From the NCBI GenBank assembly GCA_038087875.1, contig CM075989.1, forward strand, positions 4,340,001 through 4,404,000: DNA of 64,000 nt. The letters run 5' to 3'. Numbering within the stretch: the first letter of the stretch is position 1; each line of letters starts with the position of its first letter. Of the stretch, positions 1 to 64,000 are shown in pieces. Both the position numbers and the translations under genes were made by a program. The notes beneath the pieces are model-generated. The model saw only the letters and a list, made by a program, of their open reading frames with translations, was not told the DNA's origin and made no database searches. Origin of the DNA: Malacoraja senta (taxonomy: Eukaryota).

Positions 1-565
1 TAGCCTTTTATCAGTAGTGGGTAAGATGCTGGAGTCGATTATTAAAGATGTTATAGCAGCGCATTTGGAAAGCAGTGACGGGATCGGTCAAAGTCAGCAT
101 GGATTTATGAAGGGGAAATCATGCTTGACTAATCTTCTGGAAGTTTTGAGGATGTAACAAGTAGAATGGATAAGGGAGAGCCAGTGGATGTGGTGTATCT
201 GGAATCTCAAAAATCTTTGACAAGGTCCCACACAAGAGATTAGTATGCAAAATTAGAGCACATGGTATTTGGGGTTAGGGTATTGACATGGATTGGCAGA
301 TAGGAAGCAAAGAGAAGGAATTAACGGGTCCTTTTCAGAATGGCAGGTACTGACTAGTGGGGTGCCGCAAGGCTCGGTACTGAGACCCCAGTTGCTTACA
401 ATATATATTAACGATTTAGATGAGGGAATTAAATGTAACATCTATAAGTTTGCAGATGACACAAAGCTGGGTGGCAGTGTGAGCTGCGAGGAGGATGCTA
501 TGAGGCTGCAGGGTGACTTGGATAGGTTGGGTGAGTGGGCTGAAGCATGGCCAATGCAGTATAAT
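1..565 (+). mobile_element. CR1 LINE ORF2 (reverse transcriptase) fragment, 5' part; interrupted by a DIRS element
   Basis: ORF 293-691 begins with CR1 RT motifs (VLTSGVPQGSVL, YKFADDTKLGG). CR1 reading resumes at 5291 (AATGTGGATAAATGTGAAGTTATCCACTTTGG). Confidence 0.95.
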
Positions 566-786
566 AGTAAGATTAAACGAGAACTTACCAGTTTGAAGTT
601 TGAACATTATTTTGTGTGGAGTTACGATGAGGGATTACGTGAAGAAGGCCGTCCCCACGCGTGCGCGCCAATCTTCAAAGCAGCGGTGTGAAATCACAGA
701 TAACAGTGTTGAACTAACATAGTAAGATTAGAGTTGACTAGAACTTACAGAAAGATGGTTATGTTACGAGGGACTGGAGCAGAGGG

Positions 787-899
787 CACGTAATCCCTCA
801 TCGTAACTCCTCATGAAATAATGATCAAACTTCAAACTGGTAAGTTCTCGTTTAATCTTACTATTTTACTTCGGAGTCACGTGAGTGACTACGTGAAGA
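787..899. other. DIRS internal complementary region (ICR)
   Basis: 787-865 is a near-exact reverse complement of the left terminus (563-641). 863-899 is the reverse complement of the right terminus (5257-5293). Confidence 0.93.
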
Positions 900-1129
900 T
901 TTTGAAGCTCTGTGATTTCATGCCGTGGAAAACGAGTCCACACAAGCACAACTGCATGAGTTGACCACAGATATAGGAAAACATTCATAATGCATACAGA
1001 CATGACATAGATTTAAAACATGCTGATGCTGATAAATGAACAAATAACAATAATAAAAGTAACCCCTCTCATCCGAGGGGGGAAACTATGAAATAGAACC
1101 TAAAATAGAGTTGGCAAATACCCCTGGTC

Positions 1130-1750
1130 TGGCAATGGGTTAAAATAAAATGTTTGGAAACCTCGTACGTTAGACCATCCTGCATTCGGCAGGATGTGGT
1201 CCAGAGGACCGTACATAACCCTTGCTGCTGATGTAGTAGCAGCCCTGGTGGAGTGAGATTAGAAATGAGCATCTACTCCTGTATGAGCCATCACCCCGTT
1301 TTATCCACCTGGAGGTAGTCTAAACTGATACCTTCTTATGAGGTTATTAGTAACTAACTACATAGGTAGTATGAGAGCCTCTAAGGCTCTAGGTGACCTT
1401 GACGTAATGTTGTAAACGTGTGACCACACATAACTAAAGGTGCATGGGGTATGCCCCGAGAACTAGTTTGAGACCTGACACCCCTCGGCTACCCTGCATA
1501 AATAAATAGTAAACATGACATATTATATAAGTAGGTATAATGATCCTGTCCAGTCACAATTTATGTAATGACAGGACCCGTTGTGCTGAGAACAGCAGCA
1601 ATGGTATACCTTATGAGCCCCGAGCCCAAGGTAGGGATATAGCTGGAGCCCCCTGGTGAAGCAGTGTCAACACAATCTCAATATCCCACACTCCGTGTAC
1701 TTGGGTCTGGGAGAACAGGTGTAAAGATATCCTTAATAAACTAGAATCAG
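1130..1750 (-). pseudogene. DIRS tyrosine recombinase remnant (frameshifted)
   Basis: Manual minus-strand translation gives HSTRAATTSAARVMYGPLDHILPNAGWS, matching the HxxR box of DIRS YRs. Boundaries approximate. Confidence 0.8.
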
Positions 1751-1884
1751 AGGGCGAGACCCAACAGAGCTGGGTCCCACTCGCTGCAGCATATATGATG
1801 AGAAAGCACGTTAAGAATCAGAGGGCAAGACCCGACAGAGCTGGGTCCCACTCGCTGCAGCATATATGATGAGAAAACACGTTA
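1743..1884. repeat. 71-bp tandem duplication inside DIRS
   Basis: AGAATCAGAGGGC...CACGTTA at 1743-1813 and 1814-1884. Confidence 0.9.
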
Positions 1885-2299
1885 AGCACAGTTAATGGGA
1901 CTGTAACTTAATTTATTGTCAAGGGCCCATAGAAAATGAACACTAAGACGTCGGTGTCCGTGCCGTATGATATGTAACATAACACTTAAGCAGAACGTTT
2001 CCCATCTCCTGAAGATGAAATGTACTGCTATTTTTGGTGCTATCCCTGCACTCTGCAGTGAGCACATACATGGATTGGTCTGACAACCCAAGCCGCTGGA
2101 GCTGTCTTCTCAGATTCTGTAAGGCAATGAATTGATTAATCATACAGAGGCTGGTTCCCCGAGTCCCAGGCTGAACCAGCAAGATTTATGTTTAGAAACC
2201 CCATATAAGGTTCTACTATAATTCCCAACATTTGCCGGAAACCATGGCTACATAGACCAGTCAGACAGTACGAAAAACCATAAAGCGGGATCTTGCTGA

Positions 2300-3500
2300 A
2301 TCATTGCAAGACCCGACTGATGAGGTAAAATGGAGCAACGCCACAAAAGAACATTCCTCCATCGTGTTGCAAGAATGTATCTCTTGCTACTGCGATGCCA
2401 CATGTCTTTACAACCTGGTGAATGAGCCGGGATGCAAACATATCGATATTTGGTGTTCCATCGAGGCATAATGTCATAAAATACTAGTGATGCAACATCC
2501 ATTCTGTGTTGTCATTGATTTACCTGATGATACACCAGTGCCAAATAAAGTTGGGTAAATTATGACAGGATACTTTGACTTGATTGCACCCATGTGACGA
2601 ACATAAGCCACAAGGTAGTTGATACCAATAACTGAAGAATTGGTAATTCATGCAAATCCCATCCCTCCATAACTAGAGATGGCATTCGTAATTTCCCATC
2701 TTTAAGCACTAGCATCAGTCTGTAAATACAACTGAAGATTATTGACCAAAACTACTGGAGCAATGCTGAATATTGTTCATCCACCATAGTGACCCTGATG
2801 GCTTCAGCTGGTAATAGCATAGGTCTGTAACAATGAGTTAAATGGCACTTAAGAGATTACTAATTTGCACATTGTAAGTTCTGATAATGCAAAGGCCCAA
2901 TTGCACAGCTGAAACACAGCTGTTAAATGCCAATTACACTTAATGAATAGAAGACTGCTTGATAACAAGGTTGTTACAGGCTTCTATTGATTCCAATCTC
3001 TTGCCCCAGAGCGGAGTCACAGATAAATAATAGTTAAAGGTACAACCGAAAACAATAGCTGTAGTTGGTATCAACTTAAATTACTTCAATCTCTCAAATA
3101 TAGTTGCGGCTGAAAAAAACCCAGTTGATTTTAGCAAAACACAGCATTAAGAATCTCGTCCAGATAAGGCATAACAAGTGTTTTTTGAGCTCTGAGCAGT
3201 CCCAGTTTAGTAAATTGGTAGACGAGCTGGGAGCTGAAATTAGCCCATTTACAACACATTAACTGTTATCATGCCCCATCCAGATAAACTCCAAATGACT
3301 TCTGGGATCCCTGTGAATGGGACCTGAAATAGTATGCATCTTTGACATCGATGCATGCCATAAAGATCTTTAAAGAAATCAGTTTGTTAGTCTGTAACAA
3401 AGTACCATATACTGAAAATCTATGTTGCAAATGTGAGTTTAAATCAACTATGAACCGACATCCTCCATCTTTTACAATAAAACAGGTAACGCCTGCCATA
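2300..3500 (-). pseudogene. DIRS pol (RT/RNase H/MT) remnant
   Basis: RT, RNase H and MT-like motifs listed for the element, with multiple stops and frameshifts. Boundaries approximate. Confidence 0.85.
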
Positions 3501-3820
3501 ATTCCGTGCCTGCCTTAAATCACAACTCTGGCCAGATTCTCGAGCCTATCTCGAGAGGTGATCCTGACCATAATACTGAGGCTGCCTTGAAAGACAACTC
3601 TGGCCATAATACTGGGCCTGCCTTGAAAGGCTACTCAGGCCATAATTCTGAGCGTGCGTCGAAAGACAACTCTGGCCAATTCCCGAGCTTGTCTCGGAAG
3701 GCAATCCTGGCCGTAATACTGAGCCTGCCTCGAAAGACAACTCTGGCCATAATTCCAAGCTTGTTCCGTAAGGCAATCCTGGCCATAATACTGAGCCTGC
3801 CTCGAAAGACAACTCTGACC
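3494..3820. repeat. ~36-bp minisatellite (about 9 units, two alternating variants) inside DIRS pol region
   Basis: Unit ~GGCCATAATACTGAGCCTGCCTCGAAAGACAACTCT. It produces the periodic peptides in overlapping ORFs 3506-3862 and 3635-3865. Confidence 0.9.
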
Positions 3821-5290
3821 CCAAATCCAAGCCAAGCTTGGTACCCTTGTACTGTGCAATAACAACCCAATCTCATACTATCATTATCATTTGTACAAAA
3901 ACCAATTGTAAATATTACCAACTTGTAAATGGTCTACTTACCCCATGTTTCGGAAGAACCAGACGCACCTACCTCCATGGTTACCGGTGGTCTATGGTAA
4001 GCCCAACGGCCCCTGATGTGGGTTCTATTCCCGTCCTTGATTGGAGAGTAGGAATGGTAGTGTATGTGGATTCCATTTCCTGAGACCGGCTTGGACTTTG
4101 GCCTCTGCGCAGCTTTCAAGGTGCCACCAGCTTCAGTGAACTGCTTACTGACCATGAGGCGTGGGGTGTATCATCGCCGATACGATGAAGCTTTGTTCGT
4201 TGTTGGTACCTTGATCAGCCCGACAGCTTTAGCTTCCTCATCCAGGTATACCTGTTGGATAAGTCTTACCTGAAGAGAAGATTCGGCGACTGGTTTCATT
4301 TCCTCCAATGTCACCCCTGATAGCGCTGTTCACTGCCGACACTTGTAGCGTGAGGGGAAACTCTAGCCCCTTCTGGGTTTTCTGCCCACAGCAGTAACCC
4401 TTTCGTATGCGAGTATTTCCTTAGAGCCATATGCATGTGCTCCAGTATGTTCCACCGACATACTTTGAATTTGAAGTCAGTTACACACTGACCACTCGCA
4501 CTCCCCTCCACAGAGAGGGAGATTCGTAGGCAGCCCTGAGAACAGGTGCTGCCGCAGGCCTCTGAGGATACCTGCATCTGACTCAGTATAAAACTGGCCT
4601 CTTACCCTCAGAGAGGGAGACATCAAGCAGCCCTGACACAGGTGCCACTGCCGCGGGTTCTCCATAATACCCGGGCTCAGATAGCTCCCTTTGTTTTTGG
4701 AGCATATCTCTTTGGAGCAACCTCTTGAATAGGTATTCCAGGTGGGTCAGTTTTCCAATCACACTGCCCATAGAAGGAGGAGAGTCCTCCTGGCCCGACT
4801 CATCCAGGGCCCTGACAGACTTTTAGTGGCTTTTTTTCTCCCCTGCGGGGTAGCCAAGGTGCTCACTGCCGGCACCGTCTGTAGCCGCTGGCTCTACCGC
4901 CAGTGACTCGAAAAAGGCGAATTTTGACCGCCGGCCGCTACCCGCACTTCCGCGGTATCCATAGCGGGTTCCCCACGGTCCATGGCCGGGCTTTCCCGAG
5001 GTCGTGACTGGGATTCCCTGCCATCCGTGACTGGGCTCGCCGTGGTCCTAAAGCCCCGCGGCCCGTCTGGACTTCGCCCCCAATCCAGCAGGCAAGCTCT
5101 GGAAGGAGCTTCCTGCAACACAAAACACAAATCCTAGGAATTAACTTTTAAACTTACCTTTAGGTTCAAACTTACCGCTGGCAGCCGCAGCGCGCCTACC
5201 AGTGCGGCATTGCGCAACGCGACAGACGTAATGACGCGCACGCATGGGGACGGCCTTCTTCACGTAGTCACTCACGTGACTCCGAAGTAA

Positions 5291-5601
5291 AATGTGGATA
5301 AATGTGAAGTTATCCACTTTGGTGGCAAGAACAGGAAGGTAGATTATTATCTGAATGCTGTCAGATTAGGAAAAGGGAAGGTGCAACGAGACCGGGGTGT
5401 GTTGTACATCAGTCACTGAAAGTAAGCGTGCAGGTACAGCAGTCAGTGAAGAAAGCCAATGGCAGGTTGGCCTTCATAGCAAGAGGATTTGTGTTTAGGA
5501 GCAAAGAGGTCGTACTGCAGGTAGAGGGCCTTGGTGAGACCGCATCTGGAGTATTGTGTGCCATTTTGGACTCCTAATTTGAGGAAGGACATTATTGCTA
5601 T
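5291..5601 (+). mobile_element. CR1 LINE, continuation after DIRS insertion
   Basis: CR1 motifs (KCEVIHFG; LVRPHLEYCV). Confidence 0.92.
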
Positions 5602-6417
5602 TAGTGAGACCACATTTGGAATACTGTGTACAGTTCTGGGGTCCATACTTAAGAAAGGATGTACTGGCCCTGGAGGCAGTGCAGCGAAGGTTTACAAGAT
5701 TAATTCCTGCAATGAGGGGATTGACATATGAGGAAAGGTTAAGTAGGCTGGAACTCTACTCTTTGGAGTTTAGAAGAATGAGAGGCGATCTCATTGAAAC
5801 ATATAAGATCGTGAGGGGCCTTGATCGGGTGGATGCACCGAGGATGTTCCCAATGATCGGGGAAACTAGAACTAGGGGACATAGTTGTAGAATAAGAGGG
5901 GGCTCTTTTAAAACTGAGATGAGGAAGAACTTCTTCACCCAGAGGGTGGTTAATTTATGGAATTCACTGCCCCAGGGAGCAGTGGAAGCAGAAACATTAA
6001 ATATATTTAAGTCTAAAATAGATGGTTTTTTAGCTGCCAAGGGGATAAGGGGCTACGGGGAGAGGGCAGGGATATGGACCTAGGTATGGTTAGTATAGTA
6101 AGACCTGAGTGATCTCCTGGACAAGTGTCGATCGCCTGGATTGGGGTCGGAGAGGAATTTCCCGGATTTTTTTCCCGAATTGGACCTGGGTTATTATCCG
6201 GTTTTTTGCCTCCCCCAGGAGATCACGCGGTTCTTGGGGTGGAGAGGGGTGATAGCGATATAAAGGGGAGGGTAGTGTCTTGTGTTCTGTGTCTTGTGTC
6301 TACTGTTTGTGGGTAAGGGTGTCTGTTTAGTGTTCAGCCATGAGCGAATGGCGGTGTGGGCTCGATGGGCCTGGTGGTCTACTCTCGCACCTACTTTCTA
6401 TGTTTCTATGTTTCTAT
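5602..6417 (+). mobile_element. Younger 5'-truncated CR1 (different subfamily, long 3' UTR) nested in the older CR1
   Basis: Uninterrupted ORF2 C-terminus to the stop at 6083; (TTTCTATG)n tail to 6417. The host CR1 resumes at GAGGGAGTGCAGCG. Confidence 0.9.
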
Positions 6418-6919
6418 GAGGGAGTGCAGCGTAGGTTCACTGGGTTAATTCCCGGCATGGCGGGACTGACGTATGATGAAAGAATGGGTCGACTGGGCTT
6501 GTATTCACTAGAATTTAGAAGGATGAGAGGGCATCTTATGGAAACCTATAAAATTCATAGAGGATTGAACAGGGTAGATGCAGGAATAATATTCCCGAAG
6601 TTGGGGGAGTCCAGAACCAGGGTCACAGTTTAAGAATAAAGAGTTGGCCATTTTGGACCGAGTTGAGGAAAAACTTTTTCACCCAGAGAGTTATGAATCT
6701 GTGGAATTCTCTGCCACAGAAGGCAATGGAGGCCAATTCACTGAATGTTTTCAAGAGAGAGTTAGATTTATCTCTTAGGGCTAAAGGAATCAAGGGATAT
6801 GGGGAAAAAGCAGGAACGGGGTACTGATTTTGGATGATCAGCCATGATCATATTGAATGGCGGTGCTGGTTCAAAGGGCCGAATAGCCTCCTACTGCGCC
6901 TATTTTCTATGTTTCTATG
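6418..6919 (+). mobile_element. CR1 LINE 3' end (host element)
   Basis: EGVQRRFTGLIPG...YSLEFRRMRG; 3' stem-loop and TTTCTATG tail. Confidence 0.92.
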
Positions 6920-7382
6920 GATATCAGGGCATGGCAAGACAGGAGAAATAAATTTTCAGTGTTGTCCAAAATTCTGAGGGAACATGAGCAGGCAAAGGAC
7001 ATAAATATAGAAATGACTATTAGTGCAGGGCAGTGCCAGTTGATGCATTATTGATTTATAAGGAGATGTTAAACTGTTGGGAAGTGTTGGCTGAGGAATA
7101 ATAATAATTTATGGTTGTAGAACAATGAAGTCAAGAGTGTTTAATTGTCATATGTACCGACAATGAGAAGCGGAGTAAAGCAGGCATGTTACTGATGAGA
7201 AGATTGTAGTAGGATAGGAACGGGATTCTGAGCAGAGTTTTGATCGAGATGTGCGTTAGGGAATGGGCAGAGTCCGGTGGTAACACCCCTCATACAAGGG
7301 AAGGGATATCACCACAGGGGGCCTCCTGGGTGGCAGAGGTGTTTTGTTTAAAGACAGGTGTGAACACTACTGCGTATTTGGA

Positions 7383-7680
7383 AAACATGGTGGCGCAGCG
7401 GTGACTTGCTGCCTTCCAGCGCCAGAGACCTGTAATTTGTAAGGCTGTTGGGAAAGAGTTTGTACGTTCTCCCCGTGACCGCGTGGGTTTTCCCCGGGTG
7501 CTCCAGTTTCCTCCCACACTCTAAAGACATACAGGTTTGTAGGTTAATTGGCATTGGTAACGATTGCAAATTGTCCCTAGTGTGTAGGATAATGCTAGTG
7601 TACGGGGATCGCTGGTTGGCGCGGACTCAGTAGACCGAAGGGCCTGTTTCAGCAGTATCTTTAAATCTAAATCTAAAACT
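7383..7680 (+). mobile_element. HE1-like tRNA-derived SINE
   Basis: GGTGGCGCAGCGGT head, family body, CCGAAGGGCCTGTTTC 3' end, (CTAAAT)n tail. Confidence 0.88.
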
Positions 7681-7791
7681 AGGCACTATTTAATGTATGG
7701 ACACTAAGAATTAATGCGTATTGCACGTTTTTTATTTTTTATTTTTTGCATTCTGAACAAAGTTTATTTTTGAAATATCACCTTCCTTACT

Positions 7792-7810
7792 CGAGCAGCA
7801 GGTGGCACAC
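7792..7810 (+). promoter_or_regulatory. Candidate CTCF site
   Basis: CGAGCAGCAGGTGGCACAC closely matches the core CCASYAGRKGGCRS and lies in unique sequence. Confidence 0.5.
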
Positions 7811-8117
7811 TAAGTATAAAAGAGGAGCGTAACTGCACTGTGCAACAGGCAGAGCAAAGCACTCATGGATCTGCAGAAGCGAAGCAGAGGAACAGTTTAA
7901 TGTGTATCCCCTTAATATGGAGGGGTTCCACTTCTATAGAATGGACGCAAGTGTAAGATGTTACTGCAAGAGTTTATTCCTGGTATTTACTAATCTTAAG
8001 ATAATATAATTACAGTGAGTGTTTGTAGCAGAGTGAAAGAGGTATCCAAGTTAATCCTGTGTCCCAGCTCACTGCCTGTTTTCTTGCTGGTTTCAGTACT
8101 TCAAGGTGCATTTAGGC

Positions 8118-8403
8118 TTTAGAGATACAGCACATTAAAAAACAGGCCCTTCAGCCCACTGAGTCCGTGCCGTCCAGCGATCACCCCGTATACTAACACT
8201 ATCTGACACACTAGGGACAATTTACAATTTTTTATGGAACCCAATTAACCTACAAACCTGTATGTCATTGGGTTGTGAGAGAAAACCCATGCAGGTCACA
8301 GGGAGAACGTAAAAACTCCATACAGACAGCACCCATAGTCAAGATCGAAACCGGGTCTGTGGTGCTGTAAGGCAGCAACTCTATCGTTGTGCCACCGTGC
8401 CCT
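8118..8403 (-). mobile_element. HE1-like SINE
   Basis: Reverse-complement copy of the family consensus. Confidence 0.88.
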
Positions 8404-8619
8404 TCTAAATATAGTTTAAGTGCATAAAGAATTTCTAGCCTAGAAATTCACTCCACTCTAATCTTTTAGGGGCACTAAGTAAGGACACAGTGAAAGTAAT
8501 TGGATATTGCTTTAAAAATATTTGAAAGACACTGTGCAGAATTACATTCAAGAGCTGTGTACAACTTCCATAATGCTGTTCAATATTCCAGTGGTTTCAG
8601 TATGTAAAAGACAATGACT

Positions 8620-8915
8620 GTATGGGGCGCAGCTGGTAGAGCTGCTACCTCGCAGCGCCAGAGACCCAGGTTCCATCCGGGTTCCATCCTGACCTCGGGT
8701 GCTGTCTGTGTGGAGTCTGCACGTTTTCCCTGTGACCACAAGGGCCACCTCCGGGTGCACTGGTTTCTTTCCACATCTCGAAGATAGGCAAGTTTGTAAA
8801 TTGTTACCACCTACCAATCAGCCTCTGTAAATTGCCCCTGATGTATGGGGAGTGGATGAGAAAGTGGGATAACATGGAACCAGTGTAAATGGATGGTTAA
8901 TAATCGTTGTGAATT
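8620..8915 (+). mobile_element. HE1-like SINE (variant subfamily)
   Basis: tRNA-like head; GATGAGAAAGTGGGATAAC variant body. Confidence 0.8.
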
Positions 8916-9072
8916 AGTCTAGTTTAGTTTAGTTTAGTTTATTACCACATGTACCAAGTGAGGTACAGTGAAAAGCTTTTGTTACGCTCTGTCCAGCCAG
9001 CGGAAAGACAATACATGATTATAATTGAGCCGTCCACAGTGTCTGCGAATCAATTTCTAGCAATCGTGATCT

Positions 9073-9390
9073 TTAGTTTAGTTTAGAGATACAGCGCGGA
9101 AACAGGCCCTTCGGCCCATCGAGTCCGCGCTGACCAGCGATCCCCGCATATTAACACTATCCTACATGCACTAGGGACAATTTTTACATTTACCAAGCCA
9201 ATTTACCTACATACTTGTACGTCTTTGGAGTGGGGGGGAAAACCGAAGATCTCGGAGAAAACCCACATGGTCAGGGGGAGAAAGTACCAATTCCATACAG
9301 ACAGCACCCGTAGTCAGGATCAAACCCGGGTCTCCGGCACTGCAAGCCCTGTAAGGCAGCAACTCTACCGCTGTGCCACCGTGCCGCCCT
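9073..9390 (-). mobile_element. HE1-like SINE
   Basis: Full-length reverse copy with (TTTAG)n tail. Confidence 0.9.
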
Positions 9391-9849
9391 AGATGTCTCA
9401 TTCTTTTAATTATTTTTCAGGATGTGGGCATGACTGGGCAAGTCCAGTATTTATTAATTTTTCCTTGTTGGCTTCTAACAGGTAACTTTCAAAATCAACA
9501 GCATTGCTGTGGTTAGGAGTGGAATGTAGGCCAGAATACGTAAGGATGAGCAAATGACAGACTTACACCAATCCAGCTGTTTTATGGTCATTATTACTGA
9601 GACCAACTGCGTTTTCTTTTCTAAGTGGCAGACTATTAACTGAATCGGAATGATGGAAGTTGAATTCTAGATATGGGCTATGAATGCAATAATCTAGTGA
9701 TGTCACCATCATATCCTTGCTGTGATACACCAACAATCACTGTGTTTAAGTGGCTATTCCTTAGGTGAGAAATTGGAAGTGTTAAGAAACTTGCTTTCTT
9801 ATTTAGGCAAACATGGTCTTTTCACTGTACCCATCATCTTCTAATTTAG

Positions 9850-10175
9850 ATTCACTTGTTATAAAAAATGCCACTATCATATCTGCCTCCACTCCCAATA
9901 CTGGCAGTGTGTTCCCAGCACCCACCACCCTCTGTGTAAAACGGACCTGTAAATCTGCGCTAAACGTTGCTCCTCTCACCTTAAAGCTATGCCTCTAGTA
10001 TTTGATCTTTCCATCGTGGGAGAAAAGGTTCTGACTGTCTATCCCGACTATGCCTCTCATAATTTTATATAGTTCTACCAGGTCTCCCCTCAACCTCTGG
10101 TGTTCCAGAGAAAGCAATACCTTGTCCAACCGCTCCTTGCAGCTAAAACACTCTAATCCAGGCATCATTCTGGTA
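9850..10175 (-). mobile_element. CR1 3' fragment
   Basis: Reverse of the CR1 ORF2 C-terminal sequence (CCTCTCACCTTAAAGCTATGCCTCTAG). Confidence 0.8.
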
Positions 10176-10495
10176 ACAGACGCAAAATGCTGGAGGAATT
10201 CAGCGGGTCAGGCAGCATCCGTGGAGGGAAATGGACAGATGACATTCTGGGTCGGGACCTTTCTTCAGACTGATCATCAGTCCCAACGTGAACTGTTGTC
10301 TGTCCATCTCCTTCCACAGATGATTCCTGACCATGCTGCCTTTCTTGTTTAAGAAGGAACTGCAGATGCTGGAAAATCGAAGGTAGACAAAAATGCTGGA
10401 GCAAAGGAAATAGGCAACGTTTCGGGTCGAGACCCTTCTTCAGCTACTTTTCTTGTTTGGTTAAGTTTCCAGCATCTGCAATTTCTTTTGTCTCA
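10176..10495. mobile_element. Penelope pLTR/hammerhead inverted element with a second copy nested at 10351-10442
   Basis: Arms in opposite orientation. The nested copy is flanked by a 16-bp direct repeat (10335-10350 / 10443-10458). Confidence 0.8.
10416..10443 (-). ncRNA. Minimal hammerhead ribozyme motif
   Basis: Minus strand reads CUGAAGA-aGGGUCucGACCC-GAAACGUU. Confidence 0.7.
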
Positions 10496-10729
10496 ACTTG
10501 TTAAAAAAGCTAAACCCTGGTGCTTAAACTTTTCCCTTTCCCAACGTGACGGACTTAGGTAATCTATAATATTCCCATTCTCCCACTAGGTAAAGGCTTC
10601 ATTTATGTATAATTTTATTCTAACCACAGTCCGCCAGAGTAAAGGAGAGGGTCGGGGTTTAAATGCCAAATTTTAAAATCAATTTTTAGGTAAAGTATCT
10701 GATTGGAACTTCAGCCCTGAGAGACAATG

Positions 10730-11245
10730 GTAGAAACAAGGAACTGCAGGTGCTAGTCAACAAAAAAAGGTACAACATCCTGGAGTAACACAGAGGGTCA
10801 GGTATTATCTCTGGAGAACATGGACAGGTAACGTTTCAGCTTGGGACCCTTCTTGTGACTGATTGTAGAGGTGGGGGGAAGAAAGATAAAAGAGAGGGGG
10901 GGCAGGACAGTCAGGCAGGTGATACAAGTAAGGAGGGGGTTTGATAGGCAGAAGGTTGGATAAAGGCCGGAATTGAAAAGACATAGGTGTGAGACAAAAG
11001 GATAGAGTTGCGAATTGTGAAGCTAGAGGAAGGAATGTACATAAGGGGAGAGTTAAGGTGGGGTCCAGGGGAGGGGGGAAAGTAAGGTGGGGTTATATGG
11101 GAGAAGAAGAGAGAGGGGGAGTGTTACGTAGATATAAAATTGGAGAATTCAATGTTTATAACAGCTACCCAAACTAAATATCAGTTGTTCCTCTTGTTTG
11201 TATGTGACCTCACTCTGGCAATGGAGGAGGCCCAGGACAGAAAGA
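10730..11245 (-). mobile_element. Penelope-like element 3' fragment
   Basis: pLTR, polypurine spacer and reverse GIY-YIG C-terminal sequence (CTCACTCTGGCAATGGAGGAGGCCCAGG). Confidence 0.8.
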
Positions 11246-11372
11246 CAATGCTAGCAAACTGGATTAAACTTATGTTACCCTGGATTCTCATTTATGTGCA
11301 CACTCAATTTTTAAGCATGGCCAAAATATTTTGACTAATTCTAAATTTCCCTCAGAGTAATTATCACAGAAT

Positions 11373-11687
11373 GGGCAGCACGGTGGCATAGCAGTAGAGC
11401 TACTGCCTTACAGCGCCAGAGTCCCAGGTTCAATCCTGACCACGGGTGCTTGCCTGTTTGTACGTTCTCCCTGTGACCCACGTGGGTTTTCTCTGAGATC
11501 TTTGGTTTCCTCCCACACTCCAGAGACGTACAGGTTTGTAGGTTAATTAGCTTGGTATAAAATGTATCATTGTCCCTCATGTGTGTAGGATAGTGTTAAT
11601 GCGCAGGGATCGCTGGTCGGTGTGGACTGGATGGGCCGAAGGGCCTGTTGCCGAGCTGTATCTCTAAACTAAACTAAACTAAACTAA
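11373..11687 (+). mobile_element. HE1-like SINE
   Basis: Full-length copy with (CTAAA)n tail. Confidence 0.9.
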
Positions 11688-12734
11688 GAACATTGGACCT
11701 TGTGAGATAACCAGTTCCAGAGGATAAAGTTTAAATCAATCATTGTTAAGCAAAAGTTATGGTCATAAGTGAAGATTCATAAAAAAGGGTTTATAGATTT
11801 TTGGCGAAATTTTACATCATTCAGTCTGTGAGTCCATATCAGTTCAATTAACAACCAGTGAGATTAACTACAAGGAACAAAGTGACTTGAATTTTAAGCT
11901 TGTCACTTAACAGCGATGCATATTTATCAACAGAGTGCGAAAAATAATAGTATCCTCCGATCAGAATGTCATCAGCAGGCAGCTGGAAACAATGGATGTC
12001 AGCGCTGAGACATAGATAATGTATGAATAAGTTCAAGTTCAGGTTCAAGTTTCAAGTTTGTGTTTCTTGTCACTTAACTAAGGTACAGTGAAATTTGAGT
12101 TACCATACAACCATACTAAATGAAAAGCAACGATACCATTTAACACAATTTAACATAGACATCCACCACAGTGGAATCCACATTCCTCACTGTGATGGAA
12201 GACAATAAAGTTTAGTCATCTTCCTCCTTTGTTCATCCTTGGTGGTTGGGGGCTTTGATCCCTCAGCAGTCGCCGCTGCCGACAGTCCGATGTCTGACGG
12301 CCTCACGTCGGGATGATGGAAAGTCCGGCGTCGGGACGGATTGGAGCACCAAAGTCGGCCTCTTCTTACCGGAGACCGTGGCTTCATGGTGTGAAAATCC
12401 ACGGTCGGTAAGTCCGCGATGGTAAGTCCGCGCCGCCCCCCGCAGCTTGAAGCTCCGAGCCAGGTCTCCAGGAAAGGCCGCACCAATCCAAGTTGTTAGG
12501 CCGCAAATGTGTATTCTGATGGAGATACTATGACAATACAACAACAATTATTGGAGTAACTCAACGGGTCAGGCGGCATCTGTGGAGGGAACGGACAGAT
12601 GAATGTTTGGGTCAGCACTTTTCTTCACACAGATATTACCACTGGTTTTATTCCAGCAAAGAATAAAAAAGAAACTCAGAAAAATGGAAAAGAGGGACTT
12701 TGATTCGAATTCATGATTCAAGTCAACAATGTTG

Positions 12735-12985
12735 CGGGGCGGCAAGGTGACGCAGCGGTAGAGTTGCTGCCTTACAGCGCCAGAGACCCAGGCTCGATCC
12801 TGAGTACGGGTGCTGTCTGTACGGAGTTTGTACGTTCTCTCCGTGACGTCTGGGTTTTCCCCGGGTCTTCTGGTTTCTTCACACACTCAAAAGACGTACA
12901 GCTATGTAGATTAATTTTGCTTTGATAAAAATTGTAAATTGTTCCTAATGTGTAGGATAGTGTTAGAGTACAGGGATTGCTGGTT
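12735..12985 (+). mobile_element. HE1-like SINE (3'-truncated by a Penelope fragment)
   Basis: Family consensus up to GGATTGCTGGTTGGC. Confidence 0.85.
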
Positions 12986-13932
12986 GGCAGACTGGGCAAC
13001 CATTTCCTTGAACACCTACACTCAGTCCGCCTTGGCCTACGCGATCTCCCAGTTGCCAAACATTTAAACTTTGACTCCTTTCCCATTTCTTTACTGACCT
13101 TTCTGTTTGTTAAGATTGTTAAGGGCTTGGACACGCTAGAGGCAGGAAACATGTTCCCGATGTTGGGGGAGTCCAGAACCAGGGGCCACAGTTTAAGAAT
13201 AAGGAGTAAGCCATTTAGAACAGAGACGAGGAAACACTTTTTCTCACAGAGAGTGGAGAGTCTGTGGCATTCTCTGCCTCAGAGAGCGGTGGAGGCAGGT
13301 TCTCTGGATGCTTTCAAGAGAGATCTAGATAGGGCTCTTAAAAATAGCGGAGTCAGGGGATATGGGAAGGCAGGAATGGGGTACTGATTGGGGATGATCA
13401 GCCATGATCACATTGAATGGCGGTGCTGGCTGGAAGGGCCGAATGGCCTACTCCTGCACCTATTGTCTATTGTCTATTATCCTGGGCCTCCTCCATTGTC
13501 AGTGAGGCGAAACACAAATTGGAGGAACAGCGCCTCATATTTCACTTGGGCAGCTTAAAACCCAGCGGCATGAATATTAATTTCTCTAATATCAATTAAC
13601 CCTTGCATTCCCTCTCTCTCCATCGTTCCCCACCCTAGTCCTCTTACTAATTTCACCATTTGTACCCCTTCATTATCACCTCGTCCCCAGCCAACATTGG
13701 ACCATTGTGGGCTCTATTGTTGGCTTTCCCGAGCCATCGGTGCAGACCGCTTTGCTCTGTACCTTCCCATACCTCTAGTTTCCCTCTCCCTGGCTCTCAG
13801 TCTGAAGAAAAGTCTTGACCCGAAATGCCACCTATTCCTTTTCTCCAGAGATGCTGCCTGACCCACTGAGTTACTCCAGCACTTTGTGTCTATCTTCGGT
13901 GTAAACTATCGTCTGCAGTTCCTTCCGACACA
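12986..13932 (+). mobile_element. Penelope-like element 3' part (GIY-YIG C-terminus plus pLTR) with CR1 fragment nested at ~13110-13478
   Basis: RLGNHFLEHLHSVR...DLPVAKHLN, then KHKLEEQRLIFHLGSLKPSGMNINFSN. pLTR with a degenerate hammerhead at 13802-13830. Confidence 0.88.
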
Positions 13933-14594
13933 AATAGAGGCTTTGCAGTTTTGTTGCCCTTCTCGCTAATGAGTAATGACAACCCCATTAGAAATAACTC
14001 AATGTTGGTCGCAAGAAAAACAGAACAATGAAGCCCAAAAAAAAAGCTTTTAAATCGTGAGGCCTGTGGCCATTATGAGAAGGCACTGAAACTCTCAATT
14101 GCCACTCTGTCTTTCCTTCAACACTTTCCCCACACTCTGCTCCTGGCTGGGACTATGTGTGTGACTATGTGTGTGACTGGTCTACACCATAAATAACCAG
14201 GCTTTTTGTTTGACCACTAATTTGCAGCAACTTCAGACACTGTCTCCTTCCCCCACATTGTACTTGTTCAATTCTGCTCATATGGCAGGACCAGGAATGG
14301 TGTGACCGCTCAGGCAGTGTTTGAAAAGTGTCCGACGTGTAAAGAAATTCTAACAGAATGATTTAACTGGAGAGTTGGCTTGAGAATATATCTTCTATTT
14401 ACTGTTAACTCCCCATTAGGCAGCAATAGGACCCAGAGACATTCAGCTCATTTCACAAAATACTCACACAACAGCAAAGACAATCTTTGTGAATCTAATA
14501 TAAATAATGGTTGGCGTTAAGTTTGTTATAAAGGGGAAATACTCATCTCAAATAGGGGTAGTTTCAGGGAACAAAAAGATTTGCAAGATTGGCC

Positions 14595-14920
14595 TGCACT
14601 GTGGCGCAGCGGTAGAGTTGCTGCCTGACAGCACCAGAGACCTGGGCTCGATCCTGCCTCTGGGTGCTGTCTGTACAGAGTTGGTACGTTCTACCCGTCA
14701 CCTGCGTAGGTTTTCTATGGGTTTTCTATGGGAGCTCCCGTTTCCTCCCACACTCCAAAGACGTACAGGTTTGTAGATTAATTGGCTTGGTAAAACTGTA
14801 AATTGTCCCTAGTGTGTGTAGGATAGTGTTAGTGTGCGGGGATCACCGGTCGGTGCGGACGCGGTGGACCGAAGGGCCTGTTTCCTTGCTGTTTCTCTAA
14901 ACTAAACTAAACTGAACTAG
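14595..14920 (+). mobile_element. HE1-like SINE
   Basis: Family consensus with (CTAAA)n tail. Confidence 0.9.
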
Positions 14921-14994
14921 ATGTAAATTATGTCGAAATTCTTCCAAGTACCAATGGAAATAAAACATCTGGGTTAAAGAAATTATCACAAAAG

Positions 14995-16678
14995 CAATTT
15001 TCCTTCTGCAATTGCTATACCTCTTTCAATCAATCCGGATATATCTCCCAGAAAATGTCTTTAAAAAAGTTGATTCTATTGTGACAAGTTTTATTTGGGA
15101 TTATAAGAATCACAGAATAAGCAAAAAACACCTATGTAAACCCAAGACCAAAGGAGGATTCGTTTTACCAAACTTTTTATTTTATTTTTGGGCAGTCAAT
15201 GTCAAAAATATGAATTTTTGGTTGGAAGATATGGATCAACAACCAGACTGGTTAAAGATGGAAAAGGAAGATTGTTTGCCTTTTGAAATTGGTCCGATCC
15301 TGTTAGCTCCTACAAAACTGAATTAAAAAATCTATAGTGAAAACCCTATAATATATAGTGGAATTCGAATTTGGAAACTATTAAAAAAGTCATTAAAATT
15401 GGATAATTTATCATTTTCTCTCCCCATTGCAAATAATCCTTCATTTAAACCCTCAGTGTTGGATAAAGGTTTTGTACAATGGAAAAATCATGGAATTAAA
15501 AAGATGCGACATCTTTATAGAAATGGTATTTTTCTTTCATTTCAGGAACTACAACAGAATTATGGATTACATTCAAATATTTTTTTTAGATACTTACAAC
15601 TTAAAGATTATGTTAAATCACATACACAAGAATACAGAACTAGAGAACCAGAGATTCTAGATGAATGTTTGAATAAACACCCTAATACAGATAAATTAAT
15701 ATCTTATATTTATAATATTCTTTTAGACAGTGAGACTCCGTCGACGGAATTATATAGATTAGCATGGGAAAAGGAATTAGCCCAACCTATAACAAAAGAT
15801 ATTTGGGATGAAAGTTTACAACATATACATCAATGTTCATTAAATGCCAGACACTCTTTAATACAATTTAAAGTACTACATAGATTGCATTATTCAAAAA
15901 CAAAATTAAATAGAATCTTTCCTAATATCTCTCCTATTTGTGATAAATGCCAATACTCATCGGCTAATTTAACCCATACTTTTGTAAATTGTATAAAAAT
16001 TAAAAATTATTGGATGGATATTTTTAAAATAATCTCTGTAGTTGTTAATACTCAACTGGATCCCGATTCTAAATTAATAATATTGGGCATGTCAGAACAA
16101 TACCTAAAACTTACAACAAACCAAAGAAATTTCCTTGACTACAGCATAATAATTGGGAAAAAATTAATATTAAAATTTTGGAAAAACCCTGCAACCCCCA
16201 CAATTAGGATGTGGATTATGGAGATGTCGGAGACATTATATTTGGAAAAAATTAGATATGTCTTAATTGACAAACCAGAATTATTTACTAAAATATGGTC
16301 TCCATTTATAGATTATCTGAAGGGGTAGACTGGTCCGGCACGGAGGCCTGACTGAAACCTGAACCCAGGACTGGATGAATAGTTACGTTTTCTGACCTAT
16401 GGACCTTTCTCCTAAGTTGTATTATTGATAGTTTATCTTACTTTATTAATTTCTTCTTTTTATTTCTTTATTTTTATTATCTATAAATATAAATAAATAA
16501 TTAGAGGCAACGTTAATATGTAACCGATAAAGGAGGACCCCAGCTACTTTGGTAACTGGGTATCCGGAACCCTGGATACTTAATATGTAATCGTTATACA
16601 AAGTTTGTAATGGGTTGGACTAAGATATGCAGATACCTTTAATAAAAAATTACAATTAAAAAAAATAATAATAATAAT
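14995..16678 (+). mobile_element. 5'-truncated L1 (LINE-1) with 14-bp TSD
   Basis: ORF2 C-terminus in 15012-15326 and 15399-16328 (FKVLHRLHYS, CDKC...HTFVNC), AATAAA and A/TAA tail. TSD AATTATCACAAAAG at 14981-14994 and 16679-16692. Confidence 0.93.
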
Positions 16679-16701
16679 AATTATCACAAAAGAGTTGCTA
16701 A

Positions 16702-16935
16702 AGGGCCTGTCCCACTTGGCCGTCATTTGCGCGTAATTAAGCGACATCATTTACGCGTCACGACGCACGACGCGCGCGTCGTGACATGCGCATGGTGAGC
16801 ATTATGTGCGCATGGAGCGTGGTGACATTGGTAGTGACGCGCGGTCGCGCGCGGCATCCCAGGATTTTGGGATGTACAAAATCTTCACGCGCCATTTACG
16901 TGACGCGCAAATGATGGCCAAGTGGGACAGGCCCT
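16702..16935. mobile_element. PIF/Harbinger-like MITE
   Basis: TIR AGGGCCTGTCCCACTTGGCC; near-palindromic; flanks TAA/TTA. Confidence 0.85.
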
Positions 16936-16964
16936 TTACTTACTTTATCACAGTCGGGGCAAAA

Positions 16965-17255
16965 GTAGTGGCACAGTGGCACAGCTAGTAGAACTGCTGC
17001 CCCTCAGCACCAGAGAACCACGTTCGATCCTGACCTCGGGTGCTGTCTGTGTGGAGTTGGCATGCTCTCCCAGTGACTGTCGATTTTCTCTGGGTGCTCC
17101 GATTTCCTCCCACATCCACAAGATGTGCGAGTTTGTAGGTCAATTGGCCTCTGTAAATTGCTCCTAGTGTTGGTGCAAGACTGGGATAACAGAGAACATG
17201 TGTAACAATGGTCAGGATGGATGGTTGACCAAAGAGCCTGTTTCCATGCTGAATA
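16965..17255 (+). mobile_element. HE1-like SINE (diverged)
   Basis: tRNA-like head and family body. Confidence 0.8.
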
Positions 17256-17308
17256 TTTCAATCACTCAATGAAACACAGAGTGAGAGCTGATACCCAGGT
17301 ATGGTACA

Positions 17309-17539
17309 TGTAGGAATGAACTGCATGCAGATGCTGGTTTAAACCGAAGATAGACACAAAATGCTGGAGTAGCTCAGCGGGACAGGCAGCATCTCTGGAG
17401 AGGCAGCATCTCTGGAGAGATGTTTTACGTTGAGACACTTCTTCAGACTGAAGGAAGGTCTCGACCCTAAACGTCACCCATTCCTTCGCTCCAGAGATGC
17501 TGCCTGTCCCGCTAAATTACTCCAGCATTTTGTGTGTAT
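17309..17539. mobile_element. Penelope pLTR/hammerhead inverted-dimer element
   Basis: Inverted arms; TSD CCCAGRTATGGTACA at 17294-17308 / 17540-17554. Confidence 0.85.
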
Positions 17540-17914
17540 CCCAGATATGGTACACACTGCAGATGGCCCTATTTTCATTAGGCCTTCCACTGTAACCTGC
17601 TCTTTCACAGAACCTGAAGCTGCAGAATTTGTCTCCATATAAAATGTATACAAACCTTCTTCACATTGAAATATAAATGAATTGGAAACACATTATATAC
17701 ACATTATGTGCTGTGTCTACTTTAAATGAGCACCAGTCATCCAGAAACCACAAAGTTCATTCCTGCAGGGCATAGAACGATAGTGGGACATCACTTTCTT
17801 GGCTTACTTCTCTTCTTTAATCCTTAAGACTTAAAAAATAATCTTAGCATAAAATAAGTTAGTCAATCACCACATCTTTCTTCCGATTCTCAAAAGATGA
17901 GGTGATAGAGACTA

Positions 17915-18170
17915 ACTTACTTTAAGGTGAGAGGGGAAAGATTTAATACGAACCAGAGGAATAACACAAAGGGTGGTGGGTATATGAAACGAGCTGCCGG
18001 AGGAGGTAGTTGAAGCAGATACTAAGGCACGTTTAAGAAACATTTAGACAGGTACATGGAAAGGAGGTTTAGAGGGATATGAACTAAACATAGGCAGATG
18101 GGACTAGTGTAAATGGGGCATGTTGTTCGGTGTGGGCAAGTTAGGCCAAAGTTTTCACGCTGTATGGCTA
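17915..18170 (+). mobile_element. CR1 3' fragment
   Basis: TTTAAGGTGAGAGGGGAAAGATTTAA...GGGCAAGTTAGGCC. Confidence 0.8.
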
Positions 18171-18285
18171 TAAGAAATGTGCCTTGCGCTGTGAACCTTT
18201 AGCTTTCAGCTGGACAAATCTCATGAAAATAATTTCAAGCAAATATCTACAGATCAAGTCAAGAGTGTTTAATTGCAACATGTTC

Positions 18286-18868
18286 AGGGGCTGTCCCACT
18301 TGGGCGACCTAATTGCCAAGTTTAGAAGAGTTTGAAAAAATGACATGTTGAAGACCTCCTTCGACTATGGAGAAGACCTCCTTCGACCTCCTTCGACTAT
18401 GTTGAAGACCAGCTTCGACTAGCTACGACTAGCTACGACTAACTTCGGGAAAATTGGACACCGAATAGTGGAAAGTGAAGACGACCTCCTTCGATCTCCT
18501 TCGACCTCCCTTCGACCTCCCTTCGACTATGATGAAGACTATCAACGACTATCTACGACTACCTTCGACTACCCTCGATTACCTACGACTAACGTGCCGA
18601 CCTACTACGACCTACTACGACTAAACCTACGAGTAAAAAAAGTATCGATTTTTTCCATGGCGACCTTTTTTTACTCGCGGGCATTTTTTAACATATTGAA
18701 AAAAACGCCGTGACCTAGCTGAGGCCCCGAGAACGCGGGGACCACTCTCGAGCATGAAGGAGAGTTACGAAGACCTCCTTTGACCTCGTGTCGACCATGC
18801 TGCGAGTATGAGTCGAGGGCAAACTCGCCAGAACTCACGGATTAGGTCGCCCAAGTGAGACAGGCCCT
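18286..18868. mobile_element. PIF/Harbinger-like MITE with CTACGA/CTTCGA repeats
   Basis: TIRs AGGGGCTGTCCCACTTGGGCGACCTAAT / ATTAGGTCGCCCAAGTGAGACAGGCCCT. Same family as 54689-55150. Confidence 0.85.
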
Positions 18869-18959
18869 TAACGACAACAGAACAATGACATTCAGACTTG
18901 CTGCAGCATTACGAGCCCTTAAACGCAATAACACCCAGATAATACTGTATAATAACGTG

Positions 18960-19950
18960 GAACAGTACAGCATGGGAACAGGCCCTTCAGCCCACAATGT
19001 CCGTGCTGAACATGATGCCAGTCTAAACTAATCTCCCCTGCAGGCAGGTAATCAATATCCCTGCATTCCCTGCATATCCATGTGCCTATTCCAAAAGCCT
19101 CTTGAAAACCACCATCAAATCTCCCTCCACCACTACCGCTGGCAACACATTCCAGACACACACCACTCTCTGCCTAGAAACTTTTACCCCTCCTATCTTA
19201 AAGCTATGCCCTCATGTCTTCGACATCTCCACCCCAGGAAAGTGTTCTGATCGTCTACTTTGTCTGTGCCGCTCATAATAGATGTCTCCCCTCAGACTTC
19301 CAATGCTCCAGGAAAAATAATCCAAGTTTGTCCAACCTCTCTTTACACCTATTAACCTCTAATCCAAGCAGCATTATGATAACGCCCCTCTGTACCCTTT
19401 CCAAAGCCTCCACATCCTTCCTGTAGGATGCACGCAGGAACTGTGTGCATCCAATACACAGAACTGCACACAATACACCAAATGTGGCCTGACCAATGTC
19501 CTATAAAGCTGCATCATAACTCCCTGAGTCCATGCCTCAACCGTGGCACTGCGCAGCATTAGTTCATGTTCATAAGTAAAGGAGCAGAATTTGTCCATTC
19601 AGCCCATCGAGTCTACTCTGCCATTCAATCATGGCTGATCTATCTTTCCCTCTCAACCTCATTCTCATGCCTGCTCCCCATTACCTTTGACACCCTTACT
19701 GATCAAGAGCACGTCAATCTTCATTTTATAAATACCCAATGTCTTTACCTCCAGAGCCGTCTGTGGCAATGAATTCCACAGATTCACCACCCTCGAACTA
19801 AAGACATTCCTCCTCATCTCCTTTCTAAAGGCATATCCTTTCATTCTGAGGCTGTGCCCTCTGGTCCTAAACTCTCCCACTAGTGGAAACATCCTCTCCA
19901 CAGCCACTCTATCCAGGCCTATCACTGTTTGGTAAGTTTCAATGAGCCCC
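18960..19950 (-). mobile_element. Two adjacent CR1 3' fragments
   Basis: ORFs 19273-19473 and 19665-19925 (YRKDVEALERVQR; RTRGHSLR...VVNLWNSLP). Confidence 0.85.
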
Positions 19951-20150
19951 CCCCCCCCTCATCCAACTAAACTCCAGGCATCTTTCTAAACCTTACATGC
20001 GCTTCCATTTTCCTATTAATGAAAGTTACAACCTCTTTGGTCATTCAAGGTGCCCTAACCTTGCCATCCCTATCCTTCCTTCTTACTGGAACTTACTGGT
20101 CTTAACTTCAGATCAGCTGGACTTTAAAAGTCTCCCACGTGTCAGATGTG

Positions 20151-20371
20151 TAGGAAGGAACTGCAGATGCTGGTTTAAACTGAAGATAGACACAAAAAAC
20201 TGGAGTAACTCAGCGGAACAGGCAGCATCTCTGGGGAAACGGAACAGGTGGCGTTTCAGGTTGAGACCCTTCTTCAGGTCTGATGAAGAGTCTCAAACTG
20301 AAACGTCGCCTATTCCTTTTCTCCAGAGATGCTGCCTGTCCTGCTGAGTTACTCCAGCTTTTTGTGTCTAT
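20151..20371. mobile_element. Penelope pLTR/hammerhead inverted-dimer element
   Basis: Inverted arms meeting at ~20278; 17-bp imperfect TSD at 20134-20150 / 20372-20388. Confidence 0.85.
20276..20311 (+). ncRNA. Minimal hammerhead ribozyme motif with canonical CUGAUGA core
   Basis: AGGU-CUGAUGA-agAGUcucaaACU-GAAACGUC-GCCU; 4-bp stem I possible. Confidence 0.62.
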
Positions 20372-20411
20372 CCCTCATATCAGATGTGGATGTACCCATG
20401 GCGGATTGAAT

Positions 20412-20580
20412 GCCTTGAAGAGCTAGATAGAGCTCTTAAAGATAGCGGAGTCAGGGGATATGGGGAGAAGGCAGGAACGGGGTACTGATTGGGGATGATC
20501 AGCCATGATCACATTGAATGGCGGTGCTGGCTCGAAGGGCCAAATGGCCTACTCCTGCACCTATTGTCTATTGTCTATTG
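20412..20580 (+). mobile_element. CR1 extreme 3' fragment
   Basis: 3' stem-loop and (TTGTCTA)n tail. Confidence 0.85.
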
Positions 20581-20899
20581 CCTTCCGCCAGGGTCCAGAC
20601 ATCCTAATTTATAAGTATTTCAAAACAAATCAAAAATACAATCAACTAATAACCATAATGCAAGATAACCCTAATAGTGCACAATCCAAGTCCGCAGTGC
20701 AACGTAAGACGCAGTCCAAAGATGATCACAGTTTCTGAAGTTGATGTTTTGTAGTCTTCAGGGCATGGTGGCTATTGAGAAGAAGCTGTTTTAGATGCTG
20801 GTAGTCACAGTTTTCAGGCTCCTGCACCTTCTTTCTGATGATAGTAGCGAGATGAGAGTGTGGCCAGTTTGATATGGGTCTTTTCTGAGGCATGTTCAT

Positions 20900-21212
20900 T
20901 TTCATAAGATTTAGGAGCAATATTGGGCCATTTGGCCCATCAAGTCTACTCCGCCATTCTATGGTTCCCACTCAACCACATTTACCTGCCTTCTCCCTAT
21001 CAATCTCTACTTAAAAATATCCATTGACTTGGCATCCAAAGCCTTCCGTGGCAATGAATTCCACAGATTCACCACCCTACAACTGAAGACATTCTTCCTC
21101 ATCTCCTTTCTAAAGGTACATCCTTTTATTCTGAGGCTATGGCCTCTGGTTAAAGACTCTTCCACTGGTGGAAACATCCTCTCCACATCCACTCTATCCA
21201 GGCCTTTCACTA
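20900..21212 (-). mobile_element. CR1 3' fragment nested in a Rex1-type remnant (~20700-21555)
   Basis: ORF 21007-21210; flanks resemble the Rex1 copy at 48642-49610. Confidence 0.8.
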
Positions 21213-21846
21213 TAAAACCTGTCGATTGTGGGGAGGTCAGTACCTCTGATGGACCAGGCAGCGTCTACCACTCTGTTGTTTCCTGGGCCAGGCTGTGACG
21301 TAACCAGTGAGTATGCTCTCTATCGTACACCTGTAGAAGGTTGCTGACATACTGAATCTCCGCAATGGAGGCATTGGTGAGCTTTCCTCGTGATTGCTTT
21401 GGTGTACTGGGCCCAGGACAGATCTTCTAAGATATCCATGCCCAGGAATTGGAGGCCGCTGCCTCTCTCTACTGCTGTCCCATTGATGAAGACAGGTTCG
21501 TTCGGAGCAAGGTTATTGTTCTGGCAGCATTCAATTAGATTTTCAATCTCCCTCCTTTAATTTAAAATATTTAAATTATTAACTGAACATAATACCAAGC
21601 ATTCCATTTCCAGGTTTTCTATATTGGTAATACTTGGCAGGGATAACTGCAGCACAATTTTATGTAACTACATGTTTGTAATGAGTGCAATTCAAAACAA
21701 ATTTGTCCTGAGCTATCCTGAATGAGGTGTTTTATAAACACAATCATGCCTTTGTCTTACTCGCCACATAATATGCATACAATATTTTTTTCATATTCAC
21801 TGAATGAATTGGAAAAGCATTATATGCACATTAAGTCCCAGTACCT

Positions 21847-22053
21847 TAGATAGACAGAAAAAGCTGGAGTAATTCAGCAGGTCAGACAGCATCTCTGGAA
21901 AAAAGGAATAGGTGATGTTTCAGATTTCAAAAGGGTCTTGACCCGAAACGTCACCCATTCCTTTTCTCCGGAAATGCTGCTTGCCCACTGAGTTACTCCA
22001 GTTTTGTGTGTCTATCTTCGATTTAAACCAGCATCTGCAGTTCCTTCCTACAC
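21847..22053. mobile_element. Penelope pLTR inverted-dimer element
   Basis: Inverted arms; TSD at 21833-21846 / 22054-22067; empty paralogous site at ~17706-17718. Confidence 0.85.
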
Positions 22054-22124
22054 AAGTGCCTGTACCTACTTTAAGTGAGCACCAGTCATGCAAAACTGCA
22101 AAGTGCATTCTGGCAGGTTATACT

Positions 22125-22441
22125 TTAGACTTTATTTCGACTTTAGAGATGCAGCATGGAAACAGGCCCTTTGGCCCACCATGTTCGTGCCGACCAGCGA
22201 TCAAACCATACACTAGCTCTATCCTACAGACTCGAGACAATTTACAATTTACAGAAGCCAATTAATGTACAAACCTGTACGTATTTGGAGTGTGGTAGGA
22301 ACCTGGAGCACCCAGAGGAAACCCACAGGATCACAGGGAAAACGTGCAAACTCCGTCCAGACAGCAACTATCGTTAGGATCAAACCCGGGTCTCTGGTGC
22401 TGTCAGGCAGCAACTCTACCACTGCGCCACCATGCCGCCCC
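22125..22441 (-). mobile_element. HE1-like SINE
   Basis: Reverse family consensus. Confidence 0.88.
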
Positions 22442-22539
22442 TATAGAACAATGGTGGGACATCTTTGGTCTTCTCCTATGCTCAATACACATGTGTGCAG
22501 ATGCATGCAGTTGGGTTAAAAAGCATGTATTCACACACA

Positions 22540-22925
22540 CAAATATCTGATGGAAATCATTGAGCCCCCATTGACACCATCTACACCACACTGCCTCGGG
22601 AAAGTAGCCAAAATAAACAAAGACCGTTCCCGTGCCGGTCATCCCTTCTTCTCCCCGCTTCTCAAGCAGAAGATACAAAATCGTGAAACCAGACTCAGGA
22701 ACAACTTCTTCCCCTCTGTGATCAGGCTCCTGAACGATCCTTCCAAAAGTGAGGGTATTGTCCGAATCACCTTTACCTCATTACAAACATTGGGCTCTGC
22801 AACTGATGCACAGCAATGCTGAGAACTATATTCTGCATTCTGTATCCTTGCCTTCAGTCTACCTATCGTACTTGAGTTTGGTTTGATTGCAGTTATGTTT
22901 AGTATTATCTGACCCGATGAGGTGC
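22540..22925 (+). mobile_element. Rex1/Babar LINE 3' fragment
   Basis: CLGKVAKINKD...GHPFFSPL...RLRNNFFPSVIRLLN. Confidence 0.8.
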
Positions 22926-24019
22926 AAAACATTCGCTCTGCCTTGCCACCCGCGGCAAAAATTAACCTGAACCTAAGGGAGAGGAATCCTAAAATGACAC
23001 AAAGTGCTGGAGTAGCTCAGCAGGTTGGGCAGCATCTCTGGACAACGTTTGGGTCAGGACCCTTCTTCAGACTGATTGTCAGAGAAGAGAAGAAATCCCG
23101 AAGAGGGGAGAGACGGGACAAAGTGTGGCAGGTAATAGGTGGATGTTGGCGAGGTGGGTTATTGATAGGCAGATGGTTAGAACACAGGCCAGAGGTTAAA
23201 GGAATTCTGGCAGATGTACTGTGGGCACAGAGACCAACTTACCACCTCAACCACTACACAAAATGAGCAAACCTGCACACCATACAGCAGGAATCCGAAC
23301 TGAAGCCTTTTGCTGAGTTAGCTCCTATGTTTAATGAAACAGGGTGCATGTGATTCTGTGCAACAGAATTTGAAGATAAAGAATTAACTAGTAGAAATAA
23401 TAATGGAGATTGAACTAGTCCCACATGGGTGTTGAAAGGATTCGCAAGCATAATGGTTAAAGGATGGTATGATTCAAATGCTAGAGTTTTTAAAAATATT
23501 TGTAAAAACTGATTAGAGACCTTCTCGACCCAAAACGTTGCCTATTTCCTTCGCTCCATAGATGCTGCCTCACCCATTGAGTTTCCCCAGCATTTTTGTC
23601 TACCTTCGATTTTCCAGCATCTGCAGTTCCTTCTTAAACAGAGACCTGCATCATGATAGTTCATCATAGCTTGCCTAGTAAATGGGGAGCTAAAACGTAT
23701 ACTTGCCTTAGGAAGGGGAAAGTGAAATAAAAGCCAGTTCACAGTTCAGGAGAGCTTTCCACTAGATCTGACTGTCAAATAGAGGTGGACCTGACTGATG
23801 TGACCATGAAATGAGCACACAAAGTGCAGGAGGAACTCAGCAGATCAGGCAGCATCTGGGGAGGGAATGAATGGATAGGCGATGTTTCGGGTTAGGACCA
23901 TTCTTCAAGAGTCAATATTCTGGACTCTTGAACAAGAGTCAAGAATGTTTAATTTTTATAGGCAGCAACAACAGAACAATGAACAGACAGGATTGATTGG
24001 ACAAACGACAATATTGGTT

Positions 24020-24915
24020 TACAGAAAAAGACACAGAGTGCTGCAGTAACTCAGCGGGACAGGCAGCATATCTGGAGAACATGGATAGATGACATTCTGA
24101 GTCAGGACCCTTCTTCAGACTAAAGGGGCTGTCCCACTACGAGTTCATTCAAGAGCTCTCCCGAGTTTAAAAAAAAAATCAAACTCATGGTAAGCACGTA
24201 GAATGTACGTAGCGGGTACGTCGGAGCTCGGGACGTCTCTTAGCGGCTCGTAACACTAACGGCAGGTACTCAGGAAATGTGGTAAGCTCGTGAAGACTTA
24301 TGAAGACTTTTCAACATGTTGAACATTTTTCAAGGTTGAAAAATGTCCACGAGAGCCCCGAGTACCTACGAGCGGCTATTACCGTAATTCTCCGAGTCAG
24401 GGGAAACTCGGGAGAACTCTTGAATTAGCTCGTACAGTGGGACAGCCACTTTATTGTGGTGGCGGTGGAGAAAGCTGGAAGAGAGGAAGGGCAGGAGAAA
24501 GCCCGGCAAGTGATAGGTGGATGCAGGTAAAGGGGGGTTTGATAGGCAGATGTTTGGACTAAGGCCAGCGATTAAAAGATAAATGCTGTGAGATTAGAGG
24601 TGTGAATTGTGAAGCCAGAGGAAAGAATATCGGCAGAAGGGCTGTTCCTCCTGTTTACATGTGATCTCACTCTGGCAATGGAGGAGGCCCAGAACAGAAA
24701 GGTCAGTGTAGGAATGGGAAGAGGTGTTAAAATGGTTGGCAACCGGGAGATCCAGCAGTACGTAGCGGACTGAGCTCAAGTGTTCGGCGAAAAGCCCAAC
24801 AAGTCTACGGTTGTTCTTGCCGATGTACAGGAGGCCACATCGCAGACACCTGATGCAGTAGATGAAGTTAGAAGAGCTGCACGTGTACCTCTGGAAGGAC
24901 CTCTGGGACACCGGC
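24020..24915 (-). mobile_element. Penelope-like element with GIY-YIG endonuclease remnant (MITE inserted at 24124-24450)
   Basis: ORF 24594-24989: TCSSSNFIYCIRCLRCGLLYIGKNNRRL...FAEHL...PVANHFN (GIY-YIG with CxxC). pLTR at 24020-24120. Confidence 0.9.
24124..24450. mobile_element. PIF/Harbinger-like MITE (CTCG/CGAG family)
   Basis: TIR AGGGGCTGTCCCACT / AGTGGGACAGCCACT; flanks TAA/TTA; related to 34819-35135. Confidence 0.85.
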
Positions 24916-24916
24916 A

Positions 24917-26140
24917 GCTCTGTGTCCTGCACTGCTCTCACTCCTACTCCACCCGAATGGAACAAGGATGGAGTTCCACTGGCCTTCACCTTTCACTCTA
25001 CCAGTCTCCGCATCCAAACATCTTTCACTGGCATTTCCACCTTCTTCAATGTGATCCCATCACCAGCTCACACTCAAACTGGAGGAACAGCACCTCATAT
25101 TCCTCCAGAGTAGCATACAACCCAACGATGTGAACATTGAATTTTTCACTTTCATGTAACTAAACGTAACCCTCTTTTCCTTTCCTTTCCCTATGAATCT
25201 GAAGAAGGGTCCCAACCGGAAACATCACATGTCCTTGTTCTCCAGAGATGCTGTCAGACCTGCTGAATTACTGGAGCAGCACCTCATAGTTCGTTTGGGT
25301 AGTTTACACCCCAGTGGTAAGAACATTGACTTCTCCAATTTCAGGTAGTCCTTGCTTTCTCCCTCTTTCCAGATTCACCAGACTGATTCCTGGGATGTCA
25401 GGACTGTCTTATGAAGAAAGACTGGATAGACTTGGTTTATACTCTCTAGAATTTAGGAGATTGAGAGGGGATCTTATAGAAACTTACAAAATTCTTAAGG
25501 GGTTGGACAGGCTAGATGCAGGAAGATTGCTCCCGATGTTGGGGAAGACCAGGACAAGGGGTCACAGCTTAAGGATAAGGGGGAAATCCTTTAAAACCGA
25601 GATGAGAAGAACTTTTTTCACACAGGGTGTGGTGAATCTCTGGAACTCTTTGCCACAGAGGGTAGTTGAGGCCAGTTCATTGGCTATATTTAAGAGGGAG
25701 TTAGATGTGGCCCTTGTGGCTAAAGGGATCAGAGGGTATGGAGAGAAGGCAGGTACGGGATACTGAGTTGGATGATCAGCCATGATCATATTGAATGGCG
25801 GTGCAGGCTCGAAGGGCCGAATGGCCTACTCCTGCACCTAATTTCTATGTTTCTATGTTTCTATGTTTCCCCTCCCCTTCCCAGCTCTCCCACAGCCCAC
25901 TGTCTCCGAATCTTCCTTTCTTCCTCCCGCCCCTCCCTACTCCCACATCAGTCTGAAGAAGGGTCTCGACCCGAAACGTCACCCATTCTTTCGCTCCATA
26001 GATGCTGCCTCACCCGCTGAGTTTCTCCAGCACTTTTGTCTACCTTCGATTGTTCCAGCATCTGCAGTCCCTTTTTAAACATGCTGAATTACTCCAACAT
26101 CTTGTGTCTTATTTTGTAAACCAGGATCTGCAGTTGCTTG
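24917..26140 (+). mobile_element. Plus-strand Penelope fragments (inverted relative to 24020-24915); second Penelope 3' end at 25273-26081 containing a CR1 at 25372-25866
   Basis: NKDGVPLAFTFHSTSLRIQ and KLEEQHLI motifs; TSD TGCTGAATTACT at 25261-25272 / 26082-26093; CR1 ORF 25314-25766. Confidence 0.85.
25953..25980 (+). ncRNA. Minimal hammerhead ribozyme motif
   Basis: CTGAAGA AGGGTC TC GACCC GAAA CGTC. Confidence 0.72.
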
Positions 26141-26477
26141 ATTGTACAAGGGAGTCTAAGGTGTATGGGTTCACTTCTCCGAGAGATTGGAGGCGTGTTG
26201 AGAGGATGCATGGGTAGGGTTGATCCCTGGTGAAGTGTCAGATTGCCGCGGCCTAGTTGGTTTGGCAGTGTGTCTGATATCTTGTTAGTGATGTGTACCG
26301 GCATGAGCCTTCACCTGCACGATGGAAGTGAGAAAGCAACACAGGTGAAGAAATAAATAAAATATCAATCATCAGTTGGCCAAATATAATTCAAATTAAA
26401 GGTGGGGATGGGGGAGGGTCGGGTTGTTGGTTGGTAGATGCCTACAATGGAAGCAACAACCCTGAACCCAATTTACT

Positions 26478-26781
26478 GGAGCAGTGGTGGAGCTGCTGCC
26501 TTACAGCGCCAGAGACCCGGGTTCGATCCCGACAACGGGTGCTGTCTGTACGGACTTTGCACGTTCTCCCCATGACCTGCGTGGGTTTTCTCCGAGATCG
26601 GTTTCCTCCCACACTCCAAAGACGTACAGGTTTGTAGGTTAATTGGCTCGGGTGTCAGTGTAAATTGTCCCTCGTGTGTGTGCGGGGATAGTGTTAATGT
26701 GCGGGGATCGCTGGTCGCTGCCGACTCGGCGGGCCAAAGGGCCTGTCTCCGCGCTGTATCTCTGAAACTAAAACTAAACTA
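26478..26781 (+). mobile_element. HE1-like SINE
   Basis: Family consensus with (CTAAA)n tail. Confidence 0.88.
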
Positions 26782-26939
26782 ATCAGATTTGCTGTGAAAA
26801 CAAAGTGCTTTTTTATTGTCTTGAAAAGCAACTGTGGACAATAGCTCTTATACAGACGATATAAAAACAGCATTCATGCAGTCGCTCATTGTAAAGTGCT
26901 CCAGTGTGTTTCAACAGCGTTGGAATTCGATTAGTAATA

Positions 26940-27450
26940 ACAAAAATCAAACACTATTTAAATAAAGGTCAGTTTATTGAAACCGGCCTCGGAAGTGGAT
27001 ATACTTGTGAATGTGATGGGTATAAAGGGGGGATTCAAAGGGCTCTGACAAGAGGCGTTTGTTGTGCTCTCTCTATTTTCCCCAGTGCAAACGCTTGGTG
27101 AGGCTCCAGTGAATTTCATTAGCTGCACGTTAATTGCAGAGTTTGGGAGGGGGCTGAGAATGGGGTGATTGTTTCTGACAGCCTTGGTATGGACACATGC
27201 ACTTGGTATGTCCTGCCGCGACGTCACCTCATCATTAAGATTCTCCGAGATGCTTCCCACCTGCCTCGGCTGTGAATCGCAAAGAAAAGCTCTCAAAGAA
27301 ATTGTTTTTCCTTTTTCATTTCTGATTTTCATGCTATTGGCTAGATGCTGTGCAACCGCTGCCGAGAGCAATCGCACGTTGCTGAACTGCGAGGAGAATA
27401 TGATCCCGCCCTCTCGTTCCTTGTAACTCATTCAACGCCATCTTTCCATG
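26940..27450. promoter_or_regulatory. Candidate conserved non-coding element/enhancer
   Basis: Repeat-free block with retained CpGs and TCF (TTCAAAG), homeobox (TAATTG, CATTAG) and CRE-like (GACGTCA) motifs. Conservation not tested. Confidence 0.45.
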
Positions 27451-27669
27451 CCCCCCCCCCCCCCTTTGTGTCACCTTCTCTCTTGTACAGGACACAAGCC
27501 TGCAGGTACTGGCTGCCCTTTGGTACCGCAAATGAACGGTGGACCTTGACACAGAAGCCAGGGTGCCAACAGGGTCCTCAACAAAGGAAAGCATTGAGGC
27601 CACGTCCACTCTCACCCTAATTCCATGCTCTGCATAGTCCCATTCCCCACCCAGACTGATGGAGGGAGG

Positions 27670-28052
27670 ACCTCATTGAAACTCACCAAATAGTGAAAGG
27701 CCTGGATAGAGGATGTGGGGAGAATGTTTCCACGTGGGAGAGTCTAGGACCAGAGGCCATAGCCTTAGAATATAAGAACGTACCTTTAAAAAGATGAGGA
27801 GGAATTTCTTTAGTCAGAGGGTGGTGAATCTGTGGAATTCATTGCCACAGATGGCTGTGGAGGCCAAGTCAGTGGATATTTTTTAAGGCGGAGATTGACA
27901 GGTTTCGCAAAGGTGTCAGTTGTTATGGGGAGAAGGCAGGAGAATGGGGTTGAGAGGGGAGCAAAGATCAGCCATGATTGAATGGCGGAGTAGGCTTGAT
28001 GGGCTGAATGGCCTAATTCTGCTCCAATTACTTATGAACTCATGAACTTATG
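27670..28052 (+). mobile_element. CR1 3' fragment
   Basis: GGCCTGGATAGAG...GTGGTGAATCTGTGGAATTC...(TATGAACT)n tail. Confidence 0.85.
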
Positions 28053-28318
28053 GACAAAACTTTAGCTGATCGTGTTCCGCTGAGCTGGGCATGTATGGGA
28101 TGATAGTAAAAATGGAGAATGACAGAGAGACAGGATGGAGGGTATTATTTTAATGAAATGATTAAAAGGGAGAGGTTGTACAGACTTGGATTGTTTTCTC
28201 TGGAACACTGGAGTTTGAGGGATGACCTGAAAGAAATATATCAAGTTAGGAGAGGCATAGATAGGGTAGAAACTATCAGAATCTTTCAGGCAGTCAAAGG
28301 CTAGAGGACAAAGCTTTA

Positions 28319-28544
28319 AGGGCCTGTCCCACTTGGCGATTTTTTCAGCGACAGCCAGCGTCATATCAGTGTCGCCAAAAGGTTTTGAACATTTCAAAAT
28401 CCAACGGCGACAAACAAAAATGTTGCGACACTTGACAAAACACCGCGCGTCATATGTCATCATGCCGCGTCGCCGAAAATGACCTTATACGTCAGTCAAT
28501 CATGCCAGCAGTCGCCGAAAAAATTGGCAAGTGGGACAGGCCCT
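28319..28544. mobile_element. PIF/Harbinger-like MITE inserted in a CR1 fragment (~28150-28980)
   Basis: TIR AGGGCCTGTCCCACTTG; TTA/TTA TSD. Removal restores the CR1 sequence GCTTTAGGGTGAGAGG. Confidence 0.88.
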
Positions 28545-29069
28545 TTAGGGTGAGAGGAGCAAAGTTTAAAGCAGATGTGTGGGGCAAGATGTTTTACCAC
28601 AGAGAGGAGGAAGTGAGTGCCTGGAACATGCTGCCAGGGTGTCGTGGTAGAGGCAGATACAATAGTGATCTTTAGGAGGCTTGAGCAGCCACATGGATTT
28701 TCAAGAAATAAAGGGACATGGATTTAGTTTAGTTTGGTTAGATTATTGTCATACCTACCGAGGAACAGTGAAATGCTTTTGTTGCTTGCTAACCAGTCAG
28801 CGGAAAGACTATACATGATTACAATCGAGCTACCCACAGTGTACAGATGTAAAGATACAGTGTACACAGGATTATGTGCAGGCAGATAAGAGTTGGTCTT
28901 GCCTTCATAATTAGCACAGACATCGTGGGCCGAAGGGCCTGTTTCTGAGTTGTACTGTCCTATGTTCGATAAGGAGAAGAAAACCAAAACATTTTCCTAT
29001 TTAACAAGACTCTTTGAATGCCACAGTAAATACGTCTTTATTGAGTAAGCAAGGTTAGTTTTAGTGTCG

Positions 29070-29382
29070 TTTAGAGTCAGAGCATGGAAACATGTCCTTT
29101 GTTCATCGAGTCCATGCCGACCATCGATCACCCGTTCACAGTAGTTCTAAATTATCCCACTTTCTCAGCCACTTTCTATAAAATCAGGGGAAATTTTACA
29201 CAGGCCGATTAAACGACAAACCCGCACATCATTGGGACGTGGGAGGAACCTGGAGCATCTGGAGGAAACCCACGTGGTCACAGGCAGGATGGACACATTC
29301 CATGCAGACAGCACCTGAGGTCAGGATCGAACCTGGTTCTCTGGCACGATGCGGCAGCAGCTCTCTCTGCTGCACCACTGTG
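29070..29382 (-). mobile_element. HE1-like SINE (variant)
   Basis: Reverse family consensus. Confidence 0.82.
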
Positions 29383-29529
29383 CAACTGGATATTGTTTGT
29401 CAGGAGAGAAATGTAAACTCACCAGATTGAATCCTGAGAGAAGGTTGTTCCATGAATGGAGATTAAGCAGCCTGGCCATATACATTCTAAAGTTTAGAAG
29501 AATGAGAGATGATTTTATCGAAACATACT

Positions 29530-30512
29530 TTAGACTACTTTAGAGATACAGTATGGAAACAGGCCCTTCGGTCCACCGAGTCTGTGCCAACCAGCTATCA
29601 CCCCATACACTAGCAATATCCTACACAAAAGGGACAATTTACAATTTTACCGAAACCAGTTAACCTAAAAACATGTTGGTTTAGTTTAGTTTAGTTTAAT
29701 TTAGAGCTATAGTGTGGAAGCAGGCCCTTCAAACCGCGCTGATCAGCGATCTACGCAGATTAACACTATTCTACACACATTAGGGACAATTTACAATTTT
29801 GTAGATTTGATGTCATTAACCATCAAACCTGTACGTCATTGAAGTGTGGGAGTGTGGGAGAAAACCGGTGTAGATAGAGCTCTAGGGGCTAGCGGAATCA
29901 AGGGATATGGGGAGAAGGCAGGCATGAATGGCATGAAACAATGAATGGCGGTGCTGGCTTGAAGGCCAAATGGCCTCCTCCTGCACCTATTTTCTGTGTT
30001 TCTATCTTTCACCCGGAGATAACCCATGTGGTCACAGGGAGAATCATCTCAGTACAGACAGCAGCCGCAAACAACTGTGACACAACAATTGGCGACGAGG
30101 ATGGGATAGAGTTTGTGAACTCATCCTTTAAATACAGTGCAGGACTGTTTTGCAACACGCAGTATTGTTTAACAGTTTAAACAGTAGATACGGAGTTGTG
30201 TCGCAGTTGTTTGTGAGCTGGACATGAGAGGCCTGCAGATTCTTCTATGCAGGGGACTGTAGTTTAAAACATCAGCTGTACAAGTCGGCAAGTTTGTCAG
30301 GCTATCTCTATGTTGTGTCTACGTGGCAAGATGTCGTCCTTCGGATTGTTACACATTTTAGACTGAGTTTTTTTTGTCGAATTCCTCAAGCTGAATAATC
30401 TTTGTACAGCTAAGTTTTATGTGAATTGTTACACCAGAACACACAACAGGATGGAACCCGGGTCTCTGGCGCTCTGATGCAGCGACTCTACCGCTGCACC
30501 ACCGTGCCACCC
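29530..30512 (-). mobile_element. Nested HE1-like SINEs containing a CR1 tail fragment (~29870-30005) and an unclassified insert (~30064-30446)
   Basis: SINE consensus breaks at CAGACAGCA (30063) and resumes at CAGGATGGAACCCGGG (30447). Confidence 0.8.
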
Positions 30513-30984
30513 CAAGCTGTACCACACTGTACTCATTCTAATCAAATGCTTATCAAAGTAGATGCAAGGATGATATTTCCACTGGCTGAGCTGTATAGAA
30601 CCATTCTCAAAGGGTTTACTGATTCAAGACTGAGATAAGAAGAAACTTCTTCACCCAGGGGATTGTGAAGCTTTACAATTCCCAACTGAACAGCACTGTC
30701 ATTGACGGCCAAGTTAGAGAGTGATAGATTTTTGAACATTGTCGGAAGTGAGGGATGTGGGGGCAGCGCAGGAAAGTTGAGCTGATTCTTATTGAATGCT
30801 GGAGCCGACACAAGGGGGAAATGGCCTACTCTTGGCCCTACTTATTAAGAGAGAAAGGGCAAGAAAGAAGGAGAAAAGAAAGAGTGGAAATATGAGAGAG
30901 GAGGAAAGAAAAGAGCTAAAGCGGCAGGGGAAAAGGAAGGAAACAGAGATAGTGACTGAGAGAACGTGCACTTTTCATAACCTC

Positions 30985-31330
30985 TCATAGTGTATACGAG
31001 TTGAGTAGATAGGGTGAATGGACAGAATCTTTAACCCAGATGAGAGGAATCGAGAACCAGAGGAATTAGTTTTAAGGGGAGAGGGAAAAGATTTAATAGG
31101 AACCTTAGAGGCAACTTTTTTCACGTAGTGGGTATATGGAATGAGCTGCGAGAGGGAACAGTTGAGACAGGTACTTTTTAACAACATTTAAAATACAGTT
31201 GCATGATTAGGATAGGTTTAGTGGCATATGGGCCAAACATAGGCAGATGGGACTTGCGTAGATGGGGCATCTTGGCTGGCATGGGCAAGTTGGGCTGAAA
31301 TGCCTGTTTCCTTGCTGTGTGACTCTATAA
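30985..31330 (+). mobile_element. CR1 3' fragment
   Basis: GAGAACCAGAGG...GGGCAAGTTGGGCTGAAATGCCTGTTTCC...GACTCTAT. Confidence 0.82.
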
Positions 31331-31478
31331 CCTTTGGACATAGTGAAGGGTTTTACAACCATTGAAGTTCATTTGAACTGTTTTCACTTTGATACTTGGT
31401 CTCTGATGAGCAATCTAACTTTTCTCAGCCTTGGAAATGGAAAGTAAAATTGGGCTCAGTCAGCAACAGACTCTCAGT

Positions 31479-31506
31479 CTGAAGAAGGGTCTTGACCCGA
31501 AACGTC
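31479..31506 (+). ncRNA. Minimal hammerhead ribozyme motif in a solo Penelope pLTR (31470-31609)
   Basis: CTGAAGA AGGGTC TT GACCC GAAA CGTC. Confidence 0.72.
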
Positions 31507-32430
31507 ACCCATTCCTTCTCTCCAGACGTGCTGCCTGTCCCGCTAAGTTACTCCAGCATTTTGGGTCTAACTTCTCTGTAAGCCAACATCTACAGTTCCT
31601 TCCTGCACAGGTTAAAATTTGGTTTGATTTGCCAGAGGTACCTTCCTGCATTTCAATGATCGGACATCCCACCATCACCTTCACACCCAATGTGAAAGAG
31701 GAATGTTTGACATTCTCTTTAAAGAGTGAAATCCGCAAAACATGCTTCAGTCATTGTCAAAAGTTGGGGAGAAAAACCAGTTCAGTGGGTCGAGTTGATT
31801 CTCTCCATTATGCTTGTGGCCACCAGCGAATTAGATATTAATCCTTAAACAACATATGAGCTTTGACCGTTCCAACAGCCTATAATTATAAAACAAAGAC
31901 TCAGCACCCTTGAACTGAATTCTCAAGATAGAAGCAATAAAACCCAGGAATTATCTTTTTTATAAATCCCTCCACAAAGTGCTGAGGGTTTAATAATGAT
32001 GCTCTGGGCAATGTCAATCCTTCTACTGACAATCTCACAAACATAGCATGGGGACTCAGGGTCAAATCGTGATCGATGAATGAAATGGTTCCACTCTCTG
32101 CACTGGCCGCATGAGTCTGGATAGTTTGAACCCATTTCCTAGTTGGCATGAGTACTCCCAGCCCATCAGTAGTTGTCCATGTTACAACCACGAGGTCAGC
32201 ACGGACCCTGTGGGCCCAAGGGCCTGTTCCTGCGCTGTACTGTTCCATGTTTGGGGGTGGCTGGACAGAAAACAGGAATATTGTCAAGAGTCAAGAGTGT
32301 TTTATTGCCATATGTGCCAAACAGAACAATACAATTCTTACTTACATCTGCACAACAGAACATGTAAACATAGTACTCTGTAAACAATATAATAAATGAA
32401 AAAAAGTTCAGTATATATATATATATATAT

Positions 32431-32925
32431 CAGTTTAGTTTATTGTGACGTGGACCGAGGTACAGTGAAAAGCTTTTTGTTGCGTCCTAACCAGTCAGCA
32501 GAAAGAAATTCAATCCATTTACAGTGTATAGATAAATGATAAGGGAATAACGTTTAGTGCAAGGTAAAGCCTGCAAAATGCGGTCAAGGATAGTCTGAGG
32601 GACATCAGAGGTATATAGTAGTTCAGCACTGGTCTCCGGTTGTGGTAGGATGATCCAGTTGCCTGATAACAGCTGGGAAGAAACTGTCCCTGAATCTGGA
32701 GGTGTGCGTTTTCACACTTCAATACCTTTTGCCCGATGGGAGAGGAGATAAGAGGGAGTGGCCGGGGTGCGACTTGTCCTTGACTATGCAGCTGGCCTTG
32801 CTGAGGCAGCGTGAGGTGTAAATGGAATCAATAGGTTGGTTTTTGTGATGGCCTGGGCAGCCTCCACAATTCACTGCAACTTCTTATGTTCCTGTATGGA
32901 GCTGGTCTCAATCAAGCTGTGATGT
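32431..32925 (-). mobile_element. Rex1/Babar LINE 3' fragment
   Basis: Reverse of the conserved C-terminus (ACTCCCTCTTATCTCCTCTCCCATCGGGC; ACCTCCAGATTCAGGGACAGTTTCTTCCCAGC). Confidence 0.8.
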
Positions 32926-32984
32926 ATATATGTATACATCTGATACATATACATGTGATATTATACATGTGATATACACGTGCG

Positions 32985-33108
<124 letters not shown>

Positions 33109-33184
33109 ACATTAACAGTGCAAAAAGACAAAACCTATGCCCCCAAGTCTATGTAGATCAGAGTCTATTCGGGAATCTTCAGAA

Positions 33185-33625
33185 GAAACAAGAAACTGCA
33201 AAAGTTGGTTCACAAAAGAAGGCGTAAAAAGTGTTGGGGAAGGGTTTAAAGAAGGGTTCCGGCCTAAGACGTCACTTATCAATGTTCTCCAGAGATGCTG
33301 CCTGACCCGCTGAGTTACTACAGAACTTTGTGTCTTCCTATGAATCTTGTGGACTTCTTCTGAGATCGGTGTTGTACGATATTATTGTGGTCACATCACA
33401 GAACTTTGCAGCAAAAGATAGACACAAATAGCTGAAGTAACACAGCAGATCAGGCAGCATCTCTGGAGGAAAAGGATGGGTGACATCTCTGGTTGGGACC
33501 GACCTGAAGAAGGGTTCTGACCTGAAACGTCCCCTATCCTTTTCCTCCAGATGCTGCCTGACCCAATGAATTACTCCTGCACTTTGTGTCTATCTCTGCT
33601 ATACCACAGCATCTGCAGTTTTTTT
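33185..33625. mobile_element. Cluster of Penelope pLTR/hammerhead inverted elements (motif at 33504-33531)
   Basis: Family consensus in both orientations; CTGAAGAAGGGTTCTGACCTGAAACGTC. Confidence 0.8.
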
Positions 33626-33976
33626 ATTTCGTCTATTTTTACTCTACAGCTTACTGAAGCTGCATTTTTCTCAAAAAAAGGAACAATGTGCAGGCAGCAT
33701 TATTCTATATCTCATGGTCATGAATTTGACTTTGGTAAAAATTGTAAATTGTCCTAGTGTGTAGGATAGTGCTATTTTACGGGATGATCACTGGTCGGTG
33801 TGGACTCGGTGGGCCGAAGAGCCTGTTTCCGCACTGCATCTCTAAAGTCTAAATTCTAGAACTGCTTGCTTATCTACACGTTAACTCTCAGTAACTCAAG
33901 TGCAAGCCACCCAGGCCTTTTTAATATCAACATCTTTCTTCTACTTCTCTACTATTTCCACCTTATAATTTTCAGT

Positions 33977-34124
33977 AACTCAGCGGGTGAGGCAGCATCT
34001 CTGGAGAGAAGGAATGGGCGACGTTTTGGTTTAAATCCAAGGTAGACACATGCTGGAGTAAATCAGGTACTCCAGCATGTTGTGTCTACCTTGGATTTAA
34101 AACAGCATCTTCAGTTCTTTCTTA
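33977..34124. mobile_element. Rearranged Penelope pLTR element with 18-bp TSD
   Basis: TSD CACMTTATAWTTTTCAGT at 33959-33976 / 34125-34142. Confidence 0.78.
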
Positions 34125-34742
34125 CACATTATATTTTTCAGTGTTTTGTTCCCCCTGCCATGTTCTGGGCTTTCCAATATTCCTCTGTAGCCTGTCCACA
34201 TCTTCCTCAATAGCCACACTGGTACCAAACACTGTACTACCAGCATGCAGAGGCACAGTATTTCTGACTGATCCGAGTAAATAGTTCATTGACTTAAATC
34301 ATTAAGTTTCAGTCTCTATTGCTCGACACGCCAAGGATTTTATGCTTTTATTTTAAATTTCATAAACCTGCAGTTATTTACTTTTGGATCTTCATTCGCT
34401 GTGCCATTTCCACGAGTAGTGGCTCTACTCAATAACCAAAACTCTGTAGCCTCCTTTTGCTCTGGTCTTTTATTTAAGTCACATGTTTAACCAATAATGT
34501 TTTCTTATTAATGTTTAATGTTTTATGTGTCATTCCTAACTGTCACTGTATGTCACGTTGTTACTTGCGGGCGGAGCACCAAGGCAAATTCCTTGTATGT
34601 GAATACTTGGCCAATAAACTTATTCATTCATTCATAGTCAAATATCATCAGTTGAGCTGAACTGCTGAGTTATCTCAAATCTTCAGCTGAACTGCTTTGA
34701 ATCATGTTAGATAACTTTCAGGAACCACTGAAACCCTAAGCT

Positions 34743-35360
34743 TTTTAGACTTTAGATTTTAGAGATGCAGCGTAGCAGCAGGCGCTTCACCCCACCCATC
34801 ATTCACCCCGTACACTAAAGGACCTGTCCCACTGTACCAGGTAATTCAAGAGTTCTCCCGAGTTCTCCCCTGATTCGAGCTTGTGTAATGTACGTAGCGG
34901 GTAAAAAGTTTTTTAAAAAATTCATAACAAGTATTTTTTTACTCGTGGACATTTTCCACAGTGTTGAAAAAACGTCACGAGTTTACCGGATTTCCTGAGT
35001 ACCTACCGTTACTCGTACGAGCTGCTACGAGACATCCACGAGCTCCTACGTACCCGCTACGTACATTACACGAGCTCGAATCAGGGGAGAACTCGGGAGA
35101 ACTCGTGAATTACCTCGTACAGTGGGACGGGCCTTAAACCCTATCTTACACGCACTAGGGACAATTTACAATTTTACCAAAGCCAATTAACCTACAAACC
35201 TGTACATCTTTGGAGTGTGGGAGGAAACCGGAGCACCCGGAGAAAACCGACGCGGTCACGGGGAGAACGTACCAATTCTGTACAGACAGCACCCGTAGTC
35301 AGGATCGGACCCGGGTCTCTAACACTGTGAGGCATCAACTCTACTGCTGCGCCACCGTGC
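34743..35360 (-). mobile_element. HE1-like SINE interrupted by a MITE
   Basis: SINE halves at 34743-34818 and 35136-35360. Confidence 0.88.
34819..35135. mobile_element. PIF/Harbinger-like MITE (palindromic, CTCG/CGAG family)
   Basis: TIR AGGACCTGTCCCACTGTAC / GTACAGTGGGACGGGCCT; long internal inverted arms. Confidence 0.87.
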
Positions 35361-35570
35361 AGTTGATGTAGGTTTCTAAATTCTCTTTTGTGGTGTCAGT
35401 AGGAACAGGGTCGAAGAAGGACTGTTATGTGCCTCTTTTTATGTTTAAAAACATTGCCATCAAAGGCATCAATTTGAATAAAATTAATATAAAAAGTGTT
35501 TCTTAAATGGGCAGCAATGGGGGGCATTTACAAAATACTAAATAGCGAGCTTCATTTCGAAAAGGTTGAT

Positions 35571-35850
35571 CTTTTCTGTGTCTCTTTCTCCCCCTTTCCT
35601 CTCTCTTTTTCTGACTCTCTCTCTCTCTCTTTCTTTGCCACTCTCTCTCTCGCACTCTCTCTATCTCTTCCCCTCTCTCTCCCTCTGCCTCTCTCCCCCT
35701 ATCTCTCTCCCTCTCTCTCTGCCTTACTCTCTCTCCCCCCCCCCCCCTCTCTCTCTTTCTCACTCTATTTCACTCTCCTCCTCCTCTCTCTCTTTCCTTC
35801 CTTTCCTCCCTCTGCCCCACTCTCTCTTGTATCTCTGTTTCTCTGTATTT
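35571..35850. repeat. CT-rich low-complexity polypyrimidine tract
   Basis: Imperfect (CT)n. Confidence 0.95.
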
Positions 35851-35859
35851 ATTACTGTC

Positions 35860-36480
35860 CCTCTCCGCAAAACTCACCCAGGAAGCAATTTGTCTTAAAT
35901 TGGAAGTTGACGAAAGAGTTAAAGCAGAAGGAAGGACTAGTCACTGCAGCTAATTAACACGGGCTCATTAACAGCAGCCAGAACCTGCACAGCGATCTTT
36001 CCCCTGCATAAATCTAGAGCTAACCTCCCCACCACCTCCCAAACCTACCAGCTATTAGCATCCTCATCTTACATGGCTCCACACCTCACTGACTTAACCC
36101 CTCCACCTCCCCTCACCCCCTCCCCTCGCACACACGAGTCAAAGGAGCCGGCATCGCGACAGGCCTGCTGGAGTCCACGGAAGTTATCTCTGCATCTGCC
36201 TTGCCTTTGCTAACGAGTAGAAGGGAGTAGATATTCAGTGCAGCAGTGGTGGTGTTTTGGGTCTCTCTCGGGAGGAGGTGGGGGGAGCGGTGGGGGAGCT
36301 AGGGTCGGTTTGCCTTTATTTGTCAGACTTTGATGCATAAATTATTCGATGTGTGCGGCACTTGTCCCTTCATTCCGGGCTGCTGTCTCAGCTGGCCGCT
36401 CCCTGGTACCGTCATGCCAGTCCCTGGGCTTCTGCTGGCAAGGAAGAGAAAAATAAGATGGAGCTCGCTCAAACGAAAGA
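35860..36480. promoter_or_regulatory. Candidate conserved non-coding/promoter-like element
   Basis: Unique block with TAATTAA, CATTAA, TCAAAG, CTTTGATGCATAA and GC-box-like motifs. Minus-strand donor G|GTGAGT at 35878/35877. Confidence 0.45.
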
Positions 36481-36808
36481 CTAGATTTTTAATCACATAA
36501 AATAAATTTTAAATCCATACACACACAAACAGTTTGAATTCATCCTGGTAATCAATTGTGTTGATATTGATTGTGTTACCTTCTTTTTAATTTGGAACTT
36601 CATTGATAAATATCGATTTAGAAGTGGTTTGATATTCAGAAGCAAGGTGCAGTTTAGTGCTATTACACTCCCTGTGATGCATATATCAAGATAAGGGGTG
36701 TGTCAAAGTGGGTGTGCTTTAATCTGGTTTATTTATCGATGTGTCAAACGCTCATCCTCAGGATGTTAAAACCAGGGACGATCATAAACGGAGGCAATGA
36801 TAAAGTAA

Positions 36809-37317
36809 AGGCTCTGTCTCACGGTGTTGCGGTCATTGGCGGTGAAGCGCGGCGTCACCGGTAGAGGGGACCGCACGTCAACCCCGAGAGCGCCGAGTAC
36901 GGCCGGTCCCACGAGCTTGCGGTGTTATAGAAAATAAAGCAAGCGGGGCTGTGGCGGCGGTAGTGCTGATCGCGGCGCCCGTGCCGCACACGTGCCTCAC
37001 TGGCGGAGGCTGTGGCGGTGACCGTGCTGCTCACGTGCCTCACTGGCGGAGGCTGTGGCGGTGAGAGTTCCACTCACGGCGCTCGTGCCGCACTGGCGGC
37101 AGCTGTGGCGGTGACTGTGCGTCACTGGCGGCGGCTGTGCGGTAAGAAATTATTTTTCAACAGTGCTGACTTTTTGTGAGCACCGTGCGGTTTTGGGACC
37201 AACGCCGCACGGCCTCGGCGGTGGGCGTTTGACCGAACCCGCGGACTCTGGCGGTCCACGAGCGGTAGATACTTCTTGTATCACCGCCAATGACCGCAGA
37301 CTCGTGAGACAGGCCTT
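36809..37317. mobile_element. PIF/Harbinger-like MITE (GGCGG-repeat family)
   Basis: TIR AGGCTCTGTCTCACG..TGCGGTCATTGGCGGTGA / TCACCGCCAATGACCGCA..CGTGAGACAGGCCTT; TAA/TAA TSD. Confidence 0.85.
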
Positions 37318-37546
37318 TAACTCCATTAGATATATCGCTTTAGATCTCTAAGCGAGATCAAAAAGGCAGTCAGCACCATCAAGAACCCACGCTACTCTGG
37401 CCAAGCTCTCACTTCACTCCTACTATCAGAAAGAAGGTGAAAGAGTCTGAAAACCATGACCTCCAGCTTCAGGAACAGCTTCTTCTCTAAGATCACCAGG
37501 CTCTTGAACATTACATAGACCAACTAAACTACTCACTAAAAACTGT

Positions 37547-37663
37547 GTCGGAAGGAACTGCAGATGCTGGTTTAAACCGAATATAGACACATAAAGCTAG
37601 AGTAACTCTCTAGAGATCGTGTCTGTCCCGCTGAGTTACTCCAGCTTTTTGTGTCTATCTTTG
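37547..37663. mobile_element. Short Penelope pLTR inverted element in a Rex1-type 3' remnant
   Basis: Perfect 13-bp TSD CACTAAAAACTGT at 37534-37546 / 37664-37676. Confidence 0.85.
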
Positions 37664-37787
37664 CACTAAAAACTGTCTTGGTTGCACAAGAGACATTTGG
37701 CTTGTTTTGTACTAATATTGCTTCATTAATTTATTCTTTTTTGTTGTTTATTGGTGTATTTTGTGTGTTCTGTGTTTACAGACCTGT

Positions 37788-37987
37788 NNNNNNNNNNNNN
37801 NNNNNNNNNNNNNNNNNNNNNNNNNNNNNNNNNNNNNNNNNNNNNNNNNNNNNNNNNNNNNNNNNNNNNNNNNNNNNNNNNNNNNNNNNNNNNNNNNNNN
37901 NNNNNNNNNNNNNNNNNNNNNNNNNNNNNNNNNNNNNNNNNNNNNNNNNNNNNNNNNNNNNNNNNNNNNNNNNNNNNNNNNNNNNNN
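37788..37987. other. Assembly gap (200 N)
   Basis: Run of N. Confidence 1.
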
Positions 37988-38366
37988 AGAGCCTTAAAGT
38001 AGCTTATAATGATGCCATGAGAATATTACTTAAGAGACCTAGATGGTATCGTGCAAGTGAAATGTTTGTGGCTGCAGGAGTCCATACTTTACAAACTGTC
38101 TTAAGAAATTTTATGTATACATTTATTTGCTGGATTAATGACTCTGAAAATGAAATCATCTTGGCCTTTTCAAACATAAGGTTTAGCACTACATGCTACC
38201 AATCCCAGCTATGGAGACATTGGTATGGTTGTCTCGTTGTAGGACACTGATTTTTTTTATTCTTGATCTTAAACCTTGAATTGTGCTTTTGAATTCAAAT
38301 GATTCTATGTAATGTCTTGTCTTTATCTGGACCTTGAGTCTGCAATAAAAAGTAAGTAAGTAAGTA
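37988..38366 (+). mobile_element. LINE 3' end, probably RTEX clade
   Basis: SLKVAYNDAMRILLKRPRWYRASEMFV C-terminus; AATAAA plus (AGTA)n tail. Clade call is from motif recall. Confidence 0.6.
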
Positions 38367-38532
38367 ATAAATAATCAAAGATGTTCAGTAGATATAAAGC
38401 TTACCAAGCAAATAATAATAGTGTGAAGACAAAGACTTTCACCTCTCATCCCCAGGTGCTTGGGATGTATGTTCAGGAGAAGTTTTTTATATAAGCAAAT
38501 ATATAATGGATTTTTTTTTAGGTTTTCAATTT

Positions 38533-39618
38533 TTAGTTTAGTTTAGAGATACAGTGCGGAAACAGGCCCTTCGGCCCACCGAGTTCGCGCCGATCAGTGA
38601 TCACCGCACACTAACCCTATCCAAAACACACTAGTCAAGTCATCAAGTCAAGAGAGTTTATTGTCATGTGTCCCAGATAGGACAATGAAATTCTTCCTTG
38701 CTGCAGCACAACAGAATATAGACGGCATAAATACAGAACAGATCAGTGTGTCCATATACCATAGAATATATATACACACATAAATAAACAGATAAAGTGC
38801 AATAGGCTGTTATAGTTCAGAGTTTGTTTGAAGTTGTGTTTAATAGTCTGATGGCTGTGGGGAAGTAGCTGTTCCTGAACCTGGATGTTGCAGATTTCAG
38901 GCTCCTGTACCTTCTACCTGATGGCAGCGGAAAGATGAGTGTGTGGCCAGGATGGTGTGGGTCCATGATGATGCTGCCAGTCTTTTTGAGGCAGCGACTG
39001 CGATAGATCCCCTCGATGGTAGGGAAGTCAGCCGATGATGGACTGGGCAGTGTTTACTACTTTTTGTAGTCTTTTCCGCTCCTGGATGCTCAAGTTGCCG
39101 AACCAAGCCATGATGCAACCGGTCAGCATGCTCTCTACTGTGCACCTGTAGAAGCTCAAGAGAGTCCTGCTTGACATACCGACTCTCCGTAATCTTCGCA
39201 GGAAATTGAGGCACTGATGTGCTTTCTTTATAATTGCATCAGTGTTCTGGGACCAGGACAATTTACAATTTTATCAAATCCAATTAGCCTACAAATCTGG
39301 GGTGGAAGATTGCAACCTTCACGTGGTCCGCCCTGTTTCGACTAATGCAATCAACTCGACGTGCACAAATGGAAGATCAAATAGAACAAGTTGTCCAACA
39401 ACTTTAGGCTGTGCACGCCACACGAAAGAAGAAGTAGAAGCCTACAAATCTGTACAACTTTGGGATGTGGGAGGAAACGGGAGTACCCAGAGAAAACTCC
39501 TCGCAGGTCACGGGGAGAACATACAAACTCCGTACAGACAGCTCCCGTAGTCAGGATCGAACTCACGGGCCTCTGGCGCTGTAAGGCAGCAACTCTATCG
39601 CTGCACCATCGTGCCACC
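38533..39618 (-). mobile_element. HE1-like SINE split by a Rex1/Babar fragment (38635-39255) and a 139-bp insert (39300-39438)
   Basis: SINE consensus resumes after each insert; Rex1 ORF 39028-39261. Confidence 0.87.
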
Positions 39619-39779
39619 TTATAATTTGTCCTGAAAGTTCTGAATGAACTAATGTTTTATTGACTCTTGCTCTTTACTGGCATCCTCGTCAGAGTCATTC
39701 ATCTTGTTTGAGTATTGGGGTGATGTTGGACTATGAGATCCATTGAATCTGATCCCAATTCTGTCCATCCATTTGAACT

Positions 39780-40272
39780 CTTTACGATGATGTTGTCAGG
39801 ACTCGAGGGCCTGAGCGATAGACAAGGGTTGAGCAGGCTAGGACTCTATTCCTTGGAGTGCAGGAAGATGAGGGGTGATCTTATAGAGGTGCATAGGATC
39901 ATGAGAGGAATAGATAGGGTAAATGCACACTTTTACCCAGAGTAGGGGAATCAAGAACCAGAGGGCATATGTTGAAGACAAGGGGGGGGGGGGGAAGATT
40001 TTGTAGGAATCTGAGGGGCAACTTTTTATTCAAAGTGTAGTTGATACATGGAACAAGATGCCAGAGGAGTTAGTTGAGGCAGGTACTATCACAATATTAA
40101 AGACACATTAGACAGGTACATGATAGATTTAGACAGGTAGGATAGATTTAGTGGGATATGAGCCAAATGCTCGCATGTGGGAGTAGTGTAGATGGGGCAT
40201 ATTATTTGGCGTGGGCAAGTTGGGCTGAAAGGCCTGTTTCCATGCTGTACGACTATGTCTCTATGACTCTCT
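39780..40272 (+). mobile_element. CR1 3' fragment
   Basis: LSRLGLYSLECRKMRGDLIEV; GACTCTAT-type tail. Confidence 0.85.
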
Positions 40273-40454
40273 AGCTAGGTTCATTGAAAAGTAATTAGGA
40301 GTGGAAAATAATATATCCATTTAGTAGCTCCGAGCTACAAGATTCAATGACTCCATATTCATATCAACGTAATTATATAATGAATAAAACATAATAATAA
40401 GTGACAGAGACCTCTCGAGGAGTATTATCCAACTAAACTGAACAGCAAGCCATG

Positions 40455-40690
40455 AACACTGACTTCTCCAATTACAGGTAGTCCTTGCTTTCTCGCTCCT
40501 TCCTCTTCCATTCCCAGCTATCCCACAGCCTACTATCTCCGCCTCTTCCTTTCTTTTTCCTGACCCCTCCCCCCCCCCCCTCACCCCCACGATATCAGTC
40601 TGAAGAAGGGTCTCGACCCGAAACGTCGCTTATTCCTTCGCTCCATAGATGCTGCCTCACCCGCTGAGTTTCTCCAGCTTTTTTGACTAC
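40455..40690 (+). mobile_element. Penelope 3' end plus pLTR with 12-bp TSD
   Basis: TSD CAGCAAGCCATG at 40443-40454 / 40691-40702. Confidence 0.88.
40600..40627 (+). ncRNA. Minimal hammerhead ribozyme motif
   Basis: (AGT)CTGAAGA AGGGTC TC GACCC GAAA CGTC(GCT); 3-bp stem I possible. Confidence 0.72.
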
Positions 40691-40819
40691 CAGCAAGCCA
40701 TGTAAGGAGAGTTCGGATAAAAATGACTTGAAGTTTGACCAATAAAGTAAATCAAAGAACATCTTGAAGGAAGAAAGTGCGATGGAAAGTTTCTTAGCAC
40801 CAATTTGACTGAGAGAACA

Positions 40820-41141
40820 GTTTACTTTAGCTTAGTTTAGCTTAGTTTAGTTTAGTTTAGAGATACAGTGTGGAAACAGGCCCTTCAGCCCATCAAGTCC
40901 GTGCCGACCAACGATCCCCATATACTAGCTCCATCCTACAAACTAAGGACAATTTACAATCTTTACCTAAGCCAATTAACCTACAAGCCTGTATGGCTTT
41001 GGAGTATGGGGGGAAACTGGAGCACCCGGAGAAAACCCACACAGGTCACGGGGAGAACGTACAAGCTCCATACATAGTCAGGATCGAACCCGGGACACTA
41101 GCGCTGTAAGGCAGCAACTCTACCGCTGCACCACCATGCCA
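40820..41141 (-). mobile_element. HE1-like SINE
   Basis: Reverse consensus with (TTTAG)n tail. Confidence 0.9.
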
Positions 41142-41714
41142 CATGAGTTGCTGGGATTAGAATAGAGATGCACAAGTGACTTGATGAGGAAAACCAGAGA
41201 TGTTGATAGAATGTTTCGACAGAGTAGATTGCCCAGTCTGGGATGGGCTTGGGAAGTGAGGGGCTCAGTTCTGCTTTAGTTCAGTTTTAGTTTATTATCC
41301 CGTGTACGGAGATACGGTGAAAAGTTTTTGTTGCGTGCAAACCAGCCAGTGGAAAGACAATACATGGTGCTATGGTGGGATTGGGAATGTCACAAATTCA
41401 TTTATTCGATTGAGCATGGCAATGTTAACATGGAGACATTGTCACAGAGGGCTCCCAGCCCACAAAGAATGAGATTAGCATTCTATGGATCAAAGTGTTT
41501 TATGTGACGTGCTTTTTCAAAAATATCTTCATATTTCCTGATGTAATCCACCACCCGAACAACAAATGGTTGTCACTAGAGTAACAGTTTAGAGTGAACT
41601 AGAGGGTACAATAAGGAACTTTGAGAGATGCAAATGTTCAATCCTGTCTGATGCTCACTTCTAAGATCAAACTAATCACAGTTCTCCTATTTCTTTGTAA
41701 ACCAGCATCTCCCT

Positions 41715-42572
41715 GGTATACACTGATGGCACTGAAGTAGAAATGGTTGATACTTTCAAGTTGTTAGGAATAAATATCACCAGCAACTTGGCCTGGACCA
41801 GCCACATCGAAGCAATGGCCAAGAAGGCACACCGACACCTCTACTTCCTTAGAAGGCTTAGAAAGTTCAGCATGTCCCCAACAACCCTCACCAACCTCGA
41901 CCGATGTGCCATAGAATGCACTTTATTAGATGCATCACACTATGGTTTTGGAACAGCTCCATCCAAGACCACACAGAATTGCAGAGAGTTCTGGACACAG
42001 CCCAGTCCATCATACAAACCAACCTCCTTTCCATTGACTCCATCTACACTTCACGCTGCCTCAGAAAGGCCACCAGCATAATCAAGGACCAGTTTCACCC
42101 CAGTCACTCCCTCTTCTCCCTTCTCCCATCAGGCAGGAGGTATAGAGTTTGAAACCGCATACCTCAAGATTCAGGGACAGTTTCATCCCAGCTGTAATCA
42201 GGCAACTGAACTATCCTCTCACCAACCAGAGAACGGTTCTGACCTCCAATCTACCTCATTGCGCACCTTCAAACTATCTTTAATCAGATTTTACTGGACT
42301 TTTTCTTGCACAAAACGTTATACACCTTATCCTGTATCTGTACACTGTGGATGCTTTCAGTTTCAGTTTCAGCTTCAGTTTAGTTTATTGTCACGTATAT
42401 CGAGGTACAGTTTTTGTTGCGTGCTATCCAGTCAGCAGAAAGTCAATACATGATTACAATTGAGCCATTTCGGCTTGATTATAATCTTGTGTAGTCTTTT
42501 CCTTGCATGGACAGCAAGCTTTTCACTGTACCTTGTATCTTGGTACACGTGACAATCATAAACTAAACTAAA
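41715..42572 (+). mobile_element. Rex1/Babar LINE 3' fragment
   Basis: VDTFKLLGINITSNLAWTSH...KKAHRHLYFLRRLRKF; SLFSLLPSGRRYR. Confidence 0.88.
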
Positions 42573-42584
42573 CTTCAGCTCATT

Positions 42585-42804
42585 TAAGAAGGAACTGCAG
42601 ATGCTGGAAATTCGAAGGTAGATAAAAATGCAGGAGAAACTCAGCAGGTGCGGCAGCATCTATGGAGCGAAGGAAATAGGCAACGTTTCGGGCCAAAACT
42701 CTTCTGTATGTCTGAAGAAGGGTTTCGGTCCGAAACGTTGCCTATTTCCTTCGCTCCATAGATGCTGCCGCACCCGCTGAGTTTCTCCAGCATTTTTGTC
42801 TACC
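42585..42804. mobile_element. Penelope pLTR/hammerhead inverted-dimer element (motif 42712-42739, GUU site)
   Basis: ~95-bp near-perfect inverted arms; 17-bp TSD at 42568-42584 / 42805-42821. Confidence 0.88.
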
Positions 42805-43399
42805 CTAAACTTCAGTTCGTTATTTTTAAACTGATCTCCTATATTGGGAATGAAAGAAAGATCTCGCCTCTTTCTCTCTTCTTATTCTATCTTTTGCCTG
42901 TCCACTGTTCTATCAAAATTCTAATTGCAAAAGCAACTTAAATTTGTTTTGCCCTTAAACATAGTAAAACTTCCTTGGGATGTTATGACGAAAAAAATGA
43001 TGTTAAGCCATATGAGATATGAAGGCAGATGTCTAAATCTTGGTTAAAGGGATAGAACGGAGAGGAGGGGAGAGTAGCACAGAGATACTTGGAGAAGAAA
43101 GTTCAGAGCTAATTTAGTGGCGATGCTCTCCAGTCTACAATTAAAGGGACATAAGTACCTTGCAGAGTTTATTGGTCAAGAGATCACAAGAGTTAACCAG
43201 GGACAACATAAAAAGGGAATCTGAAAACAAAGGAAGACATTTTAAAACAATCTATAATTAAAAGCCAACACAGGAACTACAAGCGGATAGAACCAAGAAT
43301 GTAAACTAGAAAGTAGACTGCAGAATTGGATGACCCCACGTTTAGAGAGTCTGTGTGAACTAATAACATGGCTGAGAAGTCCCTCAGCAGATAAGCAAA

Positions 43400-43712
43400 G
43401 GCAGGCTAGGATTTTATTATTTGGAGCACAGGAGGATGAGGGGTGATCTTATAGAGGTGTACAAAATCATGAGATGAATAGATCGGGTAGATGCGCAGTC
43501 TTTTGCCCAGAGTAGGCGAATCGAGAATCAGAGGACAGTGGTTTAAGGTGAAGGGAGAAGATTTAATAGGAACCTGAGGGGTAACTTTTTGTACACACTG
43601 AGTGGTGGGTATATGGAATGAGCTGCTGGAGGAGGTAGTTGAGATAAGTACTATTATAACATTTAAGGGACTTTTGGACAGGTACATGGATAGTATCGGA
43701 TTAGAGGGTTAT
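43400..43712 (+). mobile_element. CR1 fragment
   Basis: GAGGGGTGATCTTATAGAGGTGTACAAAATCATGAG. Confidence 0.85.
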
Positions 43713-43713
43713 G

Positions 43714-44060
43714 TTAGGTGTGAGGCCAACAAGTTTCAGACAGACCAAAGACTTTCACTGAGTTGATGACCTTCCAGCAGCACTTGATGTCCATCTCTGA
43801 ATGCCTCCCTGGGAAGAGTCCATAAATCATAGAGTCCTCTGTTACAGAGCTATTCTGGATAAACCGTGACAGGTACCCTGGTATCATCCTCCAGACTCTC
43901 TTTGCAAGATCCACATTCTGTGAAGAAGTTGGCAACCGTCTCCTCTCCATAGCAGCCGTCCCGAGGGCAGCGTGCGCTAGTAGTGAGGTTCCGACGGTGC
44001 AGGAAGGATCCGACTGGGAGGGCTCCCCTCACCGCCAGCCAAGCCAGATCTTCCCTCCAC
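43714..44060 (-). mobile_element. Tx1/L1-clade LINE fragment (zf-RVT region)
   Basis: DLAWLAVRGALPV...CPRDGCYGEETVANFFTEC. Confidence 0.8.
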
Positions 44061-44369
44061 AAATGCTGCCTGACCTGCTGAGTTGGTCCAGCGCTGCCTT
44101 TTGCTCAAGGATGTAATTTCACCTGCCTTTAACGGTCCCCCATCTATTCTAGGCTGAGCTTTACAACAATCCTACATTGTAGTTCCAATCATGTTCTCCG
44201 TAAATAGACATTGTTAGGAGCACGGGATGAAAGAATTATACCTTCCCCTCCCAGGTTTCACATTCCCAGCAACCAGGTCATTGGAAACAGTTGCTTGGTT
44301 ACCAATTGGGGAACTAAGCAAAAAGAGTCCAACAAGAGGAAGTGTGAAATAGAATCTGAAAAATGGTGG

Positions 44370-44852
44370 AGACAGACACAAAGTGCTGGAGTAACTCAGC
44401 AGGTCAGGCAGCTTCTCTGGAGAAAAAGAATAGGTGATGTTTCGGGTCGAGACCCTACTTCAGACTTATTAATTATAATGTCTATAGTAAAGATGAAGGA
44501 ATGGGAGCCAGGAAAACAGGTCATCAAAGAAAAAAAGGGCATGTCTTAATTAAGAAGGGTTTTCGCCCGAAAAGTTGCCTTTTTCCTTCGCTCCACAGAT
44601 GCTGCCTCACCCGCTGAGTTTCTCCAGCATTTTTGCCTACCTTAGATTTTCCAGCATCTTCAGTTCCTTCTTAAAGAGAAAAAGGGCATGTGAGGTGTCT
44701 TGGACATATGTTGGGAGGGATCGGACCAGGGGGGATAGGATGGAGTCTCATCGTCTATTCTTTTTCTCCAGAGATGCTGCCTGACCCTCTGAGTTACTCC
44801 AGCATTTTGTGTCTATCTTCTGTAAACCAGCATCTGCAGTTCCTTCCTACAC
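44370..44852. mobile_element. Cluster of Penelope pLTR copies; the copy at 44545-44672 has a 19-bp TSD
   Basis: TSD AAAGARAAAAAGGGCATGT at 44526-44544 / 44673-44691. Confidence 0.82.
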
Positions 44853-45019
44853 AGAAAATAATGGACTTCACTCAGCAACCAAAAGACAAGGTGAGGGCAA
44901 CTTTAGCCACTTGCAGCTTAAAGCTGAAACAGTGTGATTCTGAGTTGTTAGCTATAAACAATGACTTTATATAACGATGAATGATAATACAGTGTTTTAT
45001 GATATGCGTTTGAATTAAT

Positions 45020-45312
45020 TTAGTTTAGTTTAGAGATACAGCGCAGCAACAGACCCATCGGCCCACCGAGTCCGCATCGACCAGCAATCCCCATACACGA
45101 ATACTATCCTACACACACTAGGGACAATTTTACAATTTTACCAAGCCAATTAAGCTACAAACTTGTACGTCTTTGGAGTGTGGGAGGACACCCACAGAAA
45201 ACCCACGCAGGTAATGGGGAGAACGTACTAACTTCGTACAGACAGCACCCGTAATCAGGATCGAACCCGGGTCTCTGGCGCGGTAAGGCAGCAACTCTAC
45301 CACTGTGCCGCC
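45020..45312 (-). mobile_element. HE1-like SINE
   Basis: Reverse consensus. Confidence 0.9.
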
Positions 45313-45794
45313 ATATTTTTGATTTTTGATTTGAGTGTTTTTTTTAGTATTTTGATGAAAGGAACCATTACACATAACCAGCTTTACTGATGACTGTGGA
45401 GGTTTATGGTATTTCTTTTCAATTGCGTGCAGGTAAATTGCAAGTTATGGTAAACACAGAAAGGTAACCTCTGCAGCTAACTTTGATGGTCTCGGTAAAT
45501 GTCTTAGTTAGTGGGGTGTAGCAAAAATAACACATCAAAGGCACAATCTAATGGGCGATGAGGCATATCACACATGGGACAACATTAGCCTGGGAATGAG
45601 ATCACATCGCACTATTTATTTCAGCATCACACATTTGAAACAGTACTTGTTATCTAGTGAGGTAATTACAGCATAATACTACTTCCAGGTCATCTTGTGC
45701 CACTCTGGAAATGTGACCAGCTTTTCCAGCCATAAACCGCATTTGTGCATCAAACATGATATGTGTATCTATTTTGTCGGTTTACTTTTAATCC

Positions 45795-46032
45795 ACGCTG
45801 ACCAATGATCCCTGCACACAAACGCTATCCAACAATTTATAATTTTGCCAAAGTCAATTAGCCTACAAATCTGTACGTCTTTGGAGTGTGAAAGCGGATC
45901 TCCCAGAGAAAACCCATGCGGTCACGGGGAGAACATGCAAACTCCGTACAGACAGCACCCATAGTTAGGATCGAACCCGGGTCTCTGGCTCTGTGAGACA
46001 GCAACTCTACCACTGCGCAACAGTGCCACCCC
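45795..46032 (-). mobile_element. HE1-like SINE
   Basis: Reverse consensus. Confidence 0.85.
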
Positions 46033-46911
46033 AAAGATAATTCCCTTTTTTAAAGATTTTGAACCGTTTTATCCCAGGAGAATTATTATTAGTCACTCTC
46101 AGGACAAGCACAGCCCAGAACCAAAGAGAGTTAAGAGTTAGACGTAGCGTTTATCACACAGAACATAAAGCATAGAACAGTACAGCACAGGATCAGCCCC
46201 TTTGGCCATCAATGTCCATGCTGAACATGACACCAAGATCAAACCCTATCTGCCTGCAAGTAATACATATCCCTTCATCCCCTGCATATCCATCTACATA
46301 TCCAAAGCTTTCTTAAATGCCACATAGAACACATATACAGTGTAACATAAGATAACATAGAACTAGTGTTAGCAGGTGATTGATGGTCAGCATAGACTTG
46401 GCAGGCCGAAGGGCCTGTATTCTTTCCATCAATCAATCAAGGGCCCAGTTCAACAGTATCAACTAGAATGAAATCCTCTGAGATTCACTGTTGACTGAGC
46501 CCCTGCCCTGACTTGCTGCCCACTCTTTGATCTTTGCCAATAACACTCTGATGACCCACCCCCTGATCCTCCCAGTGGAAGGCACAGGCTCTACCTGCCC
46601 TTTCCACACTGGCATTTTACTCGATATCCGCCACCAACCCCATGGTCGCTAGCACCCACCTCCCCTCCCACGTTGAAATATGTCTCGGTCTTCACTTCTC
46701 CATGATGTGGCCTTCGTCCCATTTAGTTACACAAACTAAAGACCACGCTCCAAAGTCATCCATGCTTGTAGGTTAATTGTCTTTGGTAAGTTGTAAAATT
46801 ATCCCTAGTGTGCATAGGTTAGTGTACGGGGTGATCGCTGGCCGGCGTGGACCCGGTGGGCCAGAGGGCCTGTTTCCATGCTGCAAGTCTAAAGTTTGTA
46901 TGTCTAAATTC

Positions 46912-47175
46912 CACAGTCAACCGCGCCTTTGCGGTTGCAGCTCCTAGACTGTGGAACAGCATCCCTGCTCCCATCAGAACTGCCCCCTCCATCGACTCCT
47001 TTAAGTCGAGACTAAAAACCCATCTGTACTCCCAAGCCTTTCTTGACGTCCTCTGAGCGAGGGCTATATGTATGTAGTTTGTTTGTTAAACTATTCTTAT
47101 ACAAATGTAAAGCACTTTGGCCAACGAGAGTTGTTTTTTAAATGTGCTATATAAATAAATGTGACTTGACTTGAC
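46912..47175 (+). mobile_element. L2 LINE 3' end
   Basis: RAFAVAAPRLWNSIP...IDSFKSRLKTHLY; TGTAAAGCACTTTG...AATAAA; (TGACT)n tail; CTAAATTC flanking repeat. Confidence 0.88.
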
Positions 47176-48641
47176 TAAATTCTAAACTGCTCTAACCTCC
47201 CAAACTGCAAAAACAATAATTTTTTTTAATCCTCAATCTTTCATTGTGTGGGCTTGTGTGAGGACAACTAAAATACATCCCTCTCCTCTGGGACTAGCAG
47301 GGCGGCAGGAAGATGCAGCAGTTAGTGCTGCTGCCTCACATTTTCAGAGGTCTGGGTTTGGTCCTGACCTCAGATGTTGTTTATGTGGAGTTTGTACATT
47401 CCCCTACTGACCATGCCACAGAGTAGATGGTATTCTCGTACATGCCAAATATATGTTGGTTGGTTAAATAGCTATGTAAAACTTTCTCCTAGTGTAGGTA
47501 AGTGACAAGAAGACTCAAAGTGGAATTGCTTGGCTTGTGAGAGTGCATACATGGATACAGGGAGATGGAATGGGTGGCGTCTCTGTTGTTACGTAAATAA
47601 ACCTTATCCAGCGGACAGTATTATGCCTCGTGCTTTCTTTCCACATACAAGCAAAAGAAAAACTGATCAATTAAAAAAAAAATTTGAAGTAATTCCTTAA
47701 GAAATTAATCATATGCTAAATTGCTTCTCCTTCTCCCCAATTCTAAGATGTGTTCAGTGAAGATGAATTTTGATCTATGTATTGATCGACTGGGGAGTCT
47801 TTACCTCATACTGTTGTATACCTGTATATAGTGTGTGTGTTTGTGTGTTTAGTTTAGTTTAGTTTAGAGATAGAGCACAGAAATACGTCCTTCGGCCCAA
47901 TGAGTCTGTGCCGACCAGCGATCCCCGCATGTGTGTGTGTGTGTGTGCATGCACACGTGTGCATGCATGTGTGTGTCAAATACCAAAATTAGCCAACAAG
48001 ACCAAAATTTATCACTTATCCCAAATTATTCCTCAAATTGCTTTTGAGACGATCAAGAAATTGGAACCCAAATTATCCTTATTCTTCTCTCTATATCTCA
48101 GAAAGCAGCATAATATACTGAAAACATCCACATCTCTCACTGATTCAAGCTTCAAGAGACTCTCAGAGCCACTAAAATAATTATCAAATTTCACAGTTTC
48201 CATAATTGTGCAGCTGTATAAAGGTCACTTTAAGAATCGGAGAAGCTATATTGAAACTGGCACAGGTAATGATGTTAGAACAATCCTACATCGCACAGAG
48301 TAGCTACAGAGTAATACTGATATTGTTCTGTTCCATCTCACTGCTAAATTGCTCAGCAACTTATCTTAGGCACTGTTTATTATAACCTATTCATGGAGAC
48401 TTAGATCCTGAATTGATACCAACAGTAACATCCTGTAAATGGTGATAGATTAATGCAGTGATTACTTTGTGCTCCACAATGTGATTTTATTACTAGAATT
48501 TTCAGTTTGTACATATGCAAATATACATCAGATGATGAGAATCATTCAGACATCTGTGAGCCTGGGACAAGGCGAGAACAGGACAGGAAGAAGAGTCAAG
48601 AGTGACACAAAATGTTGGAGTAACTCAGTGGGTCAGGCAGC

Positions 48642-49610
48642 AAGTTCAAGTTCAAGTGAGTTTATTGTCCCTGATAGGACAATGAAATTCTTGCTTTGCT
48701 TCAGCACAACAGAACATAGTAGGCATTGACTACAAAACAGATCACTGTGTCCATATACCATTCTATAAATATATACACACATGAATCAATATACTGATAA
48801 AGTGCAAATAACAGTTAATTGGCTAATAAAGTTGCAGTCTTCAGGCTCCTGTAGCTTCTACCTGAAGGTAGTAGGGAGATGAGTGTGTGGCCAGGATGGT
48901 GTGGGTCCTTGATGATACTGCCAGCCTTTTTGAGGCAGCGACTGTGATAGATCCCCTCGATGGAAGGGAGGTCAGAGCCGATGATGGACTGGGCAGTGTT
49001 TGCTACTTTTTGTCGTCTTTTCCTCTCCAGGGCGCTCAAGTTGCCGAACCAAGCCACGGTGCAACAGGTCAGCATGCTCTCTACTGTGCACCTGTAGAAG
49101 TTAGAGAGAGTCCTCCTTGACAAACCGACTCTCCGTAATCTTCTCAGGAAGTAGAGGCGCTGATGTGCTTTCTTAATAATGGCATCAGTGTTCTCGGACC
49201 AGGAAAGATCTTCAGAGATATGCACGCCCAGGAATTTGAAGCTCTTGACCCTTTCAACCATCGACCCATTGATATAAACGGGACTGTGGGTCCCCATCCC
49301 ACTCCTTCCAAAGTCCACAATCAGTTCCTTGGTTTTGCTGGTGTTGAGGGCCAGGTTATTGTGCTGGCACCATATGGACAGTTGCTCGATCTCTCTTCTA
49401 TACTCTGACTCATCCCCATCAGTGATACGTCCCACAACAGTGGTGTCGTCAGCGAACTTGATGATAGAGTTCGCACTATGTCCGGCTACGCAGTCATGAG
49501 TATAGAGTGAGTACAGCAGGGGGCTGAGCACGCAGCCTTGAGGTGCTCCCGTGCTGATTGTTATCGAGTCTGACACATTTCCACCAGTACGAACAGACTG
49601 TGGTCTGTGG
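48642..49610 (-). mobile_element. Rex1/Babar LINE RT fragment inserted in a Penelope pLTR dimer (48600-49786)
   Basis: ORF 48815-49576: TGAPQGCVLSPLLYSLYTHDC, IIKFADDTTVVG, KKAHQRLYFLRRL. Confidence 0.93.
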
Positions 49611-49786
49611 TCTGAGCATCTCTGGAGAAAAGAAATAGATGATGTTTCGGGTCGAGACCCTTCTTCATTTCAACCCGAAACGTCACCTATTCCTTTTCTC
49701 CAGACATGGTGCCTGACCTGCTGAGTTACTCCAGCATTTAGTGTCTATCTTCGGTGTGAACCAGCATCTGCAGTTCCTTCCTACAC

Positions 49787-50200
49787 AAGAGTCAAGAGTG
49801 TTTTATTGTCCCATGTCCTGAAATGGAACAATAAAATTCTTACTTGCAGCAGCACAACAGGTTTGGAAACACAGTACTCAATAAATAATATACTAAACAA
49901 ACAAAAAAAAGCTCAAAAATTAAAAATATATATATATATAGTGCAAAAAAAAAGCCCAACGTCTCTCATGCAACTTAGGCAGCTTGTGGTTCGGAGTTTA
50001 GTTGAAGTGTGTAGTGTTTAATACTCAGATGGTTGTTGGGAAAAAGCAGTTCCTGATCCTGGACGTTATTGATTTCAGACTCCCACACCTTCTTTTCGAT
50101 GGCAGGAGTGAAATGAGAGCATGGCCAGTGTGGTGCTGGTTCTTGATGCTTCTGGCTGCTTTTTTGAGATAGTGCCGCATATAGATCCCTTTGTAATGAG
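49787..50200 (-). mobile_element. Rex1/Babar 3' fragment
   Basis: LKKAARSIKNQHHTGHALISLLPS...RIRNCFFPTTI. Confidence 0.8.
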
Positions 50201-50504
50201 AAGGTCCGTACGCGTGATGGACCATATTATGAAAAGGTAAAGTGAAGGCTCGGACCTTGTGTGAATATGTGAAGGTCAACATGACTATTTTGTTCAAATG
50301 CAAAAAGACAGCAACAGATATTTGCAATGAAGTGTTTTAAGTTGCTTGTGGAATTTAATTCTGGCTTATTTACCATATGGGAATATGTAATTTATGTTCA
50401 TGATAGGTAAAATCTAAACTCATCCAAATGGCAAAAGATATTACAAATCCTAGCCAAGCCACCTTTTCAGAGGGTACATGATATGGAACATCTTATTATA
50501 GATT

Positions 50505-50854
50505 CAGACCCATTCTGAAGAAGGGTCCCATCCGGAAATGTCACCTATCCATGTTACCCAGAGATGCTGCTGATCCGTTGAGTTACTCCAGCACTTTGTG
50601 TCTTTTTTTATAAACCATCATCTGCAGCTCCTTGTTTCTACATCTTCTTCTAAAGGTGTAGGAAGGAAGTGCAGATGCTGGTTTACACCGAAGATAGACA
50701 CAAAATGGTGGAACAACTCAGCGGGACAGTTCCTATCTCTGGACGGGAATGGGTGACTTCTTCTGAAGAAGGATCTCGACCCGAAACGTCACCCATTCCT
50801 TCTATCCAGAGATGCTGCCTGTCCTGCTGAGTTACTCCAGCTTTTTGTGCCTAC
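50505..50854. mobile_element. Penelope pLTR plus inverted-dimer element (50657-50854; hammerhead motif 50763-50790)
   Basis: TSD CTTMTTCTAAAGG at 50644-50656 / 50855-50867. Confidence 0.85.
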
Positions 50855-51249
50855 CTTATTCTAAAGGATTGAGAGCTTCTATGGCATGTATGATTCAAGG
50901 GTAGAGAAAGGCACATAATCATACACACATGGTTTGTGAACTCCCCATTTTCCATCACTTTCCTCAGAATCAACAGTGAAGTCACTTCTGCTTCATACTT
51001 CCATTGTTTCTTTAGACCAGTCATCAAGATTGGAAATTACAGCCTTAAAATCCTTCCACTAAGCAGCCAGTGGATTTATTTCTTCAACCCTGCATTTTCC
51101 TCAGGAGAAGTATTCAGCGTTTTTTGTCATCGAGCTACTAGAGAAACCTTCTAACCATCTGGTCATCTGTCTGACCAGCAGGTAAATCTTGTTGCAGTTA
51201 TCTTTACCTCCTTGGACTTTTATTGATGTGTTTATTTAGAGGGGGGGGG

Positions 51250-52100
51250 GGAGATCATAGTCACTCCAAAGATGCAAAGCATTCAAGTCAAGCAATAAAT
51301 CGTCATTTATTAATATTTCTCCTATTTCAAAGCATTTTTTAAATTGAAAATATTCCTCGTGCCGAAAGTGAGGGAAATGTTTGTCAGCCATCCTCATCAG
51401 CAGAGCGGAACGAGTGGCTTCTATGAGACTTAGTACAAGGCATTGAAAAGAGGCTGTGGAGATATTTGTCTGCACCGTCTATCAGCTTGTGGGAGAATAC
51501 GCAGCAGAACAATAACCCCTTTCTACAGCCCCACAGTTGAGGCTGGTTGGGGGAGGCGGGGGGTGGTCTGGCCGTTCAGAGCCCAGTGAGTAAATTAAAG
51601 GCTGCATCTGTTCATTATATAAACAAATAGTACAGTTAGGCTGTTGTGCTTGGCAAGCTCCCCATCGCTGGAGACAAAGGCAGGGAAAACGGTCGCAGTG
51701 ATGGGTGGCTGACCCAGAGACAGCAGAGAGGAGCATCCCTGAAATTGTTGCCTCGCCGTCACCATGGGGCACTCTTCAGCTCAGCTCAGCTCTCTCATAG
51801 CAACCCCCGGTGAAAGCCACTGACAAGGCAGTCAAAGCTGTCATAACTCTGCCTTTGAGAGCGGGTATTTTCTCCTGGTACTGTATAACGGGTCCCTGGC
51901 ATTTGCGGCAAGATCATACACTGCCCCCGCTGTTATTGGTGAGACAGTAATCAAGCCGTTCCCTGCCCAGGCCACTCAGTTTAACCCACGGTGTCCGAAA
52001 TGTTGCAGCTTCATCAAACATCTATAAAAACCAGCTCCACTCGGATTCTGTTTCTTTCTCGTGCCAACATTTATCAGAACCCAAAGCTTCTTTAAAGTAC
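51250..52100. promoter_or_regulatory. Candidate conserved non-coding element/enhancer cluster
   Basis: Long repeat-free block with MEIS/TGIF (TGACA, TGTCA), TCF (TCAAAG, CTTTGA), FOX (TAAACAAA) and RFX half-site (TAGCAAC) motifs. Conservation not tested. Confidence 0.5.
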
Positions 52101-53425
52101 CAGAATATAAAAATGTGGCATTAAAAACCGCCCTTCCATTTACCCTGTATGGACCAAGCCACTGCACTACAATACGCTTCTGGTGTAGTGTGTCAATATA
52201 AAGTTTCCTTAGTTAACAATTCTTAAACAATTTGAAAATATTTAGAATATCGAAGTCTAAAATTAAAAACATGAAAATATGTCTGCCTTTTTTAAATAAT
52301 TAATATTAAAGCTCTCCCAGTCTTTGGATGAGTTATTAACTGTAGGCTCCATCTGTCTAATCAAGGGATTGTGAAAGAACTCAGTGCATTAATTGAAAGC
52401 ATCTACTTCAATTTATCCAACACCACCAAAAAAATGTATCACTTGCTTATTGATCTGATTTTGAATACGAGACTCTATAAGTACACACAGGTAGGAATGT
52501 TTGCCTGCATCCCTGCCCTTTCCAAGTAAATGGCTGATTGTGAAGCACTTTGTGCTGAGTTAGAGTGCCATTAAACACAAGCTGATTTTTGTTATAGCAA
52601 TTTTTCCGAAAAATGAAAATATAGATGACTCTATTTTCTATTACCACTTTTGTAGCAGTACAACCATAACAGGACAATACACCAACTCAGCTATGAACTA
52701 TGGACTGTCTTTGAATACACTAATTACTTTGGCCAACTGTGCATTCGTATTATTGTTAATAATATATTAAATGGTTTTGTTTATTGTATGTTATCTATAA
52801 GGTTTGTATTATGCTCCTGCAAGTAAGAATGTCATTGTTCCTTGTCGGTACATAAAACAATTAAACACTCTTGATTCTTGACTACACGGACACTAATCTT
52901 ATCCATCTGTGAACACACATTTTATATCATCAATCATAAATCAATGTGATTTCTTTCCCCCAGAATAGTTTATTTCAATGTCTTTTCAACAAGAAGGCCT
53001 TCTACAGTAAACCATTATTCAGTAATTCTCTTTTTTTTTTTACCATTTGCTTGCTCATTTTTACTTTGCAACTTTCTTCCACTCAACAAAACACAAAGGA
53101 AATAACCGAAGCTCGGAGATGGGTCAGGTAAATATCATCAGAATCACAGTGTCAAAAAACTAAAAGTGAAAACCTTTCTTCTGCTTCAGAATGTAAATAA
53201 AAGCGACGCTATGGAGATCTACAAAGTACTTTGTGGAATACAAAAGATGAATTCTTATTTTGTTTAGATTTCTATTGTGGAACAAGAGAGAAGGAAACAA
53301 ACTTCTCAAAGGCAACTTCTGGACTGTTGCTAGGCTGTGTCGTGCAGACTAGTTAGGAAGAGAAAATCTCTGGAAATCGTAAAGAAAATGCCGCTTGTTG
53401 TGAGAGCAGGTTGATTGGGAAGAAG

Positions 53426-53788
53426 ATAGATAGATAGATAGATAGAAACTTTATTTGCCACACGACCAGGGTTGGTGGTAATTGGGTTTGGTACATGATG
53501 GTACACTGCTTTAGCACATTAACACTAATAACAACACAGATCATAATAATAAAGCACATCACAAATCACAAATCTCACCAACAATACATAGTGCAAAAGA
53601 ACAGACAAAAACCATAGACAAGACACTGTATACATCAAAGTCAAAAAGTTATTGGAGGGAATTAAGTGTTCTTATTGCTGAGGGGAAGAAACTGTTTTTA
53701 AAACGGGTGGATTTTGTAGCAAGTGACCTAAGGCGCCTCCCTGAAGGGAGAGACTGGAAAAGGTGGTTTGCTGGATGGGAGGGGTCCG
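53426..53788 (-). mobile_element. Rex1/Babar-like LINE 3' end with (TCTA)n tail
   Basis: DPSHPANHLFQSLPSGRRLRS...RFKNSFFPSAIRTLN. Confidence 0.85.
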
Positions 53789-54072
53789 ACAGCGCGGAAA
53801 CAGACCCTTTGACCCACCGAGTCCACACCGACCAGTGATCCCGCAACACTAGCACTATTCTACACACACCAGGAACAATTAACAATCTTTACCAAAGCCA
53901 ATTAACCTGCAAACCCGTACGTCTTTTGAGTGTGGGAGGAAACCGAAGTATCAGGAGAAAACCCACGCAGTCACAGGAAGAACGCACAAACTCCGTACAG
54001 ACAGCACCCGTAGTCGGGATCAAACTTGTGGCTCCGATACTGTGAGGTAGTAACTCTACCGCTGCACCACCA
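53789..54072 (-). mobile_element. HE1-like SINE
   Basis: Reverse consensus. Confidence 0.88.
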
Positions 54073-54341
54073 TAATTGGTCAATCACTTTTCTATTAACT
54101 TTTATCCTATTAAATCCATTCTCCATTCTAGAGGTACAGAAATATATTTCACTCATCTTAAACTCATCTTTAATTGACTAACCCTCTATCGATCTCCTGC
54201 CAGTACTTCTGTTGCTTGTTATATGTTGATTTATTTGTGATTGCTCTTGATTCAAGCCCCTGCTTTTCCCTCTCACATTGGAAGTGGAGCATTCAACCTC
54301 CAAACAAATTCCCAATTAATTATATATCGGTATAAATATTT

Positions 54342-54536
54342 ACAAGGAACAGCAAATGCTAGTTTACAAAAAAGACACAAAGTGCTGGAGTAACTCAGCG
54401 GGTCTGTAAGAATCTCTGGAGAACATGATTAGGTGACATTTTGGCCTGAAGAAGGGTCCCGACCTGAAACGTCGCCTATCCATGTTTTCCAGAGGTGCTG
54501 CCTGACCTGCTGAGTTACTCCAGCACTTTGTGTCTT
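54342..54536. mobile_element. Penelope pLTR/hammerhead inverted-dimer element (motif 54446-54473)
   Basis: (GGC)CTGAAGA AGGGTC CC GACCT GAAA CGTC(GCC). Confidence 0.85.
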
Positions 54537-54688
54537 TAAAAGAATCTTGATCGCTTTGAAAGAGTTAATGAGTGTTGCATCAACTGTTGATGGGGATTCT
54601 GTACCACATGAATAGTTTGCCTTCTCAATTCATTATTGCATTTTTGTTTATGATATATTAACTGCGTATTGTGTTTGGAAGCCGGTTA

Positions 54689-55150
54689 AGGGCCTATCCC
54701 ACTTGGGCGACCTAATCCGCGAGTTCTGGGGAGTTTGCCCTCGACTCATACTCGCAGCATGGTTGACACAAGGTCGTAGGAGGTCTTCGTAACTCTCCTT
54801 CATGCTCGAGAGTGGTCTCCGCGTACTCGAGGCCTCAGCTAGGTCACGGCGTTTTTTTCAATATGTTAAAAAATGCCCGCTAGTAAAAAAAGGTCGCTAT
54901 GGAAAAAATCGATACTTTTTTTACTCGTAGGTTTAGTCGTAGTAGGTCGTAGTAGGTCGGCACGTTAGTCGCAGGTAATCGAGGGTAGTCGAAGGTAGTC
55001 GTAGATAGTCTTCAACATAGTCGAAGGAGATCGAAGGAGATCGACGGAGGTCGTCTTCACTCTCCATTATTCGGTGTCCAATTTTCCCGAAGTTAGTCGT
55101 AGCTAGTCGAAGCTGGTCTTCAACATAGTCGAAGGAGGTCGAAGGAGGTC
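54689..55150. mobile_element. PIF/Harbinger-like MITE, truncated; reverse copy of the 18286-18868 family
   Basis: TTA + AGGGCCTATCCCACTTGGGCGACCTAAT; TCGTAG/TCGAAG repeats; fused to a SINE at 55151. Confidence 0.85.
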
Positions 55151-55358
55151 ACACTAGGGACAATTACCAAAGCCAATTAACCTACAAACCTCTTTGGAGT
55201 CTTTGGAGTGTGGGAGGAAACCGAGCGCCAGGAGAAAGCTCACGTGGTCACAGGGAGAACGTACAAACTCTGTACAGACAGCACCCGTATTCAGGATCGA
55301 ACCCGAGTCTCTGAAGCTATAAGGCATCAACTCTACAGCTGCGACACCATGCTGCCCT
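55151..55358 (-). mobile_element. HE1-like SINE (partial)
   Basis: Reverse consensus. Confidence 0.85.
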
Positions 55359-57260
55359 AACTTAACTTCTGAATTCATTCGGTTAATCTTCAGTGTGACT
55401 CTTTGCCCCTACCAGTGAAACTAATACTTGTTCTACGCATGTACTGAATTATCTTATATCTACATCATTCCCACACAATTTCAGTGCATGGAACAAATTC
55501 CTTTATGTATTACACTGTAACGAAAGAAAGTTGGATTCTGTGAGTCACACACTTCTATTCACCATGAATTATCAATGCACCAAAGTGGGAGATTAGTCTA
55601 TCATCTTCTCACCAATGTTTCCCTCCTAAATCCCTCAAATGAATTCAAAATATAAGCTGTTTATTTCACCTGATCTTCGTGTGAACCAAATATGGATGGC
55701 ACACCGTTTATACTTTTCTTCGCTAATTTTCATTTTGCTTTGGCACCAGAGATGAAAAGGGACCAATTCAAAATGCACTACAGTGCAATGCCATTCTAAT
55801 TTTCAATGCTGCTTTGTGAGGCTGTGTGTTCTGAAACTTGCCAGAAACAAGAGAATAACCAGAAAGTCAGTGAGATATTTTTACAATTTTAAGCTGTTCT
55901 TAATCTTTGGGAAAAACGTACGTGTGAAATTGTCGTGGTCATTTTGGCCTCATTTGCTTCGACTACAGGAGGGGTAGTGTTGAGCCAAGTAGAACAATCA
56001 CTGTCCTGTCTTGAAGAGGGTGGTCTATCTCCTGGCAGATGCCAAGCTTCCCCACGTCGCTCTTTTTAATTACAGCATGCAAAGAAGCATTCATTGCCCA
56101 TTTCCAGTTCCTCTGTAGCGGCTGAGAAAGAAAGACAATTTACATTAATGGCACAACTTCGGAAGTTCAGTGGGAAGTGAGTGAAAGAAAGCATGGTTGT
56201 TGGGATATTTGTTCCAAGCTTTGGAGAATTTAGAAGATAAATGGGGTGGTTTGAGATAATTGATGATCGAGAGGAATTGAGGGTTGTTAAGGGAGTGATT
56301 TCACTTAATTTGCCCTTGTTTGGACTTGAAAGTTGTCGCGGAAATTGTCGTGATTTAAATCATAGTGCAGTCAGCGTAACTTTGCTCGAAAATAGACAAC
56401 AGACAATAGGGGCAGGAGTAGGCCTTTTGGCCCTTCCGAATATTCGGCATCGATAAAAATGTGGGAGGCACGCACCAGTTGTAGAAAGAGAATAACTGCA
56501 ACTTTGCACATTAGGTCCGATTCATCAAACTAACATCCTTGGCACCAATACTTACTCAAGGGGAGCAGAATTCAGAGAGTCAGGAATGCAGTAAAAGCAA
56601 GATGAGGGATCTGGAGTATTTCAACGTATGTTAAAAAAATAAAAAATAAATAAAATTTGCAAAAATCATGGGGAAAAAACAGGAATATGATAAAAATCAC
56701 AGTTGCCTTGATACACGTGACCTCCGTGACCAAACTGCCGTCTTACGGCAGACTTGATTCAGAGTTTAAGGCAAAAAGAAACTCATTAAATTGAAATCAT
56801 TTCTATTAACAACTGTGACCACTACAAAACTAACTCAGCCACAATTACGTAAAGGTTAATCGGGCCAATTCATTAGTCGCTGAGAATTTTCTCATCTCAC
56901 CAGAGTTGTTTGCACAAAAAAGTTCAACTGTAAAAATAAATGCGTTGCAAGGAACTACGGATGCCGTTATGTAAAGAAAATAGACACAAAGTGCTGGAGT
57001 AACTCAGCGGGTCAAGCAGCAACTCTGGAGAAAAAGGCTGGGTCACAGTTCGGGTTGGGACCCTTCTTCAGAAAAATAAACCCCTGAACTTTGAGAACAA
57101 TAACAAAATAAAGAAGATAGATTAGTAGAATATTGGTGAAATTATGCCATCTCACTGGTACTCTTTCCTCAAAGTTACCGCCAAGCAAGGGTGTTTTTAT
57201 GGTAAGATGAAATTATAAAGTGAAGTAAAAATTACAAAATTAAACTATAAACGAAAAATC

Positions 57261-57555
57261 AGTTTAGTTTAGTTTAGTTTAGGGATACAACATGAAAATG
57301 GTCTCTTCAGCCCACCGAGCCCACACCAACCATCAATCATCCGTTCACACCAGTTCTATGTTATCCCACTTTCTCATCCACTTTCTCCACAGTAGGGGTA
57401 ATTTACAGAGGTGATTAATGGACAAACCTGCAATTTTGTTGGGATGTGGGATTAAACCGGAGCACTCGGAGTCACAATGAGAATGCACCTGAGGTCAGGA
57501 TCGAACCCGGAATTCTGGCTCTGGAAGGCAGCAGCTCTACCACTGTGCCACTGTG
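57261..57555 (-). mobile_element. HE1-like SINE (variant)
   Basis: Reverse consensus with (TTTAG)n tail. Confidence 0.85.
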
Positions 57556-57649
57556 TCACATTTGTTTAAATGTAAAATGCAGCATGTGACATCTTTGCTG
57601 ATACCTTTGAAAGGGATAGGCTGCCATTAAAAGCACTCTTCAAGCTGCG

Positions 57650-58120
57650 CACAAGTCAATCACAACAGATCAGACTCCCTCCCATTGACTCCCTTTACAC
57701 TTCATGCTGTCTTGGGAAAGCAGACAATATAATCAGACGTCCCACACCAGTCATTCCTTCTTCTCGCTTCTCCTGTCGGGCAGAAGAAACAGAAGCTTGA
57801 AAGGTGCGTAGCAGCAGACTCAGGAACAACTTTTTCCCCACTGATATCAGGCTTGTGAACAGTCCTTCCATAGGCTGGGGTACTGTCCGATTCAACTCTA
57901 TCCCATTGTGGATATTGGAATTTGTCTCTGGAACTGTTATGCCACAATGCTGAGAACTGTATCTACACTGTATCTTTCCCTTTGCACTGCCTATTGTACT
58001 GGAGTTTGGCTTGATTGTATTTATGTATAGTATTGTCTATTGTGTTTGGATAGCACGCAAAACAAAGCTAGCTCACTGCACCTTGGTACAGGTGAGAATA
58101 ATAATCCTAAACCTAAACTA
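57650..58120 (+). mobile_element. Rex1/Babar 3' fragment
   Basis: CAGACTCAGGAACAACTTTTTCCCC; 3' UTR like 22690-22925. Confidence 0.78.
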
Positions 58121-58307
58121 ACGAACTCTGAGACGTGGGAGAGGGTAACAGAATTAGCCCACAGTGGTCAGAAGGGAGGAAATGGAGTGCCTGCAATCCT
58201 GAACTACACATATGGGAGATTGTCTTTGAAGTCAAAGGAAGTCACAAACCTCCTTGAGGCAAGGAACGCCACTTGATTGTTTGCGCTTCAAACAGCACAG
58301 AGTTTCT

Positions 58308-58602
58308 TTTAGACTTTAGAGGTATAGAATAGAAACAGGCCGTTCAGCCCACCGGGTCCGCGCCAACCAGCGATCACCCCATGCACTAGCACTATCCTAC
58401 ACACACAGAAGAATTTACAAAAGCCAATTAACCTACAAATCTGTAGATCTTTGGAGTGTGGGAGAAAACCAGAGCCCCCGGACAAAACCCACGCAGGTCA
58501 CGGGGAGAACGTACAAACTCCGCACAGACAGCACCCGTAGTCAGGATCAAACCCCAGGTCTTTGGCGCAGTGAGGCAGCAACTCTACCGCTGCGCCACCG
58601 TG
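58308..58602 (-). mobile_element. HE1-like SINE
   Basis: Reverse consensus. Confidence 0.88.
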
Positions 58603-60349
58603 CTGGCCGCAAAACACAAAAGTTTGGCTCAAGGGGATGACTTTCAATCCATCGCAGAGAGGTAGCTGCTCTGCTACTTAGGAAACCCTGAGCCAGAATC
58701 AGGTCGTCTACCAATAATTTAACACCAGGTTCCCCCACGAACAAACAGTGTGCTTTAAGTTTCAGAAAACTCTGTGGCTAAATAATGACTATCGGTTTTC
58801 TGACTGGTGAGTTGAAATATTTGACTGTGGACACATCTCCCTGAGGCACTCCTGTTGATGCCACTTGAGAGAGTTTTACATTGGAAAACAGGTGCCCGAA
58901 GAAGGCCCAGATGTAAAGCCTCCAAACAAATATCACAATGAAAAATGAGGAACAAATTCACAACCAGACTGCAAGGCACTCAGAGATACACAGCGTGCTA
59001 AGTTGTTTTACTCTAGGTTTACCACTGTTTTTGTGAAAGTGAACTGGGCCCCAAAATGAGGTTTGGTTATGGTGTTACCCACATTTCAAGTGCTATTAAA
59101 TGTGTAGAAAGGAACTGTAGATGCTGGTGTATGCCAAAGATAAACACTAAGCGCCAGAATAACTCAGCGGGTCAGGCAGTGTCTCTGGAGAAAAAGGATG
59201 GGTGACGTTTTGGGTCGGGACCCCACTTCTGAAATGTGTTCATTACAGAAGGCAAAGAGGAAGGATCAACAGTCACAGATTCAGTGAACCACCATTCACC
59301 ATTGTTACTCAAATGTCACCGTTTGACATTCTAAGGCTGGTGCAGTACGGCAGCAGTCGGGATCGAACCCGGGTCTCTGGCGCCGTAAAGCAGCAACTCT
59401 ACCACTGCGCCACCGTGCCGCCCGGCACTGTTCTTAACAGTTCAGCAATCATCAAATGTGAACAGAATATTTTGTATGAAATACTTAACTGAGGGAGTTG
59501 AACTAAAGATTAATAAAGAAGTTTATTAAAAAAAAACGATGACCGTCAGTTCGAGTTTGTTTCTGTTAAGTGAATCATTGTTGGTTATTTTGGAATGTGT
59601 TTTTGGTTTTTGGATAGGCGCATGGATATGCAGGGAATGGAGGTGATATGGATCACGTGCAAGCAGAGGAAATCAGTTTAACCTGGCCATCATGTTTGGC
59701 ACGGACATTATGGGCTGAAGGGCCTGTTCCTGTCTGTATTCTTCTATGTTCTATGTGTTCAGTTTTTAGCTGTCCCTGTCCAGAGTTCACAGGGTCCTTG
59801 GCAACTGCTGCTTTAAGTTGGTTGGATGTTCAGACCAGAAATGGTTAATGATGAGAGACTGGTGCCTGCGATACACAAAGACATTCCCAGATATTCAGCC
59901 AAGAGCAAGGAGTTGGTGATTAAGTGCAGGCTGACTGACAAACAAGCAGAGCTCATAGGCCTCATAGAGTCATACATCGTAGAAACAGGCCCTTCAGCCC
60001 AACTTGCCCACATTGACCAACATGTCCCATCTACACTAGTCCCACCTGTCTTCGTTTGGCCCAGGTCCCTCTAAACCTGTCCTATCCATAACTCCATGGA
60101 TTAATATTTGCGATGGACAACAGCTTTAGTTCTTCATGGCCAGACCAGGTTGATGGCATCACTTGAGCTTCATTTGGCTTCTTCACCATATGGCATAGTC
60201 ATGCGCATCACCTGCTTGCCAAACCTCTAAAAATGTACATGGGCCGACATAAAATATGTTTGGTAAAAAAACTAAATTGGTGGCTTGACAAAATGAGAGG
60301 CATTGATCACCACAAAAATGTCATGAGCAAAATGGTAAACTCTATATTA

Positions 60350-60662
60350 GGACAGCACGGTGGCGCAGTGGTAGAGTTGATGCCTTACAGCACCAGAGAC
60401 CCGGGTTTGATCCTGACTATGGGTGCTGTCCGTACAGGGTTTGTACCTTCTCCCCGTGACAACGTGGGTTTTCTCCGAGATCTCCGGTTTCCTTCCACAC
60501 TCCAAAGATGTACAGGTTTGTAGGTTAATTGGCTTGGTATAAGTGTAAATTGTCCCTAGTGTGTGTAGGATAGTGTTAATGTGCGGGGATCGCCGGTCGG
60601 TGCGGACTCGGTGGGCCGATGGGCCTGTTTCCACGCTGTATCTCTAAACTAACTTAAACTAA
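60350..60662 (+). mobile_element. HE1-like SINE
   Basis: Full-length copy. Confidence 0.9.
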
Positions 60663-61084
60663 AATTTATCTTGTCACTTAACTAGCAAACCAGAAGGACT
60701 TGTCAAACATTCCTTTCATGATATCAGTGTCCTTTCAACCCTTGATGGTTGAAGGGTGTCATTATTATTTTTTGTATGGTGCTACTCCCACACTCTTTAT
60801 ATTACAGATTATTTCAAAAGGAATGAGCGTGGAATTGCCTTCTGAAATGAAATCTGTTTGTAGCCTTGGAATAAATAGACAGGTGCATTACCTTGGCTTT
60901 CACTTTAATGACTAGGTTATGCAACATCTCCGAAAGTTCAGGAAGATTCAGAGCAGGTTGATAAACAGAGACCATACAATGACTTGACGTAACTGTCCCG
61001 CCAAAGGTTTGAAGAACCTCTCGTACTGATTTCTGGTTCTGATCATTCATCCACTCCAGAAGAATGATGTGGATGGAGTTTGTT

Positions 61085-61410
61085 TAGTGTTTAGTTTAGA
61101 GTTTAGAGGGACTGCATGAAACAGGCCCTTTGGCCCGTCGAGTCCATGCTGACCAGTGATCATCCGTGCAACTAGTTCTATGGTATCCCACTTTCTCATC
61201 CACTCCCTGCACACTAGGGGAAAGGTATAGAAGACAATCAATTGACAAACCTCTTTGAAGTGTGGGAGGAAGCTGGAGCACCTGGAGGAAACCCAGACGG
61301 TCCCAGAGAGAATGTGCAAACTCCACACAGAAGGCATCCGTAGTTAGGATTGAAACTGGGACTCTGGCGCTGTAAGGCAGCAGCTCCACTGATGCACCAC
61401 TCTGCCACCC
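61085..61410 (-). mobile_element. HE1-like SINE (variant)
   Basis: Reverse consensus. Confidence 0.85.
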
Positions 61411-61885
61411 TTAAAGTCCCATCCTCTCTGGTGGAAGCTTGGCTTCTCGTGAGGATCTCAATGAAATCCCCAACATACACTTTATTGCCCTGGCATTAAG
61501 AGTGAAGCTTTGACTGTCTGGGCCTCTATACAGCACGGAACCTGAGTATTTGTAGACACAAAGAACTGCAGATGCTGGAATCTTCCGCAGAACACACTGT
61601 GCTGGAGTAACTCAGCGGAATGGGCAGCATCTCCGCAAGACATGGAAAGTCAATATTTCAGGTCGGGACCATTCTTTAGACCTCTGTATTTGGCCATCCC
61701 AAGTGAATTAGCTGTGAGCAGTAGTGGGTATCACAAATCATGACCGCCTCACCTGCTGAGAAGGAATATACACCAGGTTATTTGTGTAGGAAGGAATTGC
61801 AGATGCTGGCTTAAACCAAAGGTAGACACAAAAAGCTGGAGTAACTCAACGGGTCAGACAGCATCTCTGGAGAAAAGGAATAGGC

Positions 61886-61913
61886 GACGTTTCGGGTCGC
61901 GACCCTTCTTCAG
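61886..61913 (-). ncRNA. Minimal hammerhead ribozyme motif in a solo Penelope pLTR (61783-61913)
   Basis: Minus strand: CUGAAGA AGGGUC GC GACCC GAAA CGUC. Confidence 0.72.
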
Positions 61914-62059
61914 AATATTTTGTTCCTGACCACTATTCAGCAAGCCAGTGCATGTTGGCTGGCCCTGTGATCTTTGATTATTTCCCTAGACTTACTGAGA
62001 ATCACTATCTATATTCATGGTTAGAAAATAAGAAAAAAAGCTTCATGGCTATTGAAGTG

Positions 62060-62320
62060 GTTTTGAAATGTATTCATTGATGTAATAGAGACTGCACACC
62101 AGCCAATGTGAACACAGCAGGAAGCTACAGAGAACTACCAGATAAATGACCAGATAATCTCTTTTAATGATATTGGTTAAAGTGGAAGTGTTGGACAGGT
62201 CACCAGGTAAACTCCACCATTCTCCTGTTGAGCAGAGCAATGGGATCTTTCCCACCTATATGAAGGAGTAGACAAACCTTGGTTTAACCAACGTCTGAAG
62301 GACACTCTCACGGGACTGCA
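62060..62320 (-). mobile_element. Ancient DeuSINE (SacSINE1/AmnSINE1-like Deu domain), diverged
   Basis: CAGCCAATGTGAACACAGCA...AATGACCAGATAATCT...TGATATTGGTT...ATGGGATCTTT...CCTTGGTTTAAC follows the Deu-domain consensus order as I recall it. Confidence 0.7.
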
Positions 62321-62455
62321 TGAGAACCCTGAGAATGTATATCGTAAGCGACCCATACTCTGCAGAGTAGATAAGGAAGGTAAAACAAGTGGTAGGACAA
62401 AGCTCCATTTTCTCAACCTACTGTTCTACTTCTGCAAGAGAAGCAAAGCAATATA

Positions 62456-62695
62456 AGCATGGTGGCGCAGCGCTAGAGTTTCAGCCTTACAGCACCAGAG
62501 ACCCAGGTTTGATCCTGACTATGGGTGCTGCCTGTACGGAGTATGTACGTTCCCTCCCTGACCTGCATGGGTTTGCGCCAGGCGTTCCCTAGTGTGTGTA
62601 GGATAGCGCTTGTGTGTGGGGATCGCTGGTCGGCACGGACTTGGTGGGCCGAAGGGCCTGTTTCCGTGCTGTATCGCTACACCAAACAAAACTGA
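62456..62695 (+). mobile_element. HE1-like SINE with internal deletion
   Basis: Head and tail of the consensus are present. Confidence 0.85.
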
Positions 62696-62938
62696 ACAAA
62701 GTGCTGGAGTAACTCAGTGGGTCAGGCAGTATTTCTGGAGAACATGGATAGGTGACGTTATGGCTCAGGATACTTCTTCAGACAGAAATAAAGATGAAGT
62801 ACCTACATTTTAATAAACCTATTTGGGTAGAAATCTGGTTCGGCAATGGCAGTGGACAAAAAGTAAGTGTCTAAACTATCAGCAAAGAATTATTTTGAGA
62901 AGGGTTAATTTTTTAGGAAATTCCTGTTTTTTCATGTA

Positions 62939-63140
62939 TAATAATAATAATAATGAATTTTATTTACGGGCGCCTTATACCGAGGTCTCAAGGACACCTT
63001 ACAGAGATTTATAGGAAACATATAATCAGAATTTAAAAAATAAGTTATAAAGACCAATACACAAATCAGGGACAGAATTCCTTCCAAAAAGACAAAAAAA
63101 GAAAATCAGAAGCACAATTTGAGGAGAGAGCAGCGGCAGT
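62939..63140 (-). mobile_element. L2-type 3' end
   Basis: Reverse of TGTAAGGTGTCCTTGAG...GCGCCCGTAAATAAAAT + (TTA)n. Confidence 0.7.
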
Positions 63141-64000
63141 ATAGATTGGCAATCCCAGTTCACTTTGATCATTTATTAGTAGTGAAAGGGTTCTCAATGG
63201 TGTCTGTACACCCCCCTGATAGCTTTTGGCTATCCGAGTGTTGTTGTCCTTTAGGCAAGAGCGCCGTTGAGTTTGACCATCACTTGCCTCTCCCAGTCAG
63301 ACCTTGACCATGTCCAAAATGCATATATCATTCGCCCTCAGACGCAAATCCAATTAAGTTTCACTTGGTCTTTGATCCGAATTGTACAATGTACAGCTCT
63401 GATGGGGGGGGGGGGGGTCCCGGACAGGGGTGAGGGGGGGACGCACCGAGAATGAAGCGGGGACTCATCGGGGGTACACCTAAAATGAAGGGGAACTAGT
63501 GGAGAGGGGGGAGGGTCTTGCTGCCACCACGTGCAGCAGTAGAAGGGACTCTTCGGTGATCTTTTGTAACTTTGTCAGTGCCAAAATGTGGTGACACTTG
63601 TGTACTGCCTAGGTGAGGTCTGCTACATGTTTTTACTGGGTTGTATGTAAAACAAAGCATTTCAGTGTACCTGCGACATGCAACAATAAAGTATCATTGA
63701 ATCCTTGAAAGTTTCCCCGATGCCACTAATACAACGTTGTGGAGGCCAACACAACAAGCATTTCAACCTCCACTTGTCCCATTCTCACCTCCATACCATC
63801 CCACTCTTTTCCAACCCAACAGATTTGAGTCTGCCTACATCCAAAATAAAACCATTGCCATATTACGAGGTACATCAGTGGAAGCCCAATCAATAATCAA
63901 GTACTTTACTGGACACTAGATGAGCAACCAGAGCAGCCTTGAAGATATCAGGAATTTCCATAAAACTGTCAAAACAATTCTTACCAGATAGTGTAGACAC

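Follow-up and report, generated by a model that had tools for sequence, protein, structure and literature searches.

Short hammerhead-bearing copies of a Penelope-like element in the genome of the skate Malacoraja senta as likely run-off cDNAs

How Penelope-like elements (PLEs) replicate, and what the hammerhead ribozymes that they carry do, is still debated, and the function of these hammerheads is termed unclear in the accessible part of one paper (PMC8557442). Minimal hammerheads within Penelope terminal repeats (pLTRs) are already known. In metazoan PLEs, these minimal type-I ribozymes combine a CUGAnGA core, an extra base between positions 9 and 10.1 and a G10.1-C11.1 pair with a palindromic ACGU that replaces helix III, lie in the pLTR, and are found mostly singly and dispersed, which has been put down to truncation of PLEs (Cervera & de la Pena 2014, PMC4209133), all of which the skate repeat shares apart from that ascription; for D. 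virilis, a helix I of 2 bp is reported (PMC4209133). For the Poseidon element of Anolis (PAc; Frangieh et al. 2024, PMC11167929), the available portion of the report describes reverse transcription that initiates internally at two sites, one on either side of the tail, both DNA strands being extended, as well as cleavage assisted by the protein and uncleaved RNA as the main template; like the skate element, PAc has two 3′ ends about 35 nt apart 3′ of the hammerhead, a tandem pLTR-ORF layout, and, within that portion, nothing that points to templates beginning at the cleavage site. The Neptune and Nematis EN+ PLEs (Craig et al. 2021, PMC8557442; Arkhipova et al. 2013, PMC3846280), as far as the accessible parts of both papers go, likewise possess RT, a CX2-5CxxC linker and, at the C-terminus, a GIY-YIG domain, along with partial tandems, an adjacent inverted copy, a tail confined to one end, target duplications that are short, and solo pLTRs. 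Non-LTR retrozymes (PMC7229834; bioRxiv 10.64898/2026.07.22.740005) are, like the skate copies, ORF-less, hammerhead-bearing and pLTR-related.

The skate genome informs both debated questions. The window analysed here comprises 64,000 nt of Malacoraja senta (GCA_038087875.1, CM075989.1, positions 4,340,001-4,404,000 of the forward strand), for which an initial annotation had proposed a ~130-bp repeat at about 30 sites. The repeat is real: a profile HMM yields 47 matches in the window, while 20 order-2 Markov controls of equal length yield none, the matches corresponding to ~36 loci because 11 head-to-head pairs are counted as one each, or one locus per 1.8 kb. A genome sample of 600 kb contains about one repeat locus per 2.4 kb, the repeat occupying 4.7% of bases, which extrapolates to about 1 million copies. 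An Rfam scan of the window returned 18 matches up to E=5, with the hammerhead model absent from them; its miRNA matches, below gathering scores, are inverted pairs of the repeat, and such pairs can pass for MITEs and miRNA hairpins.

The ten core stretches first listed as intact are all found at their coordinates, and eight of them satisfy a descriptor of core, stem II and helix III, whereas those at 20280 and 50763 have a broken stem II. Applied to 599.6 kb, a strict descriptor picks out 35 motifs versus 0.3 in controls, and extrapolation gives about 113,000 intact motifs genome-wide; counts made with another descriptor are about 4,000 for coelacanth and 9,000 for Xenopus (PMC4209133). The core, stem II, the palindromic 15.2-16.2 step and the extra base after A9 together support the assignment, made from sequence, as a minimal type-I hammerhead, with a stem II that is short (4 bp) compared with those of PMC4209133. 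As copies are too similar and too CpG-decayed for covariation analysis, five subfamily consensuses were compared instead, and here the core is more conserved than downstream sequence (variable columns 1/15 versus 35/98, p=0.019). The variation noted earlier in the stem II loop is present, but it reflects subfamily differences (CTCG/CCCG/TTCG), CpG decay and single changes, with no covariation. Helix I is 2 bp in current subfamilies, against a minimal type-I expectation of about 4-5 bp, and even 2 bp are possible in only five of the eight descriptor-passing cores; in an older decayed family (43 copies), about 4 bp appear possible with compensating changes, as judged by eye from a weak consensus. 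Nearest-neighbour energies predict about -6 kcal/mol for the active dimer fold versus -21 to -29 for other dimer folds, and the 5′ end of the young family is predicted to be able to pair with the tail.

The repeat is the hammerhead-bearing terminal (pLTR) end of a PLE with a Neptune-type Zn-finger that, by its sequence, has recently been active, and the proposed link to Penelope is supported by element layout and consensuses. At 26 of 30 GIY-YIG loci, the repeat follows downstream in the same orientation, no more than about 350 nt away, and at a 27th it lies beyond an insert. Six loci carry a repeat immediately 5′ of an open frame of 1,224-1,302 aa and a second repeat 3′ of the frame. The 1,224-aa frame contains YIDD and DKG and matches RVT_1 (E=6.5e-6) and GIY-YIG (E=0.0015) in Pfam, both under curated cut-offs, while a sister copy exceeds the curated cut-off for GIY-YIG. 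The element thus has the single ORF with RT and C-terminal GIY-YIG of EN+ PLEs, as well as their layout of pLTRs from partial tandems, inverted copies and a 30-40-bp tail. Its linker, CX4CxxC at residue 1091 before the endonuclease, fits the CX2-5CxxC that defines Neptune and Nematis in the accessible part of PMC8557442, so that "Neptune-type" is here an assignment by linker, which Nematis shares. The ORF starts at +164, downstream of the tail (numbered from the first C of the hammerhead core), and has this linker, whereas that of PAc starts in stem II according to the available portion of PMC11167929. Directly 5′ of the core, a long pyrimidine tract ends in CAG.

Four copies in the window had been cited as 3′ ends of GIY-YIG fragments, and for three of them upstream endonuclease coding, split by later insertions, is present. 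At 13798..13929 (+), the pLTR ends a 5′-truncated PLE with the endonuclease C-terminus at 13501-13593 and further endonuclease sequence at 12965-13105; the 5′-truncated PLE at 24011..24917 (-) consists of a GIY-YIG piece (24645-24917), 3′ UTR, a 330-bp insert (24121-24453) bounded by inverted ends of 50 bp, and the repeat (24011-24122); and the long-tail copy at 25949..26077 (+), with an intact core at 25953-25980 and a 2-bp stem I, is separated by a later LINE fragment from its endonuclease C-terminus at 25265-25342. The fourth, at 40596..40715 (+; intact core 40600-40627, 2-bp stem I), is preceded only by the final codons and by PLE 3′ UTR of about 150 bp. A further 5′-truncated PLE of an older subfamily (10736..11244, -) comprises endonuclease C-terminus, UTR and repeat (10736-10861). 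About 10 nt of UTR precede the long-tail copy at 31475..31604 (+; intact core 31479-31506), a pyrimidine-rich UTR lies upstream of the copy at 22991..23074 (-), and the copy at 25197..25277 (+) ends a rearranged PLE fragment.

Thousands of near-identical young insertions and intact 1,224-aa ORFs in one subfamily make junctions readable at base resolution. Of the starts of 72 young copies, 25 lie at 0 to -6, a single one at -11, and the other 46 are scattered from -23 to beyond -1,500; of their 3′ ends, 48 fall at +91 to +98 and another 19 at +125 to +132. The short copies, or stubs, end 3′ at +94 or +130, bounding the known tail, and on the 5′ side they cluster 0-6 nt ahead of the core at a conserved initiator-like TCAGT, of which CAGT is invariant in the five subfamily consensuses; the surrounding TCAG-T-CTGA forms a palindrome. 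In genome-wide exact counts, the match is lost at -3 in 3,541 of 18,933 copies and at -4 in 2,319 of 15,392; the commonest junction is at -2 rather than -3, and some copies extend to -4 to -6. G precedes the junction in 931/2,319 copies at -4 (40% versus 33% background) and in 1,556/3,541 at -3 (44% versus 32%), a modest excess that appears at -3 as well as at -4 and to which fillers copied from element or target can contribute. Solo copies have individual flanks and their own target-site duplications, and 12 of 20 short copies without an inverted flag show 10-15-nt duplications. The stubs are insertions in their own right with fixed ends and so not random truncations, in which they differ from the singles of PMC4209133; for the solo pLTRs of Neptune and Nematis, the accessible text invokes recombination or deletion, whereas in the skate most insertions are stubs of 100-130 bp with their own duplications. 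Loose ends at these three positions also occur in contigs of other organisms.

Solo stubs in the window illustrate these ends. One begins at the core, with an internal deletion and a 10-bp target-site duplication (10350..10443, -), another has a long tail and a 13-bp duplication (44551..44673, +), and a third is cut off within the core, with an 8-bp duplication (23523..23636, +). Starts at -1 are seen at 56945..57073 (-; 9-bp duplication) and 59104..59233 (-; 8-bp duplication), about -2 at 50512..50635 (+), and -3 (AGT) at 44357..44467 (-), the last with the short 3′ end that also terminates the stub at 33245..33342 (+). The stub at 61786..61916 (-) has an intact core (61886-61913) without a stem I partner. 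Older-subfamily stubs lie at 12545..12630 (-) and 23817..23908 (-), another older-subfamily copy at 10171..10272 (-), and degenerate stubs at 61559..61681 (-) and 62696..62784 (-).

Other copies are head-to-head pairs, in which a long and a short arm are joined in 44 of 54 evaluable cases (p=1.7e-6) and in 28 of 32 within the young family. Such pairs occupy 20150..20374 (arms to +128 and +95, 9-bp duplication), 17311..17547 (9-bp duplication), 42585..42810 (young-type subfamily, core 42712-42739, 11-bp duplication), 21843..22051 and 33411..33625 (core 33504-33531), all with one long and one short arm. The pair at 37547..37670 is trimmed beyond the ribozyme (13-bp duplication), that at 50658..50881 has a mismatch in stem II of the 50763 core, that at 54340..54559 contains the core 54446-54473, and a LINE fragment cuts one arm at 49615..49784; a rearranged inverted cluster of three pieces lies at 33974..34124. 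Inverted junctions vary between loci without recurrence, several falling exactly on TCAG-T-CTGA or nearby palindromes, and the arms of adjacent pairs nearly always have their alleles in common. Two different RNA templates per inverted pair found no support, as the discordance of +29 alleles (4/26) came mostly from non-adjacent copies mispaired by the script.

The stubs are probably run-off cDNAs, reverse transcribed from about +94 or +130 up to the 5′ end of the element's RNA, which would be uncleaved, is likely capped and has its likely start at TCAGT. The element's RT would start at either site and copy the first 100-130 bases of its own RNA, with A(-3) as the putative transcription start just 5′ of the core and the extra G as a presumed copy of the cap, to which extra G of such kind has been ascribed (PMC3287187). 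An internal promoter is known from the pLTR (PMC2377424); a DPE-like match at +25 to +29 in the skate was discarded, its spacing being lost in the older family. Inverted pairs may arise when each site serves a different target strand and the resulting cDNA ends are joined at short palindromes, and cleavage by the ribozyme would require either a dimer or the protein of the element. This reading rests on the identity of the stubs with pLTRs of intact elements, the two 3′ ends, the 5′ pile-up, the duplications, the pairing of long and short arms, and the lack of a junction pile-up at the cleavage site. In retroviruses, minus-strand strong-stop DNA is a short cDNA that is primed inside the RNA and runs to its 5′ end; the skate stubs would be analogous to it, rather than members of that class, being target-primed and integrated directly, without tRNA primer or integrase. 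The main text on PAc, as available, contains no run-off stubs at the RNA 5′ end (PMC11167929).

Stubs as copies of the 3′ cleavage product were rejected, since only 2 of 55 unpaired internal starts fall at +28 to +30. Across the genome, the 1,436 matches, which filter correction raises to roughly 2,800 junctions, are scattered over +24 to +33; a hand tally of the first 100, with about five indel rows left out, places 16 at +29 and 28 over +28 to +30, a per-position level that resembles the rest when the two degenerate positions are pooled. The junctions suggest a precise transcription start, show that cleaved RNA does not serve as the main template, link two RT start sites known in vitro to opposite ends of one insertion, and, through run-off, offer a simple origin for the dispersed solo minimal hammerheads of animal genomes. 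A broader model is offered only tentatively: a Penelope protein dimer would prime both nicked target strands at the two RT start sites and run off capped RNA, leaving strong-stop-like stubs that now make up ~5% of a vertebrate genome and form the largest minimal-hammerhead reservoir among the counts compared, with the palindromic helix III mainly pairing two templates and promoter-keeping stubs open to recopying.

Several observations weigh against run-off: the G excess is modest and not confined to -4, the most frequent junction is at -2 while some copies reach further than -3, the TCAG-T-CTGA palindrome could favour fold-back at this point, allele sharing between arms gives no support to two templates, the active dimer fold is predicted to be disfavoured, and stem I of current subfamilies is only 2 bp. 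Among the alternatives, the stubs might be a self-propagating non-autonomous element that keeps promoter and RT start site and is recopied by the Penelope protein, close to the ORF-less ribozyme retroposon originally proposed. Fixed ends and very high copy number agree with this, and in D. virilis the start site precedes the promoter (PMC2377424), which a stub could therefore retain; re-mobilisation would leave no distinct trace, because a stub transcript would yield the same product as run-off. A distinct lineage is nevertheless not supported by the copies themselves: all six diagnostic groups include solo, inverted and UTR/ORF-linked members, inverted junctions are locus-specific, and alleles seen only in short copies reflect loci chosen for shortness, both common young haplotypes having long members among 34 unselected copies. 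No short-copy lineage without long counterparts appeared among a few hundred copies, a sample that rare ones could escape, and self-propagation is accordingly given a small share of the probability.

Somewhat less credible still is that the 5′ pile-up marks a truncation hot spot on longer read-through RNA, with RT stalling or folding back at TCAG-T-CTGA or RNA structure, and endonuclease cutting the +94 end of inverted pairs. The junctions on palindromes, the common alleles of the arms and the predicted pairing of 5′ end and tail are in keeping with it, as are proposals of self-priming for inversions (PMC3846280) and, in the accessible part of PMC8557442, of endonuclease resolution of the tail; yet most short copies are no hairpins but show ordinary target duplications, the predicted structures have the stop past their 5′ strand and away from their 3′ base, and the G excess and sharp upstream limit are left unexplained. 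A splice acceptor at the boundary, with spliced RNA as the source of the stubs, is highly improbable, for despite the pyrimidine tract ending in CAG and the precedent of a D. virilis intron ending at helix I (PMC4209133), the stubs have no upstream exon in common and thousands retain G(-2) and A(-3), which would be intronic.

Retrozymes consist of head-to-tail tandem units that are processed from one cleavage site to the next, whereas the stubs start before the core and are monomers or head-to-head, with no head-to-tail tandem ribozyme units in the window. Elsewhere in the genome, a single array of 13 ribozyme units of 384 bp fits the retrozyme definition; its 13 matches belong to one locus without a daughter, which also speaks against self-propagation, and a rolling-circle origin is not established, the junction being unique to that locus. 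A 66-bp array without the 5′ half of the ribozyme is also present.

The element in this DNA is of a known kind, and its insertion product is of unusual abundance and sharp bounds. A profile HMM trained on 12 window copies of the repeat recovered 47 matches in the window, as against none in 20 Markov controls; 11 head-to-head pairs reduce these matches to about 36 loci. In a genome sample of 60 evenly spaced 10-kb regions on 18 of the largest contigs (599.6 kb; small contigs lie outside it), 305 matches at about 248 loci covered 4.7% of bases. Scaled from this large-contig sample to 1.94 Gb, the copies number about 0.99 million and the hammerhead motifs that pass a structural descriptor about 113,000, and an older, decayed family of the repeat adds further copies beyond the former estimate. 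The repeat may be typical of sharks and rays.

A first look through the genome with the window's GIY-YIG fragment produced 69,436 candidates. Of 30 GIY-YIG loci fetched, 26 have the repeat on the same strand no more than about 350 nt downstream, and a 27th has it beyond an insert. A reverse transcriptase (RT) query gave 150 scored matches at 98-100% identity, and 6 of 20 fetched loci carry an open frame of 1,224-1,302 aa that starts just past one repeat copy and ends 116 nt before another. PMC8557442 ascribes the linker type of this ORF to two clades, Neptune and Nematis, and an exact 46-mer of the young subfamily occurs 6,234 times in the genome. Judged from the GIY-YIG linkage, the flanked ORFs, the linker and the abundant exact young copies, the repeat is the pLTR end of a recently active EN+ Penelope-like element (PLE). 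At L061:3555-3566, a fetched locus, the ORF start codon lies inside a splice-donor-like sequence directly after the tail.

With the first C of CTGAAGA numbered +1, cleavage by the hammerhead is predicted 3′ of +28, and the motif shows the minimal-hammerhead features set out in PMC4209133. All ten cores listed as intact in the initial annotation are present in the window sequence, of which eight pass a structural descriptor and two do not; stem I, put there at 2-4 bp, is 2 bp in five of the eight, and no Rfam hammerhead model matched in the window. The core is also more conserved than the sequence downstream: in the consensuses of five subfamilies, a single one of the 15 core columns varies, at a CpG, versus 35 of 98 downstream (p=0.019). 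Other consensus changes fall in loop II or at N17, turn U-A into U-G, or exchange A and G across from U in stem I; +30 is T in one subfamily, at a CpG. Stem I, as read from a weak consensus, is apparently longer in the older family, with compensating changes. Selection on the master elements is what the consensuses point to, and promoter function could contribute. Activity as free RNA is disfavored by the 2-bp stem I, by a predicted monomer fold that differs from the hammerhead, and by an active dimer at about -6 kcal/mol versus -21 to -29 for other dimer folds. The Anolis ribozyme, according to PMC11167929, cleaves only in the presence of protein, and uncleaved RNA is the main template. Since only 35 sample matches fit the descriptor versus 305 for the HMM, most stubs (short copies) are decayed.

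A length filter passed 230 of the 305 sample matches: 75 solo copies starting from the core, 79 inverted-pair arms, 56 preceded by UTR or ORF sequence and 20 with their start within the core, every class being present in all six diagnostic groups and in the unassigned remainder. The 5′ starts of 72 young copies lie at 0 to -6 (25), at -11 (one) or from -23 to beyond -1,500 (46), whereas their 3′ ends lie at +91 to +98 (48), at +125 to +132 (19) or elsewhere (five, four of them through slips in a T run). Loose ends occur at the same three places (the 5′ pile-up, ~+94 and ~+130) in contigs of other organisms. Target duplications of 10-15 nt flank 12 of the 20 short copies that carried no inversion flag, and duplications of at least 8 nt occur in 10 of 37 window rows versus 5.6% of controls. 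Genome-wide, the match of young copies is lost at -3 in 18.7% and at -4 in 15.1%, a small share being substitutions; neither sample copies nor genome-wide junction matches show a 5′-end pile-up at the cleavage site. G precedes the junction in 40% versus a 33% background at -4 and in 44% versus 32% at -3, a modest excess in part confounded by fillers. At several loci a single G separates the target copy from AGT, and PMC3287187 ascribes such an extra G to cap copying. In some stubs (L192, L224, L236) a short copy of the stub's own 5′ end comes first, running 3-8 nt past the cleavage site before an extra G, which suggests template re-entry after run-off.

The initiator consensus is YYANWYY, which TCAGTCT fits with its A at -3, and transcription may start at this A. 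An internal promoter has been located in the pLTR (PMC2377424), and PMC11167929 describes RT initiating internally at two tail-bounding sites, with both target strands extended. A transcript from -3 would reach both RT start sites inside 135 nt of its 5′ end; priming on this 5′ repeat copy would therefore yield cDNA that runs off the RNA 5′ end, that is, a stub. Longer insertions would require a template jump, or priming on the repeat copy farther downstream in a read-through transcript, and the short stem I would reflect the proposed start at -3. We infer both the RNA cap and the assignment of start sites to target strands.

One long and one short arm make up 44 of the 54 inverted pairs that could be evaluated (44 of all 68 pairs) and, in the young family, 28 of 32 rows of a list that includes a few mispaired neighbours and one duplicate. 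Such pairs would form when both RT start sites are used on opposite target strands and the cDNAs join where short palindromes lie. A possible alternative source is fold-back followed by cutting by the endonuclease (PMC3846280, PMC8557442). Stubs may also have been re-mobilised. The distinct ORF-less retroposon of the initial annotation is not upheld, as neither the six diagnostic groups nor a haplotype comparison of unselected copies contains a stub-only lineage and inverted junctions do not recur between loci. Stubs at L126:3968 and L121:1244, on two chromosomes, occupy the identical position within another GC-rich repeat with a minisatellite, and stubs can thus be multiplied as passengers.

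A head-to-tail array of young pLTR at L190:1718-6730 (G000:C1:28902217-28907229) comprises 13.1 units of 384 bp, 99% identical and each with a hammerhead, ends at +92 and has an 11-bp flanking duplication; a genome search found its junction at this one locus only. It fits the retrozyme definition of bioRxiv 10.64898/2026.07.22.740005 and PMC7229834. At L058:2009-2633, about nine tandem 66-bp units span +21 to +87 of the repeat, without the ribozyme 5′ half.

Earlier publications describe pLTRs that carry minimal hammerheads, as well as dispersed single motifs, tails and inversions. No account of fixed-length run-off stubs or of this PLE family's hammerhead was found in searches of the literature, rather than of the repeat libraries Repbase and Dfam, that covered mainly open-access papers and, for PMC4209133 and PMC11167929, main-text passages.

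A 330-bp insert in a PLE 3′ end (window 24121-24453), with 50-bp inverted ends matching at 88%, looks like a non-autonomous DNA transposon. A general scan, as distinct from a dedicated gene search, identified no host gene among the window annotations. LINE-type fragments lie at 287-691 (RVT_1 match), 5583-6083, 14964-16328, 41701-42081 (ALKBH8_N match) and 48815-49669 (both matches), and a 36/72-bp minisatellite with an open frame lies at 3495-3817. At the fetched locus L049:1-1000, a 333-aa open frame resembles, by eye, a Tc1-type transposase.

Follow-up and report, generated by a model that had tools for sequence, protein, structure and literature searches.

Direct repeats of 8–19 bp flanking short hammerhead-bearing Penelope-like insertions in Malacoraja senta: likely target-site duplications and a possible two-nick origin

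Results

A family of Penelope-like element ends in a 64-kb window

The window is the whole stretch of DNA analysed here, 64 kb of Malacoraja senta contig CM075989.1, and holds 33 loci that belong to a single Penelope-like element (PLE) family, half of which are single arms and 14 inverted pairs. The sequence-only reading of this DNA had taken the short units for hammerhead-bearing PLE ends, and both the motif criteria and a GIY-YIG endonuclease remnant bear this out. The remnant, at 24642–24899 on the reverse strand, belongs to an older and longer PLE copy and runs for 86 codons without a stop; its frame is legible as GIY-YIG, its ESM features scored 0.94 with GIY-YIG clusters (186/256 shared), and across 86 aa it shares 57% identity with a protein from zebra shark that is itself a Pfam GIY-YIG match below the cutoff (E 0.0019). 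A Pfam search of three ORF remnants in the window gave no match, and the pairwise comparison of two of the remnants gave no alignment. A further motif, the CX2-5CxxC linker that separates RT and endonuclease in the Neptune clade of PLEs, was seen in none of the remnants of the window; at that place the homologue with 57% identity shows cysteines in a degenerate cluster, and the linker of this related shark protein is more Neptune-like than Poseidon-like. Homologue P0001 opens with RT-like motifs by eye, and Pfam assigned no RT family to it. Judged from sequence, the family encodes a putative GIY-YIG domain and is probably an EN+ PLE. The order ORF stop, UTR, pLTR is found at 25273–26081, 40453–40691 and 12986–13934, and six arms extend into the PLE 3′ UTR or ORF.

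The hammerhead, exemplified by the motif at 25953–25980 (+) at the 5′ edge of a pLTR, with a predicted cut after 25980, was judged by the minimal type I criteria of PMC4209133. It is covered by 30 of the 40 arms, and the stem II pairs are kept in 23–29 of these 30. As in the PLE pLTR hammerheads described in the available part of that paper, there is a core with one unpaired base before stem II, a G-C at 10.1-11.1 and a palindromic 15.2-16.2, and most are single motifs from truncated PLEs; in contrast to them, stem I looks weakly paired and the core is intact in 11/30 arms. Rfam returned no hammerhead match, just sub-threshold microRNA-like hairpin matches that are due to the inverted arms; four pLTR pieces, folded as RNA, did no better than shuffles (z −1.0 to −1.7). 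Viral contigs, metagenome contigs and prokaryote genomes, scanned by pattern, yielded no additional copies.

Two other identities were considered and rejected. Metazoan non-LTR retrozymes, according to the accessible portions of PMC7229834 and bioRxiv 10.64898/2026.07.22.740005, are like our units short, non-coding, hammerhead-bearing and related to PLE pLTRs, with TSDs, when present, of >4 bp; however, they form head-to-tail tandem arrays, whereas no tandem array of the unit was seen here and the copies are solo or head-to-head. A MITE would have a fixed length of target-site duplication (TSD) and symmetric terminal inverted repeats, but the TSDs here span 8–19 bp, the arms are unequal by their tail, and half of the loci consist of one arm only.

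Copies flanked by direct repeats

Solo pLTRs of subfamily A followed by a tail lie at 10335–10458 (−; the copy itself at 10346–10443, with a 16-bp repeat at 10335–10350/10443–10458 and 2 mismatches), 23515–23647 (+; perfect 8-bp repeat, 23515–23522/23640–23647, newly added here) and 44526–44691 (+; 19 bp, 1 mismatch, the 5′ junction having 7 additional bases). The first has a 31-bp internal deletion and is nested inside an older inverted PLE pair, and the last is enclosed by the two arms of another older inverted pair (44367–44854). The older pair around the 10346 copy itself carries a deletion. A solo subfamily-B pLTR with tail at 59098–59239 (−) has a perfect 8-bp repeat that shares 5 bases with the tail end, and a solo subfamily-C pLTR at 56932–57080 (−) has a perfect but A-rich 9-bp repeat (56932–56940/57072–57080), the weakest of the added cases. 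Longer copies are found at 10723–11254 (−), an older subfamily-C copy with the ORF end and 3′ UTR (10723–10733/11244–11254, 11 bp, 1 mismatch, also newly added); at 40443–40702 (+), a 5′-truncated, tail-less copy with the last ORF codons, 3′ UTR and pLTR (perfect 12 bp); and at 25261–26093 (+), a 5′-truncated copy with ORF end, 3′ UTR, pLTR and tail inserted in an older pLTR (perfect 12 bp). The body of the latter, 25273–26081, comprises PLE sequence of about 310 bp, to which the ORF end belongs, and a later CR1-like insertion of about 500 bp (approximately 25366–25866); its last stretch, 26045–26081 (+), exemplifies the optional tail of 35–40 nt that separates the two 3′ ends described below.

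Seven inverted pairs are flanked as well. Only the left arm is tailed in the head-to-head pLTR pair at 17294–17554 (15 bp, 1 mismatch), at 20133–20388 (17–18 bp, 3 mismatches, with a 4-base overlap with the tail end), at 37534–37676, a pair without centre (perfect 13 bp), at 42568–42821, of subfamily A (11 bp perfect, 17 bp with 2 mismatches), and at 50644–50867 (13 bp, 1 mismatch); only the right arm is tailed at 21833–22067 (14 bp, 2 mismatches) and in the rearranged pair at 33959–34142, whose left arm ends internally (18 bp, 2 mismatches).

Frequency and length of the repeats

Repeats were scored with +1 for a match and −2 for a mismatch, and counted if they reached at least 8 and abutted the element ends, which were set from alignments to other copies; the flanks had already been seen, hence the scoring was not fully blind. 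All 11 pairs listed beforehand are present, with 0–3 mismatches each (14 of 166 bases), and the three listed as perfect (25261, 37534 and 40443) are so. The range of 12–19 bp given with them stands for those pairs only: four more, of 8, 8, 9 and 11 bp, had been overlooked, which brings the range to 8–19 bp with a median of 13, and the earlier range is a detection bias. The regularity of length that had been claimed gives way to this spread, and the upper lengths hinge on the mismatches tolerated, since four long pairs (10335, 20133, 33959 and 42568) have a longest perfect run of just 8–11 bp. Pairs scoring 7 (33173/33342, 50488/50640 and 61540/61680) were left out of the count.

An abutting repeat was found at 15 of the 33 PLE loci, against 9 of 1056 pairs of left and right flanks swapped between loci, one of these 9 being a trivial self-overlap; for this comparison with permuted flanks, run within the window, the binomial p is about 1e-22. 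The same scorer found a repeat at 14 of 600 random intervals, and none at 26 SINE-like copies and 6 CR1-like 3′ ends in the window. Recovery drops with the apparent age of the subfamily (A 6/6, B 7/12, C 2/8, oldest 0/7), and 18 of the 33 loci, including 5 of the 12 of subfamily B, have no repeat at a score of at least 8, which counts against the TSD model. The mismatch rate of the repeats, 8.4%, is not above the arm-to-arm divergence within inverted pairs (9–25%), and the target sites are slightly AT-rich (60.6% vs 56.2%).

Evidence for a single-copy target

The insertion at 25273–26081 splits an older pLTR, and when each of the two host halves is aligned on its own with four intact copies, the halves have 9, 10, 11 and 5 reference bases in common; therefore the host family holds the stretch duplicated at 25261 only once. 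Four sequencing runs aligned to 10200–30100 were swamped by paralogues, and the seven repeat-scored loci of that interval yielded one indirect sign of an empty site and six uninformative results. The sign comes from run X23 (a relative about 4% diverged, record 25), among the 32 pieces listed of about 860,000: the alignment of a 497-nt contig begins precisely at 10443, where the right repeat starts, and the 107 letters that open the contig do not run on into the element at 10346. Read in this indirect way, it is a probable empty site for the 10335–10458 insertion.

Ends of the copies

The 3′ ends of the 40 arms fall at two discrete places 35–43 nt apart (22 tailed, 15 tail-less, 3 other), and more than 1000 contigs terminate at 20146/7 in each of two runs. 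Exactly one arm is tailed in 10/10 inverted pairs by script, and in 13/14 when four pairs read by eye are included. The overlap of the tail end with the TSD is 0–5 bases and totals 27 across 14 junctions, where the null has a mean of 11–14 (p 0.0005–0.007), and it tracks the subfamily's own end sequence; no such excess is seen at tail-less ends (a total of 7 across 7 junctions, p 0.3–0.5), where priming is therefore only a proposal.

The 5′ ends cluster at the front of the hammerhead, as 26/40 arms start between −6 and +12 from the first core base, while 8/40 start further in (one being an artefact of an internal deletion) and 6/40 extend upstream; the reference copies begin at −5, and a separate comparison with three UTR types covered longer upstream extensions. 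This clustering was judged not to stem from hammerhead cleavage, as the same 26/40 arms start upstream of the predicted cut (about +28). The arms of the 42583–42805 pair share three non-consensus variants against a mean of 0.4, the sole clear case; in seven other inverted pairs 0–4 variants are common to the arms against a mean of 1.1.

Discussion

The direct repeats are likely target-site duplications flanking PLE insertions, most likely from a staggered cut, as had been proposed, given that they adjoin both element ends and that their recovery declines with apparent subfamily age. On the same grounds, the short units are read as independent insertions, short from the start, and not as decayed full elements. 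The premise that PLEs lack consistent TSDs, on which the interest of the repeats was based, is contradicted by the literature: TSDs of variable length are observed at PLE integration sites (PMC8557442), TSD-flanked Penelope copies are reported (PMC2377424), and PMC3846280, in the part available, describes TSDs of 8, 9 and 10 bp, solo pLTRs that are flanked by TSDs, and an empty allele. Such duplications are expected for endonuclease-positive PLEs, so that the finding is real but mostly ordinary. What it adds to the known is the one-armed tail of the inverted pairs (13/14) and the excess overlap between tail end and TSD. The Pen2, Pen2a and Pen3a elements of Adineta vaga, EN+ PLEs as well, share with the window, in the same portion of PMC3846280, the head-to-head inverted pLTRs, the tail on one arm, the palindrome at the junction, and TSDs at inverted and solo pLTRs with some copies lacking them; by contrast, their TSDs are of 8, 9 and 10 bp and not of 8–19 with a median of 13, most window insertions carry no ORF, and the inversion is attributed there to self-priming.

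The one-armed tails and the tail-end overlap suggest that reverse transcription is primed at each of the two nicks, with microhomology as an aid. We would therefore propose, with a probability of roughly 0.7, that the 8–19 bp TSDs are made by two GIY-YIG nicks whose 3′ ends prime reverse transcription, as follows. The endonuclease would nick the two strands 8–19 bp apart, giving the reverse transcriptase two 3′ ends. One nicked end may pair with 1–5 bases at the end of the RNA tail and prime a cDNA, which would usually halt after 95–135 nt, near the pLTR 5′ edge, leaving the unit short at birth. A solo copy would be that cDNA joined to the other end; in an inverted pair the second nick would prime too, at a second start site, and the two cDNAs would be joined head to head. 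Fill-in of the overhangs would duplicate the target.

In L1 twin priming the second nick likewise primes a cDNA and leaves an inverted segment within the TSD, and each segment stems from a different part of the RNA. Unlike these, both arms in the window are copies of one 95-nt stretch, which would call for a second reading of the template or for two RNAs. Another parallel is the Anolis Poseidon PLE (PAc): as described in the available text of PMC11167929, which for PAc gives no TSD lengths, the protein cuts and extends both strands in vitro, starting at two sites that bound a tail of 30–40 nt, and its template is uncut at the hammerhead, just as 26/40 window arms run through the predicted cut site. 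In that account initiation takes place at a site non-homologous to the cut DNA, an uneasy fit with the pairing step proposed here and with the 0–5 bases of overlap at our tail junctions. The stronger statement that the mini-insertions record PLE integration itself, with both nicks priming, one per start site, and the tail-end primer placed by pairing of 1–5 bases, is held only tentatively, at somewhat less than even odds.

The TSDs could be genuine and the inverted arm nonetheless arise by fold-back: one nick would prime, and the cDNA would snap back at the palindrome before the hammerhead and copy itself, or else an antisense RNA would self-prime, the product of either route being end-joined to the second nick. 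Most inverted junctions do lie at a near-palindrome around the first core bases of the hammerhead, the tail-less ends are without excess overlap, and self-priming has been proposed in the part of PMC3846280 available; the three variants common to the arms of 42583–42805 would also fit, but a single RNA predicts the same. On the other hand, the second arm stops where solo tail-less copies end (40453–40691, with its perfect TSD) and this stop matches the second in vitro start site given in the accessible text of PMC11167929, for which fold-back offers no reason, and the centres of the pairs vary, often with bases missing. We thus consider fold-back unlikely.

A repair process that captures cDNA at staggered breaks already present, with no part played by the endonuclease of the element, would agree with the variable TSD length and the merely slight AT-richness of the target sites, but none of the 32 SINE-like and CR1-like copies in the window has such repeats while all six copies of the youngest subfamily do, and the family appears to encode a GIY-YIG domain, which makes this reading very improbable. 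The reading in which the repeats arose by chance or as duplications of the host that are older than the insertions, and in which the short units are decayed long elements, is largely refuted: it could draw on the 18/33 loci without repeat, on the internal deletions of some copies (10346, 37544) and on the original cases having been picked after being seen, but it has to face the comparison with permuted flanks, the single-copy state of the duplicated stretch in the host family at 25261 and the position of the repeats against both element ends.

If true, the reading with two nicks explains TSD, inverted repeat and one-sided tail in one step, replaces the self-priming model and qualifies the in vitro report of homology-free initiation; how PLE inverted ends and the one-sided tail are formed is named as an open question in the available parts of PMC8557442 and PMC11167929. 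With 33 loci in 64 kb, the family is very abundant, and it inserts into unique sequence rather than microsatellites, which makes its junctions readable, so a genome-wide count of junctions could test two-nick priming against fold-back, as well as the microhomology of the primer. For annotators, the 200–230-bp hairpins of this family are neither MITEs nor microRNA precursors.

Direct repeats flanking the Penelope-like copies

The sequence-only reading had listed 11 pairs of direct repeats bracketing short elements, and 11/11 were found where it had placed them, with 0-3 mismatches apiece (14 of 166 bases overall). Every pair encloses one or two copies, here called arms, of one 95-135-nt repeat family, the terminal repeat (pLTR) of a Penelope-like element (PLE). 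Of the 40 clusters that a BLAST search with five queries from the window gave, 7 aligned solely to the CR1-like portion of a single query and were set aside; once nested copies had been split and interrupted copies merged, 33 loci were scored. Element ends were set by alignment to other copies and not by the flanks, which were already known to the analyst; the scorer tolerated up to 6 bases into the element and up to 10 bases outside, with a cut-off score of at least 8. A direct repeat was present at 15/33 PLE loci vs 9/1056 swapped left/right flank pairs (binomial p ~1e-22), so the proposed comparison with shuffled flanks, run within the window, placed the repeats well above the control rate. 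The same scorer gave 0/26 for copies that we take to be SINE-like, 0/6 for presumably CR1-like ends and 14/600 for random intervals.

The 15 repeats comprise the 11 original pairs and four additional ones, 23515/23640 (8 bp), 59098/59232 (8 bp), 56932/57072 (9 bp, A-rich and weak) and 10723/11244 (11 bp). The length previously given as 12-19 bp must be widened downwards, as the scored repeats span 8-19 bp with a median of 13. When the loci were sorted by apparent age, recovery was 6/6 in the youngest subfamily A, 7/12 in B, 2/8 in C and 0/7 among the most degraded copies; within A and B it was 7/9 at inverted and 6/9 at solo loci. At 18 of the 33 loci no repeat reached a score of 8. An older copy, 50511-50644, has a possible 13-bp target-site duplication (TSD; 50488-50500/50640-50652, score 7), whose right repeat is itself the target of a younger insertion at 50655.

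Identity of the elements

The repeats are the pLTR ends of an endonuclease-positive PLE, possibly of the Neptune clade. Upstream, 6/40 arms extend into the 3' UTR and some further into the ORF end. For the remnant at 24642-24899 (minus strand) the nearest ESM clusters are GIY-YIG (0.94) and identity to a zebra shark protein is 57%; this homologue matches Pfam GIY-YIG below the cut-off, Pfam gave no direct match on the ORF remnants of the window, and the remnant reads, from its sequence, as a putative GIY-YIG domain. The zebra shark homologue, together with the mention of skates and rays in the sequence-only reading, suggests a cartilaginous fish as the host. The front of the pLTR repeat agrees with the criteria for a minimal type I hammerhead in PMC4209133: of 30 arms, 23-29 keep the stem II pairs and 11 have an intact core; an Rfam search returned no hammerhead match.

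Duplication on insertion and a possible empty site

At 25273-26081 an 809-bp insert interrupts an older copy of the same PLE family. The host pieces flanking it were each aligned to four intact copies, and on these references their alignments share 9, 10, 11 and 5 bases. The family therefore carries this stretch once, and insertion made the second copy. Applied to the host of 10346, which is itself deleted, this comparison gave no information. Four public sequencing runs (X20, X1, X2 and X23) were aligned to 10200-30100, and paralogues dominated the output; on unique pieces X20 diverges from the window by 0-1 letters, whereas divergence is about 4-6% for X1, X2 and X23. Among the matches listed, the alignment of X23 record 25 (497 nt) begins, at record position 108, exactly at 10443, where the right repeat starts. 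A filled allele would be expected to align onward into the element, and the record, judged by its aligned part, is consistent with an empty site at this locus. The proposed check in relatives thus yielded one consistent locus, short of proof; the other six scored loci within 10200-30100 gave no empty-site sign among the matches listed (32 of ~860,000 pieces). We put the probability that the direct repeats are TSDs at about 0.95.

Nesting and neighbouring repeats

Among the six insertions of subfamily A, three fall within, or between the arms of, older PLE copies (10178-10494, 24015-26146 and 44367-44854); either a preference for the element's own sequence or mere repeat density may account for this. 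CR1-like 3' fragments (13112-13477 and 25366-25866) are also nested in PLE copies. In each of the four runs numerous paralogous contigs connect 25365 directly to 25866, and the PLE family is therefore without this CR1-like insert. A MITE-like element at 24121-24454, with ~50-nt terminal inverted repeats (88% alike) and a relative at 34812-35128, has inserted into an older PLE copy, within the 3' UTR, and may be absent from the X20 sample, where a contig aligns from 24468 and 1565 of its letters belong elsewhere. The copies at 18353-18872 and 54685-55150, in opposite orientation and 96% alike over 326 nt, show a 10-bp periodicity and ends similar to those of the MITE-like element. Degenerate tandem arrays occupy 3495-3817 (period 36/72, 9 units) and 1743-1886 (period 71, 2 units), and an assembly gap (37788-37987, 200 bases) lies ~110 bases right of the insertion 37534-37676.

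Anatomy of the ends

The 3' ends form two classes 35-43 nt apart, with or without a tail (22 arms tailed, 15 tail-less and 3 other among 40). At the tailed end 20146/7, more than 1000 contigs stop in each of two runs, and the flanks are weakly AT-rich. The 5' ends are clustered, 26/40 arms beginning -6 to +12 relative to the base that opens the hammerhead core; the predicted hammerhead cut, at ~+28, lies downstream of these starts. Exactly one arm is tailed in 10/10 inverted pairs scored by script (chance ~0.001 under independent end choice), and in 13/14 once four pairs judged by eye are added. The exception, 24015-26146, has one full and one partial tail; it is a big older inverted structure, both arms of which extend into the ORF.

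At 14 tailed junctions the overlap between TSD and element end sums to 27 bases (0-5 each), where the null gives 11-14 on average (p 0.0005-0.007); longer overlaps agree with that subfamily's own end sequence. Across the 7 tail-less junctions it totals 7, as under the null, with no excess. Partner arms of the 42583 pair have 3 non-consensus variants in common vs a non-partner mean of 0.4, and those of seven other inverted pairs 0-4 vs 1.1, a weak signal. The inverted pairs 42643-42778, 37583-37658 and 21873-21994 gave sub-threshold Rfam microRNA-precursor matches, and such pairs are likely to be misannotated as microRNAs.

Comparison with published elements

The premise that PLEs are often described as lacking consistent TSDs was wrong, because published PLE TSDs are variable-length and established. 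In the excerpts consulted, PMC8557442 describes variable-length TSDs at integration sites, a tail frequently on one end only, and TSDs not discernible where elements target microsatellites; PMC3846280 reports TSDs of 8, 9 and 10 bp, also around solo pLTRs, some copies without TSD and one empty allele; PMC2377424 and PMC9977147 take PLE TSDs as established, the latter reporting very short insertions (median 128 bp). The consulted parts of PMC8969392, PMC5753468, PMC6765202 and PMC3681739 hold nothing further on PLE TSDs. Retrozymes, as treated in excerpts of PMC7229834 and bioRxiv 10.64898/2026.07.22.740005, are tandem, unlike the PLE copies of the window. Among the papers listed by the literature searches, none dealt with TSD lengths in this family or with primer microhomology in PLEs, and twin priming in PLEs did not occur in the 20 listed of 32 papers, which does not establish their absence from the literature.

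A possible insertion mechanism

The TSDs, the two classes of 3' end, the clustering of 5' ends and the one-sided tail are observed; two nicks, tail-end priming, a cDNA stop and second-nick priming are steps that we infer, leaning on PMC11167929, where a PLE protein cleaves and extends both strands and two start sites bound the tail. Two nicks 8-19 bp apart would leave 3' overhangs, one of the nicked ends would prime after brief pairing to the RNA's tail end, and the cDNA would halt near the pLTR edge, perhaps the RNA 5' end. In a solo copy the cDNA would be joined to the other nicked end; in an inverted pair the second nick would prime at the second start site. The main rival, in which fold-back or self-priming makes the inverted arm (self-priming is put forward in the Discussion of PMC3846280), suits the palindromic junctions and the absent overlap at tail-less ends, but gives no account of a second arm ending at a known start site. 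We regard the whole chain of explanation built on nicking and priming as probable, with two-nick priming its least certain link; the model of two-nick, microhomology-guided priming is tentative, at somewhat less than even odds.

The TSD finding is real and statistically strong, and of a kind already known. With its longer range of TSDs, its strict one-tail rule and the overlap at tail ends, this family turns an open mechanistic question of PLE integration into a testable one, though these signals come from 14 junctions and 14 pairs of a single window.
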